DNA of 64,000 nt. Source: Stegostoma tigrinum. Taxonomy: Eukaryota. Positions 1 to 64,000 of this stretch are shown here, in pieces; positions within the stretch are counted from its first letter, which is position 1, and every line of letters starts with the position of its first letter. The stretch covers positions 24,800,001-24,864,000 of the forward strand of contig NC_081377.1 in NCBI RefSeq assembly GCF_030684315.1, in the 5' to 3' direction. Under the pieces are notes generated by a model. That model did not search any database. It had not been told where the DNA came from and worked only from the letters and a program-made list of their open reading frames with translations. The position numbers were made by a program, and so were the translations under genes.

Positions 1-867
1 GTTAGAGTAAGTGATGAAGGTGTGAAGGACGAACATCACATACCAGTTGATAAAAATGTGATGATTCAAGAAGCTGCTTTAGCGTTCCTGTAGTTGGAGG
101 AGCTGTCCCTAACAAACTCATAAGAGATCAAAAAAGCAGTTTGATTTAATTGGCAAGTAAACTAGAAGAGGAAATTCCTTCCACAGTTCTCAAGACTGAG
201 ATAATTGAAGGACTAGCACAGTATTTGGGTCTAACAGATATATAGGAGAGAAGGTACTCCAAATTGAAGGCCATCAGAATCAGTTCACATTGAGTGATTT
301 TTAAAGAATCTTGAGTAAAGAATGAAGATGTTGGGAACAGAGATAAAAATGAACAAGAACTTAATGGAGTTAAGTTTGAAGAGAAAGACAGAGAACAAAC
401 ATTTCAGAAGAAAGACAAGAAAAGGGAAATGGATTTGAAAAAGATGGAAATGAGAAGGCTGGATGTTGGAGTGCAAATGAGAGGGAGAGAGGGGAAGAAA
501 AAGACTTGAAGTTTAAAATGATGCAGTTTTAAAAGAAGGCCTCGGTAGCTGAAGAGGGCTCTGATGGGGAACATTTTAGTCATAATCAGAAATCCAGTGA
601 AGAAATGTTTAAATTTGTACAGGCCTTATGAAGGTTTGATGAAAAGAATGTGGAGACATTTTTTATGTCATTTGAGAAAATTGCAAAGCAAGTGAATTGA
701 CCAAAATAAACACTGAGCATTGACTATGCAGAGCAAGTTGGCAGGTAAAGCATAGGAAATGTATCCTTCTCTGTAATAGGAGATGCCTTAGGATTATGAC
801 ACTGTTAAAAAAAAATTGTTTGCATAGTTAGCTGTGGAAACACAGAGAATTGTTTCAAAATTTAAGA

Positions 868-999
868 AAACCAAAAGAACTGTGGATGCCGCTAATCAGA
901 AACAATAATAGAAGTTGTTGGAAAGGCTTAGCAGGTCTGGCAGCATCTGTGAAGAGAAATCAGAGTTAACATTTTCAGTTGAGAAACCCTTCTTCAGGA
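868..999 (-). mobile_element. Penelope-like pLTR fragment (family B) inserted in Gypsy gag
   Basis: Matches the repeat aaaaccaaaagaactg..gctcagcaggtctggcagcatctgtg..gttaac..cccttc.tcag also seen at 22.1, 35.1, 40.4 and 44.7 kb. Confidence 0.8.
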
Positions 1000-2108
1000 C
1001 TTGTTCATTCAGATTGGTGGAGGTTGCAAGGAAAGCCCATGGGACAGGCTGGGATTTGGAAGAATGAGTCTGAAAATGGAACGCTAGGAAAATAGCTCAA
1101 CCTAAATTTTAGCTTTATCAATAGCCAGGAAACAGGGGGTAAAGATTTCTAAGAGTGCAAGTGAAGTATTTGGGCTACATGATAGATATAAAGGGTTTTT
1201 ATCGAAAGGGAAAATAACTCCTTTTACTTCCAATGATGCTATTAAAACAATAACTATATTAAGGGACACTGGAGATACTGAGACTTATTTGCCAGAGAAA
1301 TATCTTGTTTTCCCTCCAGAGAGAATGAAAGCCAAAGTGTTAATAAATGGGTTAGGTGGACATTATGTTCCAGTTCCATCGTGCAAAGAAATTGGAGTGT
1401 GATTTATTATCTAGACCTGTCATAGTTGGAGTAGTTAAGAAATTGTTTGCGCACTGAGTGAACTTACACCTGGGTTATGGTTTGACTGGAACAAAGCTTC
1501 ATCCACAACCATGGAAAGCCAAAGGGAAGTTAAAAAGGTGGAACAGTTACTGCAAATACTTCCATGTATTTTTCCATCACCTGTCATGACCAGGGCAATC
1601 ATCTAAAAAGGCCCATCACCAGAGTTAAGTTAAAATTGCAAGCAATTATCAGAACAGCTGAAACTTCAATGAAAGGAAATATTTAGTATATCTACTTGAA
1701 TTGAAGGTCAGAAATCAAACCCAGAGTTATGTTAGTTGGCATTGACATCTTACTGAAACTGAGGCTGTAGGAGTTTTGGCATACTATTATATTCAGGCAA
1801 GAGTTCTGAAGAGGAAATGAAGACACCCTCACAGATCTGTGAATGCAAAATAACTTGTTGCTCTTTCGCCAGTGGTACTATCCAGATATTATAAAGAGTT
1901 ACTGCAAGTAGCACACAAAATTAAACATGTGGGAATAGGGAAAACACAAGTATCAATGTATAGGCATTTTACATGACAACGCTTCATAAGGGCACTGTGC
2001 AATTCTATTAAGTGTCTCATACAAGTTTGGTATTATGAGAGATTCAATGTGTAATCAAACTGGTACCTTTGACACCAATCTCAATTTTTGAAGACATATT
2101 CTTTGGAA

Positions 2109-2424
2109 TAGATTAGATGCCCCACAGTGTGGAAACAGGCCCTTCAGTCCAACAAGTCCAAACTGCCCCTTGAAGCATCCCACCCAAACCCATCCAACTA
2201 TAACTCACACACCCCTGAACACTACGGGCAATTTAACATGGCCAATCCACCTAACCTGCACATCTTTGGACTGTGGGAGGAAACCGGAGCACCCAGATGA
2301 AAACCACGCAGCCGCGGGGAGAATGTGCAAACTCCGCACAGACAGTAGCCCGAGGCTGGAATCGAACGCAGGTCCCTGGTGCTGTGAGGCTGCAGTGCTA
2401 ACCACTGAGCTACCATGCCACCCC
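2109..2424 (-). mobile_element. HE1-type tRNA-derived SINE inserted in the Gypsy integrase
   Basis: The minus strand begins ggggtggcatggtagctcagtggttagcactgc (A box), has a gttcgattcc B box, and ends in a CR1-like tail gggcctgtttccacactgt...tctaatcta. Confidence 0.9.
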
Positions 2425-3879
2425 AAGTTTTAATAAATTATGCAGGACCATGAACCAAAACTAAAGCAGGACATCAGTATATCCTTACAATTACAGATAT
2501 GACAGCCTAATTTATAGAAACTATCCCCTTAATGACAATTAAACCTAGATAGTGGTGGAAAGGTTGACTCAATTTAAAGTATATTAATTGAACTCCAATC
2601 TGTTCAAGGTTCTAATTTTATGTCAAAATTTTTGCAAGGCCTGGCTAGCAATGTGGGTATAAAACAGTTGAAGTCTATCATCGACCATCCACAAACACAG
2701 AGAGCTTTGAGTCGATATCATCAAACTCTCAAAACAATAATGGTTATAGTCTACTATCATGAATACTCACAGGGAATTAGACAAAGAATTAGATTTCTTA
2801 CTATTTGCTACCAGAGATTTCTCCTATGATTCTATTAGGATCAGTCCATTTGAACTGATCTATAGCCATGAAGTAAGAGGTCAATCAAAAATGATTAAGT
2901 CCTTCTGTAAAAAAGGAAACCTGTGTTTGGTTACATGTCCTTGTTGCCATAGAGACTGGCAGGCACATGGAAGGTCAGACATAGGAGCATTAGAAACTTC
3001 ATAAGCAAAATGAAAGAATGGGCAGGCAAGTGAGCTATGACTTGATCATTTCAGGAATGGGCCAAAGTATTGATATTATTGCCTTTACAAGGTTAGCTTC
3101 TGAAAGCAAAACTCATTAGGCCATTAGGAGGGTTACTAAAGTGACTCATGCAACAGATACTCCTGATTTCAGGAAGGAAATTAATCATGTTACCTGAACA
3201 TGTTGCAGTGATATCATCGCAAGGAAGAAGATGAGAAAAAGTAAGTGTGTCAAGAGTTCGGAAGGATGGCAGAGTTCTGGTGGATGATACAGGCAGCAAG
3301 AGTGAGGTGGAAAAAGTAGGAGACAATTCACAAAGTGAACCTCCTACCATTTGATGAGCCAATGTGGAAATACTAAGACAATTTGACACTGCTTTCTCAT
3401 ATTTTGGGGAAGGACAGTGAGAAGGTCTAATAGGGTTCCTTAAATATAAAGAAATCTGAGGTTAAACTCCTGGGCATACAATGTTATCAATGTAGGAGAC
3501 TCAGTTCTGATAAAACAAAACCCTTATCTGTTAATATCAGGCAAACAAGCTCAGGTGGAGATTTAAATGCAAGATGGAAAATGATTTGACTGAATCTAGC
3601 TAAAACAGCTAGAATTAACACTTGTAGTGAATTCCAAGTTGGATAAGTGGTACCATTTGAATTTTAAGACCAGCTACATTCCAAAGATGTACGAGTCAGC
3701 CATAGCTAAGGTCCTAATTGTGTAGTTTATTTCAAGGATAATGATCATATACAGTAAGACTTGGAAAGAGAATCCAGGTCAATTGTAGGACCCGTTTAAG
3801 AAACTGCAGTGGGCTGGTTTCATGTATATCTGGCCAAAAGTAAAATTACAAAAATCAAGAGTAAAGTGCTATAGCTAAG

Positions 3880-5788
3880 CCACAAAAAAAGGTATAAAGA
3901 AAAGAAAGATAGATTATGAGAGTAAACTAGCTAAGAAAAGACTACAAAAGTTTCTATAACTATGTAAATCGTAAAAGAGTTGCAAAGGTAAACATTGGTC
4001 CTTTAGAGGATGAGAAAGCCAATTAAATAACTGGTATTGAGGAAATAACCAAGACATTAAATAGTTATTTTGTGTCAGTCTTCACAGTGGAAGACACAGA
4101 TAACATGTTGAAAACTAATAGCAAGAAGGTTAGAGCAAGTGAGGACCTAGAAACGATTGTCATCACTAAGAAGGCAGTGCTGGGCAAGCTAATGGGACTA
4201 ACGGTAGACAAGTCTCTTGACCCTGATGAAATGCATCCCAGGGTATTAAAAGTGGTGATGGGGGAAATAGCAAATGCACTCGTAATTATTTCCTAAGATT
4301 CACTGGATTTTGGGGTGGTTCCCACAGACTGAAAAACAGCCAATGTGACACCACTGTTTAAAAAAGGAAGTAGACAAACAGCAGGTAACTATAGGCCAGT
4401 TAGTTTAACTTCAGTACTGGGGAAAATGCTTGAATCTGTCATTAGGGAAGAAATAGCAAGACATCTGGATGTAAATTGTCCCATTGGGAATACCCAGCAT
4501 GGGTTGACAAAGGATAGGTCATGTTTAACTAATTTGGTGGAATTCTTTGAGTACATTACTTGCATGGTGGACAATGGGGAACTTGTGGATATGGTGTATC
4601 TGGATTTCCAGAAGGCATTTGACAAGGTGCCACACCAAAGGCTGCCCCATAAGATAAAGTTATGGATATTGCCGGTAATGAATTGGCATGGATAGAGGAT
4701 TGGTTGACCAGTAGAAAGCAAAGAGTAAGGGTAAATGGGTGTTTTTCTAGTTGGCGGTCAGTGGCTCGTGGTGTGCCTCAGGGATCAGTGTTGAGACCGC
4801 AATTGTTTACAATTTACATCGATGATTTGGAGTTGGGGACCAAGTGTGGTACGTCAAAACTTGCGGGTGACACTAAGGTGAGTGGTAAAGCAAAGTGTGC
4901 AGAAGACGCTGAAAGTCTACAGAGGAATGTAGGTAGTCTAAGAGAGTGGACAAAGGTCTGGCAGATGGAGTACAATGTTGATAAGTGTGAGGTCATCCAT
5001 TTTAGTAGGAACAACAGCAAAATAGCCTATGTTTTAAATGATAAAAAATTGCAGCACGCTGCTATGCAAAGGGACTTGGGTGTCCTTGTGCATGAATCGC
5101 TAAAACTAGGATTGTAAGTGCAGCAGGTAATTAAAAAGGCAAATGGAATTTTGTCTGCCATTGCTAGAGGGATGGAGTTTAAAAACAGGGAGGCTATGCT
5201 GCAGCTGTATAGGGTCCTGGTGAGGCCACACCTGGAGTATTGGGTGCAGTTTTGGTCTCCTTACGTGAGAAGAGATATACTAGCACTGGAGGGGGTGCAG
5301 AGGAGATTCACTCAATTGATTCCAGTGTTGAGAGGGTTGGATTATGAGGACAGACTGCATAGACTGGGCTTATACTCATTGGAATTCAGAAGAATGAGGG
5401 GAGATTTTATAGAAACATATATGATTATGAAGGGAATAGATAAAGTGGAGGCAGGGAGGTTGTTTCCACTAGCAGGTGAAACTAGGACTAGAGAGCATTG
5501 CCTCAAAATAAAGGGAAGCAGATGTAGGACTGAGGTCAGGAGGAGCTTCTTCACCCAGAGGGTTGTGAATCTCGGAATTCCCTGCCCAGTGAAGTGTTTG
5601 AAGCTACCTCACTGAATGTTTGTCAGGCAAGGCTAGATCAATTTTTGAACAGTAAAGGAATTAAGGGTTATGGTGAGCGGGCAGGTAAGTGGAGCTGAGT
5701 CTGAAAGCTCAGCCAAGATCTTATTAAATGACAGGGCAGGTTCGGAGGGCCAGATGGCCTACTCCCACTCCTAGTTCTTAACTTCTTA
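3880..5788 (+). mobile_element. 5'-truncated CR1 LINE (ORF2 RT pseudogene) inserted in the Gypsy RT
   Basis: ORFs 4072-5615 carry [49 protein letters not shown]; CR1 3' UTR ends ..ctagttcttaacttctta. Confidence 0.95.
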
Positions 5789-6575
5789 TCATAGGGCAAG
5801 GACAAGTATTGCCGAGAATGCCAAAGTGATTGCTCTGATCAAATTGCTTCCACCTTACGCTAAATGGGAAATCATGCAATTTTCAGGAAGTGTGGGACAT
5901 TTGGCCTATGTTTTCAGAACAGTAGTATTGATGAATTTGCTACAGAAACAGGCAAAAATGGTATGACTAGCAGAATTCCAGGCAACCTTTGAGAAGCTGG
6001 CAGCAATCTTAATAAATTAATTAGTGTTGAGTGGACCTGACTTTACCAAAACCTTTAAAACGGCAATTTATGCTAGTGGCTTAGGGATAGGCATTAGCTC
6101 AAAACAAAATGAAAAATCAGAAATAGAGAAGACCATGAGATACTTTCCTAAGAAATTTTTTAAAAAATCAAAGTAAGTACTTCACTTTATAAAAAGGAAA
6201 CTTTGGAACTATTATCCTCAACATCTTAAAGACTATGTCTGACTGGGTTAAATGAAATATTAATCCACAAACATTCATTGAATTGTTTAATGCCCAAAAT
6301 CCAAAGCTCTCCAGATGGAGTTTACTGATACAGCCATTCAATGCAAAGATTGTTCACATTACTGACAAAGTTAATATGATTGCAGTCACTTTTTCCAGAA
6401 TATAAAAATTATGGGATAAATTTAGAATTTAGTCAAAAGATTATGTAAGACTTTTATAAGGGATAAATGAGAGTGAATGGATTTAAGTCTTGCATTTTGT
6501 TATTCTAAGTCTCAAAAATCTGGTGATGAAACATATTTTTAAAATGGTAATTCTGCTGTATAAACAGGAGAAACA

Positions 6576-7492
6576 TGTAAAGACCACTTTTCTTTGGGCC
6601 ATGGACTTAAAATATTGAAAGAAAATACTGCTTTAGATGAAATGTCTATGGAAAAAGATGTTCTACTTTGAAAAAATGCATTTTACCAGAATTCATTGTG
6701 AATTGTATCTACAATGTGGCTTTATTCACGCAGTGAGGGAGGAGGCTAGATACCTTGACTCCTTTAGTGTGTCTAGATCAGTTTTGCTTAGTGACTGAAT
6801 TTTTACTTTTTTTTAAACCAGGGCCAGTTGTGTGTGCTCAGAAGTACTCAAGAGTATTTGGACAATACAGCACAAACACCCAGTCCATGAAGAAGAAACC
6901 ATCTCCCTCTTTCTCTTGTGAGTGAAGAAGTAAATGAAAATCCTGAGTAGCTAGCAACTCTCTCTATCTCTCTTTCTGTCTCTCTACAAATTCACTTCTC
7001 GAAAGGAGAAAGGGAAAATCCGATTTCAGAGACACTGAAAGGGTAAATCCTTACTCAGTGAAGGCCAAGAATCAGTGTGTCCACAAACTTGTGTTCTTAC
7101 CAAAGGAACCAGAATGGAACTGAAGGAAAACATCTAATGGATGCCTGTAATCCAAAATAGTTCTAGAATTGTGCTTCCGCAGCCTTTTTCTTGCTCCTGT
7201 TTGTATCTGTATGAACTTTTTTCTGAAGTGGTACAAATACGTAATAAAGTGTTATAAGTTAGTCATTCACTTTTCTTTTCTGCTGTTGGTTAAAAACAGC
7301 CCATTTTCTATAAGTTGCTGTCTTCTTGTTAAGTGCAAGAACCTGGTGAGTGTTTTTGTTTAACCAGGGTATGACATTCGGGTAAGGTTGGGACTTTTCA
7401 CACTTTAATTTAATTTTCACATGTGTAATGACTCTGGGAATAGTGGAACTTGATTTCCAGCACCCTATACCAGCAAGTCATTAAAGTTGACA
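6576..7492 (+). mobile_element. Probable 3' LTR of the Gypsy element (end approximate)
   Basis: Starts TGTAAAGAC after the purine-rich tract aaacaggagaaaca, ~170 nt downstream of the pol stop. Contains AATAAA (~7243). The 5' LTR lies outside the window, so it cannot be confirmed. Confidence 0.5.
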
Positions 7493-7663
7493 CATGACTG
7501 ACAGTGACGATGTTGAGACTGAAGCTTATATTTTCGGTTAGCTGTATTCTGCTTTATTAGATTCATTTGCAGAGACCATCTATATGTAACACATAGAACA
7601 GAATCAAGCTAATAGGTTCCAAACAATCCTAGATCGTAATCATAATTCAACTAAAATGATAAA

Positions 7664-8021
7664 ATCATAAAAGATTCCTAGAATCCCTACAATGTGGGAA
7701 GACGCTATTTGGCCCATTACATCTACACCAACACTCCAAGCAGTATCCCATCCAAACCCCCAGACCTATAACCAAACAATTTCCCCTGATTAATCCGCTT
7801 AGCCTATGCATCCCTGCACACTATGGACAATTTAGTATGGCCAATCTATCTAACCTGCATACCTTTGCACAGTGGGAGGAAACCAGAGCACCCAGAGGAA
7901 ACCCACACAGATTCAGGGAGAGGATGCAAACTCCACACAGTCAGTCACCAAAAGATGGAATTGAACCTGGGTCCCCGGTGCTGTTAGGCAGCAATGCTGA
8001 TCACTGAACCACTCTGCCACC
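7664..8021 (-). mobile_element. HE1-type SINE
   Basis: Same core (ggcaatttagcatggccaatc..gtgggaggaaaccagagcacc) and tail as 2109-2424. Confidence 0.85.
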
Positions 8022-8319
8022 TTAAATAAGTTCAAATTACTTAACCATACAAGTTTAAGGTAATGAGTAATTCTAGAGGGTATATTACATGAATGCAAGG
8101 ATGGTTATTATTAATGGTGCTTTTATTACATTTAATAATCATTGAGGAATTAATTATTTCCCTCTGCCAATATTTGGAGTATTTTTGAAATGAAGCACCA
8201 GAGTTTTGATGCAGTTATTACATTTACAAATGGTAACATTGCACATAATTTTCTTTCTTCTTCATTGTAAACCTGAAAGTTTCTTCATTTCAAAAATAAT
8301 ATTTCTATTATCTATATGC

Positions 8320-8836
8320 AGGTCGACACAACATCAAGGGCCGAAGGGCCTGTACTGTGCTGTAATGTTCTATGTTCTATCTCACGAAACTAACATATGA
8401 CAAACATTTGAGGGTTCTGGGTCTATACTTGATAGAGCTGAGAAAAATGAAGGGGGATCTAATTGAAACTTACAAAATACTAAATGGCCTGGATAGAGTG
8501 GATGTTGGGAAGATGTTTCCATTGGTAGGAGAGGCTAGGTCCTGACGGCACAGCCTCAGAGTAAAGGGAAGGCCTTTTAGAATGGAGATTAGGAGCAACT
8601 TTTTCAGCCAGAGAGTGGTGAATCTTTGGAATTCACTGCCACAGAAGGCTGTAGAGGCCAAGTCATTGAGTATAAATAACACGGAGATGGATAGCTTCTT
8701 GATTGTCAAGGGGATTAAGGGTTTTGGAGAGAAAGTGGGAGAATGGGGTTGAGAAACCTGTCAGCCATGATTGACTGGTGGAACAGACTCAATGGGCTGA
8801 ATGGCCTATTTTCTGCTCCAATATCTTATAATCTTA
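8320..8836 (+). mobile_element. Two CR1 3' fragments (tail 8320-8380; 3' end 8400-8836)
   Basis: Tail gggccgaagggcctgtactgtgctgtaatgttctatgttct, followed by a CR1 C-terminal segment and 3' UTR. Confidence 0.85.
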
Positions 8837-9231
8837 TGGAAACTGATACTATCAGATTTTCCAAGACTGATTTACCATTTAGCACCAGGCAGCCAAAATT
8901 ACTACCCAGTGCCATTTTAGGCTCTACCAATAAAACTCTAGGGAACTGACCAAAAAAATCAGAACTGTAAGCACAAATATAAAAATAAATTGATTACCTG
9001 GCCTCCAAATATTGTTGGAAAAATATGATGTATAGTATCAAAATTATTTTTATTTCGGTGTTTGAAATATTTTAAATATGCAAATTGAGGTTTTGCAGTG
9101 TGTGGCATGCCTGCCTATGAGCCATTAACTCCGAGTTTGAATCCCACTCCAAAATGCGATGGCCAGAGAATTCATAGTGCATTCAAACAGGTTGATTTAT
9201 CAACCTGCAAATCCTTTCATTTATTTTAGCT

Positions 9232-9770
9232 GCAGGGCATTGCATACAGTTCTGGTCACCACACCACCAGAAGGATGTATGTGCTTTGAATAGGGTACAG
9301 AAAAGCTTTACCAGATTATTGCTTGCTATGTAAGATTTTAGCTATAAATGAAAGGTTCGATGGCTGGGTTTGTTTTCACTGAAACACAGGAGGTTGAGGG
9401 GCAATCTGAAGTTTATAAGCTTGCAAATGGCATGGATAGAATGGAAAGAAATAGGCTTTTTTCCCAGGGTGGAGGGGTCAATTACTAGAGGACACAGGTT
9501 CAACGTACAAGTTTAAAAGAGTTTAAAAGAAATATGCAAGGCATGATTTTCACACAAAGAGTAGCGAGTGCCTGGAACATGCTGGCAAAGGAGGTGTTGA
9601 AAGCAAACACAATAGCCGCATTCAAGAAGCATCTGGACAAATGCATGAATAGGAAGGGAAAAAAGGGATCTGGGTCCTGTAAGTGAAGACAATCTTAATA
9701 TAGAAGGGCAAAATGTGTTGGCACAGGCTTGGAGGCCTGAAGGGCCTGTTTCTGAGCTCTTTGTTCTGAA
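9232..9770 (+). mobile_element. CR1 LINE 3' fragment
   Basis: cagttctggtcaccac (QFWSP) and tail gaagggcctgtttctgagctctttgttct. Confidence 0.85.
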
Positions 9771-10489
9771 TTTTCTTTATTCTTAAAAAAGTAAGGTGGT
9801 GTTGTGTATTAGCAACTAATTACAGGTGACATTGATAACGATAGATATTGTTAGAAAGACAAGGATGAGATATTAGTTGTTTTTCATTTAAGATCCTAAG
9901 CTGATATCTGCATTATGGGCAATGCTCATGGCCCTCCTCAGTATTAACATTTTCAGACTCATGTGCAACATGCACTAACTTAACATGCCGTCAATTATAT
10001 CGCTTATTGAGGTGCAGTTATCTAACCTGTATTTCACAGCAATGAAAAATATCTCAGTGCTGTTTTGAATCAAATTGACTACAGAATGCAACAGTGAAAA
10101 CCCTACAGTGGGACCACACACCATTTGGTGGACTACATTGTTTATATTAGTAGTTCATATTTGTGCTTCAGTTATGGAAAATCAATGGTTATGCATGGAG
10201 CTTTCTTATTATTCAAAGTATGATGTATTTAACTCACAATGGAAAATGAGTGACTGGTTGAAAGGTGTTCTCTGTAGCCAGTGTCTTGGTATAAATGTAA
10301 CCTTAATGCAAGATAGTCCAAGATTTGAATGACTGGGTAGTAAGAAGTAATTACACTTTTCTTTATCTTTATGTTTCCTAAGAAGAAAGCTATGAAATTA
10401 AATTACATTTGTAGCTATGCTATACTGAGATGTCACTGGAATATAGGCTACTATTTATCTTATTCTTTGGTAACAAAACAAAGAGATTT

Positions 10490-10740
10490 TAGGATAGACC
10501 CCAAAGAGAGAGGAAGATAGTTGGACAGACAAAGGAGTTGCTAACAATCAGGCTGGGAGGGAGAGTCATTGTTAATGGGGACTGTTAGTGACTAACAATA
10601 GTGGGTGTGTAAAGGTGGGCTATGAGGTAACTATGTGTAACTCTGATTTTTCCTTCACAGATGCTGCCAGACCTGCTGAGCTTTTCTAGCAACTTCGTTT
10701 TTGTTCCTGATTTACAGTATCCACAGTTCTTTTGGTTTTT
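10490..10740. mobile_element. Penelope-like family B terminal fragment
   Basis: 10637-10740 is the plus-strand pLTR B 3' part (taactctg..cacagatgctgccagacctgctgagc). The purine-rich upstream part is assigned to the element only tentatively. Confidence 0.7.
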
Positions 10741-12869
10741 GAAGACATTTTGAGCTGCTGCTGGGTTTGAAGGAGAAACATCTTCAGTAAAGAACTACCA
10801 CTCTAAATGAATTGTACTCTCCATATACAATCTGAGTACTGGCATTTCATTCTCAAGAGTCAGGTACAAAAAGCTACGGAATCCATAAGCTTACGAAACC
10901 ATAATTACATCTGTTCAAAACCAAGAAATCAGAAAAGAAAAAGACCAAAGAATATAAAAATGAGCAATAGTAATATGTTTTGAATAAATAATTTACTGAA
11001 ATACTAAGGAATGCTAACTTTGTTTAATACTGAAAATCACCACATGACAAGATAAATTTCCAACTGTTAGAATGTAAAGTTGTGTCATAGATGAAACTAC
11101 AAACTCATTCTGGTTTATGTTTCTATCTGTATGTTAGTATTCAATCAATTATGGGGAAAGAAATGTTTTAATTTGTGAGGTGCGGAACTAGTTAACATCC
11201 CAAAGCATAAACTACATGACAAATTAATAATGTCCATTATTTTCAGTTAAAACATATAAACTTTGCAAACTGTAGTTTTCATGGATTATTGAAGATCAAC
11301 TACTCAGCACAATTGTCAAGACACTAAGTGCTCTCCCAATGGCTACAGCATTCTGAATGCAAATCAACTCCATTCGATCTCACGTTTTCTAAATTGTATT
11401 TTTAATAGATGTTCAGATAAATGTATCTAATGACTTATTATTGTCTGGCAATCTCTAATCGACTGTTTTTATCTATTATTCATTTCTTTGTTGGCAGCTA
11501 TGGATGCAATCTACAGCCCATCTTTTATAATTTGCTATAAAAGCACTTTCCGTGTTACTAAACTGTTGGAATATAAAGTTGTGTCTCTCACTTCTCATAA
11601 TACATTAATGACCCATAATAGACTCCCAGTGTGATGTGTCTCTCTCTGCCATATATGTTTCCTTTGGAGACCCTGTAGTTTTATATCAACTGTTAACCAA
11701 GTGCTATTGTCTCCACTTAAATTCATATCTTCTGATCCAGGCATATGCTGTTTACAACATGGGGCTGAGAAAAGAAAAACCTTCTGACTGTTGCCACTCA
11801 TTCACAACAACAGTTCAAAACACCAATGCAACCAACTCTGGGAAGTTTTGGACAATTTGTTTATATATCTGTTCTTGTTAAAGAAAAAAATAGCTTCTAA
11901 ATCATCTGCAAATTGAATGTTATCAATGATATAATTTTTGCTGAAACATCTCTAATATTTATAATTATCATTTCATTGAATATCCTTTTAATTCCAGGAT
12001 AGTGTCAAAATTGCATTTGAAATGTTCACAATAAGTCAAAATAATGCCATACTCATAGTTATCAGGTAATTCAATCTATTCAAGTAATATAAAAAACATT
12101 AATGGCACACCATTGCAGTGCTTATGTTGTATATATACACACGTTATCCTGATAGCATTAATGAAAGTTTTTATCAAATTTGTAAAAGTAAAATTAGAAG
12201 ATTGTATAGGATTAAATACTTAAAAGTATTAAACATGCCAGAGTATTGAATGTGTTACATATTCATACTTAAATCTGTGATGATTATTTTTACTGTGGTT
12301 TATTTTGGAACATCTCTGTTACAGTGGAAATTTGCCATCTTAGTTTAGAACGTAATGCAGCAACAGGTTTCTTTATCAATGTTCTGTGTTGGTTAAAAAA
12401 AAAGGATTTAAATATGTAAAACACTTTTTACATTAGGGAATGCCTAAAATGTTTTATACTCAATTCAGCACTTCCCTGATGGAATACATATATAGGCCAG
12501 CTCCTGTACAGCAGAGTGCCACAAATAACAGTGAGATCAGAACCAGCAATCCTGCTCTTCTTGAAACGCAAGAGCCCCACATTGAACTTTACAATTAGCT
12601 GCCTTTACAATTTTCTGGCTGTGACTGCCAACGTCCAGGATTGTTCTGGAGTTTCCAGGAATTCAGGAGTACTTTCCAGGATTCTGCCATGAGTATGGTC
12701 ACTGGGACAAGTTTCAAACTAAAACGCTTGAATGTTTTGTTCCCTCATGCAAAATAGTGGGTATCGTGCAAAATGTTATTTGCCTGACTATTAAGATCAA
12801 ATTAAACGTATTGAAGATTCTGTCCATTTACCAATTGGCGTGGGAAGGTGTTGCTGTTTCATCAAATGG

Positions 12870-13615
12870 CCTGTGCGTTTAGATAAATGTAAAGTCACCC
12901 AGACTGGTGAAGGAAATAGAAAAGCAGAAGATACTTGAAAAGGTGAGAGGATAGGAAATATGTTGAGAGGCATTTACATGAGCCACAGAAAGTTAACAGT
13001 ATAGCAAGCAATTAGGAAAGCAAATGCCTTTACTGTGAAAGGATCGAAGCATGAGAGTGAGGAAATCTTTCTAACAGTATACAAGGTTTGATCTCCTGTA
13101 TGAAGGAAGGATTTTCTTGACTTAGAAAGAGTACAACAAAGGCTCACGAGACTATTTCCTGGAATGAGAGGATTATTCCTTTAGTATTTTACTAAGCTGT
13201 TTTACATATCCTTTGAGATTCGAACAATGAGAGGTGACTTCATTGAGACATTTAAAATTTCTAATAGGCTTGACAGAATGAGATGTTGGGTGCATATTCC
13301 CTCAATTCAAGAATCTACAATCGATGCTCACAGTCCCTGAAAAAGGTGTCTATCATTTGGGACTGAGATGAGAGGGAATTTCTTCAACTAAATGTTGTGA
13401 ATAACTAGAACTCTCTATCATAGGAGACTGTGAATGTTCAATCATTGATTGCATTCAAGGTGCAGATTAGTTGCCTGTTAGACACTACAGAATCAAGAAA
13501 TACAGGGATAGTGCAGGAAGATGTAATTGGAGTAGCAGATCAGCCATGGTCATTTGGATGGCAGAACTGGCTGGAAGCGAAGGCCTACAACTGCTCTTAT
13601 TTCTCATGATCTCAT
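12870..13615 (+). mobile_element. Old CR1 LINE 3' fragment
   Basis: Degenerate similarity to the other CR1 copies (aatgagaggtgacttcattgagacattt; tail ggcctacaactgctcttatttctcatgatctcatga). Confidence 0.75.
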
Positions 13616-14389
13616 GAAATCACAGACAAGAATTGTTTTCCGTAGGAAATAATTTGACGAAGTTTTTCTCTGCGCCCAATTCAAACTAAAACATCTTGCT
13701 AAATGCTTTCTACGTTGATCTGGATCTGGGGCCAAATTTACAACATAGCCTTTTTAAGCATGGTACTCCTTCAATTTATTATATGAAAAGTAAGCAGTAA
13801 ATATTGCAGGTGTTCTTGTACTCAAGTGAGCAGCTGCTGTGATTCATTTGAGCCTGTGGTGCTGGTGGAGGGTCCTTTGTATCAGGAAAAGTTCCTGCTT
13901 ATTCACTCGTGAGATATTCTGGGAGAGTTAATGACCCCTTGTATCTCAGCACAGTCTCGAAATGAAGTCTAAATTACCGCTGCTCATGGTTTACCAGCCA
14001 TTGAGTAATAATTCAAATGTGTGCTACCAGTTTTAAGTTTCCACTCATGTGAACAGGAAAAGTATTGCTCACTCTTGTAAAATAAACACATATCCTCATT
14101 TAAAATGGATACTTACTCTTGCTGACAACCCATTGATGGTTAACAGCAAAACCAATTAACCTTTAATTCTTAACACCTGCAGAATGGTTTTCAGTAAATT
14201 TTCCAAAATAAAATGTCAATATCAAAAACCAAAGACCTTTTTATAATGATCCATAGTATTCTCATTTTAAAAAATATGTAGTTCTTTTTCGTGTCAATGT
14301 TTTCCTCGGTAACAAAAAGCAACAACAGGTAATGCTGCTGCAATTTGAATTATGGACTAATTTAGCTCATTTGCCTTCAATGCTCAAAC

Positions 14390-14985
14390 CTTTGAATATA
14401 GGAGTTGGACGTCATGTGGAGGTTATACAGGGCATTGATGAGGCCTCTTCTGCAGTACTGAGTGCAGTTCTGGTTGCCCTGTTAAAGAGCAGATATTATT
14501 AACCTGAAGAAAGTTTACAAGAGATTTACCAGGATGTTGCCAGCAGTGGAGGGTTTCAGTTATGCGGAGAGGCTGAATAGGCTGGAACTTTTTTCATAGA
14601 AGCGCAGGAGGTTTATAAAATCATGAGGGGTATAGATAAGGTGAATGCAAGTAACCTTTCACTAGGGTGAGGGATTTCACAACGAGGCTTCATATTTTTA
14701 AGGTCAAAGGAGAAAGATTTAAAAAGATATGAAGGACAATTTTTTTTTTACACAGAGAGTGGTTTGTGTGTGGAATGAACTTCCAGAAGTAGTAGTGGAT
14801 GCAGATACAGTAACATTTAAAAGATATTTTAAAAACTTTTAAACTGCATGAATAAGAAATGGTTGGAGGGATAGGGTCCAAGTACAAGCAGGTGGGACTA
14901 GTTTAGTGGGGTATTATGTTCAGCATGGGCTGGTTGGACTGAATGGTCTGTTTCCATGCTATGTGGCTGCATGACTCTATGACTA
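14390..14985 (+). mobile_element. CR1 LINE 3' fragment
   Basis: gtgcagttctggttgccc; tail ctgtttccatgctatgtg..atgactctatgact. Confidence 0.85.
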
Positions 14986-15677
14986 GAAGGAAGTCTGTGT
15001 CGCTACCATCGTTTCAAGGGCAGTTAGAGATGGGTAACGCGTGCAGGCCTAGCCAGAGAAGGCCAGGTCCTATGAATGAATAAGAAATAAAGATAAAGCT
15101 CTATTTAGCAACATTGTTGTTGGTATGAGGCACCAATCAACCCATAAGCAGTTTGGTCGACGTTTGCGGCATCAGGAAGACTCCAGTAATATTTTAAAAT
15201 GGTGCGATAGCCCAGAGATTTGCTGCTGCCATTTATAACGTATCTAATATCTAATTTTTGTTGGTAGGAGGAAAACGGCATTAATCACACAGAAGGGAAG
15301 CACAAACTTGTTAGAACCATTTGAAATGAGTGCTTTGTTCAAACAGACACAACTTTTGACTGTTACAAGGGCTTAAGACTCAGTGTGGCAATCACAAATT
15401 CTTGCAATAGATGCAACTGCTCTTGAAGAACGGAATCTTTCTGTTTGACTGTCATGATCTGAAGTTTTTTTTTAAAATTCCCTGCTCTTTACACAACTTG
15501 TGCACTTTAGACCTGATAGAGAACGTTAAACTTACTGGGTTGCTTTGAAGAAGGAGGGTATCCTTTTGCATATGGTCCAAGGATGTCATTTGAAGTGGTC
15601 AGGTACCACTTAAAGGATCCTTTGGCTTATCAAATGTAGGCATGACTGTGTGGAAAAATGGATAAACACATTGATAT

Positions 15678-16430
15678 TAGAACATTGAACATAGAACAGT
15701 ACAGCACAGTACAGGCCCTTTGGCCCATGATATGCCGATCTGTTATCCTGCTCAGATCAAACTACCCCGCATGCCCCTAATTTCATGATCATCCATGTGC
15801 ATATCCAAGAAACACTGGAATGCACCTGAAGTATCTGACTCAACTATCACTACCAGCAGCGCACTCCATGCACCCACCACTCTGTGAAAAGAACCTACCT
15901 CTGACATCTCCCCTAAACTTCCTCCAGTCACCCTAAAATTATGCCCCCTCATAATAGTCATTTCCACCCTGAGAAAAAGTCTCTGGCTATCCACTCTGTC
16001 TATGCCTCTCATCATATTGTAAGCCTCTATCAAGTCACCTCTCATTCCTCTTCGTTCCAGTGAGAAAAACCCTAGCTCCTTCAACCTTTCCTTATAAGAT
16101 CTGCCCTCCAGCCCAGGCAGCATCCTGGTAAATCTCCTCTGCACCCTCTCTAAAGCTTCAACATCCCTCCTATATTGAGGTGACCAAAACTGAACACAAT
16201 ATACCAAGTGTGGTCTAACCAGGGCTTTATATTGCAGCATAACCTCATGGCTCTTAAATTCAATTTCACCGTATGCCTTCTTTACAACCCCATCAACTTG
16301 GGTGGCAACTTTGACAGATCTCTGGATATGGACCCCAAGATCCCTCTGTTCTTCCCCACTGCCAAGAATGCTGCCATTAACCCTGTATTCTGCATTCAAA
16401 TTCGACATTCCAAATGAATCACTTCACGCT
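15678..16430 (-). mobile_element. CR1 LINE 3' fragment
   Basis: ORF 15752-16408 (-): QYKALVRPHLVYCVQFWSP..RRGMRGDLIEAY; tail on the minus strand. Confidence 0.93.
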
Positions 16431-16933
16431 TTTTATTGTTAGGCTCATTGGAAATATCAAGACAGCTGTCAAAGAATGTTGTCAGACAAATGCCAACAGA
16501 GCTGTCAAGCAGTCAAGGCATTTGAAATATTTGGAAATCTGTCAGTGCTAAAGAAAAAGTTAGTGTTTTCTATCACAATCTGCCTGTTAACAGAAGCCCA
16601 AAAGTATCATTATAGCATTGCTTCTGCATGACTGATTTCAATACTGAAGGTTAGTATGGTGGGATGCCTAACAGCTCACATTTTGATTGACTGCTCTGAG
16701 TGGTTATGAAGTCTTTGGCATGGTAATATGAATAGAAATGCTTGTTTTTACAAGGCATTTAGTAATTCTAATTGCAGTGATTTTTTTTATATAAATGAGA
16801 GTTCTTTTAAAAGAGAATTTATCAATAAACGCTTAAGAAATTTATTTCATTCTCAGCGTTGGTCCTGAGGTCTGCTATGGTAGATTCTGGGTAAGTTAGC
16901 AAAGAGAGTGTAAGAACTAGGAAACCTGAACTT

Positions 16934-17027
16934 GGGACAATAAAGTGAGCAGCTGGATGAACACAGCTGGCCAGGCAGCATAGAAGAGCAGGAAAGCTGA
17001 CATTTCAAGTCTAGACCCTTCTTCAGA
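16934..17027 (-). mobile_element. Short Penelope pLTR (family A) insert with TSD
   Basis: Flanked by aaacctgaactt at 16922-16933 and 17028-17039; sits inside a decayed CR1. Confidence 0.8.
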
Positions 17028-17689
17028 AAACCTGAACTTAGGATGTGGCTTGAAATAAGGAGTCTCCTACTTACATCGTAGATGAGTAAAATTCTCAGAA
17101 AGTCATGAGTCAGTGGAAGACTGTTCACCAGAGAGTAGTAGAGGCAACATCATCAAACTTTTATGAGGCAGAATGGCCTACTTGTACCATTGCTTAATAT
17201 GTCTGCATGTGAAGGTAAATGGCGATGGACATGGATTAGTATAAATAAGATTAAAGTGAGTAAAGGGGCTCGAAAGGAGGTGGTGGTGGAGAGAATTGGA
17301 ATAGCATGGAGGGCCATGGGGTTGTGTGGAAATGACTTGGCATGGGTAGACAGTGGATGGGGTATGGGGAGTCGTTGAAGGATTGAGGACTGGAGACTGT
17401 TTTTGTGATTTATTTTTTATCCTCCATAGTGCCAAAGCACTCTGGTGGATCTTTTCTCCAACCCACCTCTGCGCAGTACCTGTGGCTGCCTCTGAATGCC
17501 TACTATACGTGAATAGCTGGAATCTTATTTCAAAGTGACCTATTGGAATGAAAGGCCAGCCAACTAAGCATGTTTTATGGGTTGTGCTTATGAAGCTGGG
17601 AATTGTCCCAATTTCCAATTTCTGATCTGAAAGCAAGGTGTTGGTCTATTTCCCCTTTAGCCGTACCTACAAAGTTTATTAGAAAGAAG

Positions 17690-17892
17690 GAAAGTAAGAT
17701 TGTATTCATATAGCACCTTTTATGACTCCAAAATACTTTGCTGCCAGTGAACCACTTTTAGGAGTAAAGTCACTTTTGTTAAGAAAGAAAGACAGAAGCA
17801 TATCAGTGCACGACAAGCTTCCACACACCACAGTGTGTTAATGACCAGATATTCTGTTCTAGTGATAATTATTAAAGAATAAGTATTGACTA
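17690..17892 (-). mobile_element. Deu-domain-like SINE, 3' half
   Basis: Minus strand cagaatatctggtcattaacacactgtggtgtgtggaagcttg...aaggtgctatatgaatacaatctt resembles the DeuSINE body and tail as recalled. Confidence 0.65.
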
Positions 17893-19133
17893 TGCTTTGT
17901 GAACCCATTAAAGGTAATGCTGGGAAGTCAGATCCCAAAATTAGACATGGCAAAATAGATTATAAATTTCATTTTTGTAATTTATTTACTGTGGCAGCCA
18001 ATCATTAAACATATTCACAAGAGGCTGGTAAAGAAATCATAACAAAAGAACATCAAAGATTAACGCACATAAATAAAGAAAACATGAACTATTTTATTAC
18101 TACGTAAGAACTATGTGACATAGCCTTATTGCAGATGTCAAAAATAATTATTTAACCCTTATCTTAAAAATTTTTCAAGTTACTCAAACTGTGGTGATTG
18201 TAACAAGGTTAGCCAGCTGGATTGCGTAGATTAGGGGTTCCCTGACTGGGGCTGTTAATCTGATGCAATCAAGGAGTCCTGGTTGACAGATAAAAAGGGG
18301 CATGTCAGAGATAGTATCACTCTGTGAGCTGACTCTGAAGAGGCAGTACTAGACCCAAGGACTGGTCATGTATATTAAAGGATCACTTGGTGATGGGATA
18401 CTGAACTCTGTGAAATTATTTCAGAAACTTTATGAAATATCAGCCTTTTTCCACAACAGCTGTCCTTGTGTCAGTGGGCAAGGCTGTTCTTGTGTTCACT
18501 CACTTCTATTTCTTTAGTCCAGTTTTCTTATTGAGATCCTTAAACAAACTGTTAACACAGCTCATTTATTTCTAAACATGAGTTCCTAAAATTATTTTTG
18601 TGCAGCCATCTATTTCTAGAGCTTTTCTCTCTACTGGCACTAAACCACTGAGGACTTCTTTTCTTCATCCTGACTGTTTTGGAGACTGGTAAACTGTACA
18701 GCTGCAGATACAGGCCTTTTTTCATCTGAATGACCTGCTTCTCTCTTTCTCTGAAACTGCCCAGAACGTGACCTCTGGATGTTTCTGTCTCTCTACTAGG
18801 ACTTGTTTCTGCCTATCTCTCTGCATCGTAGGACATCTTGTTGTAATGTGACAGCTCATTTGTTCTTTCTTCCACTCTTCTTTACTAAAGCACCACATTT
18901 TTTTTTCTGATAAGCATTCTTTTTAAGAGAATAATCTCATTTGAATGCATACAAATAAATTTCCAAACAATCTAGCAAAACTCACAGACCTCAGAGACTA
19001 AACTAGATCTATGTCCTTCTTAAGAAACATAACATAGAAATATAAATCAAACTTAGAGATATATGTGGTTCAGGCCACTTTAGAACCCGTCCTTCCAAAA
19101 GATATTAATGACATAATGAAAATCTTTACCGCA
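17893..19133 (-). mobile_element. Probable solo LTR (~1 kb excluding the nested insert) splitting the SINE
   Basis: TG...CA termini; the SINE resumes on both sides; its end (gggatctgacttcccagcattacc) resembles the end of the 6576-7492 LTR. No clean TSD. Confidence 0.55.
18190..18423 (+). mobile_element. 234-bp solo LTR nested in the larger LTR
   Basis: TGTGGTG...TTATTTCA termini, flanked by caaac/gaaac (5-bp TSD with 1 mismatch); internal gataaaa and attaaa. Confidence 0.75.
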
Positions 19134-19370
19134 GAGGACACATGGGGAACTCCCCTGCTCTTTCAAAAAATATTGACGTAAAATCTTTTAAATCTACCAA
19201 CAGGACAGATAGGGGCCTTTGTTAAATGTCTGGTGAAAAATGGCACTCTTGACAGTTTAACACCCCCTCAGTAATCCACTGAAGTGTCAGCTTTGATCAT
19301 TGTGTTGGTATCAGACGTGACTTTCTGACAAAGGGATGGAAGTGCTCGCAACTGAGTCATAGCTAACAAG
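19134..19370 (-). mobile_element. Deu-domain-like SINE, 5' half
   Basis: Minus strand: gctatgactcagttg head, then aagctgacacttcagtg..actgagg and gaaagagcaggggagttccc. Confidence 0.65.
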
Positions 19371-20214
19371 AGAACTAAAGGTAAAGTTCAACAGGAATTT
19401 TCATATTTAAACCAATGAGTTCTGTTCTGCTGATCATTTTAACAAAGTATCTCTGGGTTGAAACACATAGCTCTTGGAACCAATAGGTTTCCAAGTTAAA
19501 GAAATGAGACCCAAATTTGGATTTAACAGTCACCCACTGACAATACAATAACCATGAAAGCAAAAATTAAATGTTCAACATTAAAGCATAATCAAATCCA
19601 TATCAGCGGGGATTTCTGGCATCTTCCTGATGTAAGCAGGATGGTTCAAAGGGCAAGTCATACTCTTTATGACTTATTACATTATTGCTGACCACACAAA
19701 CACGCTTAGTTGTAAACAATTGTTTTAACCACACCAACTGTTCCTACTTCATCCTACAATAAATTAATGTTCCCCACAACATGAGTTGGGGGGGGGGCGC
19801 GATAGCTACAATTAATCCTTTCGGTAATTGGTAATGGTATTTACCGCACCCTGGCATGGTTAGAATGGGCTGCCAGCAGTTTGGTGAACTTCCCTTATCT
19901 CTAAGTATCCAAGAAAGGGCATTGCTGCCAACGTTCGGGTTACTGGAGTGTTTGCAGATTGAGGTACAAATAGAGGTTGGAGCATCTCTGCTACAACTGT
20001 TTGTCCATCACAATTATAATTGTGGATGCTTCTGATCAATTATTTCCCCACTCCTGAAATTATCAAGACATTCTGGGATAGGTTCTGTCGACTCAAAAGG
20101 AATCTATGATCTTGTAAAGTAGGAATGACTAATTGATAAGTTTAACCTCATAGTCAGTAAGTTACTTGATTGCAGTGTGCTTCTACATCCATTCATGCAG
20201 CAAGAATTTCTAGA

Positions 20215-21420
20215 CTTTTTATTCATGGGATAAGGACATTGCTGGCTTAGTCAGTATTTATTATCCATCCACCACTGCACTTACCAAGTTAATGGTGAGT
20301 TGCTGTCTTAAACCATTGCAGTCCATGTTTTCTTGGTGCACTCACCGAGCAATTAGGAATGGAGTTTTAAGATTTCAGCCCAGCGAGTGAGGGATCTGTA
20401 CTGCAGGGTGGGGTTTAATAGTAGGGTGCAAGTGGAAGGCTGCTTAACTTCCAGAGGAAAGTCAGCAGTTATCTGGCAGATTGATAAGGAGGCTACACCA
20501 CAACTCTCACATGGTATAGGCAGACCGAAACGATGTAAAATGGGACTTACACCCCTCCGTGCGAGCATGCCCCACTCTCCAGAGGTACCAGTTATTCAGG
20601 TTGATGAAGACCTCAATGGTTCATCAGAAGATGGGGTCCTTAGGCAGAGACAGTCAAGGGGGTAAAGAGGTGAATTTTAAAATCCAAGTTGGGAAGAAGG
20701 AAGTGGGGTTCACATTATCAGCTGAGGTAGCACCCATTATGTGCAAGGGGCAGCCTCCAAAGGTAGTGTTCACTTTCCTTCCTATCTTTTAAAAGTTTTT
20801 TTTAGAAATAAGGAGACTCAATCCTGCCCAAATACTGTTTTACAGAATTCAACTCAGGGGTGTGCAGGAAGGTGGTGAATTGGTGAGGGCATGAAAGGTC
20901 CAAATCATAGCTGCATATCAGAGTGATATGTGGCTTGGCAAGGGACTTATGTGTGGTAGCGTTTCTATGTATTTGCTGCCCTTGTCTTTCTAACTGTTAC
21001 AGGTTGTATGTTTGGAAAGCACTGTCAAAAAAACTATGGTAATTTATTGCAGGGCATCCTCTCCACGTCCATGTAAATGGCATACGTAGCTTTCACTGTG
21101 CAGTGGTGGTCGAGGGAGAAAATGTTTGAGATGAAGGATGTAGTACCAATCAAGTTGTCTGCTTTGTGTTGGATCGTGTTGGCCTTCTCGATTCCTGTTA
21201 GAGCTGCACTCATCTAGGCAAGTGAAGAATGCTACATCACACTCCTGACTTTGCCTTGTAGATGGTGAACAGGCTTTGGTGAGACAGAAGGTGTGTGATC
21301 TGCCACAGAATTCCCAGCCTCTGTCCTGCTCTTACAGTCACATCATTTAGATGGCTGGCCCATTTCAGTTTCTAGTCAATGTTAACTCCCACAGTGAAAT
21401 TCACCAATGGTAGTGTCAAT
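20215..21420 (-). mobile_element. Old CR1/L2-group LINE 3' end, interrupted at ~20390-20900 by an unclassified insert
   Basis: Tail (minus strand: ataaatactgactaagccagcaatgtccttatcccatgaa) shared with copies at ~15.0, 29.1, 39.6 and 48.3 kb; the LINE body resumes at ~20905. Confidence 0.6.
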
Positions 21421-21569
21421 GAAACTCTTCAATTGAAGATACTGAAGCAAACTGAGTTAATGTTGCACCCCAGTTGATGTCAGCATGTTCAGCACTCCCC
21501 AGAAATTATATCTGTATATTCCTGCTCTATAGGCATCAGCATCATTCCAAGTAATACATTAAACAGCAG

Positions 21570-22090
21570 CCTGTTTAGATAGTTTCCACCAATGCGTTAC
21601 TTGTTTACTTTTCCTCAGTACATCACTCTGACTTCATCAAATCCCAAACAGCCATCACCTCTGTTCTCACCAACCTACATTAGTACAATGCCCAATAACA
21701 GCTTGATTTTAATCTTCTCATCCTCATTTGCAAGTACCAGCAAGGTCTCACTGATGTTTGTATCTGTAACCCCTTCAAGCTCTACAACTCTCTGCACTCA
21801 TCAAATTCTGACATTGTACACATCCTGATTGCTTATACACCTCTGTTGCTGCCCAATGAGCTCTGGAATTCACTGGCCAAACATCCCTCTGTCACTGCCC
21901 CTGTCTCTCCAGATTGAAGGTATCCCTAACTCTTTGAACCATCTTTTGGTGGCCTGTTCTAATTCCTCCAATCGCTTCATTGCTTATTCTAACAACTTTT
22001 TGGCTCAGTGACAAATTTTGTCTGATAACACTCCTGTGAAACATTTGAGTAATTTTGTCATGTTAAAGATATCATATAAATACAAATTAT
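21570..22090 (+). mobile_element. Old L2-like LINE 3' end
   Basis: The 3' end ggctcagtgacaaattttgtctgataacactcctgtgaaacattt..tataaatacaa has an inverted homologue at 39105-39530. Confidence 0.55.
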
Positions 22091-22125
22091 CGTAGAGTCT
22101 AAGGAAAGCTTACTGAAATATTGAA

Positions 22126-22455
22126 GCAAAACCAAAATAGAAAACTGTGGATGCCACAGATCAGAAACAAAAACAAAAATAAACAAAAGAACTGCAAATG
22201 CTGTAAATCAGGAACAAAAACAAAAGTTGCCGGAAAAGCTCAGCACGTCTAGCAGCATCTGTGAAAGAGAAAGCAGAGTTAATGTTTCGGGACTGGGGGT
22301 GACTTCTGAGGAAGGGTCACCAGATCTGAAACAAAAACAAAAAATGCTGAAAAAGCTCAGCAGCCTTACAATCGACCTGAAATGTTAACTCTGATTTTTT
22401 TCCACAGATGCTGCCAGATCTGCTGAGCATTTCCAGCAGTTTCTGTTTTTGTTTG
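22126..22455. mobile_element. Penelope family B inverted pLTR pair with a second pLTR nested inside
   Basis: Outer duplication tgaaatat (22114, 22456); inner insert 22180-22327 flanked by gaaacaaaaacaaaaa (22164-22179, 22328-22343). Confidence 0.8.
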
Positions 22456-23729
22456 TGAAATATCAAATATATTGTTTATTATTGAATTTGGGAGGCATTG
22501 TGTCTCTCTGTTATAGGAATATTGATATTTATTTTGAAAAGTTTGTTAAAAACTGTAGAATACATATAGGGAACAGGCAAAGATTTAACAGATAAGTGAC
22601 TCGGCCTTTTGACAAATGTAGATGGCCTCAGTTTGAATAGAAATATTATTCAATTTCTATTGATACAACTTGAAAAGATGATCAAGCCAATCTGTCAAAT
22701 ATCCTACATGGACAAAATAGACCTTTACTGTAACAGCATAAATTCCATTTCCAGTGACTTATCACTCAATATCACACATATGATATGAATACAGTAATAA
22801 AGCATAAATAGATGCAATTATATTGTTACATACATTTAATTTTATGAACCATTATCATTACCATTGTTATAATAATCAACAGTTACTATCTTTACTCGAG
22901 CAAGTTTTTGCGAATCCAAATATTTATGTGAAACAAATTTTCCTTCACTAAACTACTGATATTTGAAAAACAAGGTATTAGACAGTAGAATGGATACAGT
23001 TAGCTATATATGTTTAATTACAGATTAAAAATTCTCCTTCCATTATTCTGATCCTGTAATATTGCTGTACTTATTACTATAGAAATAACTGTTGTCAGTA
23101 CCAGCCTTTGCTGCAGAAACAAGGTCAGAATCCTGGAAGGGTCTGAGCAATAAGGACTATGGTGAGATGGGTGGCAAAATCAGGAGTCAAGCACAAGGAG
23201 GCTCATCTCAACATCACAAGCAACAGGTGATGAGATTCTCCTAAGCAGAGGCAATTTGTTAATTGATGATCATTGTTGCTTGTTCGGCTCCTTGTTAACT
23301 GCCTAACAGAAGTTAGTAATACTCCTATCTTACCAAACTTGGCAAACAAGCTTGATATTGAGAAAACACTGCAAAAAGACCACCCACAGGAATCAGCTCA
23401 CTGCTTACTCCGAATAACCCCCATGTTGGAAATCGGGTATCAGTATCTCAGGGCATATCCCCTGGGCACCAGTCACACATGCTCCAAGTCAATGGACATT
23501 GGCATCTGACATATCATATCTAAGAATGTACACAGCATATTTCCCATCCACTTACAGTTCAGTTCTTATTGTCAATGCCGCACTATCCCTGGCCCTGTAA
23601 CACTGCAGCAAGGACCCTCAGGGGCATGCACCCAGGTCTTGAACTTGGCCAGGTTGCATCTCTGGGCTCTTCACTTGCCTTTACAATGCTCACTTTAAGT
23701 CTACCTAGAAGCAGACTGCATCCTTAACA

Positions 23730-23953
23730 GAGATAATGGGAACTGCAGATGCTGGAGATTCCAAGATAATAAAATGTGAGGCTGGATGAACACAGCAGGC
23801 CAAGCAGCATCTCAGGAGCACAAAAGCTGACGTTTCGGGCCTAGACCCTTCATCAGAGAGCTGATGAAGGGTCTAGGCCCAAAACGTCAGCTTTTGTGCT
23901 CCTGAGATGCTGCTTGGCCTGCTGTGTTCATCCAGCCTCACATTTTATTATCT
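23730..23953. mobile_element. Penelope family A asymmetric inverted pLTR insert
   Basis: 95-bp arms at 23762-23856 and 23861-23955 (1 mismatch), 4-nt spacer, 13-bp TSD tgcatccttaaca (23717-23729, 23954-23966). Confidence 0.93.
23826..23860 (-). ncRNA. Minimal type I hammerhead ribozyme motif
   Basis: Minus strand: cucu CUGAUGA A GGGU-CUAG-GCCC GAAA C GUC agc. Confidence 0.75.
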
Positions 23954-24099
23954 TGCATCCTTAACATGTTGTTTTGCACTTTGCCCTGTAGGCCAGAGAT
24001 ACCTGGCTCATATAACTGCAGACCTCAATCAAGTCAAGGGGCAACTCACTCAGGAGTTTCTGGCTGAGTGAGTCAAGGGCAGTTACTGATACAGGCCAT

Positions 24100-24950
24100 A
24101 CTCAGGCAGGTAAGAATAAGCAGCCCTCTGTTCATAAGAGTTGAGGAACAAAACAATGGGCAACACACACTGCATCTTGACTCTTTTCAACTGGTTGTGA
24201 GCTGGTTTCTTCCTGGAATGAGAGAAAGGCGGGTATTGCAGGAAATGAAGGTGGGTAGCACAGCTTTTACTGTTGTTGCAGGTTGCCGGGGGGCCCTGAC
24301 TGAGTGAATAGACAATGTCGAGGGTATGCAGTGTTAGTAGTGTCATGGATAACACAGTGTGGAGCTGAAGGAACACAACAGGTCAGGCAGCATCAGAAAA
24401 ACAGGAAAGTTGATGTTTCAGGTCGGGACCCCATTTCTGAAGAAGGGTCCCAACCTGAAACATCAGTTTTCCTGCTCCTCTAATGTTGCCTGGCCTGCTG
24501 TGTTCCACAGCTCCGCACTGTACTACCTATGACTCCAGCATCTGCAGCTCTTATTATCTCTAATAGTGTTGCAGGAGAGAGAGAGAGAGGGAAGGAGGGA
24601 GGGAGGGAAGATGTTGCAGGCTGTGTATAAGAGTGCAAGAATGCGGGAGTATGAGTCATGGTAGGAGGTGATTACAGTTACAGCAATCAAATGAGTGTGA
24701 AGTATCAGAGAGAAAATGGTGGCACTCACCCTGGTCAAGTGTAGATGATCATTGACATTCTTCTAACAATGTTGTGCATTCCTCCTAACAGCTGAGAGTG
24801 TTTTAACTGGGTGGCAAACTTGGGCCAGGTTGGCATGGTCCAGAGGGATGAAGAAGTCCCACATTGGCACCACCTCATACAACAGAATCTCCCTGACCTT
24901 GCCTAAAAAGTGGGGCAATGGTTTCCTCCATATTCCACATCTGGGCAAAT
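24100..24950 (-). pseudogene. Harbinger-type Myb/SANT-like DNA-binding protein pseudogene, two exons
   Basis: Exon 1 ends LSAVRRNAQHC*KNVNDHLHLTR|GTGAGT (boundary 24730); acceptor ttctctcattccAG at 24213; exon 2 KPAHNQLKRVKMQCVLPIVLFLNSYEQRA. Resembles the recalled motifs R+xxQCRKKxNDL and K.AHNRRE..KTGGG...LT.YEERA. Confidence 0.6.
24348..24560. mobile_element. Older Penelope inverted pLTR insert (CUGAAGA variant)
   Basis: Inverted arms around ~24430; plus strand ctgaagaagggtcccaacctgaaacatc; ~32-nt extra tail on the right arm. Confidence 0.8.
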
Positions 24951-26328
24951 ATCAGGAACCACGCAGGACAGCTGCAGACTGATAGCATTTATTTTGATGG
25001 ACAATGGACTTTTAAAGATAGTTTTGCATGCAAGTGACACCAGTAAATTGTGGCATAAATGTCACATGGCGAGTTATTCCAGGAACACTATGTGCCAAGA
25101 TGGGTCAGAAATCAGACTGGGAGATGTCATAAGGGCATGGTAGGTAATGAATGAGGTGAGTTTGATAAGATAGACTTAGAGAAATCACAAGACCTTGCAG
25201 TGACAATCTTCTGAAAATCTCCCACAACTTGGGCTTAAACAAAAAAAGCATAAGAATTAGTCCAGGACTGGTTTCAGTTCCTTTCAGTCGATTATTACAA
25301 TGTGGCAATGTGTCAGTGACAGAAAGTTCAACCAGCTTTACAATTTAAATCTATAATTTTCAAAGCATTAATTAAGCTGTGAGCTAAGTGAATGATTCTG
25401 TTAAGGCATTTGTTGACATTTCTCAGAAATAATCGATGTTTTGTCGTATATGTGCTTTTGCATGATTGAATATAAATTCTAACAGGTAGAAACTATTGAT
25501 AAATAAAGATTTTTGATAAAAACAGTGCACTCATGAAGCAACAGTAAGCAATAAGTAATCGGGGCACCTAGTACTTCCTTGGTTTCAGCTCTTCCTGTGA
25601 TGGGGCAGTTTGTAAATGATCGATTGTTTTATTACATTGTTGATATAATTCAATTTAATTTCCAATCATTGTCATTTCCATTTCAGCAGAATTTCAAGTC
25701 TTTCTGAAAAATGTTCAAACTTGTTCAGGTTCTCTGTATTTTTGCAGTTCCTGAATCTAGTGAAGCACCCACTGGGTACACCCTTCGCTGAATATCACCT
25801 ACTCTTCAACACATGGAAAAATATTCACTAGCTGCTGCATCTTGAACAGGAATAGAGCCAAAAGTAAAAAGGAAATCATTTCAAACACAACAATCCTCTT
25901 CCCTTGTGAAATAAACTTCAATTTAAGGAATGAAACACAGATTACTCTCTATTTATCTTCTAAACACCACTCACTTCATTCATTGGCACTTACAGCTTTC
26001 AAATTCACTGAGAAAATTACATTAAGTGTTTATACCTCTCAGCAGTTTGGACATTTCAAGTAAAGCCCCATTCATCAGCAAGTAATGTATTTGTCAGGAG
26101 CTATACAGTTCTGGGATTTCACTTTGTATGAAATTATTAACCCTTTACAGTTCTTGATATATTACTTTTTTGTGGAGATTGATTGTGTTGTGCAGTGGAT
26201 TCAAATTTTGACTTGTAATTTAGGGTGTCATATTTTAAAACACCACTGAGAGAGAACTTAAAATGGAAACAGATAATGAGGGAAACTATAATACCTCTTT
26301 CCTTGAGTCAAATTGATGCTCTTCTTGG

Positions 26329-26636
26329 ATCATAGAATCCCTACAGTGTGGAAGCGGACTATTTGGCCTGTTAAGTCCACACAGGCACTCTGATGAGAAG
26401 CCACCCACTATCCTATCCCTGTAACCCTGCATTTCCCATAGCTAAGACACACACCCTTAGACAGTATGAGCAATTCAGCATGGCATCTACCTAACTTGTA
26501 CGTCTTTGGACTAAGAGGAAGCAAACCCTTGCAGACACGGGGAGAATGTGCAATAACCAACAGTTGCCTGAGGGTGGATTTGAACCCTGATCACTAGCAC
26601 TGTGAGGCAGCAGTACTAACCACTGAGCCACCATGC
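26329..26636 (-). mobile_element. HE1-type SINE
   Basis: atcatagaatccctacagtgtgg tail; tRNA head gcatggtggctcagtggttagtactgctgcctcacag on the minus strand. Confidence 0.85.
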
Positions 26637-27794
26637 TAGTATTCAATTAAATAAAGCAGCATTAATAGAGAAACAAGAGCAGCTTGTTTATTTGTCCTCC
26701 ACCTTGGGAATGGACATGGTGCGTAGTGTGAGGAGACAGGAAATAAATGGAACAGGGAGGAAATATGAAGTGCTCTTTTCTCAAAATTAACTTATTATCA
26801 GTGGGTCATTCATTGAATGAAATTTTGTTTTTAGCTGCCAATTGGAGTATTGCAGTAAGAGACTTCTTTAAATTGCAACAGGCATAGGGAATCCTTTAAG
26901 TTTATATTGTTCCTGTACAAAGTGGTCAGAGGAAGATCTAACCACCAGAATATCTGTATCCTCAGAAATGGAGAAGGACACGTGTCAGGCCAATCAGTGA
27001 CATAGCAATTGCTCGGCAAAATCTGTGGTCAAGGCGAGATTAAGTTTGCACACCATTTCTGTGTCCGTGAAAGGTACAAGTCAGAATCTTCTGTATGGTG
27101 ATATGGCCACCATCAAACAATTATTTGTCTTGTGATTTAAAGGTCAAATGTGTTCAAGTAGATCAGCTATCTGTCAGTACCAAATCAAGTATCCAGCTTC
27201 CATGTATCTTCCTTTGGATTTGTACTAAAGGAGGAACATTAGAAACTTTGTTAATGTATCCTGTCATGCTAATCTGGATGTTGTTGATTCAAGGTTCACT
27301 TTGCAACACCCTTTTGATTTTTATGATAAAAGTACACTTTAAGACAAAATATCTGTAGGGTTAAGATGAAAGAAAGCAGAATTTAGTTATATTGAGACAG
27401 CTAAGTGATTATCTAGCAAATTGTTTAAAGACTTCTAACTTATCAAAACAAAGAAATTGAGGGAGAATTCTCAATGAAAGCTATATGTTCTAATGTGAAT
27501 ATGGTTACTGCAAGCATTTTCTAACTATATTGCTCCAATTGGGAAGTATTAATTTATTTATGAAAAAATCATAACTTTGAATTTCTTTAAAATAATCTTT
27601 ATAGTTCACCTGGCAACGGGTTCCATTTCTGCAGTATTCATCTTCCATATCAGTGAGTAGTCATTTACTGGAAGAGTAGTATTGTTCTAAGCCATTACCA
27701 TGATCGTACCATTTTCCAAACGTAACAGGAAACATAACCAATACAAATAGAAATCAAAACATTGGAGTATAAACAAATATCAATGTCTTAGACA

Positions 27795-27964
27795 CAATGG
27801 GCACTGAGGATGCTGGAGAATCCAAGATAACAAAGTGTGGAGCTGGATGAACACAGCAGGCCCAGCAGCATCTCAGGAGCACAAAAGCTGACGTTTCGGG
27901 CTTAGACCCTTCATCAGAGAGCCTCTCTGTGAGCCTGCTGTGTTCATCCAGCTACACACTTTGT
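27795..27964. mobile_element. Penelope family A pLTR with partial inverted arm
   Basis: 17-bp duplication tatcaatgtcttagaca (27778-27794, 27965-27981). Confidence 0.9.
27887..27921 (-). ncRNA. Minimal type I hammerhead ribozyme motif
   Basis: Minus strand: cucu CUGAUGA A GGG-UCUAAG-CCC GAAA C GUC agc. Confidence 0.72.
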
Positions 27965-28974
27965 TATCAATGTCTTAGACATTTGATAGAGTTGATAGGG
28001 TTTTAACCGTCTGATTTTCATATGTAAGTGACTCAGATTTTTCATTTTGAGTATGTTGTCTTAGGGTCAGAAAAGGTGAACCCCCCATTTGTTGTTTTAT
28101 TGCACAGAATTTGGAAAAACACTATACCTTTAAGACAGCTAAATTACATCATGACATGTGACACTTGTGTTTAAAGGGTCTCCATCTTGATCCCTCTACA
28201 TTCAAAGAGTGGTTAGTCTATTCTTTAGTTAGACAAAAAAAGAATATAATGTAACGAGAATCTAAGTAAGCACATGGCCCCCTGATGGTGTATCTAATGT
28301 AAGACGTCATAGTAGTATATATAGAAAGTTGTGAATAAAGTTCTAGATATCTGACTTGTAATGAATCTGATTCGTTGTGGTCTATGTTACATGTGCTAAT
28401 AAACAGAAAATCTTTGAAGCATATACGCATTCATTTTCAATTTGATGTAGTGAAGGTGGCAAACACATTCTAGTTGCTAAGTTGGCTAAGATCAAAGTAA
28501 GATGCAGCTTAGCCATAATATCAGATTTACCATCACTGGGACCTTTACACACTTTGAAAAGTAATACATGGTGACTGACAATCTGCTGACATCTCCGATG
28601 TTAATACATAGTTATATTATTATACTTTTCAGAATTGTCACGTGAAAATATTATCAAATCCTATATAAATATGTTTTTGCTGCTCGTTGTTTTTAATGCA
28701 AACAGAGAAATTTTACATTGTGTCTTGCCTCTGAACTCGTCTTTGGCTACTGATCCATTTAGCTTAAGGAAAGGGCTTCTTGGGGGAGCAGGGGAGTTCA
28801 GTTAGCTCATTTGGCAGGGTAGCTAACATATGGGTCATGATAATACACATGATATCGTGGGTCATGATCTTGTTCTAGTGGAGGTAGAATTGGGCCTGCC
28901 TTCTCTCATTACTCTGCTGTAAAATCACAGCATAAGCTTTGGTTCCTTGAGCCTGAAGCAATTAAGGAACTATA

Positions 28975-29160
28975 TCACTGTTCCTTCACTATCGCTAGAT
29001 CAAAATTCTGGAATTCTGTTCATATCACCACTGTGGGTGTCTTTACACCTCAAGAACTGTAGCAGTTTAAGAAGGCAGCTCATCACAACCTTCTCCAGGA
29101 CTAATAGGGAAGGGGAATAAACACCTTCTGTGCCAGTGATGCCCACATTCTGCAAACAAA
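28975..29160 (+). mobile_element. Old CR1/L2-group LINE 3' tail
   Basis: gcagtttaagaaggcagctcatcacaaccttctcc..aataaa..gccagtgatgcccacatt. Confidence 0.65.
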
Positions 29161-32074
29161 TTTAGAAAACTACGTACACAATGAATAAGACAACGATACT
29201 GTTATGTCACATGTGACTCAGCTAAAAGTGCTGGAGAAATTTGGCAGCCCTAGTAGTATTTGTGAAGAGAGGTGGAGTTAACATTTTCAACTCCAGTGTG
29301 AGCCTTGTCTGGGTAATTCAGATAATTTGCTAATACAGTCATATCCACAATTTCCAGATTGCAGATGTGTCCAGCAAACCTTTGCAGAACTGCTGGAAAT
29401 GACTTCTCTAAGTACCCAAGTTTTTGAAGGAAGTGTTTTGGGCAGAACTTATTTGAACTGACACAGGTTAATCACTGATTGGAGAACCAATGGGAAATAC
29501 TTGTTGTTTCTGAAGATAAAGCACTTCACTATCCACTGTCAGGCCTCCTCCATGATTCAGGAGCTCAAAGGACTAAATTCCAACTATTGAGAACTGCAGA
29601 ACAATCAAAAGCCAGCAGCCCTCCATTGTGGGCAGCATTGCCATGAGCAGTGGCTATTGGCAATGATGTCCCTCAGAAGAGATCAAGGATTGCCAAGGGA
29701 TCCAAACCACAGTTGAGTAAAGGATGAAGGGTGGTTGGAGAAGAGAGGGAATGGGAGTCAGAAGCGAGGTCAGGAGAGGTGTGTTCAGCAACCACTCTAT
29801 TCTCCAATACTGAATTCCTCCATGGGCAGTATTTATATTTGTAAGAGGGATCCTCGCACATGATGTCTCCCTCATCGAAGGCCACGGTTAGAGCCAGGCA
29901 GGGCAGCCTTCTGTAGGCATAGGAAAGCCAAGCCACTTGTATTTAATCACTGACCTGTTGTTAAATTCAAGTGGGCTCAGGGATCGTTTGTGTCAATTAG
30001 GTCAATAATGAGCAAAATTGACAACTTGCCAGAGTAAGTCAAACACTTCCATTGCTCGAAGTCTGACATGTAGCTTGTCCTACAACTATGTGAGTTCAGC
30101 CGTCATGTGTGGGCTGCAGTAAACCTAGTCCACTGAAGTCAGAGTGTAGGAACACTGGGATTTATCAAACGTTGAAGGCAATTGTGGGATGTCATCAACA
30201 ACATTGACTGCATCTGCTGCAATTTCAACAGAGTTTATAGAAAGGTGTCTAATCTAAATTTAGGGAAGAAGAAGAATTTGTTTCTCTGAGCAGAATAGAA
30301 AGCACCATTTCACTTTTATCTTTGAATAGGCATTCAAATAAGATACCAATATTTCACCCATGGCTTACTAGATTTAATGTTAGCAGTTTTGTTGTGCAGC
30401 TAAAGAATATGTACTGAGTTGATTGAAGAGAGGAAAACTTTATTTCTGTAGACATCTTACAATGGTTTCATTTTGCCGCAAAACTGTGAGAGAGCAAAAT
30501 CTTGTGACATTGCGCTCTCTGTAATGATGTATTGTGTGTCTCATTAGCATTTCAGATTTAGCACCCTGAACAAAATCTCCCCCAAATCTCTGATGCTGTC
30601 CATTGTATTACGTCTCCATTCCACCACAGCCCCCACTGCCCCCGACCCACCATCAATCTTTGACTTCAATTGTCTTTAAAGGAACGACGACTGTGTTAGT
30701 TTCACTAGCCTACGTGAGCACCTTCCGAGCTTCTTGATGCATGTGGTCTCTCAGATTCTGCTGGGGCAGAAGGATAATTAACGGATGGCTCTGGTTCAGC
30801 AATCAGATTTCTCAATGAATGCAGCACCGCTGCAACTGTATGGAAAGTTGCTTCTGTGCAGAATCTAGTGCATGTCTATTTTGTTGCACCACATCATTTT
30901 CAGTTTGAGTAACGTAGAGCCATAGATAATGTTTCTGTTTCACCACTTGGCCATATTGAGCTTGGAATTGAATGCAAACTCGCTCTTCTGATTGGAAATT
31001 GTGTGTTATGTGATATTTGTCACAGTTCCATACCTGGCCTGAAGTGAAAGGAGTTTTTTTTTGAGAAAATAGAAAGTTATGAATGAATGACTTCTTTTAA
31101 GATTTTTAACACATCCTACAGTTACCACAGGGTTCAATGATGCCAAATAATGGATTAATGAGTGTGCGATAGCTTAGCATAGAGGCATTAGGAACCATGA
31201 GGTGTTGGTGGAGGGGAATGAGGTGGCGTGGAGCTATTGTGAGTCATCGAGTGGGAGAGTAGATGCCATAGCTTGCTGAGAGGTGTGAAAAGAGCAAGAG
31301 CTTTGGAACTTACCTTTGTAAAGGTTCCCTCATCCAAATTATAGTTCATGACACACTTGAGGTGCAGTGAACCATATCTCTTTGAAAAGCTTGTCTGTCC
31401 TCATGAACATTACAGAAGCAGAAGACATGTCTATTGACACTATGGTGTTGGCCAGGTCAGGAATGCCAGGACCAAAACCAGCTTTCACCCTTGAATAGCA
31501 TTGATGATAATTGGAAACTTGGCACGGGGTCAGGAGTCCTTGCGTTGAGTCCTGACCACCATTTCACCCATCCATTCCACCATTTTCACCCATCTATTCC
31601 AAGGATCTTATGGAATCTTGGAGGACAGGTGGGAACCTGGTGGGAAGGCCTGCCAAAGTGATTTACTGACCCCTCACTTGCCTGAAATCATGGAATCTTC
31701 CATGTCTAAATGACAAGTAACCAGTTTTCATTCCCTCACTGATCTAAACAAAGCTCTTCATAACTCTGAAATACAGAAATGCTTTCTTAAAGTAATGAAG
31801 TGCAAGGTTGTAGAAATTCAGGATTCAACATTATCAAATGCGTTGCAGATTAACAAAGTTAGAAGAATTCCTGCTCAGGTTGCGATAGCTCTTTATATAT
31901 ATGTGCTGAGGATTGGTGGCTGAGACTAAATAGTTGCACACAGTAGAAAAAAAACCAGAGAATCAGCGTTAGTTGTTGAACCACAAACAGCCATAATTGA
32001 TTTTTTAATAAGCCAGTTAAATGTCAGCCACAGAATTAAAGTAAATTTGAATTAACTTTTGTTTTTATTTAATC

Positions 32075-32370
32075 TAACATAAGAAATAAGAGCAAAGTAG
32101 GCCATTCAGCCCCTTGAATCAGTCAATGAGATCATGATTGATCTGATGATGACCGTCACATCACTTTCCTGCCTGCCCCGATAATTCTTAACTCCTGTGT
32201 TAATCAAAACCTGTCAAATGCAACACTGAATATGTTCAATGATTCAGCCTCCAATGTTCAATCTGGGGGCCAATTCCAAACACAAGCAACCTTCAGAGAG
32301 AAGGAATTGCTCCCATCTTCATCTTAAATGGAAGATCACTTATTTTGAACCTTGCCTCTAGTTCTGGATT
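32075..32370 (-). mobile_element. CR1 3' tail
   Basis: aacataagaaataagagcaaagtaggccattcagcccc is the reverse complement of a CR1 3' UTR. Confidence 0.75.
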
Positions 32371-32700
32371 CCCCCCGCAAAAAATGGAAATCAACAATAA
32401 TTACTCAGTTGTGCAAGACCACATACCCCGTCATGTGTACTCTGAACAAATTCAGAATGAAATGCTAAACATTTGTCAATTCCATCTCTGTGAGATGCAC
32501 CTACAGATGATAAGCAAGTGTTCTTTTGAGAAACTTGGTCACATAAAATTCCGTCTGTTATAACAAAAATATGTTGCAGAAGAACCTGTAGGACTGTGGA
32601 CCTCTAATAAAAGTTATTTACAATATGTAGGGCAGAATTGTATGTTCCCGAGCTGGTGGCATTGCAGGCAAGTGAGGAGTCAGTAACCCGCTTCAGGTGG

Positions 32701-32930
32701 CCTTCCCATCAGGTTCCCACCTGTCTCAACATCCCCACAGGTCCTTCACACCAGGTTCCCACCTGCTTCGACATCCCCACAGGTCCTTCCCACCAGGTTC
32801 CCACCTGTCTTGACATCCCCACAGGTCCTTCCCACCAGGTTCCTACCTCCCTCGACATCCCCACAGGTCCTTTCCACCAGGTTCCCACCTGTCTCGACAT
32901 CCCCAAAGGTCCTTCCCACCAGGTTTCCAC
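32701..32930. repeat. 42-bp minisatellite, ~5.5 copies
   Basis: Unit ccttcccaccaggttcccacctgtctcgacatccccacaggt at 32701, 32743, 32785, 32827, 32869 and 32911 (partial). Confidence 0.95.
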
Positions 32931-33765
32931 TAAGTTACAAGGAAACAAACAAGAGGACTTGGACAAGGCAAGTGAATGGGCTAGGACATGGCACAGGAAT
33001 ATATTGTAAAAAAGTGTGAAGGTATTCGCATTTGGTTGAAAGAAACAGAAAGGCAGAAGGTTTTTTAAATGGTGAGAGGTTAGGAAATGCAGCCTTCCAA
33101 AATGGTTGAGCATCCTTGTACATGAATCACTGAAGACGAGCATGCAGGTTTAATAGGCAAACAGTTATGTTGGGCATTTATTTCAAGATGATTTGAGTAC
33201 AGATGTAAAGATGTCTTGCTGCAATTATATACAGCCTCAGTGAAAACTCACCTGGAGTACTGTGTACAGTTTTGATCTCTTTATCTAGAGAGCAAAAGGA
33301 AATTCACCAGATTAATCCTTCAATTGGTGGGACTGTCTTATGAAGAAAGATTGAAGAAACTGGGTCTGTATTCTCAATTCTCTCAAAGAATGATAGGTAG
33401 TCTCAGTGAAATATAAAGTTCTTACAGGGTGAATATAGATATGATGTTTCCCTAGCTCCTGACTCTTGAATCAGGGAACATAATCTCAGAATAAGGAACA
33501 GGGCAATTAGGATTGAGAAAACAAGGACTTTCTGCACTTTGAGAATAGCAAATCATTGGAATTCTCTATTCCGAGGGGCTGTGAAATCTCGATTATTGAA
33601 CAGGTTCAAGACAGAAATCAATAGCTTTCTGAAGAATAATGACATTAAGGGATATGTAGATAGTGTGAGAAATGGCATTGAGATAAATGAACAGCTATGA
33701 CCTAGAAGAGTGGGGTAGACTTGATGAACTGAATGGCCTGCTTCTGTTCCTAAGTTCCTAAAATA
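32931..33765 (+). mobile_element. CR1 LINE 3' fragment
   Basis: LQGNKQEDLDKASEWARTW; cacctggagtactgtgtacagttttg; tail ggcctgcttctgttcctaagttcct. Confidence 0.85.
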
Positions 33766-35060
33766 ATACAAAAACTAGCTCTTAGGTGCACATAACATGC
33801 AATAAACAATTGCATTCTGAAGAGATGATGTACATAATGTTTGAGGAACTTCTGAGCTTTTTGGGTAAATGAGAATCTAAAAATCATTCACTGGGTTAGT
33901 ATTCCAGATTAGCCAGCGTAATATTTAACTGTAATAGCATTCTCAGGATTATAACAGTTGCTCTATATAATCACTCCTGAATAGCTATGTAATTCCAGTC
34001 TAGTTATATGTTATGAACTCTTTCCTCAGTCCAAGCTCAAACAGATTTAAGATATGCACATATGAAATACAGAATAGACAGATACTGTTATTTCATCTCT
34101 GGTTTTTGATATTGTATGGTCAGAGATCAAGCAGAAAGGGCATACTCTTAAACACAGGTATATTCAGATCACTTGAGGAAGTGACTGGCACTGCTGTATC
34201 TGTGGGAACATTCACCACAATTCCCCAAATTTACAACAATATGCAAAGGTGGACTTAGTGGCTTCTTCCTGCATTATGGGCAACCACCAATTTTACACAG
34301 CGCCAAAAGTGACCAGTATGCACAGGATTTTTTTTATTTCTTAACAATCAATACTGCGGGATATTGGGTGAAGTGACTGGTGCTAGTTTACAGGAAATGA
34401 GCAACCAATTGTTCTGTGATCCAAAGTGAACAGTCAAAGACTTTGACCCCCTATAATGGATGCAGTCAGTTCCAGTTATGGAATGCTTGATCAATGCGAA
34501 TATTTACAGTAAGTGGAAAGAAGTAAGATATATGTCATGGACCTTTGATTTACAAAATAGATCTCACTGAGTAATGCAGGCCCTTCTGAACATTAAGGAC
34601 CATAACTGGAGTATCATATTGTTGTTAAGTGTTATGCAAAAATTTCCCCAAAATACTTTTGCAACTACTTATTTGGGATCTTTGCTTTGTCATTCATGTC
34701 CTCAATAACGGAGTCAAAATGGGCTTATCTTTGAGAAAAATAATTGCTAACTAGGTGAAACTTTTCTCCTTTTCTGACACCCGTCAACAATCCAGTACTA
34801 ATGTTACTAAAGTAGGACATTACATGTACTAGAAAGGGCAATGTTTCCTCTAATCTTCGTTAACCATGCATTTCACCTTCAAACCTGGAAAACACATTCT
34901 ATCATGCCTGAGTGACTCTGTGTTTCCCAATTATCTCTACAGACACAACCATTTAAATTCTTGTGCAATCATAACTTTTGTTGAATCAGGGACAGTTTTA
35001 TCAATGGTCTCATGGCCATCATGAACTCACTGGAGATGAGCAAACTAATTTCATTTTACA

Positions 35061-35276
35061 CAAAAACAAAGTTGCTGGAAAAGCTCAGCAGGTCTGGCAG
35101 CATCTGTGGAGGAGAAAAAAAATTAATGTTTCGGGTCCGGTGACCCTTCCTCAGAACCCTCACCGGACATGAAACATTAACTCTTTTCTCTCCTCCACAG
35201 ATGCCAGACCTGCTGAGCTTTTCCAGGAACTTTGTTTTTGTTCCTGATTTACAGCATCCGCAGTTCTTTTGGTTCT
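35061..35276. mobile_element. Penelope family B asymmetric inverted pLTR insert
   Basis: 15-bp TSD taatttcattt(t/c)aca (35046-35060, 35277-35291); arms fold back at ~35158; ~35-nt extra tail on the right. Confidence 0.9.
35121..35158 (-). ncRNA. Minimal type I hammerhead ribozyme motif (family B)
   Basis: Minus strand: gguu CUGAGGA A GGGUC-ACCG-GACCC GAAA C AUU aau; perfect 5-bp stem II. Confidence 0.72.
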
Positions 35277-36087
35277 TAATTTCATTTCACATCTGTCAAG
35301 GGAAACAAATTTTCATCCCACCTGCCGAAGCTAAATTCAACCTGAGATACCAAAGATGAAAAATAATTTTCCAATCAGGCTCCCATCATTGGGTTTTGTA
35401 TTCCTCAATTAATTTCCCATCCAGTATGGTGGATAGCAAATTTGTTTTGCATAATTATATTTGGCAGATTTATAAGGGTTATGTTGGAATGGAAAAAGCT
35501 TATGCTTTAAAGAATCCTTCAGCGAGGACTGGCATAACTATTTGAAAGCTTGTACATTTATAAAGTTCATTCAGAGTGTAATAGATCCCTCTTTGTGGTG
35601 GATTTTTATTGATGTTCTTTTGGGGAAACAAAATAGGAAAGCCATTTCTGCCTTCTGAGAAAACACAGTTCTGTATTTTCAAAATCTGTAACATAGTAAA
35701 AAAAAGCATTACAAATGCTTAAATAAGTTTGTTATTTCTGGGCAATCATGAATAAAAGTTTTGCCAAGATTCAATGCTCATGTAATTGAGTTTAACAGGG
35801 TGCTGTCCATTAATTAGAACCAATAATAAAACTATGGTCTCCTCATTTTGATTTAACAGTGATTTTATACTTGCGATTTCCCAGTGTTTGTGTAACTGGA
35901 TTTTAATAAAATCAGCGTATGTTTATTATTATTATTTCTTTTTCCTCTGACAGGCATATTCTCACTCCTTTGTCCTCCACATCTCCACCAAGAATTCAAA
36001 TGGATCGGTAGGCACCATAAAGCTCCCTCTACTGGATACTTAAATTATGACATAAGGTCATATGAAACACAACATGGCATTGAATGA

Positions 36088-36420
36088 ATCATAGAATCCC
36101 TGCAGTGTAGAAACAGACCATTCGGCCCATTGAATCTACTCTAACCCTCTGAAGAGCATCATAGCCAGACCCACCCTGTAATGCTGCATTTCCCCCAGTT
36201 AATCTACCTAGGCTGCACTTGCCTGGACACTATGGGCAATTTAGCATGGCCAATCCACTTAATATGCACATTTTTGGACTGTGGGAGGAAACTAGGTCAC
36301 CTGGAAAAAAGACCATGCAGACACAGGGAGAAAGTGCAAACTCCACATAGACAGCCAAGACTGGAATTGAACCTGGGTCCCCGGTACTTTGAAGTGCAGT
36401 GTAAACCATTGAAGCTATTG
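36088..36420 (-). mobile_element. HE1-type SINE
   Basis: Same core and tail as the other copies; head decayed. Confidence 0.8.
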
Positions 36421-36904
36421 CATGCATTAGTGGACTGACACCAGCTGACCCAAAATATTTGTTAATCAAAAAGTAATGTGTAGTTACATTGTATTAAGAA
36501 CATGATTGAAGGCACAGCGTCGTTATCACTCACTGGATTGATTGAAGGTTCAGGAAGCTTCTCAAGGCATTACCGAAGCAGAAAGAGGTTGACAACAGAA
36601 TTAAAACAGTAAGCGTGAATTCTAAATCGCAAGTTCTGGAAATGATACCCAAAATAGAATACCAGTTGAAAGAACAAAGATCAGTTAGCATTTTGGATGG
36701 GAACTTTCCTCAGAACTAGCATGGGAACTTTTCTCACAACCAGGACAACACAATTGTTTTCTTTCAATTCCTTGATGGTTCACCTAGCCGTTTACATGCC
36801 TGCAGATGCCTGGGGACAAATCACGGACTTTTGGAATAATATAACGTACAAATTAACTGTTACTCATCTAATTACTGACGGATTAATTCACCACTACCCA
36901 TCGC

Positions 36905-37345
36905 CTCTTAAAGGGTTAATTTATGAGGAGACATTGAACAAATTAAGTCTGTTTTCTCCAGAATTTAGAAGGTTAAGGAGTGATCTGATTGAAGCGTTTA
37001 AGATATTAACAGAAAACGGCAGTGTAGACAAAAGTAAACTGTTCCCATGGCTGTGGATTCTAGAACAAGGGGATATTTTCTGAAATTAAGGTTGGGGCAT
37101 TCAGGACACACGTTGGAAAGCACTTCTAAGTATGGTAGATGTTGAGAACTGTCTTCCACAAACAACATTTGGTGTAGGATCAGTTGTTAAGTTTAAATCT
37201 GAGATAAATAAATTTTTCAGCAAAATTATCAAGGGATATGGGCCAAAAGCAGGTATATGGAGTTAGGCCATATATCAGCACGATCTTATTGAGTGGTAAA
37301 ACAGGCTTGAGATGCTGAATGGCCTACTCCTGTGCCTTTGCTCTT
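36905..37345 (+). mobile_element. CR1 3' fragment
   Basis: LKGLIYEETLNKLSLFSPEFRRLRSDLIEAFKI in ORF 36697-37083; CR1 tail. Confidence 0.85.
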
Positions 37346-39104
37346 AATGTCTTCTTGCATAACTTAAATTGTTTGATAGCAAAGGATAGTGCTAGCAGTG
37401 TAGGCTGGATTAATGTTTGCCACCATTTACTTCCATGTATGCTTTTTCTGCATTACTTCAACATGCACAATGTGCATTCTGCAAGAATGATTGAATTACT
37501 GTAAAAAAAAGAACAATAAAAATGAATTAGTGTTAGTAACTAGATACTGGAGGAGTGTCCTGTGTATTGAATAAGCTGTGTTGGGAGCCTTGCTTTACCT
37601 TTAAGTGTATTTCTGATAAGTTAATAAAATTTTATTGCAAATTGGTGCTTAACAGAGTACATTTCAGTGTGAATTATTGTTGAGTTCATATCCCCTGATA
37701 AGTAAATATTAGTTCTGGAGCAAACTGAATGTAAGAGAATATGTGTGTCCATTCCTGAGTGCTCTGTGTCAGCGATTTCAACAGATATATGGTAGACATG
37801 CCACTTGGAGTAATGTTGTGAACAGGTAGTAAAAGGATGAGTGTTTTGATCATTAGCAGTTATTTGAGCTGTCATTGAAAAATATATTTTTCCCTCAACT
37901 CAAAACATTGCTACAACCCAGGCAGTTATTTCACCCTCATATGCTTTAATGATCTCAAATGCTAATGAAGAAATTATTCAATTGGTTTATAATTTGGAAA
38001 TCTGATCAGGCGGAAAGATGTTTAGCTCATCATTAAAGTTTACTCTGTCAACAGGTATATTTATTAGTCTGCAAGAGTAGACAAAAGACATTATATGCTG
38101 ACCCTTTCTCTTCCAGTAATTCACTGAAAGTAACATTTGGACTAGAGATTTGTTTTTCTTCTGTTGGATAAAATGATTCCAGTGCATTTGGGGAGAATCT
38201 CAGTTTTTCTCTCATCTCAAATTACAATTTTATTTTCTAAGCACCGCAAATTTATATTGAGTTTTTCTTGTATGTGAAAACATCCAGAAAGTATTAAGGC
38301 AATTTTCCCCTATATTCTCAGTAATGTCCCTTTCACAGTGCACATTGACATCTTGTTGTCTCTCAGGCCTCAGGCTAAGTAATACTTTAGCTCCCTGATG
38401 TTATTTGTAAAATAAATTCAATGCAAAAATAAGCCTTAATACGGATGGAAAATTGAATAATACACAACATAAACATTTACAATAGATAATGAGGTTCTAG
38501 CATCGGCAGTTCCTACTATATCTGAATAAGTATTTACAGGTTGCCTGTGTTGGCGTTCCTGAAATTTAATATCTGATTTGAAATGCTACACATCAAGGTT
38601 TTAGCACTTTCAGTTCTAATGAAACTTAACCAAAGATGAAGGCCAATAAGGAGTGTTATTTTGTAAATCTGTTTACTTTTGTGCAATCATAAATGAACCA
38701 GTACAAAGATACAAGACAAATTTGTATTATACATATAAACAAAGTATACTAGATGTGGTCTTTAACTGTGACTCCCAACTTTGAACTAGAGTTTCAGTGA
38801 ACATTAAATTAAATCCTTTGGAAGCTGGCAGTAGTGAATGGTTTTCAAGTGACCTACAATCAGTATGGTGGACCTTCAATTCACTCATGAAGTAACTGCC
38901 CTTCACAAGAAAATCCACTAATTGGGCCTCGCTCTCTTTCTTGCTGTAATAGGACATTCAAACCTAGAAATTACTTTTGGCGATAATAGCAGATGAACAC
39001 TTAAAGTGCTTGTAAGATGTTTCTGTCTGCGATTTTGACAAACATGTTAACCCATCTATTTTAAGTGGGGTAATGCCTCAATTAAAACAGCAGACAATGG
39101 AATA

Positions 39105-39900
39105 ACATCTTGCATTTATACTGTACATTTAATGCAAGAAAATGTCCCAAGACGCTTCAAGAAGTATAATCAGACAAAATTTGACAACGAGCCAAAGAAA
39201 GAAACATTGGGGTGGGGATGGGGGGTGTGGTATGGTGAGTAAAAGCTTGGCCAAAGAAGCAGATTTAAAGCTGTATCTTGAAAAGGGGGCAACAACGGAA
39301 AGTTTAAAAGAGAAATTCCAAAACTCGGGGCTCAACAACCTGACAGCACAGCCATCGGTGATTGGAAGAATGTATGGTAGGAATGCTTCGGTCATCAGAG
39401 TTATACAATGCAAGCTCTTGGAGGTTTGAAGAGTCGAAGAAAATAACAGAGAAATCAAAGCCAGGTAGCAGTTGAAGGATAAAGATGAGGATTTCAAATT
39501 GGAGAGCATGAGGGGGCAATACGGATCAACAGAGTAACAATGGGAAGGTACACTTTTTTTTATTTATTTAAGGGATATAGGCACCACTGGTTGGGACAGC
39601 ACTTATTTCCCATCCCTAGTTGCCCAACAGAAGGTGCTGCCTTCCTGAGCCACTGCTGTGCGTGTGTTGTACATATATCCACAATGATCCTAGGAAGATA
39701 TTTTCTGGATTTTGACCCAGCAACACTGGACAAATGATTATATCTTTCCAGATCTGGACAGTGTGCACCTCAGAGGGGAAATTGCAGAGGAGTTATATTC
39801 ACAAGTTTCTGCTGCCTATTCCCAGGTTTATGCTTCCTCTGTCGTTCTAGGTGATGGTGGTCATAGGCTTGGAAGATGCTATCTACGGACCGTGGTGAGT
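39105..39900 (-). mobile_element. Old L2-like 3' end (39105-39530) and CR1/L2-group tail (39555-39900)
   Basis: Homologous to 21570-22090 and 20215-21420 respectively. Confidence 0.55.
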
Positions 39901-40049
39901 TTCCTTAGGGCAGGTCAGAATATATGCAGCAAAACCATGAAATGGGCTCTGGAAGGTGACGCCTCAGAAGCTAGCCAGGAGAAAATTGGAATAGGCGAGT
40001 TTTGTGGCAACAAAATTATGGATATGATTTTAATCGACAGATAGGCTGA

Positions 40050-40650
40050 GGCTGAGGGGTGGGCAGTCTTTGCAGTGGGAAGAATAGGAGAGAATGGATA
40101 AGCTGGAACTTTTTTCACTGGAGCATAGGAGGTTGAGGCATGACCCTGTAGAGGTTTAGAAAATCATAAGGGGCACAGGTAAGGTGAATAGCTAAAGTCT
40201 TTTCCCTAGGGTGGGGGAGTTCAAAACTAGATGGCATAATTTTAAGGTGAGGAGAGAAAGATTTGAAAGGGACCTGGGAGGCAAAATTTTCACCCAAAGA
40301 ATGGTCCAAATGTGGTGTAAACTGCCAGACGAAGTGGTAGATACAGGTATAGTTACAACATTTGGACAGGCCCACAAATAGGAAAGATTTATAGGGAACT
40401 AAATAAAAACCGAAAGAACTGCAGATGCCGTAAATCAGAAACAAAAACAAAGTTGCTGGAAAAGCTCAGCAGGTCTGGCAGCATCTGCGAAGGAGAAAAC
40501 AGAGTTAACGTTTCAGCTCCAGTGACCCCTCCTCAGAAGATTTAGAGGGATATGGGCCCACTGCAGGCAAATGGGACTAATTTAGTTTGGAAAACTTGGT
40601 TACATGGATGACTTGGACCAAAGGGCCTGTTTCTGTGCTGTATGACTCAG
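40050..40650 (+). mobile_element. CR1 3' fragment containing a family B pLTR insert (40398-40536)
   Basis: CR1 sequence continues across the insert; 14-bp TSD aagattta(t/g)aggga (40384-40397, 40537-40550). Confidence 0.88.
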
Positions 40651-40809
40651 CACAGTCATAACTTCCCTTAAGAAGATAAGGTTGAGCTACTTTCTTGAAT
40701 TACTGCAGTCGCTGGGAACTACATACACCCACAGTGCTGTTAGGTAAAGAGTTCCAGAACTTTGAGACAGCAACAATGAAGAAAAAGCAATACAGTTTCA
40801 ACTGACATC

Positions 40810-42040
40810 TTGAAAATGTAAATAGGTGGATGAGTAAGTTTGCAGACAATGCAAAGATTGGTGGAGTTGTGGATAGTGTAGAAGTTTGTCAAAAGGTTAC
40901 AGTTTAGTTGCAGATGTAGGCAGAGAAATGACAGATGGAGTTTAATCTGGGTAATTGTGAGGTGTTGACTTTGGGAAATCAAATGTAAAAGATAAGTATA
41001 CACTTAATGGTAGGACCTTGAACAGCATTGTGGTTAGAAGGACCTTGGAGTTCAAGTGCATTGCTCATTGAAAGTGGCCACACGTAGACAGGGTGGTAAA
41101 GAGGGCATGTGGCATGCTTGCCTTTATTGATTGGGGAATTGAGTACAAGAGTAAGTGATGAAGGGTCTAGGCCTGAAACATCAGCTTTTGTGCTCCTAAG
41201 ATGCTGCTTGGCCTGCTGCATTCTTCCAGCTCCACACTTTGTTATCTCGGATTCTCCAGCATCTGCAGTTCCCATTATTTCTGGCCAAGCAGCATCATAG
41301 GAGCAGGAAAGCTATGAAGGGTCTAGGCCCAAAACATCAGCTTTTGTGCTCCTAAGATGCTGCTTGGCCTTCCTGTGTTCATCCAGCTCCACACTTCGTT
41401 ATGCTGCTTTGCCTGCTGTGTTCATCCAGCTCTACACCTTGTTATCTAAGGATGTCATAGTGCAGCTTTATAAGACTTTGGTTAGGCCACACTTAGAGTA
41501 TTGCATTCAATTCTGGTCACCACATTACAGGAAGGATTTGGAGGTTTTGGAGACGTTGTAGAAGAGGTTGACCAGGATGCTGATTAGAGGGTATGAGCTA
41601 TAAGAAGAGACTAGAAAACTTTGGGTTGTTTTCTCTGGAGCAGCAGACTTAGTAGGGAGACTTGATAGATGTCTGTAAAATTATGAGATGCATGGATAGA
41701 GTTGACAATTAGAACCTTTTTCTCAGAATTGAAATATCTAAAACTAGGGTGCTTGCATTTAAGGTGAGAGGGGGAAAGTTCAAAGGAGATGTGAGGGGCA
41801 AGTTCTTCACACTGAGAGTGGTAGGAGTCTGGAATGCGCTGCTGGGATAGTGATAGAGGTAGATATGATAGAGGTGTTTAAGGGACTTTTAGATAAGCAC
41901 ATAAATAAGCAAGGAATGGAGAGATATGGACCAAGGGCAGGCAGAAGGGATTAGTTTCATTTGGCATCATGTTTGGCACAACATTGTAGGCCGAAGGGCC
42001 CATTCCTGTGTTATACTGTTCCAAGTTGTATGTTCTACGA
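40810..42040 (+). mobile_element. CR1 3' fragment containing a family A pLTR cluster (41156-41447)
   Basis: agtaagtttgcagac (SKFAD); [20 protein letters not shown]; the CR1 reads gagtacaagagtaag|gatgtcat across the insert. Confidence 0.9.
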
Positions 42041-42854
42041 TGAGATTGGAGCTTCCTGGACCAATTTCACCCCTGCATCTATATTCTGTAAGCCTCTCAT
42101 CAAATCTACTAAATGAACTTTAGTCAAAATAAGAGCCAATTTCTGTTTTCATGTAGCTCATTGGCAGCTATTTGTTTTGAACTGGGTCATGTTCATTTCC
42201 TGTAACCATTGCCTCTTTTTTGCCTTAATAGCTGGTTTTATTTGGATGCTTTTCTTCTCTGAATCTAATTTAATTCTTGCTGAGGAACTTCTGTCTTTTG
42301 TAGCAAACCAACTTGCCATCAACTAGGTTTATCCCCACTAGTTTTATTGGATCTTCTGTTCCTAGATTCCGGTATGATGGGTTCTTCCGAAAGAATTTTC
42401 CTCCCATTGTCATCAAGGTCTATGGGTCTCAACTTACCATTTGTTCAATGTCTACAAGTACATTTATGAAACTCTCTCTTCACATTTCCACCTTTGAAGT
42501 CTATTTGTAAGTTCCAACCTCACAATGCCATTGTTAAAATTAAAGTTTATAACATGAGACTCATCATCTTTTTAACTCAATCTCTGGCAACATCTCAAAA
42601 TTGTGGAACTGCTTACTTCATTTCAACCTATGTTCTTTCAGAGTTTATAATTAAAATAACCAACTCCCCAATTCCTGATGTATTTGAGACATTTTTTTCC
42701 CTTCTTACTGGTGTTCTTCACCGAGATTTGGCCAATCATCAATGCTGTTTTAAAAAAATTGCATTATTGTGTGAATTTTCTGAAGGTAAGTACAACTTTT
42801 CATCATTAGAAGAATCAGCTAGTGATCAAGTTGCATTCACTAATTTTTTTGTGT

Positions 42855-44652
42855 AGATAGCTATTTAAGGAATAAAAGAATGACGAAAGTAAGATTAGGC
42901 CCAATCATGGATAGTAGTGGTAAGTTGTGTGTGGAGTCAGATGAGATAGGGGAAGTGCTAAATGAATATTTTTCAACAGTATTCACTCTAGAAAACGACA
43001 ATGTTGTCAAGGGGAACACTGAGAAACAGGCTACTAGACTAGGTGGGATTGAGGTTCACAAGGAAGAGGTATTAGAAATCCTTCAGAGGGTGAAGATAGA
43101 TAAGTCCCCTGGGCTGGATGGGATTTATCCTCGGATCCTCTGGGAAGCCAGGGAGGAGATTGCCGAGCCTTTGGCATTGACCTTTAACTCATCATTGTCT
43201 ACAGGAATAGTGCCAAATGACTGGAGGATAGCAAATGTGGTTCCCCTGTTCAAGAAGGGGAGTAGAGTCAACCCTGGTAATTATAGACCAATGAGCCTTA
43301 CCTCAGTTGTTGGTAAAGTGTTGGAAAAGGTTATAAGGGATAGGATTTATAATCATCTAGAAAAGAATAAATTGATTAGGGATAGTCAGCATGGTTTTGT
43401 GAAGGGAAGGTCGTGCCTCACAAACCTTATTCAGGTCTTTGAGAAGGTGACCAAACAGGTAGATGAGAGTAAACCGGTTGATGTGGTGTATATGGATTTC
43501 AGCAAGGCGTTCGATAAGGTTCCCCACAGTAGGCTAATGTACAAAATGCGGAGGAATGGGATTGTGGGAGATATAGCAATTTGGATCGGAAATTGGCTTG
43601 CTGAAAGAAGGCAGAGGGTGGTAGTTGATGGGAAACGTTCATCCTGGAGACCAGTTACTAGTGGTGTACTGCAAGGGTCGGTGTTGGGTCCACTGCTGTT
43701 TGTCATTTTTATAAGTGACCTGGATGAGGGCGTAGAAGGATGGGTTAGTAAATTTGCAGACGACACTAAGGTCGGTGGAGTTGTGGATAGTGATGAAGGA
43801 TGCTGTAGGTTGCAGAGAGACATAGATAAGCTGCCGAGCTGGCCTGAGAGGTGGCAAATGGAGTTTAATGCGGACAAGTGTGAGGTGATGCACTTTGGTA
43901 GGAGTAACCGGAAGGCAAAGTACTGGGCTAATGGTAAGATTCTTGATAGTGTAGATGAGCAGAGAGATCTCGGTGTGCATGTACACAGATCCTTGAAAGT
44001 TGCCACCCAGGTTGACAGGGCTGTTAAGAAGGCATAACGTGTTTAAGTTTTTATTAATAGTGGGATCGAGTTTCGGAACCAAGAGGTTATAGTGAAGCTG
44101 TACAAAACTCTGGTGCGGCCGCACTTGGAGTATTGTGTACAGTTCTGGTCACCGCATTATAAGAAGGATATGGAAGCTTTGGAAAGGGTGCAGAGGAGAT
44201 TTACTAGGATGTGGCCTGGTAAGGAGGGAAGGTCTTATGAGGAAAGGCTGAGGGACTTGAGGCAGTTTCATTAGAGAGAAGAAGGTTGAGCGGTGACTTA
44301 ATTGAAACATATAAATAATCAGAGGGTTAGATAGGGTGGATAGGGAGAGCCTTTTTCCTAGGATGGTGACGGCGAGCACGAGGGGGCATAGCTTTAAATT
44401 GCAGCGTGAAAGATATAGGACAGATGTCAGAGGTAGTTTCTTTACTCAGAGTAGTAAGGGAACGGAACGCTTTGCCTGCAACGGTAGTAGATTCGCCAAC
44501 TTTAGGTACATTTAAGTCGTCATTGGACAAGCATATGGACGTACATGGAATAGTGTAGGTTAGATGGGCTTGAGATCGGTATGACAGGTCGGCACAACAT
44601 CGAGGGCCGAAGGGCCTGTACTGTGCTGTAATGTTCTATGTTCTATGCTCTA
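42855..44652 (+). mobile_element. Young 5'-truncated CR1 LINE with a 385-aa open RT segment
   Basis: ORF 42880-44037: NYRPMSLTSVVGKVLEK, YMDFSKAFDKVPH, GVLQGSVLGPLLF, SKFADDT; premature TAA; 3' tail (atgttct)n. Confidence 0.97.
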
Positions 44653-44691
44653 TATTTCTTAAATTAACCTGTTCAGAGATGTTATGATGCA

Positions 44692-44810
44692 CAAAAACAA
44701 AATTGCTGGAAAAGCTCAGCAGGTCTGGTAGAAACTGTGAAGGAATAAACAGAGTTAACGTTTTGGGTCCGGTGACCCCTCCTCAGAAGAGCATCTGCAG
44801 TTCTTTTATT
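44692..44810 (-). mobile_element. Family B pLTR insert within a short tRNA-SINE remnant (44655-44875)
   Basis: 12-bp TSD tgtt(a/g)tgatgca (44680-44691, 44811-44822). Confidence 0.85.
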
Positions 44811-45808
44811 TGTTGTGATGCATCACTGGTGCAGGAGACTTGACTGGCCCAGAGGTAGGGACATTATCACTGCAATTGGTGTACTAGCACTAGTCAAAAA
44901 ATATGGCCATCTCATTCAGGAAACATCTCATTCAGGAAACAGCTCCATTCAATTTTCTCATGCATAGTTTGTAATTTCAGGCAAACGATCAGAAGCTATC
45001 ATAAGACATTACTTTTTCTGTCTCTGAATTATGTAGCTATCATGCATCAGTGTAAATGACCAGTTAGCTTTGTTTTTCCAAAATTTCCAAATAGTTATTT
45101 TCTGATGTCAACATATTATATAATTCTAATTCTGTGCTGTTATAAAAGATTTGTAGAAACAGAAAGAGGCTTGAGCATGCTGAAATTTTATATTTCAAGC
45201 GATTTGCACAGTTTTGCACAGCTCTGGATGCGGAGGATGCTTCGATGGGAAATTCGCATTTAAAGAATTGGTATCTAAATGGTTACATGTTTGTGCTTTC
45301 AGAGTAAAAGGCGTCTGGTACCTCTGGAGACAATGTAGCCACATACTAGTCAAACTTCTACCTCTAACAGGCTTTGACTCTTCTCCAGATATATATAAAA
45401 GACATTTTTAATGAACTGAAATGCCCGTGTTCTAAGAGCACTTACGAGTCTGTGTGTGGTAGTAACTCCTTCTTAATTTTACTTCCTTTGCAATTGTTTA
45501 TGACTGTTGCTGATTCTGAGTTAGGTAGTTGTTTCAGTCTGAATACATCTGAGACTGTAGGTTTTCCATGCATAGGAGAATATTTTTCATTGTAACTCTC
45601 ATAAGAAATAATAAAATAGAATTCAGTAAAGGAAATATCCATTAAAAGCTCCTCAGCAAAAGTTAATTAAGCTGTTTTTCAGTTTGCTTAAAGTAACAAT
45701 TCACGCATCCCAAACAGCTCGGTAAATAGAGTGTATTGCCTGGTGTTGTCCTGAACTATTCAGATAAGATAGGCTCATATCTATATTTCAAACATTTTTA
45801 GATAGCTA

Positions 45809-46182
45809 ATCATAGAATCTTTAGAGTGCAGAAAGAAACTATTCGGCCCCCTGAGTCTGCACTGACACTCCAAAAAGCATCCCATCCAGAAACAGTATAT
45901 CCTACCCTACCCAATCCCCATAGCACACACCCTCCACACCCCACCCTTTACCACAGCCAATCCAACTAACCTGTGCACTTTGAGACAATTTACCATAGCT
46001 AATCCAACTAATCTGCAAATTTTTCAACCGGTTGAAGAAACAGGAGCAGCTGGTGGAAACCTGTGCAGAAATGGGGAGAACATGCAAGCTCCACGAAGAC
46101 AGTAACCCCCCCCAAGGCTGGAATCAAACCCAGGTCCCTGGTGCTGTAAAGCAGCTGAGCTAACCACTGAGCCACTGTGCCA
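45809..46182 (-). mobile_element. HE1-type SINE
   Basis: tRNA head ggcacagtggctcagtggttagc on the minus strand; CR1-like tail. Confidence 0.85.
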
Positions 46183-48311
46183 CATCATAATCAGATTTAC
46201 ATGTCTGATGGTGGCCTAGAGCAAGTGAGACAAAATAAAATTGCTTATGGTTCAGCTCTTGTTCCCAATTTTCATCCACTGACCCCTCCTAAAAAAATAT
46301 ATATACATATGATAACAGAACTGGAAGAAGTTTCAATGTCTCTTGGCATCAAATAGACCGCCATTATACAAATGGGAAGCCACTTTGTGTAAAGTATACT
46401 GGTATCCAACATCCTAGCACAGGTCAAGCTTTTCAGATTTAAATTAACTTCATTCAAAGATCTTTACTTAGCTTTTAACTAAAGAATTTTTCAAAGTAAT
46501 AAAATCTTTGGTGGAAATAAATTGAGTATTTGTTGATGATACTAGGAAGAGGGCAAGAAAGCATTTGTTTTGCAGCACTTCAGAATTGGAAAGTAACACA
46601 TCTCTGTCTAATTGGTGAATGGAACTTTTAATTCCTTAATACAAACCAGACACAGAGGTGCCTATCTTGTTGCTCATCACTTAGCATTCTGTTATGTCGT
46701 AACACGAAGTTTTCAGAAAGTTGCTTTTGTTTGCTCTTTTTTTCTGATCCTCACAGCAGGACAACCAGAGTAATAACAAGTAACAGTGAAGTAATGTAAA
46801 TGAGACTTTAGAAATCAGAGCAAGTTTAACTGGTTGCCATTCCCTTTGGTTTATGAGCGACTCTGTTATTTAATCTTTATCTTCTACTGAATCAGAGGCT
46901 GCGTTTGTTCTTTTCTTCCTCCAAGCCGCCACCTTCATTTGTTTCAAACCTATTACAGTTGTAATTTTTTCCAACTCTGAGAGAAGATTAGCTGAATTGT
47001 TAACTCTGTTCCATTCTCCACAGATAGTGCCCAGGCCTGCTGGATGTTCCCAGCATTTTCTGTCTTTTATTTTATAGCTGGAGTGTAGATGGTGAAAAGT
47101 TTGGTAGAAGGGTTCTGAAGTTAGAAAATGGAACCTACAGTTTATGAAAGTACGATAAGTTAGAAATGTAATTACATTGTTTAAATTATGAAAATTATAG
47201 CATATTGGTGAAGTACTTTATCTTTTTGGCGGAGGCAAAGGAAAAGGTGGGTAACTGATGCCATTTCCAGTAAATTATATATGACAATAAAGAGGAAAGC
47301 ATTCAAGGGCTTGTTCTCTGCTCACAGGAGGTGAGCCTTGTTTCTTAGGCACTCCATAGGAAATGATTTCAAGCTAGCCAAAATGGAGAAAGCCAAAGTG
47401 AAATGTTATAAATTATTGTTTATCAGCCCGCATCTTAAAATGTACCAAACATCTAATGTGTATGTATGTGATAATGTGCATGTTCTGAATGCAAGCAAGC
47501 ATTAATCTCAAGAATACTCAAAGTTAGAATATGGCAACATTGCTTCCTCCTCCATTAAAAGTTGTAAATTACATGGTTTAATAACCCGACACAGAGAATG
47601 CAAAATCTATTAAATCACTTAGGAAGGAAATAGGCAAGGGTCTGATAAAAAAAAGAGATTTAGAGTTTATTGGAACGAAATCTGGAATAAAGATCTAGAA
47701 TGCAGATCTTGTAACCCGGAAAAGAAATGATTTTGTGAGTCTCCATTCTCCTGTCTGTTCATGTGTCCAATCTTGAATTATTTACATGAATGCATTATTT
47801 AACGGCTGAGTTCATCCTTTCCTAATTACAAAAGATCATTATTATATATTGCTTTAAACTCTAATATTATGTTAAAAAGCATTGATAAATTTGACTTTAA
47901 ATGTTCCTAAAATTCAGTATTTTGTAATTTCCAGTAACTCTCTTCTCCTTTGGAAAAATGCAGTAATTAGCATTTGCTTATTTAATGCAATCTCAGTATT
48001 ATAAAAAATACTCTGTCAGGTTTAAAGGAGATTCAAAGCCTAATGAACCAAATCAAGACCTGGATCCCTGCAGGGTGACAGTCATGAGATCATTGTAGAT
48101 TCCTGCTCCAGATATGCAGTGTGTGGCATCCATTGAGATACTCAGCTGCAGCACTGTACAGCTGAGAAGACACAGATGGCCCATTTTACAGTACTATACA
48201 GAAGCTGCTCTGTGGTACATTTAGACGTTCAGTTTGAGTGTTGTCGTGAATGGGTGAGTGAGTGAATGTGCAGGGCAGTAGGGTGGGCAGGGCATAGAGT
48301 GGATGAGATTA

Positions 48312-48875
48312 CTTTATTCATTCATGGGAGGTGAGTACCAATGGCTAGGCCAGCATTTGTTGTCCATCCTGAAATTTCCTGGGGGCAGTTAAGAGTTAAT
48401 TGTGATGCTGTGGGTTTGGAGTCACATGTAGACCAGACCAGGTAAGGAAAGCAGTTTCATTCCCTCATGGAACTGGATAGGTTTTTAAGATAATCAACAA
48501 TGGTTTCATGGTCATCATTAGACCCTGGATTCCAGATTTATTTTATTGAATTCAAATCCCACTAACTACCATGGAGGGTTTTGAACCCAGGACCCCAGAA
48601 TATTAACACAGTATAGCGCTGGATGAACACAGCTGGCCAGGCAGCATCAGAGGAGCAGGAATGCTGACATTTTGGGTTGGGAAGCTTCTTCAGAAATAGC
48701 CCATTTCACTTCAAGGGTCCTGACCCGAAAAGTCAGCTTTCCTCCTCCTCTGATGCTGCCTGCCCTGCTGTGTTCCTCTAGCTCCACACTGTGTTATCTC
48801 TGACTCCAACATTGGCAGTTCTTACTATCTCCCCAGAATGCTACCTGGGCCTCTGGATTAATAGTCAGCAATAGT
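48312..48875 (-). mobile_element. tRNA-derived SINE of a second family, carrying a Penelope inverted pLTR insert (48602-48830)
   Basis: B box gggttcaaaaccc and tail aaatgctggcctagcc..cccatgaatgaataaa on the minus strand; insert TSD ccccagaat (48593-48601, 48831-48839). Confidence 0.82.
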
Positions 48876-49754
48876 ACATTTTATACAGTTCCAGCATAAC
48901 CTCCCTGCTCTTAAACACTGTGCCTCGGCTAAGAAACACAATTTTCCCAAATGCCATCTTAAGTATTTTATCTACTTGTCCCACTACTGTGGTTCCTCTG
49001 ATCTTCAGTGGTTCCCAGGCTCCTACCATTCATTATGACCCAGAAAATAAAGGCAACTTTCCCATATGCCTTGTTCAGGTCATCATCTTTCACAGTGTAG
49101 GTAGGTTGATAAATTGGTGAAATGGAAAAGCAGGTAGGAGAAAAAGTGGGTGAAGTGGTCAGGGGTCAGGGGCTAGTCAGGTGGTAGGTAGTAATGTGGT
49201 CAGGAGGGTCATTGGTTTGGATCAGTGGCTAATTTGGCATGTGGTCAGGTGAGTAGCAAGGTGTCAGGGACAGGTCAAGTGGAAATTTGCTGATGTTGGC
49301 TAAGATAATGAGGGGATTGAAAGAGGTAGTTGGGTGGAGAAGTTGGTGTCTGAATAAGATAGTTGGGGGTTGAAGGGATTAGCTGGGCTATCAGTGTGGG
49401 TAATTGATGGAGCAACGTGTAGTTACCAGGCATTAAACAAGGTTTTCTCCATTCAACACTTCCTGGGAAACTGTCTAGGTATTTACATCAGAACTGTCCA
49501 TAGTGTCCACCACCAAGACAGGGTGCAACAGAGTGAGGAGTAGGAAATTTGTTTATTGAAATTTCAAACATCTTGGGTAATCCCCACAGAGGCCAGCATA
49601 TTGTGGGATCCTAATGTTCATCTTGGGTTGTATATCCACCATGACCTTAAATATTCAAAAGGGGAAATGACTATGTTTAGGAGGAAAGTACAGAACAGCA
49701 TGTAAAAATGTTAACATTTGGACATACATAGTCTTCAAGTATAGGACAGAGAAT

Positions 49755-50870
49755 TTTATAGAGGTCTACAATACATAAAAGTGCTCTTTTGCCCCATTGA
49801 GTATATGTTCATCAAAAATAATCTCTGAACCCTTGTAAGCTATGGCATTTTTAAGCAAATGTACACATAAATACATATAAATACTGCTCTTATAGGTAGT
49901 GAGTTCTAGTTTCTCACCAGCCTCTGAGTGTAAACATTTTCCTCACATTCTCTCAAAATCTCATACACCTTGCCTTAATTCTATGCCCAATAGTACTGAT
50001 TCGTCTATCATGGAGAAAAGTTCCTTCCTGTCTTCCGTGCCAATGCCATTCATAATTTGATACATCTCAATCATGTACCCCCTCAGATTCCTCAGCTTTA
50101 CAGAAAACAACCCCATTCTATCCAATCTCTCTTCATAACTAAACCTGTCCAATCCAGACAACATCTTTGGTAAATCTCCTTTGCACCCTCTCAATCACAT
50201 CTCATCCCTCATATAATGTGGATTCCAGAACTGCTCATGATAATACGGCTGTGAAGTAACCAGTATTTTATACAGTTCCAGTATAACCTCCCTGCTCTTA
50301 AACTCAGTGCCTTGGCTAAAAAAAACATAATTTTCCCATATGCCTTCTTAACTATTCTATCTACTTGTCCCACTACTGAGGTCCCTCTGATCTTCAGTGG
50401 TTCCCAGGGTCCTACCATACACTATGTACTTCCTTGCCTTATTTGTCTGACACAAGTGCATGACTTCACACTTATCCAGATAGAATTCCATCTGTCGCTG
50501 ATCACCCATGTGACCAGCAGCCGATCTATGTAATCAATGGCTGTCCTCCTCACCCCAACAATTTTCGTATTATCTGCAAACTTACTGATCAATCCTCCTC
50601 AGTTCAAGACTGAATCCTTTATATATATCACATACAGCACTGATCCTTGTGGAATCCTACTGGACACAAGTTCCCAGTCACAAAACATACCTAAACCATC
50701 ATCCTCTGGTTCCTACCAACTCTGGAATCAATTATCCAAATTTCCTAACTTTCCATTGGCTCTTACCATTTGTCTTTATCTGTCCGCATGAGTCTCACCA
50801 CTTTTACTGCATTAGAAATTTCTCTGAAGAATCTAAATCTAGTTCATCAACTTTATCATATATTAACCTT
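49755..50870 (-). mobile_element. Old CR1 fragment
   Basis: Minus ORFs: FSYEERLDRMGLFSVKLRNLRG, QVDRIVKKAYG. Confidence 0.85.
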
Positions 50871-51443
50871 TAACACATCTGTAAAGTGCTCAGACTCTTT
50901 GTTCTGCTAAAGGAAATGGATAAATAAATGAAAGCCATGCTGGTTCACAAAAGAGGCTCTCACTGACTTAATCTGCATGTAATTCTGATCATTCTGCATG
51001 TTCTTTTTTTAGTGCTGGTATTTCACATAGAAAAAATGGTAATGTCACTCAAAGATAGTTTCATCCATAACAGAACAAAATGCATGACAGGAAAAAAATA
51101 TCATTAGAAAGATTGTGAACCACAACTGGAATCATCATCCTATTAAGGAGTAAAATGGTTGGACTTACAGCACTCAACTTGTTGCATCTATGGCAAAAGG
51201 AGACATAGATCCTGTCTCATGGTTTACTGAGCAGACTGTCAGAATTATTTGGCAGAGTGCCGCAAGATTAGAACTTGCATTTTTTAATTTCAAAATATAT
51301 TTTATTCATTAAAAAATCTTCATACATATGCATAGTCATAAACGCTCTGTACAGTGGCATATCGAGGAAACAAGTATTAGAGTTTATCTCTATCCAAACA
51401 AACTACAGGCATCTCTTACTTGAAACACATTATATTTATTTTG

Positions 51444-51753
51444 TTAGATTAGATTCCCTACAGTATGGAAACAGGCCCTTCGGCCCAACAAGTCCAGACT
51501 GCCCCTTGAAGCATCCCACCCAGACCCAGCCCCCCATAACCCACACGCCCCTAAACACTACGGGCAACTTAGCATGGCCGATCCACCCAGCCCGCACATC
51601 TTTGGACTGTGGGAGGAAACCAGAGCACCCTGAGGAAACCCATGCAGACATGGGGAAAGTGTGCAAACTCTGCAGTTGCCCAAGGCTGGAATCGAAACCA
51701 GGTCCCTGGCGCTGTGAGGCTGCAGTGCTAACCACTGAGCCACCGTGCCGCCC
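51444..51753 (-). mobile_element. HE1-type SINE, young, same subfamily as 2109-2424
   Basis: Intact A and B boxes; (tctaa)n tail. Sits inside a possible LINE 3' UTR (51278-51840) ending aataaa..poly(A) on the minus strand. Confidence 0.92.
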
Positions 51754-52544
51754 TAAATGCATTTTAGGCATGAGGATGATCCAAAACTGAACAGAACACC
51801 TTTTAACTTCTGCAGGAAGACCTCCCATCGCCAGAACGTACAAACAATCACCAAAATGTAGCTCGGCAGATGGTGAGCAAGACCTTCACATCAGATCTTT
51901 CCTAAGTGCCCAGTGAATCACCTCTTCCACACAATGTCCTCAAAGAACTATGGATGTAGATGAGATCCTGAGGTCCTTCTTACTAAGAGTCTTCAGCCAT
52001 GACACTCCTTTATTTACATATTGTTATGGCTGAGGTTAGAGGAGTGTACATATTTTCCAGTCGCCCTATTCCACATGTGACAACATACAACAGAAATTAG
52101 TTTCCACCGTTACCATAACATCTAATGAAATACCTAATCTATGATAAGTGTTATATAAAAGATCTATCATGCAGACTTCTTTAATAAGCTCAGAAGCAAT
52201 TTTGATTCCTGATCTAAGGATACCTTGTAGAACCTATGTTAGCATCCAGTTTTGTGTAAAACTTGTTTGTTACCAATTTCGTCCAACTATAGCCAACAGA
52301 TGAAATGGGATGGATTTCCATTTGTCTAAGTCACCATCATGACATGCATGAATTTCATTATACCACAGGAGGTGACAAAATCTAAATTGGGAAACAATTA
52401 TCACGTGAGCTACACTTTATGTAAAAGCATAGTTGTTATTCATGGCAATGTAACAACCAAGTCAGCAGAATGGGCACATGTTCACCTTCTTTTGAAGCCT
52501 GGTTTGCACCAAAGTAAGAAGATTTTACATACATTAGACTAAAA

Positions 52545-54900
52545 GGCCATTAGATATAGGAATAGAATTAGGGCATTCAGCCAATCAAGTTAGGTCCATC
52601 ATCCAATCATGGCTGACATGTTTCTTGACTCAATTTTCCTGCCTTCTCCCTAGTCCCCTTACTAATTCAAGAACCAATCTATGTATGTCTTAAATACATG
52701 CAATGATTTAGCCTCCACACCCTTCTTGGTCAATGGGTTCCTCTGGCTGAAGAAATTCTTCCTCCTCTTAGTTCTAAAGGGTCATCCCTTCACTCTGACT
52801 CTGTTCCCATTCACGCAACATGTTCAAGTTCTTCTACAGTCCCCTACTTCCTCAACACTGCCTGTCTCTCCAGTGGTCAGTTCTGGTCACCTCATTATAG
52901 GGAGGAAGTGGAAGCTTTAGAGAGGGTGCAAAGGAGATTTACCAGGATGCTGCCTGGACTGGAGGGCAGGTCTTATGAGGATAGGTTGAGGGAGCCATGG
53001 CTTTTCTCATTGGAGCGAAGAAGAATGAGAGGTGACTTGATAGTGGTGTATAAGATGATGAGAGGCATAGATAGAGTGGATAGCCAGGGACTTTTTTCCC
53101 CAGGGCGGACATGACTATTATGAGGGGCATAATTTTAAGGTTATTGGAGGAAGGTATAGGGGAGATGTCAGAGGTAGGTTCTTTACACGAGTGGTGAGTG
53201 CGTGGAAGGCACTGCCAGCGGTGGTAGTGGAGTCCGGTACTTTAGGGATTTTCAAGCGACTCTTGGATAGGCACATGGCTGATTGTAAAATGTAATGTAT
53301 ACAGAGTAGTTTGATTTTAAAGTAGCTTAATAGATCAGCAAAACACCATGGGCTGAAGGGCCTGTACTATGCTGAACTGTTCTTTGTTCTATGCTGTATC
53401 TTTATATCATGTGCAAACTTAGCAACAATGCCCTCAGTTCCTTAGTCCAGATCTTTAAAATATGACATGAATTGTGTGGTCCCAATACTGATCCCTGTGG
53501 AACACTGCTAGGAGCCTGCTGCCATCCTGGAAAAGTTCCCTTTATTCTCTACGCTCTGTCTTCTGCCAGTCAGTCAATACCTTTCCCCTAAAACCATGAG
53601 CTCATATTTTATTTAGCAGCATCCTGCGCAGTATCTCTGGAAATCCAAATAGATCAAGTCCACTGGGTCTCCTTTGTCTAATTTGCTCATTATCTCCTCA
53701 AAGAATTCTAACAGATTTGTCAGGCAAGACCTCCCCTTGATGAAGCCATGCTGACTGTCTGTTTTACCATGCACTTCCAAGTGGTCAGCAATCTCATCCT
53801 TAATAATTTTACCAATCACTGAGGTCAGAGTAATCTGTCCCCGGGACCTTCCTTGACTCTAATAATTCCTGAAAGATCACCATCAATGCATCTACAATCA
53901 CCTCAGCTATCACCTTCAAAATTCTGGGTGGAGTCCATCTGGTCCGAATGACTTTAAAACTTTCAGATTCCCCAGCATTTCTTCCTAAGTGATGGCCAAT
54001 ACACTCACATTCTGCCTTGAAGTTGAATTTCTTGAATTTCTGATATGTTGCTGATGTCTTTCATTGTTAAAACTGATGCATAGAACCTGTTCAGCTTCTC
54101 TGCTAGTTTTATTGTTTCCCATTGCTACTTCTCCAGCTTCATTTTCCAGTGGTCCAATGTCCACTCTTGTCTCTCTCTTACTTTTTGATATCTAAAAAAA
54201 AATTCTATTTTCTTTTGTATTAATTGCTAGCTTATATTTCATCTTCTACCTTGGTGTTTTTTTTTATTTGTCCTCAGCTGGGTTTTAAAGGCTTCCCAAT
54301 AATCTTCATCACATTGGCTTCTTTCCAAACTATGAGGATTCAATCAGCCCAAGTCAGTGCTGACCATTTGAAAAGCATCCCAACCAGCTGCAGGCCCCAA
54401 CCTTATCCCCATAATGTCACATTTGTATGCCATGGCTAACCGAAGCCTGGGTAGCCGTGGACACTATGGGACCATTTAGCATAGCCAATCCATCTAACCT
54501 GCACATCATTGGAATGTGAGAAGAAACCAGAGCACCTGGAGGAAACCCACGCCGACACGGGAAGAATGTGCAAACTCATTACAGACAATCGCTCAAGTTT
54601 AGAATCGAACCCGGTGCTGTAAGGCAGCAAGTGCTAACCACTGAGTCACAGTGCCGCCCTAACTGTATGTTTTTTTCTTTTGCTTTTATGCTTTCTCTGA
54701 CTTCCCTGATCAGCCATGGGTGCCTCATCCTCCCCTTAATATGCCTCTTCTACCTTCTACTGTGCCACCAGAATTATCCCCAGGAAATGCTGCTGTTGCT
54801 GATGCGCCATTTTCCCTGCCAGGCCTCGCTTTCAATCATTCTGGTTAGCTCCTGTCTCATGTCTTTGTAGTTATCTTTACTGTATTGTAAGACCAGTACA
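52545..54900 (-). mobile_element. Fragmented minus-strand CR1 interrupted by a plus-strand CR1 (52870-53392) and an HE1-type SINE (~54318-54659)
   Basis: Minus ORF 53613-53819 QHGFIKGRSCLTNLLEFFEE..YLDFQ; plus ORF 52908-53114 ALERVQRRFTRMLPGL; SINE core at 54470-54659. Confidence 0.85.
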
Positions 54901-55139
54901 TCTGATTCTCGCTTCTCTTTCTAAAACTGCAGAGTATTTTGTGCAAAATTCTTAGAAACGCATTGTTTGTGTAATATAGATGCTTCAAACTCTGTTTTCT
55001 TCCTGGCTGTTTATGCAATTACGTAAACACCTTTGAGTGGAGGCTGAAGTAAAACTGTACAAAGGAAACCAATATCAATTGAATTTGTACATTCAAATTA
55101 TTTGGCTTTTGATTGCTCTGCATTTATTTGCCAAATTGC

Positions 55140-55560
55140 CAAAGACAAAGTATTGTGGATGCTGGAAACCTGATGTAAAAATAGGAAATGCTGGAAATAC
55201 TCACCTTGTCCATCAGCATCTGTTAAAAAAAACAAAGTTAACAATTGAATTCTTTGACCTTTTGGCAGAATTGTGAAAAGTTAACGATATACAAGGCTTT
55301 AAGCAAGCGCAGAGCGGGCGAAAGAACAAAGAACAAAATGGAAAATGTAAGATTGGCTGGAAGAGAGTGACTAACTCTCAAAAGGGATTATGACGTATAA
55401 CAGTGGGGTGATAATGAAGAAGGAAATAAGAAAAAAAGGTGTGCCTGGAAGATGTGTGAATGGTAATGGAAGAACCATTACCAGCAGCAGCAATTATGAT
55501 TGCCAATCTCAATATTGAGTCTGAATAGTTACAAACTGCTTAAATTAAAGGTGGCACTAT
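55140..55560 (-). mobile_element. Old Penelope family B 3' end
   Basis: Degenerate pLTR B (tgtggatgctggaaacctga..cagcatctgt..agttaac). Confidence 0.6.
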
Positions 55561-55888
55561 GGGAAAATAAGTGGGGCCTGAACATCCTCATCTTTCAATA
55601 AAACATGTGGACTTTCTTTATTACATCCAACTCAGATCTCCTCCCTGAGCTATTTCTGGAGTATTGATGCCACTTTGTTTTATTCCAAACTGGAAAACTT
55701 CAGTAAATTTTTGCAAATATCCACCCTCCCCTACTTTCACATGTCCCATCACTGACTCATTCCTTCCTTTTCTTCACTACCTCCTTTTCTGGGAATAAGC
55801 TATGATTCACTTCATCCACTGACAACCACAACAACCTTGATTACAATTCTTCTCTCGTCCCAGAAGGACTCTATTCTAGCCTCTATTC

Positions 55889-56316
55889 TAATGTGGACTT
55901 CACAAATATCCCCTCCCCCTACCGAATCCCAAAACCAGTCCAGCTCTTCCCCGCTTCCCTAACCTGTCTGTCCTCCACCTATACCCTCCTCCCACCTCAA
56001 TCCCCACCCCTATCTCCTACCTACTAGCCTGATCTGCCCCCTTGACCTGTCCATCCTCCCTGGACTGACCTATCCCCTACCTAATTCACCACCTGCATTC
56101 ATCTTTATTGGCTACATCGCCGCCTCTTTGACCTGTCTGTCTCCTCCCCACCTATCTTCTCCTCTATCCATCTTCTATTCGCTTCTCCCGATTTATTTCA
56201 GAACCCCTTCCCCTCCCCCATTTCTGAAGAAGAGTCCAGACCCAAAACGTCAGCTGTCCTGGTCCTCTGATGCTGCTTGGCCTGCTGTGTTCATCCAGCT
56301 CTACACCTTGTTATCT
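55889..56316 (+). mobile_element. Penelope-like 3' end with pLTR
   Basis: Collinear with 59348-59790; ends ctgaagaagagtccagacccaaaacgtcagc..gttatct. Confidence 0.88.
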
Positions 56317-57904
56317 TTATTCCAATCTCCCAGTTTCTCCAGGCCTGGTGCAGCTATTCTGAACAGCCACCTTTCTATTTCTAGGATAAGTTATAAATCA
56401 AGGAATAGATGTTTTTTGGGGGTTTGGGTGACATTAATTCCAAAGTACAGACTATCCTTCCATTTGTCCCAAGTGGGATCGGGATATAATCAGTATGTGC
56501 ACTGTTCACTTGCATTGTGCCAGTCAGGTATCTTACAGAAGCTCCTTCAAGTTGTAATGGCTATCTCCATTTGGTGATTTTCATTTTGTTGAGCATGGCG
56601 ATGTGAACCCAGATTGAACTGAGTGCGTGGTTATGCATGGACTGGGCTTATACTACCAAATCCCTTTCTTCAATGACTATCAAGATTCTAGATTGGCTAT
56701 GGAACACAGGATGTTGGCATACAGTTGACGTTATGAAAATATTCCCCTGGAAGAATCCTATACTTTAATTTCTAAAACTGTTCCTGGTGGTCTTTTGACT
56801 TCTAATACAGTTAAAAAAGACATTACAATGTCAGTTACAATCTATCCACTACCTTCAACACCAATGTCCTATTCCCTGCTTTGATGCCAACTTTTAATGT
56901 TGTTAGCTGAAGTCAAACTCTACCTCTTCTTCAAAGAACCATTTAACCTTAATGCTGTAAAAACAATCTGATTTAAGTCTCATTAATCTTTATGTAAAAG
57001 GAAAGAGTCGACTGCATGTTGTTCGACAATCCATAAACCAATTCTGATATCAAATACAACAGATCTCCTTTTATTTAATTTAATTCAGGGAAACCTAACT
57101 TGCAACATGGATTGCACCACTAATCCATCTGTGGCTATTAACCTATATTCACAGCAGCAGTACACTAATTATACTCATGTCTGATTGATACTAATTTACA
57201 ATTGATGGTAGTTAAAACAAGGTGTAGAATGGAACATTTGACCTAATCAGGTAAGTTATGATTTCCTGCACTAACTGACACAAATTTTACATTTTAATCA
57301 GTGAGCATAAATCGTCATGGTCATCAGGACGATTTACAACAAAAACTGATTAATTGTCACTGGATAGGTTTTATTTTCTATCAGCAAGTGAAGTAAAATA
57401 ACTCACAAAATCCCAGAGGCAAAGGCCATTTTTCAGGAGAGGAGAAGCACATTTAGCAAGTCCTCAGATTCTTATAAAATTTAAAATTTCCTTTTTAAAA
57501 TATCAACCACATGTAATGGAGGAGACGTTAATATGAAAGCCAAGAGCATTACATGAGAAATAACATCTTCATAATGAGCACTGCCCAGCATTATCTATAT
57601 ATCACGTAAGACTGGAAAATAATACATAATACCCAAACCAGAGTTTACAAGGGTATCTTTTCTGCCTTCAGCCATGTTTTAAAACAACAATAACTTCTTT
57701 GCTGATCGTCTATCCATGTCAAAATGAACTCTTGCCTCCTCTGTGGAACTGACATTTTTGCCAAGTTGAAAACAAGAAGGTGAAAATTGGTGGATTGTGG
57801 CGTAGGATTATAACTAAAATTGAAGGTTTTATTTTGCGTCTCATGAATATTCATTGAAGTCTGTAAGTTCCATCATACTTAACGATTTAAAAAAAAGGGG
57901 AAAA

Positions 57905-59825
57905 ATACCCAACCCTGCACCACCCGCTTCTATCTCCTTCCCAAAATCTACAAACCTGACTTCCCTGGTCGACCCATTGTCTCCGCCTGCTCCTGCCCCA
58001 CTGAACTCATCTCCACCTATCTGGACTCCATTTTCTCCCCCTTCGTCCAGGAACTCCCCTACCTACATCCGTGACACCACCCAGGCCCTCCACCTCCTCC
58101 ACAACTTCCAATTCCCCAGTCTCCAACACACATTTTCACCATGGACGCCCAATCCCCATGCAGATGGCTGAAAGGCCCTCCACTTCTTCCAGTCCCACAG
58201 GCCTGACCTGACCCCTTCCACCGACACCCTCATCCGCCTAGCCGAACTCGTCCTCACCCTCAACAAATTCTCTTTCAATTCCTCCCACTGCCTACAGACA
58301 AAGGGGGTGACCATTGGCACCCACATGAGCCCAAGCTATGCCTGTTTCTTTCAAGGTTACATGGAACAATCCCTCTTCCACACCTACACTGGCCCCAAAC
58401 CTCACTTCTTCCTCTGTTACATTGATGACTATATCAGCGCCACCTCGTGCTCCCATGAGGAGCTCGAACAATTCATCCACTTCACCAACGCCTTCCATCC
58501 CAACCTTAAGTTTCACCTGGACCATCTCTAATACCTCTCTCTCCTTCCTGGACTTCTCTGTCTCCATCTCTGGCAACCACCTAGAAACGAATATCCATTT
58601 CAAGCCCACCAACTCCCACAGCTACCTAAAATACACCTCCTCCATCCACCTTCCTGCAAAAATTCCATCCCCTATTCCCAATTCCTTCTGCTCCCAGGAT
58701 GAGGCATTCCACTCCCGTACGTCTCAGATGTCCTCATTTTTCAAGGACCACAACTTCGCCCCCTCAGTGGTCGAGAACGCCCTTGACTGTGTCTCCCGCA
58801 TTTCCCACAACTGATCCCTCAGTCCCTGTCCCCGCAATAACAACCAAAACAGAATCCCCCTAGCCCTCACATACCATCCCACCAACCTCCGGATACAACA
58901 CATCATCCTCCGACACTTCTGCCAACTACAATCCAACCTCATCACCCAAGACATTTTTCCATCCCCTCCCCTGTCTGCTTTCCGGAGAGACCACTCTCTC
59001 CATGACTCCCTTGTCCACTCCACACTGACCCGCCAGCCCCACCACACCCGGCACTTTACCCTGCAACCGCAGGAAGTGCTACACTTGTCCTCACACCTCC
59101 TTCCTCACTCCCATCCCAGACCCCAAGAAGGCTTTCCACTTCAAGCAGATGTTCACCTGCACATCTGCTAATGTGGTATACTGCATCCACTGTACCCGTT
59201 GTGGCCTCCTCTACATCAGGGAAACCAAGAGGAGGCTTGGGGACTGCTTTGCAGAACGGCCTCCTGCAGTGCCATAATGATGCCACCCGTAGGTTGCAGG
59301 GACAGCAACTCATATTCCACTTGGGAACTCTGCAGTCCAATGGTATTAATGTGGATTTCACCAGCATCAAAATCTCCCCTTCCCCCACCGCATCCCAAAA
59401 CCAGCCCAGTTCTTCCCCTCCCCCCACTGCATCCCAAAACCAGCCCAGCTCGTCCCCGCCTCCCTAACCTGTTCTTCCTCTCACCTGTCCCTTCCTCCCA
59501 CCTCAAGCCGCACCTCCATTTCCTACCTACTAATCTCATCCTGCCCCCTTGACCTGTGCGTCCTCCCCGGACTGATCTGTCCCCTCCCTACCTCCTCACC
59601 CCCATACTCACCTCTCCACCTATCTTCTCCTCTATCCATCTTCAGTCCGCCTCCCTCTCTCTCCCTATTTATTCGAGTTCCCTCTCCCCATCCCCCTCTC
59701 TGATGAAGGATCTAGGCCCGAAACATCAGCTTTTGTGCTCCTAAGATGCTGTTTGGCCTGCTGTGTTCATCCAGCTCCACACTTTATTATCTCAGATTCT
59801 CCAGCATCTGCAGTTCCTATTATCT
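57905..59825 (+). mobile_element. 5'-truncated Penelope-like retroelement (RT, Cys-rich linker, GIY-YIG), decayed
   Basis: RT motifs IGTHMSPSYAC..FLCYIDDY (ORF 58307-58531); linker PCNRRKCYTCPHT (~59060); endonuclease FTCTSANVVYCIHCTRCGLLYIRETKRRLGDCFAE (~59152-59256); terminal pLTR 59696-59825. Confidence 0.92.
59696..59730 (+). ncRNA. Hammerhead motif in the terminal pLTR of the Penelope element (slightly decayed)
   Basis: cucu CUGAUGA A GGAUCUAGGCCC GAAA C AUC agc, in sense with the RT. Confidence 0.65.
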
Positions 59826-61469
59826 CAAGGCTGATGATACGTTGCTGAAAACAGCATCAGCATCTTGTAGAAATGAAACAGCCAGAGGAAAACATTCTGA
59901 TCTGAGGGATGTAGCCAAGTCAACAGACTGAAGGACAGGGAAGAGGAAACCTCACTTTGGCATCCTATATGAATACTTTGGAAAAGACAGAAAGGAAAAG
60001 GAAAATAATTAGTATTTCTAAAATGATGATTTCCAAACAAGCCAATATAATTCAGAGCTAATTTGTGAATTTTGGAGTGTAGACAGGACTGTGATATAGG
60101 AATTGTTATTACCACTATGGAGGAAATAGGTGAGCAAAGTGAAAAACTGGAGTGTACCACCTTGGTGAGATGAGAAAGGAAAGATACTTTCACCCAGGAT
60201 GAACTGTATTGTCCAGATTGCTTTCCACAAGCCTCATCAGAACATGAAGGAATGTTGACTATGCATCCAAAGCTCCAAACTCAGAGGAAACTATACTGTA
60301 TAAAATCTGTTTTCAGTAAGTCATGGCATTGAGGATAATATAAGCAATTGTAAAAACCACTTGATGAAAGATATGACTGTTGGAAGGTCTGATTCACTCT
60401 TCAGCATTTTACAATGTACATGTACAGACCAAATAGAACTTCTTAACAAGGCTTTGTGTTACAAAGGCTTTTGAACAGACTTTCTCAAGTTTACTCATCA
60501 GCTACAAACTGCTGGAAATATATGGTTTCATCTCAGTTTTCATTGTTGCACTAATGCTGGAACATAATCCACTAAATGCTGATGGCTTGAGTTAATTCCG
60601 GTGGATGCTAATACTATAAAGTTCTGCAGTTTGCTGTAACAGAGTTAATAGTCATTATAAATGGGATTTTCTGGTTATTAGAAGTGAGGATTGATTATAA
60701 TTAACTTTGTCTTAGAATTGATTGAATTCCAAAAGCTCCAATAAATGTCAGAAGGGACAAGAGACAATACCAGTTATAATCAGAAGTTAAATGCGTTATA
60801 TTTTATGATAAAGCTGTTCCTTTATTTTCATGTGATTATTTTAAGCATTGTCTTTTCTTGTGAAACCTCTTTGTTTTTATTGCAGGAAAGTAAAACAAAT
60901 AAAAAGTAGGAATATTACAAGCATACAGAAAGCTACACAAATAAACTCATCTATTGGAGGGAAAACTAGTAAGTTAAAAGATGTGTATGAAAATATGAAC
61001 CCACAGCAAAGTTAGCCAATTGCTGTTTATCCACGTCCACTGCGAATAAAAAGCCCACTTAAAAGATAAAAGCTGGCGATGCCATCCGAGTATCTGTGTG
61101 ATAAAACTGCATTGGGACAATTAGTCAAAGATGGAGGATCATTAAAGCCTTAATTGAAAAGAGGCAAATATCTGCACTTGTTGTAAATAGGTAAACGTTA
61201 CTAAGCCCCATAATTGCTAACAGGACCTTATGTGCAGCCTGCACTGATTGGATTATTTGCAAATGTCGATTTCAATGGATGGAAAGGCAGGAGTGATACA
61301 TCCGTAATGATCCACCCTGTACCGACTGCATGCCAGATCCTACTTTGGAGATAGTAGACAGGAGCAAGACATGGGGGCAAAGGGGCCTTATAATGTTTAT
61401 CTTGCAGGCTGAAGCTTCAATTTCAAAATTGCTTACTGCTCCTGTTCCAAGAGGCAGACAAAAGAAATG

Positions 61470-61600
61470 CAGAAAGCAGGAGTAGGTGTAGGCTATTCAG
61501 CCCTTCCAATCTGGTCTGCCATTCAATATAATTATGGCTGATGCTCTACCTAAAACCAATATTCCCACTTTCTCTCCATGCTCTCTGACCCTTTTAATAT
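61470..61600 (-). mobile_element. CR1 3' tail
   Basis: ggagtagg..ctattcagccc..gccattcaatataattatggctgat. Confidence 0.65.
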
Positions 61601-63719
61601 CAAAAAGCAATAGGACAGAAATAGTGATCAAAAAGTGTGATGACAGAAATCTAAAACAAGAAAGAGCATCTCAAAATCAGAAGCACTTAGTCAACATCTA
61701 AATATAAAAGTAGCTTAATATTTAACATGGAATCTTTCATTAAAAGCATCTTGGCGAATGTTATATTCAATAACAAAACAGTTATTTTGGCTGTTCCCAT
61801 TATCAACCTGTGTATTTTCCAGTTGTTTTAAATGAAGTTAGATCATCTCTCTTGAATGTGCATTTTCCCTGTTCCCTTTTATTTCCTTTACTGTTTGAAA
61901 CCATTTATTCAGAATTGTGGATCTACTGAAGCAGCAAGGCTCCCATATGCTATCCACACAAAATTTGCAATGCAGTAATATAATTCATATCAAGCAACCT
62001 CATGTAAATCCAGCCGCATCCTAATGTGACATGTGTTTTCCAGCAGCAGTCACAGAATAGCTCTTATTCTTCTTTCACCTACAAGCCATCTGTAACATTT
62101 CTGGTCCATTACCTCAGTACATGTAAGGCATTCAACCTATAACATTCCTGAATACATGATATGGTTCTCCTCAATAATCTGAAGGGCTTTTAAACCTGCA
62201 GTTTCTGTTGCTCTCCATGAAAATGAATGCAGTCTTGGACTAAGTTGCATCATTTCAGGCTTCCGGTTACTGTTCGAGAACTCACCAAATTCCTCCATGT
62301 TTCACGAGGGGAATGTTTCTAATAACCTGAACTGATTTTGATGACATCAGTAATATTTGCAAACTCTGCTCTCCAAATACCTGATGCAAAGTGTATCGAT
62401 TTAAGCCCACAACACAATTCTAAATGCAAAAGGGATTTTTCACAGAAATATTTCCATTGATCATTGGTATTCCTGACACATTCCACAACCATCTTCAACC
62501 CAGTTCCACCTGTTTGTGCTTTTAGTCTTGTTTTACACTTCACCAGCTCTGAGATATTGCTGGAGACATCATTCATGGTTAATGTAGAAAGGAAGAGACA
62601 GGGAAAGGGAAAGGAACAATGCTTTATAGAAAACTATGTTGGGGTTGCTCAACATTAACCTATGACAGGATACCTTGAACAAATAATTTCTTAAGATTCT
62701 GGTCCTTAACAAAGTGATAGCAAATAGTCGTGTCTATAGACAATAAAGAGTTAAGGGGAAATGACTGTGCACTGACCTACATCTGATAACCACTCTCTTG
62801 CAAAGACCTTTTTCTCAATGCCCACCTCAGTGTAGAAAGATTCCCTTTGTTTTTTACTGCATCGTGTAACTGTAAAAACTTTTTAAAGGTCACGTTGACA
62901 CGGGAAGGGCTTGATTGCAATTTCTTTTTTCTCTTAACTGCGTTATTAAATGTCCAGAATTAGGTTACTCTGACCAGATTGTCCCGGCTTTAATCTTTGA
63001 CTGGCATCAAAAAAGCAATCGCGCTCAGGAAATCACAACGTTCAGTTAACCAGTTCTTGAGTGTCAGCGGTTTCTTCAACATCCTGTTTCACAGATTTAT
63101 TTCTCTATTACAGAAAAACAACAAGCTCGTTGCTTATTTATTAACAATTTTAACCCTTCCAGCACCAGGTCCCCTCTGGGTAATATTCCCATGTCAGCAC
63201 TATTCATTACACATTGGTGCTGGAGGTGGATTTACGAAGTTACTTATTTGTGAGGAGTTTTAACATTTCCAAATCTTTCAACATTTTATGATACTTTTTT
63301 TTACCCCGGAAGGTACAAAGCACAACCAGAACAAAGGTACAAGAGAATCTGTAGCACTTGTTTGGCCAAAAGACACACTCAAAAGACCACATGTCCCAGG
63401 CTGACTCCCCCTGGCCTGACTTACAGGCCCAGATCAAAGCTCTAGGTCCGTAGCGAGGCCCGGGCACTTGAAAGAGGGGTAGTGGCTGTCTCAGCCTGCC
63501 GTGGTGGTTTTGTCCTGGGTTGGAGGTCTCGTCCCATGTGGAGGTCTTATTCATGTTCAAGTTCCAAGTATTCCAATGGCCCAGCTGGCAGTTTCATCCA
63601 AGAGTGGCAGTCTCAGCCTGCCATAGCAGTCTTCAGCAGAGGCTTCCAGCCCAGTATTCCAGCCACCTGGTGCAGTGGTGTTGTCCCAGCCTGGTGGCCT
63701 CATCCCAGCTGAATCTTCA

Positions 63720-63850
63720 GGGTTAATGGGAACTGCAGATGCTGGAGAATCCAAGATAGCAAAGTGTGGAGCTGGATAAACACAGCAGGCCAAGCAGCAT
63801 CTCAGGAGCACAAAAGCTGACGTTTCAGGCCTAGACCCTTCATCAGAGAG
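63720..63850 (-). mobile_element. Solo family A pLTR with hammerhead motif (63816-63850), inside an unclassified GC-rich repeat (~63300-64000)
   Basis: Full pLTR plus tail; flanking atcttca duplication (63713-63719, 63852-63858); minus strand CUGAUGA A GGGUCUAGGCCU GAAA CGUC. Confidence 0.88.
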
Positions 63851-64000
63851 CATCTTCATTGTTCCATAATCGGCTCTCCCTGAGCCCAGGAGCGTGAACT
63901 GAACTGTGATAAACTTTGTCTTAATTTTACTTTTTTAAATTTTGTATGACTTCTGGTAATTGAAATAGGCACCACACTGGGGCAACTTAAAAACCTTTCA

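Follow-up and report, generated by a model that had tools for sequence, protein, structure and literature searches.

Short pLTR inserts of a Neptune-type Penelope-like element in Stegostoma tigrinum share a 5' end that likely marks a capped RNA start and not a ribozyme cut

The window analysed here is a 64,000-nucleotide stretch of the Stegostoma tigrinum genome (NC_081377.1, positions 24,800,001 to 24,864,000). An earlier note had listed eight short pLTR inserts in it that end or fold back at the 5' edge of a hammerhead core, and all eight junctions are present in the sequence where that note placed them. Positions within the element are numbered with the C of CUGANGA on the element sense strand as +1 and the preceding base as -1. 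The inserts measure 90-229 bp. Those on the minus strand are solo pLTRs: 868-999 (old family B, 5' end near the core, no TSD found), 16938-17027 (older family A, short 3' end; TSD 16922-16937 / 17028-17043, overlapping the 5' edge), 40398-40536 (family B, with tail; TSD 40384-40397 / 40537-40550) and 63724-63851 (young family A, -4 to +126; TSD 63713-63719 / 63852-63858), the last with one additional base (63851, a sense-strand G) separating it from its TSD. Head-to-head inserts lie at 23730-23953 (young family A; minus arm 23730-23860, -4 to +127; plus arm 23861-23953, +1 to +93; TSD 23717-23729 / 23954-23966), 27795-27964 (young family A, both arms reaching -4; TSD 27778-27794 / 27965-27981) and 35061-35276 (family B; TSD 35046-35060 / 35277-35291). 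In the 27795-27964 insert the single central base, 27922, is G on the long arm's sense strand. The insert at 44692-44810 (family B; TSD 44680-44691 / 44811-44822) combines a short-end arm reaching the core with a 21-nt inverted tail arm. Two older family-A head-to-head inserts absent from the earlier list, 48602-48830 (TSD 48593-48601 / 48831-48839) and 24343-24562 (weak TSD; plus arm beginning a few nt before its own core at 24437), each have an arm at the common boundary. A complex rearranged copy without TSD occupies 41156-41450, and an older family-A copy on the plus strand (55889-56316) extends about 300 nt upstream of its own core (56224), through the boundary.

TSDs were compared with 1,500 random flank pairs. 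Those at 16922/17028 (16 bp), 23717/23954 (13 bp), 35046/35277 (15 bp), 40384/40537 (14 bp) and 27778/27965 (17 bp, 13 bp scored by the script) each gave p = 0.0013; the 12-bp TSD at 44680/44811 gave p = 0.003 and the 7-bp TSD at 63713/63852 p = 0.024. For the two additional inserts the values were p = 0.004 (48602-48830, 9 bp) and p = 0.06 (24343-24562, 6 bp). The claim that these are discrete insertions with their own TSDs is thus borne out for seven of the eight listed inserts (7-17 bp), 868-999 being the exception. One orthologous site is cleanly empty: a related-species contig (run X5) joins 27777 to 27965, lacking the 27795 insert and one TSD copy. Since, in addition, the outer junctions of both the 23730 and the 27795 insert lie within same-species contigs (run X3) that show 0 differences, the inserts are not assembly collapses of longer elements.

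The plus-strand copy at 57908-59826, which passes the boundary, is a 5'-truncated, frameshifted Neptune-type Penelope-like element (PLE) with an RT remnant (YIDD), Cys linker, GIY-YIG remnant, 3' UTR and pLTR. On it lie a TATA-like box (59666-59672), a putative promoter element 30 nt above the modal 5' end; bases -4 to -1 (59696-59699), which are that modal 5' end of the short inserts, a candidate transcription start and the helix I 5' arm; the minimal hammerhead core (59700-59727), with cleavage predicted after 59727 (+28) (PMC4209133); and a 34-nt 'tail' (59792-59826) between two 3' ends (about +93 and +125/127) that are presumptive RT start sites (PMC11167929). The inserts are 5'-truncated copies of an element of this type, whose unit is 3.6 kb and encodes a 1,076-aa RT/GIY-YIG protein. 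One locus (L327) carries a pLTR, an ATG that lies 166 nt below the core, an uninterrupted ORF of 1,076 aa and, 3,621 nt further on, another pLTR. Its Pfam matches, RVT_1 (575-702) and GIY-YIG (936-976), are both under the curated cut-off; the translation is a single ORF with RT and C-terminal GIY-YIG, as in EN+ PLEs, with a CX2-5CxxC linker between RT and EN and two Cys between GIY and YIG. Such a linker is typical of Neptune/Nematis in the available text of PMC8557442. Neptune is probably the right choice of the two, judging by the vertebrate distribution in the accessible part of 10.64898/2026.07.22.740005. Partial-tandem pLTRs, an inverted copy, an optional tail and TSDs all occur in these elements. 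One family-A 21-mer has about 189,000 exact matches, long and short copies pooled. The genome also holds small tandem arrays that include main-body and upstream sequence and differ in structure from the short copies, or stubs.

The CUGANGA / GAAA / UH core, stem II and palindromic stem III of a minimal type I hammerhead are present. The core is conserved in 16 aligned copies, stem II is paired in 86% of cells, and helix I, which in this hammerhead type has 4-5 bp, has 2 bp in family A and up to 4 in family B. Covariation was above slid controls but not above shuffles (41/500). An Rfam scan returned no hammerhead model match, just hairpin-like chance matches on inverted inserts, and RNAalifold did not recover the hammerhead fold. 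In the predicted single-sequence minimum-energy fold, +1 to +6 pair with bases around the cleavage site.

How often copies end at the boundary was scored in 100 pre-set 10-kb stretches (1 Mb), where 229 of 237 matches lay far enough from an edge and 220 family-A copies of at least 40 nt were scored. Of the 117 copies reaching -1, 59 end in -8 to -1, 12 in -88 to -9, and 46 continue; the upstream stop rate predicts 2.8 stops in -8 to -1. In family B (39 scored), 14 of 21 copies reaching -1 end in -6 to -1. The clustering is directly established, with its mode 4 nt before CUGANGA (-4), and the older ATTT subfamily has the same boundary. Many copies cross it, the templated C at -5 being present in 92,157 exact matches and absent from 12,119. 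Copies that cross the main body behave differently: 0 of 12 (drawn from 27 copies) stop there, against 31 of 69 young copies (p = 0.0025). A splice-acceptor origin, for which family A offers an AG about 25 nt upstream, was rejected, since only 3 of 220 ends fall at -24 to -27; moreover, what lies beyond -4 is target DNA, with no common exon.

The base next to the boundary is also biased. At -5 in young family A, genome-wide exact counts are C 92,157, G 8,100 and A 1,352, with T 2,667 by subtraction; the background G:A ratio in the sample is 0.72. There is no G excess at -4, -6 or +28 in this family (G:A 49:51 at -4 and 28:25 at -6, first 100 matches listed, counted by eye). Counted likewise among the first 100 matches listed, family B has 50 G, 31 A and 19 T at -5 and 13 G, 40 A and 47 C at -6; the older ATTT subfamily shows no G excess at -5 (24 G, 56 A, 20 T), and its G is about equal to C at -4. 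An extra, untemplated G at the fixed 5' end is directly established in two families, young A and B, and absent from the ATTT subfamily. The majority of G-type loci are inverted junctions, and there the G may instead belong to the partner arm. With only the non-inverted inserts counted, which make up 14 of the 60 G loci and 13 of the 30 A loci, the G:A ratio is 3.2 (95% 1.7-6.0). Both arms are complete to -4 at 481 loci; the central base, G or C in 48 of the first 50 listed, could there be one templated C at -5 instead. Among 30 'BG' loci, five are collinear copies in which C has changed to G. In L1 and SVA, an untemplated 5' G has been interpreted as a copied cap (available text of PMC4859970); cap-independent terminal addition could be another source.

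In most family-A long copies the TATA-like motif sits at -33 to -35 relative to the core, as the sole AT island of a CT-rich tract, and family B has TATAAA at about -33. The modal end falls 30 nt below this box, on an initiator-like motif, and we take the -4 base to match the initiator or TCT consensus. This promoter geometry, with the extra G, favours the pLTR transcription start that the earlier note had offered as part of its first option. In the accessible text on D. virilis Penelope, the promoter is TATA-less and internal and an intron precedes the hammerhead (PMC2377424, PMC4209133), so the TATA/start geometry is not universal among PLEs. A literature search, with subscription papers largely outside its coverage, found no report of PLE insertions that share a fixed 5' end marked by a G.

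The two 3' ends, seen directly in the copies, agree with the pair of RT start sites found in vitro, and with the 'tail', in the available text of PMC11167929. Solo copies use either (60 long, 57 short). Arm pairing is equally direct: among 53 head-to-head pairs from grid and window, both ends could be strictly classed in 27, and all 27 are one long and one short (p = 7e-9), as are 42 of 43 classifiable pairs among 56 pattern-selected loci. In 49 of 68 short pairs the two arms have the same 5-site haplotype, where shuffling gives a mean of 13 and a maximum of 23. Differences at two or more diagnostic sites separate the arms in 7 of the 68 short pairs and in 12 of 47 long ones.

The inserts are discrete pLTR copies of a Neptune-type PLE. 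From these data we consider it probable that they are dead ends, made when an RT primed about 93 or 127 nt into an RNA that is capped and uncleaved runs off a 5' end predicted 4 nt before the hammerhead core. The common end of the stubs would then likely mark the capped start of the RNA and not a ribozyme cut; both the start at -4 and the cap are deduced from DNA sequence. The RNA would come from a Pol II promoter within the upstream pLTR, with the TATA-like box at -30 and the initiator on -4, and the extra G would be the copied cap. cDNA would start at the two internal 'tail' sites. The endonuclease would nick both target strands, each nick priming at one of the two sites; two cDNAs joined via their 3' ends would give the 'fold-back' forms, a single cDNA the solo forms. 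Because short copies would begin at the transcription start and lack the upstream promoter, their propagation is unlikely.

One result stands against capped monomer RNA as the sole template: body-crossing cDNAs should then also end at -4 and 0 of 12 do, which calls for another template that lacks this end. A tentative proposal, which we regard as possible, is that capped uncleaved RNA gives stubs only, as a strong-stop-like product primed in its own 5' pLTR, and that long and tandem copies come from a template without the -4 end. The simplest such template would be a hammerhead-made circle, produced by dimeric cleavage at two pLTRs and ligation and copied by rolling circle with priming at those two start sites; its products would be the long insertions, which carry the promoter, and the tandem ones. 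This fits the lack of stops at +29, the body-crossing copies and the exact-period mini arrays. If true, the missing job of the PLE hammerhead would be to turn a dead-end template into a productive one.

The second option of the earlier note, a stall or template switch of the RT at the folded ribozyme, is disfavoured and appears improbable, also in a wider form in which the RT copies a longer RNA, may be halted by a bound protein and makes the inverted forms by fold-back self-priming. The boundary does coincide with the helix I 5' arm, the predicted fold does pair the bases beside it, and the arms are usually identical; the fold's stability, however, is not above shuffles (z = +1.1). A stalled RT is expected to stop 3' of a hairpin, not past it, and these stops are on the far, 5' side. 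Self-priming has been proposed for PLE palindromes (available text of PMC3846280), yet fold-back cannot yield arms both complete to -4, as at the 481 loci; the diverged arm pairs, the use of both 3' ends by solo copies and the absence of stops in body-crossing copies also speak against it.

Similarly improbable is an origin of the 5' end by processing (nuclease or other) that leaves it uncapped, with the G added terminally by RT independently of any cap. The ATTT subfamily without G excess and the frequent multi-base fillers at junctions would suit such an origin. It leaves unexplained the TATA-like box 30 nt above and the initiator-like motif in two diverged families, and a G excess is absent at -4, -6 and +28.

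Less likely still is the other part of the first option, a non-autonomous mini-retroelement that carries a ribozyme, here taken as a SINE- or retrozyme-like unit that propagates itself from masters of its own. Copy number is very high, small tandem arrays exist, and retrozymes derive from pLTRs (accessible part of 10.64898/2026.07.22.740005). Against this, 124 short and 99 long young copies have no short-copy-private variant and equal frequencies at 11 common variants (all p > 0.13), therefore no separate mini-element; the inserts form no lineage with diagnostic variants, short copies lack the TATA-like box, and the arrays have another structure. This reading is largely refuted already. Hammerhead self-cleavage as the source of the boundary is very improbable: the core is kept across families, but the predicted cut is 32 nt off, only 3 of 220 copies start at +29 with no peak at the cleavage site, purine at +28 occurs in 4,322 of 189,433 matches (2.3%, many of them palindromic junctions) against 9.1% at -5, and uncleaved RNA is the main in vitro substrate in the available text of PMC11167929; the +29 and +28 counts refute the canonical cleavage site as the source of the boundary.

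The element type itself is already known. L1 twin priming uses two primers and yields an inverted insert; there adjacent segments are copied, whereas the shark arms copy one same segment. The preferred run-off reading resembles full-length L1/SVA in the cap-derived G at a run-off end (available text of PMC4859970), with the difference that priming inside the RNA, close to its 5' end, limits 'full length' here to about 100-130 nt. Neptune-clade EN+ PLEs, in the available text of Craig et al. 2021 (PMC8557442) and Arkhipova et al. 2013 (PMC3846280), share the single ORF with RT, Cys linker and C-terminal GIY-YIG, partial tandem pLTRs, an inverted 5'-truncated copy, solo pLTRs and a 30-40 bp tail that is often one-ended; TATA/Inr-like motifs are noted there in rotifer pLTRs, as here. 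In those accounts 5' truncation is variable and solo pLTRs result from recombination or deletion, whereas half of the core-reaching shark copies have one common end point, which carries an extra G, and the asymmetry of the tail is almost without exception. Poseidon PAc of Anolis (Frangieh et al. 2024, available text of PMC11167929) is similar in its two internal RT start sites defining the tail, the nicking and extension of both DNA strands, uncleaved RNA as substrate and a hammerhead close to the coding-region start. It belongs to another clade, its ATG lies inside the hammerhead and not 166 nt below, and in vitro it shows no strand-site asymmetry, in contrast to the one site per arm found here. 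Minimal metazoan PLE hammerheads (Cervera and De la Pena 2014, PMC4209133) and non-LTR retrozymes (10.64898/2026.07.22.740005), as far as the accessible parts of these sources describe them, share the minimal core, the extra base before stem II and the palindromic stem III; their motifs are, as here, mostly single, dispersed and from truncated PLEs, with some close opposite-strand pairs. Retrozymes form head-to-tail arrays of hammerhead units, unlike the shark inserts, which are solo or head-to-head and end away from the cleavage site.

If the run-off reading is right, thousands of genomic junctions would record how a Penelope-type element is copied. They would show that the in vivo template is sense-strand RNA, capped and uncleaved, would place the promoter and the start site with single-base precision, and would show that each target strand uses one of the two known RT start sites. 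This bears on how PLEs build their pLTRs in tandem and in inverted orientation, on the strand and the form of RNA that they copy, and on what the hammerhead does.

All eight junctions listed in an earlier note, where pieces of pLTR (the terminal repeat of Penelope-like elements, PLEs) end or fold back at the edge of the hammerhead core, were found in the window sequence. The note gave most inserts their own TSD of 7-17 bp; seven have TSDs of this size that exceed chance (p 0.0013-0.024 against 1,500 random flank pairs), while the same flank-pair test found no TSD for insert 868-999. An empty orthologous site is present in a related species, a contig of sequencing run X5 joining 27777 to 27965 without the insert and one TSD copy, and same-species contigs span the outer junctions of two inserts with zero differences. 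The short inserts are accordingly real insertions.

Are their 5' ends random? Taking the C of CUGANGA on the element sense strand as +1, 220 copies of the pLTR family A were scored in 100 pre-set 10-kb stretches of the genome. Of these, 117 reach -1, and 59 of the 117 stop in -8..-1 (mode -4; 2.8 expected), 12 stop in -88..-9 and 46 extend further. In family B, 14 of 21 copies reaching -1 stop just upstream of the core. The 5' ends cluster at the core edge, and the shared boundary is real and non-random. No end peak occurs at the predicted cleavage site (+28/+29; 3/220 copies of this sample); among 189,433 exact matches a purine is found at +28 in 2.3% and at -5 in 9.1%.

The suggestion that the short copies form a separate, non-autonomous ribozyme-bearing mini-retroelement was rejected because, among young copies, the short (124) and the long (99) match in frequency at 11/11 common variants. 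Retrozymes are arranged in tandem arrays (10.64898/2026.07.22.740005), and truncated PLEs are a known source of solo minimal hammerheads (PMC4209133). The other proposal is that the reverse transcriptase (RT) stalls or switches template at the folded ribozyme, and the -4 boundary does fall on helix I of the hammerhead, on its 5' arm. However, among 27 copies whose pLTR continues at least 60 nt into the main body (not all independent), 12 reach -1 and none of the 12 stops in -8..-1, versus 31/69 young copies (p = 0.0025). This argues against an intrinsic stall and shows that the template behind long products has no end at -4; read-through multimers, seamless strand transfer and cleaved-and-circularised RNA (proposed in PMC4209133) are candidates. 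L220, from another selection, was scored at -9 and may be a main-body-crossing copy that does stop at the boundary.

The base at -5 bears on the earlier idea of a pLTR transcription start. Genome-wide, young family-A copies have C 92,157, G 8,100, A 1,352 and T 2,667 times. The C is templated, mostly in collinear copies (27 of the first 30 loci listed). G:A is 6.0, against 49:51 at -4 and 28:25 at -6 (by-eye counts, first 100 matches listed). Many G loci are inverted junctions in which the partner arm may be the source of the G, so non-inverted inserts were estimated separately; from a sample of 60 G and 30 A loci, inverted ones included, their G:A comes to 3.2 (95% 1.7-6.0) versus 0.72 by base composition. 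In family B, the first 100 matches listed for each position give 50 G and 31 A at -5, and 13 G and 40 A at -6. Long copies of both families have a TATA-like motif roughly 30 nt upstream of the boundary, and -4 fits an initiator or TCT consensus. Counting against a cap, the older ATTT subfamily of family A has no G excess at -5 (24 G:56 A:20 T) or at -4. An untemplated 5' G is an accepted cap trace in L1 and SVA insertions (PMC4859970). From these sequence features we infer a putative capped transcription start at -4, and cap run-off is the probable mechanism of the short inserts. Family-B inserts L245 and L250 carry a short duplicate of their own 5' end directly before the boundary, as if RT had re-engaged the RNA end.

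The 3' ends lie near two positions, about +93 and +125/127, in agreement with the pair of internal RT start sites by which the tail of PLEs is defined (PMC11167929). Head-to-head inserts have one arm per start site in 27/27 classifiable pairs (of 53 from the pre-set stretches and window) and in 42/43 (of 56 in selected loci), the unclassified pairs mostly having one end slightly beyond the class limit; a looser two-class count gives 62/68 short-spaced and 40/47 long-spaced pairs. That the tail is often present at one end only is already published as a qualitative pattern (PMC8557442); in the published literature we found neither this strict site pairing nor a fixed, G-marked PLE 5' end. The arms share a common haplotype in 49/68 pairs (shuffle maximum 23), but differ at two or more sites in 7/68, and at 481 loci each arm runs all the way to -4, with a single central base between the two (G or C at 48 of the 50 loci listed first). 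Hairpin self-priming, proposed for PLEs in PMC3846280, explains this less well than two separately primed cDNAs. Kilobase-long copies (L281-L292) are very often head-to-head too, both arms covering the same 3' region, one tailed and one tailless. About half of the copies passing the tail (L298-L326) jump to the 3' UTR after 74-277 nt of main body, suggesting frequent template switches close to the ORF start. The pLTR inserts at 41156-41450 and 22190-22450, which are multiply rearranged and consist of at least three pieces, are consistent with repeated template switching.

The window also holds LINE reverse transcriptase fragments (4333-5615, 15752-16423, 42844-44037, 52707-53114) that look CR1-like, a very abundant SINE-like repeat at high depth (about 26330-26637 and 51436-51885) and a tandem repeat of 42-bp units, open in either direction (32611-33009).

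On contig C1 of the source genome, internally deleted family-A units form head-to-tail arrays with exact periods of 166, 293, 313, 329, 336 and 362 nt (for example 140329155-140330181, 165409523-165411118, 104860940-104862777 and 49657924-49658678; L315-L317). In L315 the 362-nt unit comprises the promoter region, the hammerhead, the tail and the beginning of the main body. These arrays look like non-LTR retrozymes.

The animal genome that contains the window measures 3.2 Gb, and its pLTRs fall into two or more families, including A, which is divided into young and older subfamilies, and B. A 5'-truncated PLE copy at 57908-59826 retains remnants of RT, Cys linker and GIY-YIG, the Cys linker motif being a mark of the Neptune/Nematis type (PMC8557442). 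Tracing the pLTR downstream in the genome led to a full copy, L327, with a pLTR, an ATG 166 nt below the core, an intact 1,076-aa ORF (RVT_1 and GIY-YIG Pfam matches, both under cut-off) and a second pLTR 3,621 nt later. A 27-codon upstream ORF at 59747-59826, also present in L327, crosses the pLTR and stops immediately past the tail; the main ATG follows 39 nt further on. The short inserts are a by-product of this known element class.

Follow-up and report, generated by a model that had tools for sequence, protein, structure and literature searches.

Insertion junctions of a Penelope-like element coincide with the predicted cut site of a minimal hammerhead ribozyme in Stegostoma tigrinum

A 64,000-nucleotide stretch of the 3.2-Gb Stegostoma tigrinum assembly (G000:C28:24800001-24864000; hereafter the window) carries dispersed copies of a minimal hammerhead ribozyme (min-HHR), and these raise the question of whether so small a motif cuts RNA in vivo. 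On the minus strand at 23856, the copy at 23.8 kb reads CUCU CUGAUGA A GGGU CUAG GCCC GAAA CGUC AGC, as quoted in an earlier note on this DNA. This intact family A motif (23829..23860) consists of four upstream bases, the core CUGAUGA, an extra A, a 4-bp stem II, GAAA and the ACGU palindrome. We number from C3 of the hammerhead core, taken as 0; the first base past the predicted cut in family A is then +28, and the 23.8-kb motif is predicted to be cut between 23829 and 23828. The motif belongs to a tail-bearing pLTR arm on the minus strand (23729..23860, -4 to +128), adjoined on the plus strand by a tailless inverted arm in which G12 has changed to A (23861..23955, 0 to +94). Together the arms form a 95-bp hairpin of -200.9 kcal/mol within a 13-nt target-site duplication. 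If transcribed, such head-to-head pairs would yield double-stranded RNA of about 95 bp (window 23762-23955).

The earlier note took the motif for a minimal type I hammerhead of Penelope-like elements (PLEs), and this identification agrees with the min-HHR consensus in the parts of PMC4209133 used here: an extra base after CUGANGA, a G10.1-C11.1 pair and a palindromic 15.2-16.2 pair, with examples that include a 2-bp helix I. In the copies studied, the core CUGANGA ... GAAA NN UH is present in type I order, and 11 of 11 core letters are identical in families A to D (N7 is U, G, A and U, and H17 is C, U, C and C, respectively), the match of family D being circular because that family was found through the descriptor. 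The extra base between 9 and 10.1 is A in families A to C and U in D; G10.1 pairs with C11.1 or, through CpG decay, with U; and C-G is the commonest palindromic 15.2-16.2 pair in all four families, with no helix III. Comparison of families shows paired changes in stem I, where pair 2.2-1.2 is C-G in A, U-A in B and U-G in C, and D has the variants UCA/UGA and GCA/UGC. Stem I had been put at 2-3 bp; families A and C have two pairs and D has three, and B, where its own upstream bases are present, has four (AGUU/AACU). Family D (L143, L128, L121 and L127) is an unrelated fourth min-HHR family with a 6-bp stem II and a U-A to G-C change in stem I, and one further motif type occurs singly in L120. 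Besides the features of the consensus, the missing helix III, the short helix I and the many dispersed copies in several families are shared with the PLE min-HHRs described in the same parts of PMC4209133. An Acropora Neptune motif in Fig. S3 of that paper is nearly equal to the motif here, down to CGUC AGC, and the rows of the figure examined contain no cartilaginous fish. The PLE min-HHR is an already described kind of motif, of which this genome holds a new and very large instance. A search for a longer distal stem I or for stable folding of the pLTR found neither (z = +0.99).

A min-HHR descriptor gave 6 matches in the window, whereas 200 shuffles averaged 0.27 and never exceeded 2. In a genome sample of 83 evenly spaced 10-kb stretches (830 kb), it gave 58 matches, compared with 0-1 in each of 10 shuffles, and 46 of the 58 carry the palindromic pair, which extrapolates to approximately 177,000 intact-looking motifs genome-wide. 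The assembly contains 90,316 exact copies of one family A 30-mer and none of its reversed control. These counts uphold the earlier suggestion that the host carries very many ribozyme-derived motifs; by descriptor, the sections of PMC4209133 consulted give about 4,000 copies for the coelacanth and 9,000 for X. tropicalis, figures obtained by different methods. An Rfam search returned no hammerhead match at E up to 1, and only sub-threshold, hairpin-driven miRNA matches.

Most copies in the window are head-to-head arm pairs with target-site duplications, an arrangement missed in the earlier note. Family A had been placed at 23.8, 27.9, 59.7 and 63.8 kb; the first, second and fourth are intact, but the 59.7-kb copy departs from the quoted sequence, with GGAU in stem II and with CAUC, which breaks the palindrome. 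The 27.9-kb insertion (27790..27968, minus strand, C3 at 27917) has a tailed arm from -4, a short inverted arm (27933-27968) and a 17-nt target-site duplication, while the 63.8-kb copy (63724..63850, minus strand, C3 at 63846) also begins at -4, with a G just before it. A tailless CUGAAGA variant (16936..17030, minus strand, C3 at 17026) is intact with wobble pairs, its palindromic pair being U-G. Core, stem II and the palindromic pair are all kept in four of the 11 cited copies (23.8, 27.9, 63.8 and 17.0 kb) and not in the other seven. In family B, a head-to-head pair with an 11-nt target-site duplication (35060..35281) has a motif at 35154 (minus strand) whose stem II has 5 bp but whose palindromic pair is C-A; the 22.3-kb motif of a decayed complex insertion (22178..22458) ends after GAAAC; one copy keeps the core with stem II broken (40401..40538, minus strand); and the 44.8-kb copy has G12 changed to A (44690..44788, minus strand). 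Family C is represented by a head-to-head pair with a decayed motif (24342..24560, C3 at 24437, C-A replacing C-G), a 3' UTR and pLTR at 56.2 kb with G12 changed to A (55889..56316, plus strand) and a decayed head-to-head pair absent from the earlier note (48604..48831). Two insertions have an end at the cut: a family B copy starts at the cut site (10638..10740, plus strand, U17/A1.1), and the inverted piece 41283-41313 of a complex family A insertion (41130..41450) ends exactly at the base past the predicted cut.

Homology to the sequence 3' of the ribozyme served to gather copies (A 124, B 59, C 45, D 10), and those still covering the motif were tallied (A 95, B 39, C 30, D 7); because part of the core enters the copy filter, the figures for the core within families are biased upwards. 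When the core was compared with neighbouring pLTR sequence, it stood out between families A and B (11/11 core, 0.68 downstream identity, p ~0.014) and did not between A and C (11/11 core, 0.84 downstream identity). Three downstream blocks, GATGCTG, CCTGCTG and CAGCATCTGCAGTT (window 59745-59820), are nearly unchanged in families A to C. These blocks may be the signal for protein binding or for the RT start.

The window also holds a 5'-truncated, frameshifted PLE on the plus strand (57895..59826, left boundary approximate), made up of an RT part, a CX4CxxC linker, a GIY-YIG region, a 3' UTR and a 3' pLTR (59696..59826) with the damaged 59.7-kb hammerhead. There the hammerhead follows the RT/EN region; no ORF was linked to family B or D. 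Open frames in relatives reach 1,059 aa and encode RT, the DKG motif, the CX4CxxC linker and a GIY-YIG region; the linker can be read directly as CNRRKCYTC and the DKG motif as KPADKGG. In L058 the layout is pLTR-ORF-pLTR, with the hammerhead in the pLTR on the sense strand and the first in-frame ATG about 50 nt past the tail; its ORF matches the RVT_1 profile above the cut-off (E 3e-7) and the GIY-YIG profile below it (E 0.0055). By its sequence, the linker is of the Neptune/Nematis type (Craig et al. 2021, PMC8557442). The Neptune/Nematis EN+ PLEs described there likewise have a C-terminal GIY-YIG, a CX2-5CxxC linker, the DKG motif, partial tandems, an inverted 5'-truncated copy and a 30-40-bp tail, a likeness of linker, motifs and anatomy rather than of tree placement; the tail and inverted-arm anatomy is thus already known for PLEs. 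Among 98 family A matches at at least 85% identity, out of 184 reaching the pLTR body, 3' ends fell into two groups, without and with the tail (about +88 to +96 and +125 to +133), and 49 of the 98 had a head-to-head partner. For the anole element, two internal RT start sites account for the tail anatomy (PMC11167929, as far as the parts used report). In most copies TCTCTGAT is common to the tail end and the core 5'-edge region (in L058, which has one change, at 6545-6530 and 6670-6663 on the minus strand). Several head-to-tail joints use TCTCTGAT, and its sharing may help to form partial tandems.

Evidence on cutting was sought in the 5' ends of inserted copies. In the unbiased sample starts cluster at about -5 to +7, with 2/98 at +27 and 0/98 at +28. 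Genome-wide, patterns of three non-element bases followed by the element counted 2,827 starts at -5, 8,050 at -4, 2,622 at -3, 469 at +27, 3,158 at +28, 407 at +29 and 492 at +30. Two 5' ends are therefore preferred, chiefly -4 and to a lesser degree the cut (+28), cut-ended copies making up about 3% of exact-matching copies. Among the first 100 +28 starts listed, judged by eye, approximately 65 were mirror junctions centred on AGCT, and the non-mirror class exceeds neighbouring positions only about 2- to 2.5-fold. Among the first 100 listed at -4, also by eye, the junction base was G in 83, consistent with the addition of a C on copying of a capped start. The same inspection found G before 18 of the 35 non-mirror +28 starts and frequently elsewhere (about 55/100 at -3 and 45/100 at +29), which weakens the idea that an extra G is unique to -4; the extra-G argument below is accordingly confined to a matched head-to-tail comparison. 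Position -4 sits in initiator-like sequence in families A to C: CC-A-GTTC in B, CC-A-TTTC in C and a pyrimidine TCT-like tract in A (window 59696-59702). It is also the first base of family B's 4-bp stem I. Drosophila Penelope is known to have a promoter within its pLTR (PMC2377424).

Mirror junctions were counted at four 4-nt palindromes. The cut-site palindrome AGCT gave 1,346, and CTAG, ACGT and GGCC gave 112, 65 and 57, respectively, a 12- to 24-fold excess at the cut over the three controls. Each of eight distinct mirror loci (12 fetched) combines a tailed arm with a shorter one, lies in flanks of its own and differs in subfamily letters; these loci are separate insertions. Microhomology at AGCT could favour the mirror class at +28. 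Head-to-tail junctions were therefore chosen as a design free of this palindrome: 90 matches at 72 loci were classed by script, with restarts visible only between about +11 and +32. Restart was exactly at +28 in 60 of the 90 (45 of the 72 loci), with a further 11 at +26 or +27, 12 at +11, where there is microhomology, and seven elsewhere; no junction had its 5'-most match at +29 or +30. The junctions took 22 distinct forms, five of them among the six junctions of one array.

The dispersed copies are pLTR insertions of a PLE with a Neptune-type linker; we consider it likely that their hammerhead cuts a minority of the element's transcripts in vivo just after GUC, probably as a protein-assisted dimer. 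Transcription would start in the 5' pLTR about 4 nt ahead of the core and give a capped RNA, inside which the element's RT would prime at two tail sites, on both nicked strands, and copy to the RNA's 5' end. At a capped end RT would add a C, seen as an extra G, and at a ribozyme-cut end it would add no base; from the cut end it could then join the sister cDNA via the AGCT palindrome, or jump to an internal start site and so generate head-to-tail arrays of ~100-nt units. Hypothetically, removal of the capped 32-nt leader by the cut could also shut off translation. We are inclined to read the junctions as a fossil record of in vivo cutting by a min-HHR with a 2-bp stem I and without stem III, in which the cut RNA becomes the RT template: cutting would remove the capped leader and switch the RNA from message to template, and RT would run off the uncapped end and restart internally. 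That family A cuts in vivo and that its cut RNA is reverse transcribed is likely, the case being indirect, strong within A and as yet unreplicated in other families.

The active double-hammerhead fold of naked family A RNA was computed at -5.5 kcal/mol, compared with -38.0 kcal/mol for the best dimer fold. With a gap of about 32 kcal/mol, protein help must be assumed. The earlier note's doubt about activity thus holds for naked RNA, whereas the junctions point to in vivo cutting in family A. Frangieh et al. (PMC11167929) report that the anole PLE hammerhead needs PLE protein to cut in vitro and that no RNA-seq ends were seen at its cut site.

Weak stems and this unfavourable fold would suit a motif that folds or binds protein without cutting, so that RT stalls near +28 and switches template via AGC microhomology. 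We regard this as unlikely: the restart is exact to one base at a site predicted beforehand, most head-to-tail junctions have only 0-1 base in common, +29 and +30 are low, and the control palindromes fall far below AGCT. Microhomology does underlie other junctions, such as the 12/90 at +11, and a stall would also be favoured by the weak replication in family D. Family D starts numbered 46 at the cut, compared with 24 and 21 beside it, or 34 (p 0.046) when the mirror class, which neighbour patterns cannot see in D, is removed; some of the 15 D loci inspected were small variants of longer copies rather than truncations. Head-to-tail matches numbered two in D and none in B, in searches without power.

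Cutting by the hammerhead also predicts an uncapped end. An untemplated G was found at 0/60 restarts at +28 and at 14/29 restarts at -8 to +2 (Fisher p 1e-8), or by locus at 0/45 and 11/25 (p 2e-6), five G at +28 joints being accounted for by the tail itself. The ends in the -4 region and at +28 differ in the way expected of a capped and an uncapped end. An RNA 5' end at +28 could also come from a second start at the CA step, C-A being a frequent initiator step, or be left by a host endonuclease or a protein-stopped 5' exonuclease, the chemistry of the +28 end being read here from DNA junctions. Such origins are nevertheless improbable given the missing G at +28, and each would need chance to match the hammerhead site. 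When four contig runs were compared, the best-supported rows in organism B included the joint between +28 and the tail and the additional base at -4; these may be the assembly's own source and carry no weight as independent support.

In the arrays the preceding unit's end ranges over 0-17 nt and differs even within single arrays, which is consistent with repeated RT re-initiation and not with a fixed circle. Rolling reverse transcription of a ligated circular RNA, a model that Cervera and De la Pena put forward for PLEs (PMC4209133), or DNA-level tandem duplication of one founder would account for arrays in which one junction occurs three times (L218 and L216), but junctions differ inside L245, L229 and L211, and the units lack the core and span from the cut to the RT start site, not from cut to cut, so that we give either origin very little credence. 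It is hardly credible that the dispersed copies are host-used ribozymes under selection, even if some of the ~177,000 intact-looking motifs may fall in transcripts, for the catalytic G12, a CpG base, decays (G persists in 81% of family A, 67% of family B and 57% of family C copies), leaving no sign of selection, and the 23.8-kb copy lies inside its own stable hairpin. The dispersed genomic copies are likely to be inert leftovers.

The proposed cutting of a minority of PLE transcripts may be compared with known systems, each as described in the parts of the sources used. PAc, a Poseidon element of Anolis carolinensis (PMC11167929), resembles the element here in that its tail is delimited by two internal RT start sites, that both strands are cut and then extended, and that the pLTR contains a hammerhead. 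The ORF of PAc begins in stem II, whereas the element here has a Neptune-type linker and, in L058, its first in-frame ATG past the tail. Uncut RNA was judged the dominant template of PAc; in the present genome, insertions that end at the cut form a minority. As with the HDV-like ribozyme of R2 (PMC3774820), genomic 5' junctions reflect a cleavage site, but ribozyme and element are different, and the R2 cut is the template's normal 5' end rather than a minority class. Non-LTR retrozymes, reported also from one chondrichthyan, are likewise tandem repeats derived from PLE pLTRs (bioRxiv 10.64898/2026.07.22.740005); each retrozyme unit holds a hammerhead, however, while the +28 arrays start past the cut and lack the core. 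A complete hammerhead per tandem unit was not found in the window, where copies are single or head-to-head. Elsewhere, a few short head-to-tail arrays (L281-L283 and L295-L298) have their restart at -4 or -2, so that every unit keeps a hammerhead, and in this they resemble retrozymes.

A literature search, mostly at the level of abstracts and including PMC6155905 and PMC6765202, returned no report of PLE junctions at a hammerhead cut. What appears to be new here is that insertion junctions fall at the predicted cut site, the kind of motif itself being known. In the published work consulted, in vivo cutting by metazoan PLE min-HHRs is an open question, with low in vitro activity and a need for protein; the authors of PMC4209133 note a lack of in vivo evidence, and the question has been put in one paper whether these ribozymes merely parasitise PLEs. 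Junction counts resolve single bases across a whole genome, and the same counts could be made in any other assembly rich in PLEs. They predict exact RNA ends, capped at -4 and 5'-OH at +28, and they support a model of twin internal priming and template jumping.

Other repeats were met in the window. A CUGAGGA...GAAA match at 51,630 was rejected, as it lacks UH and lies inside a repeat (~51550-51760, plus strand) that we take to be SINE-like and that yields this false match. Broken LINE reverse-transcriptase pieces, presumably CR1/L2-like, occur at 4653-5615, 15752-16423 and 42844-44037, and 42844-44034 matches RVT_1 (E 3e-33).
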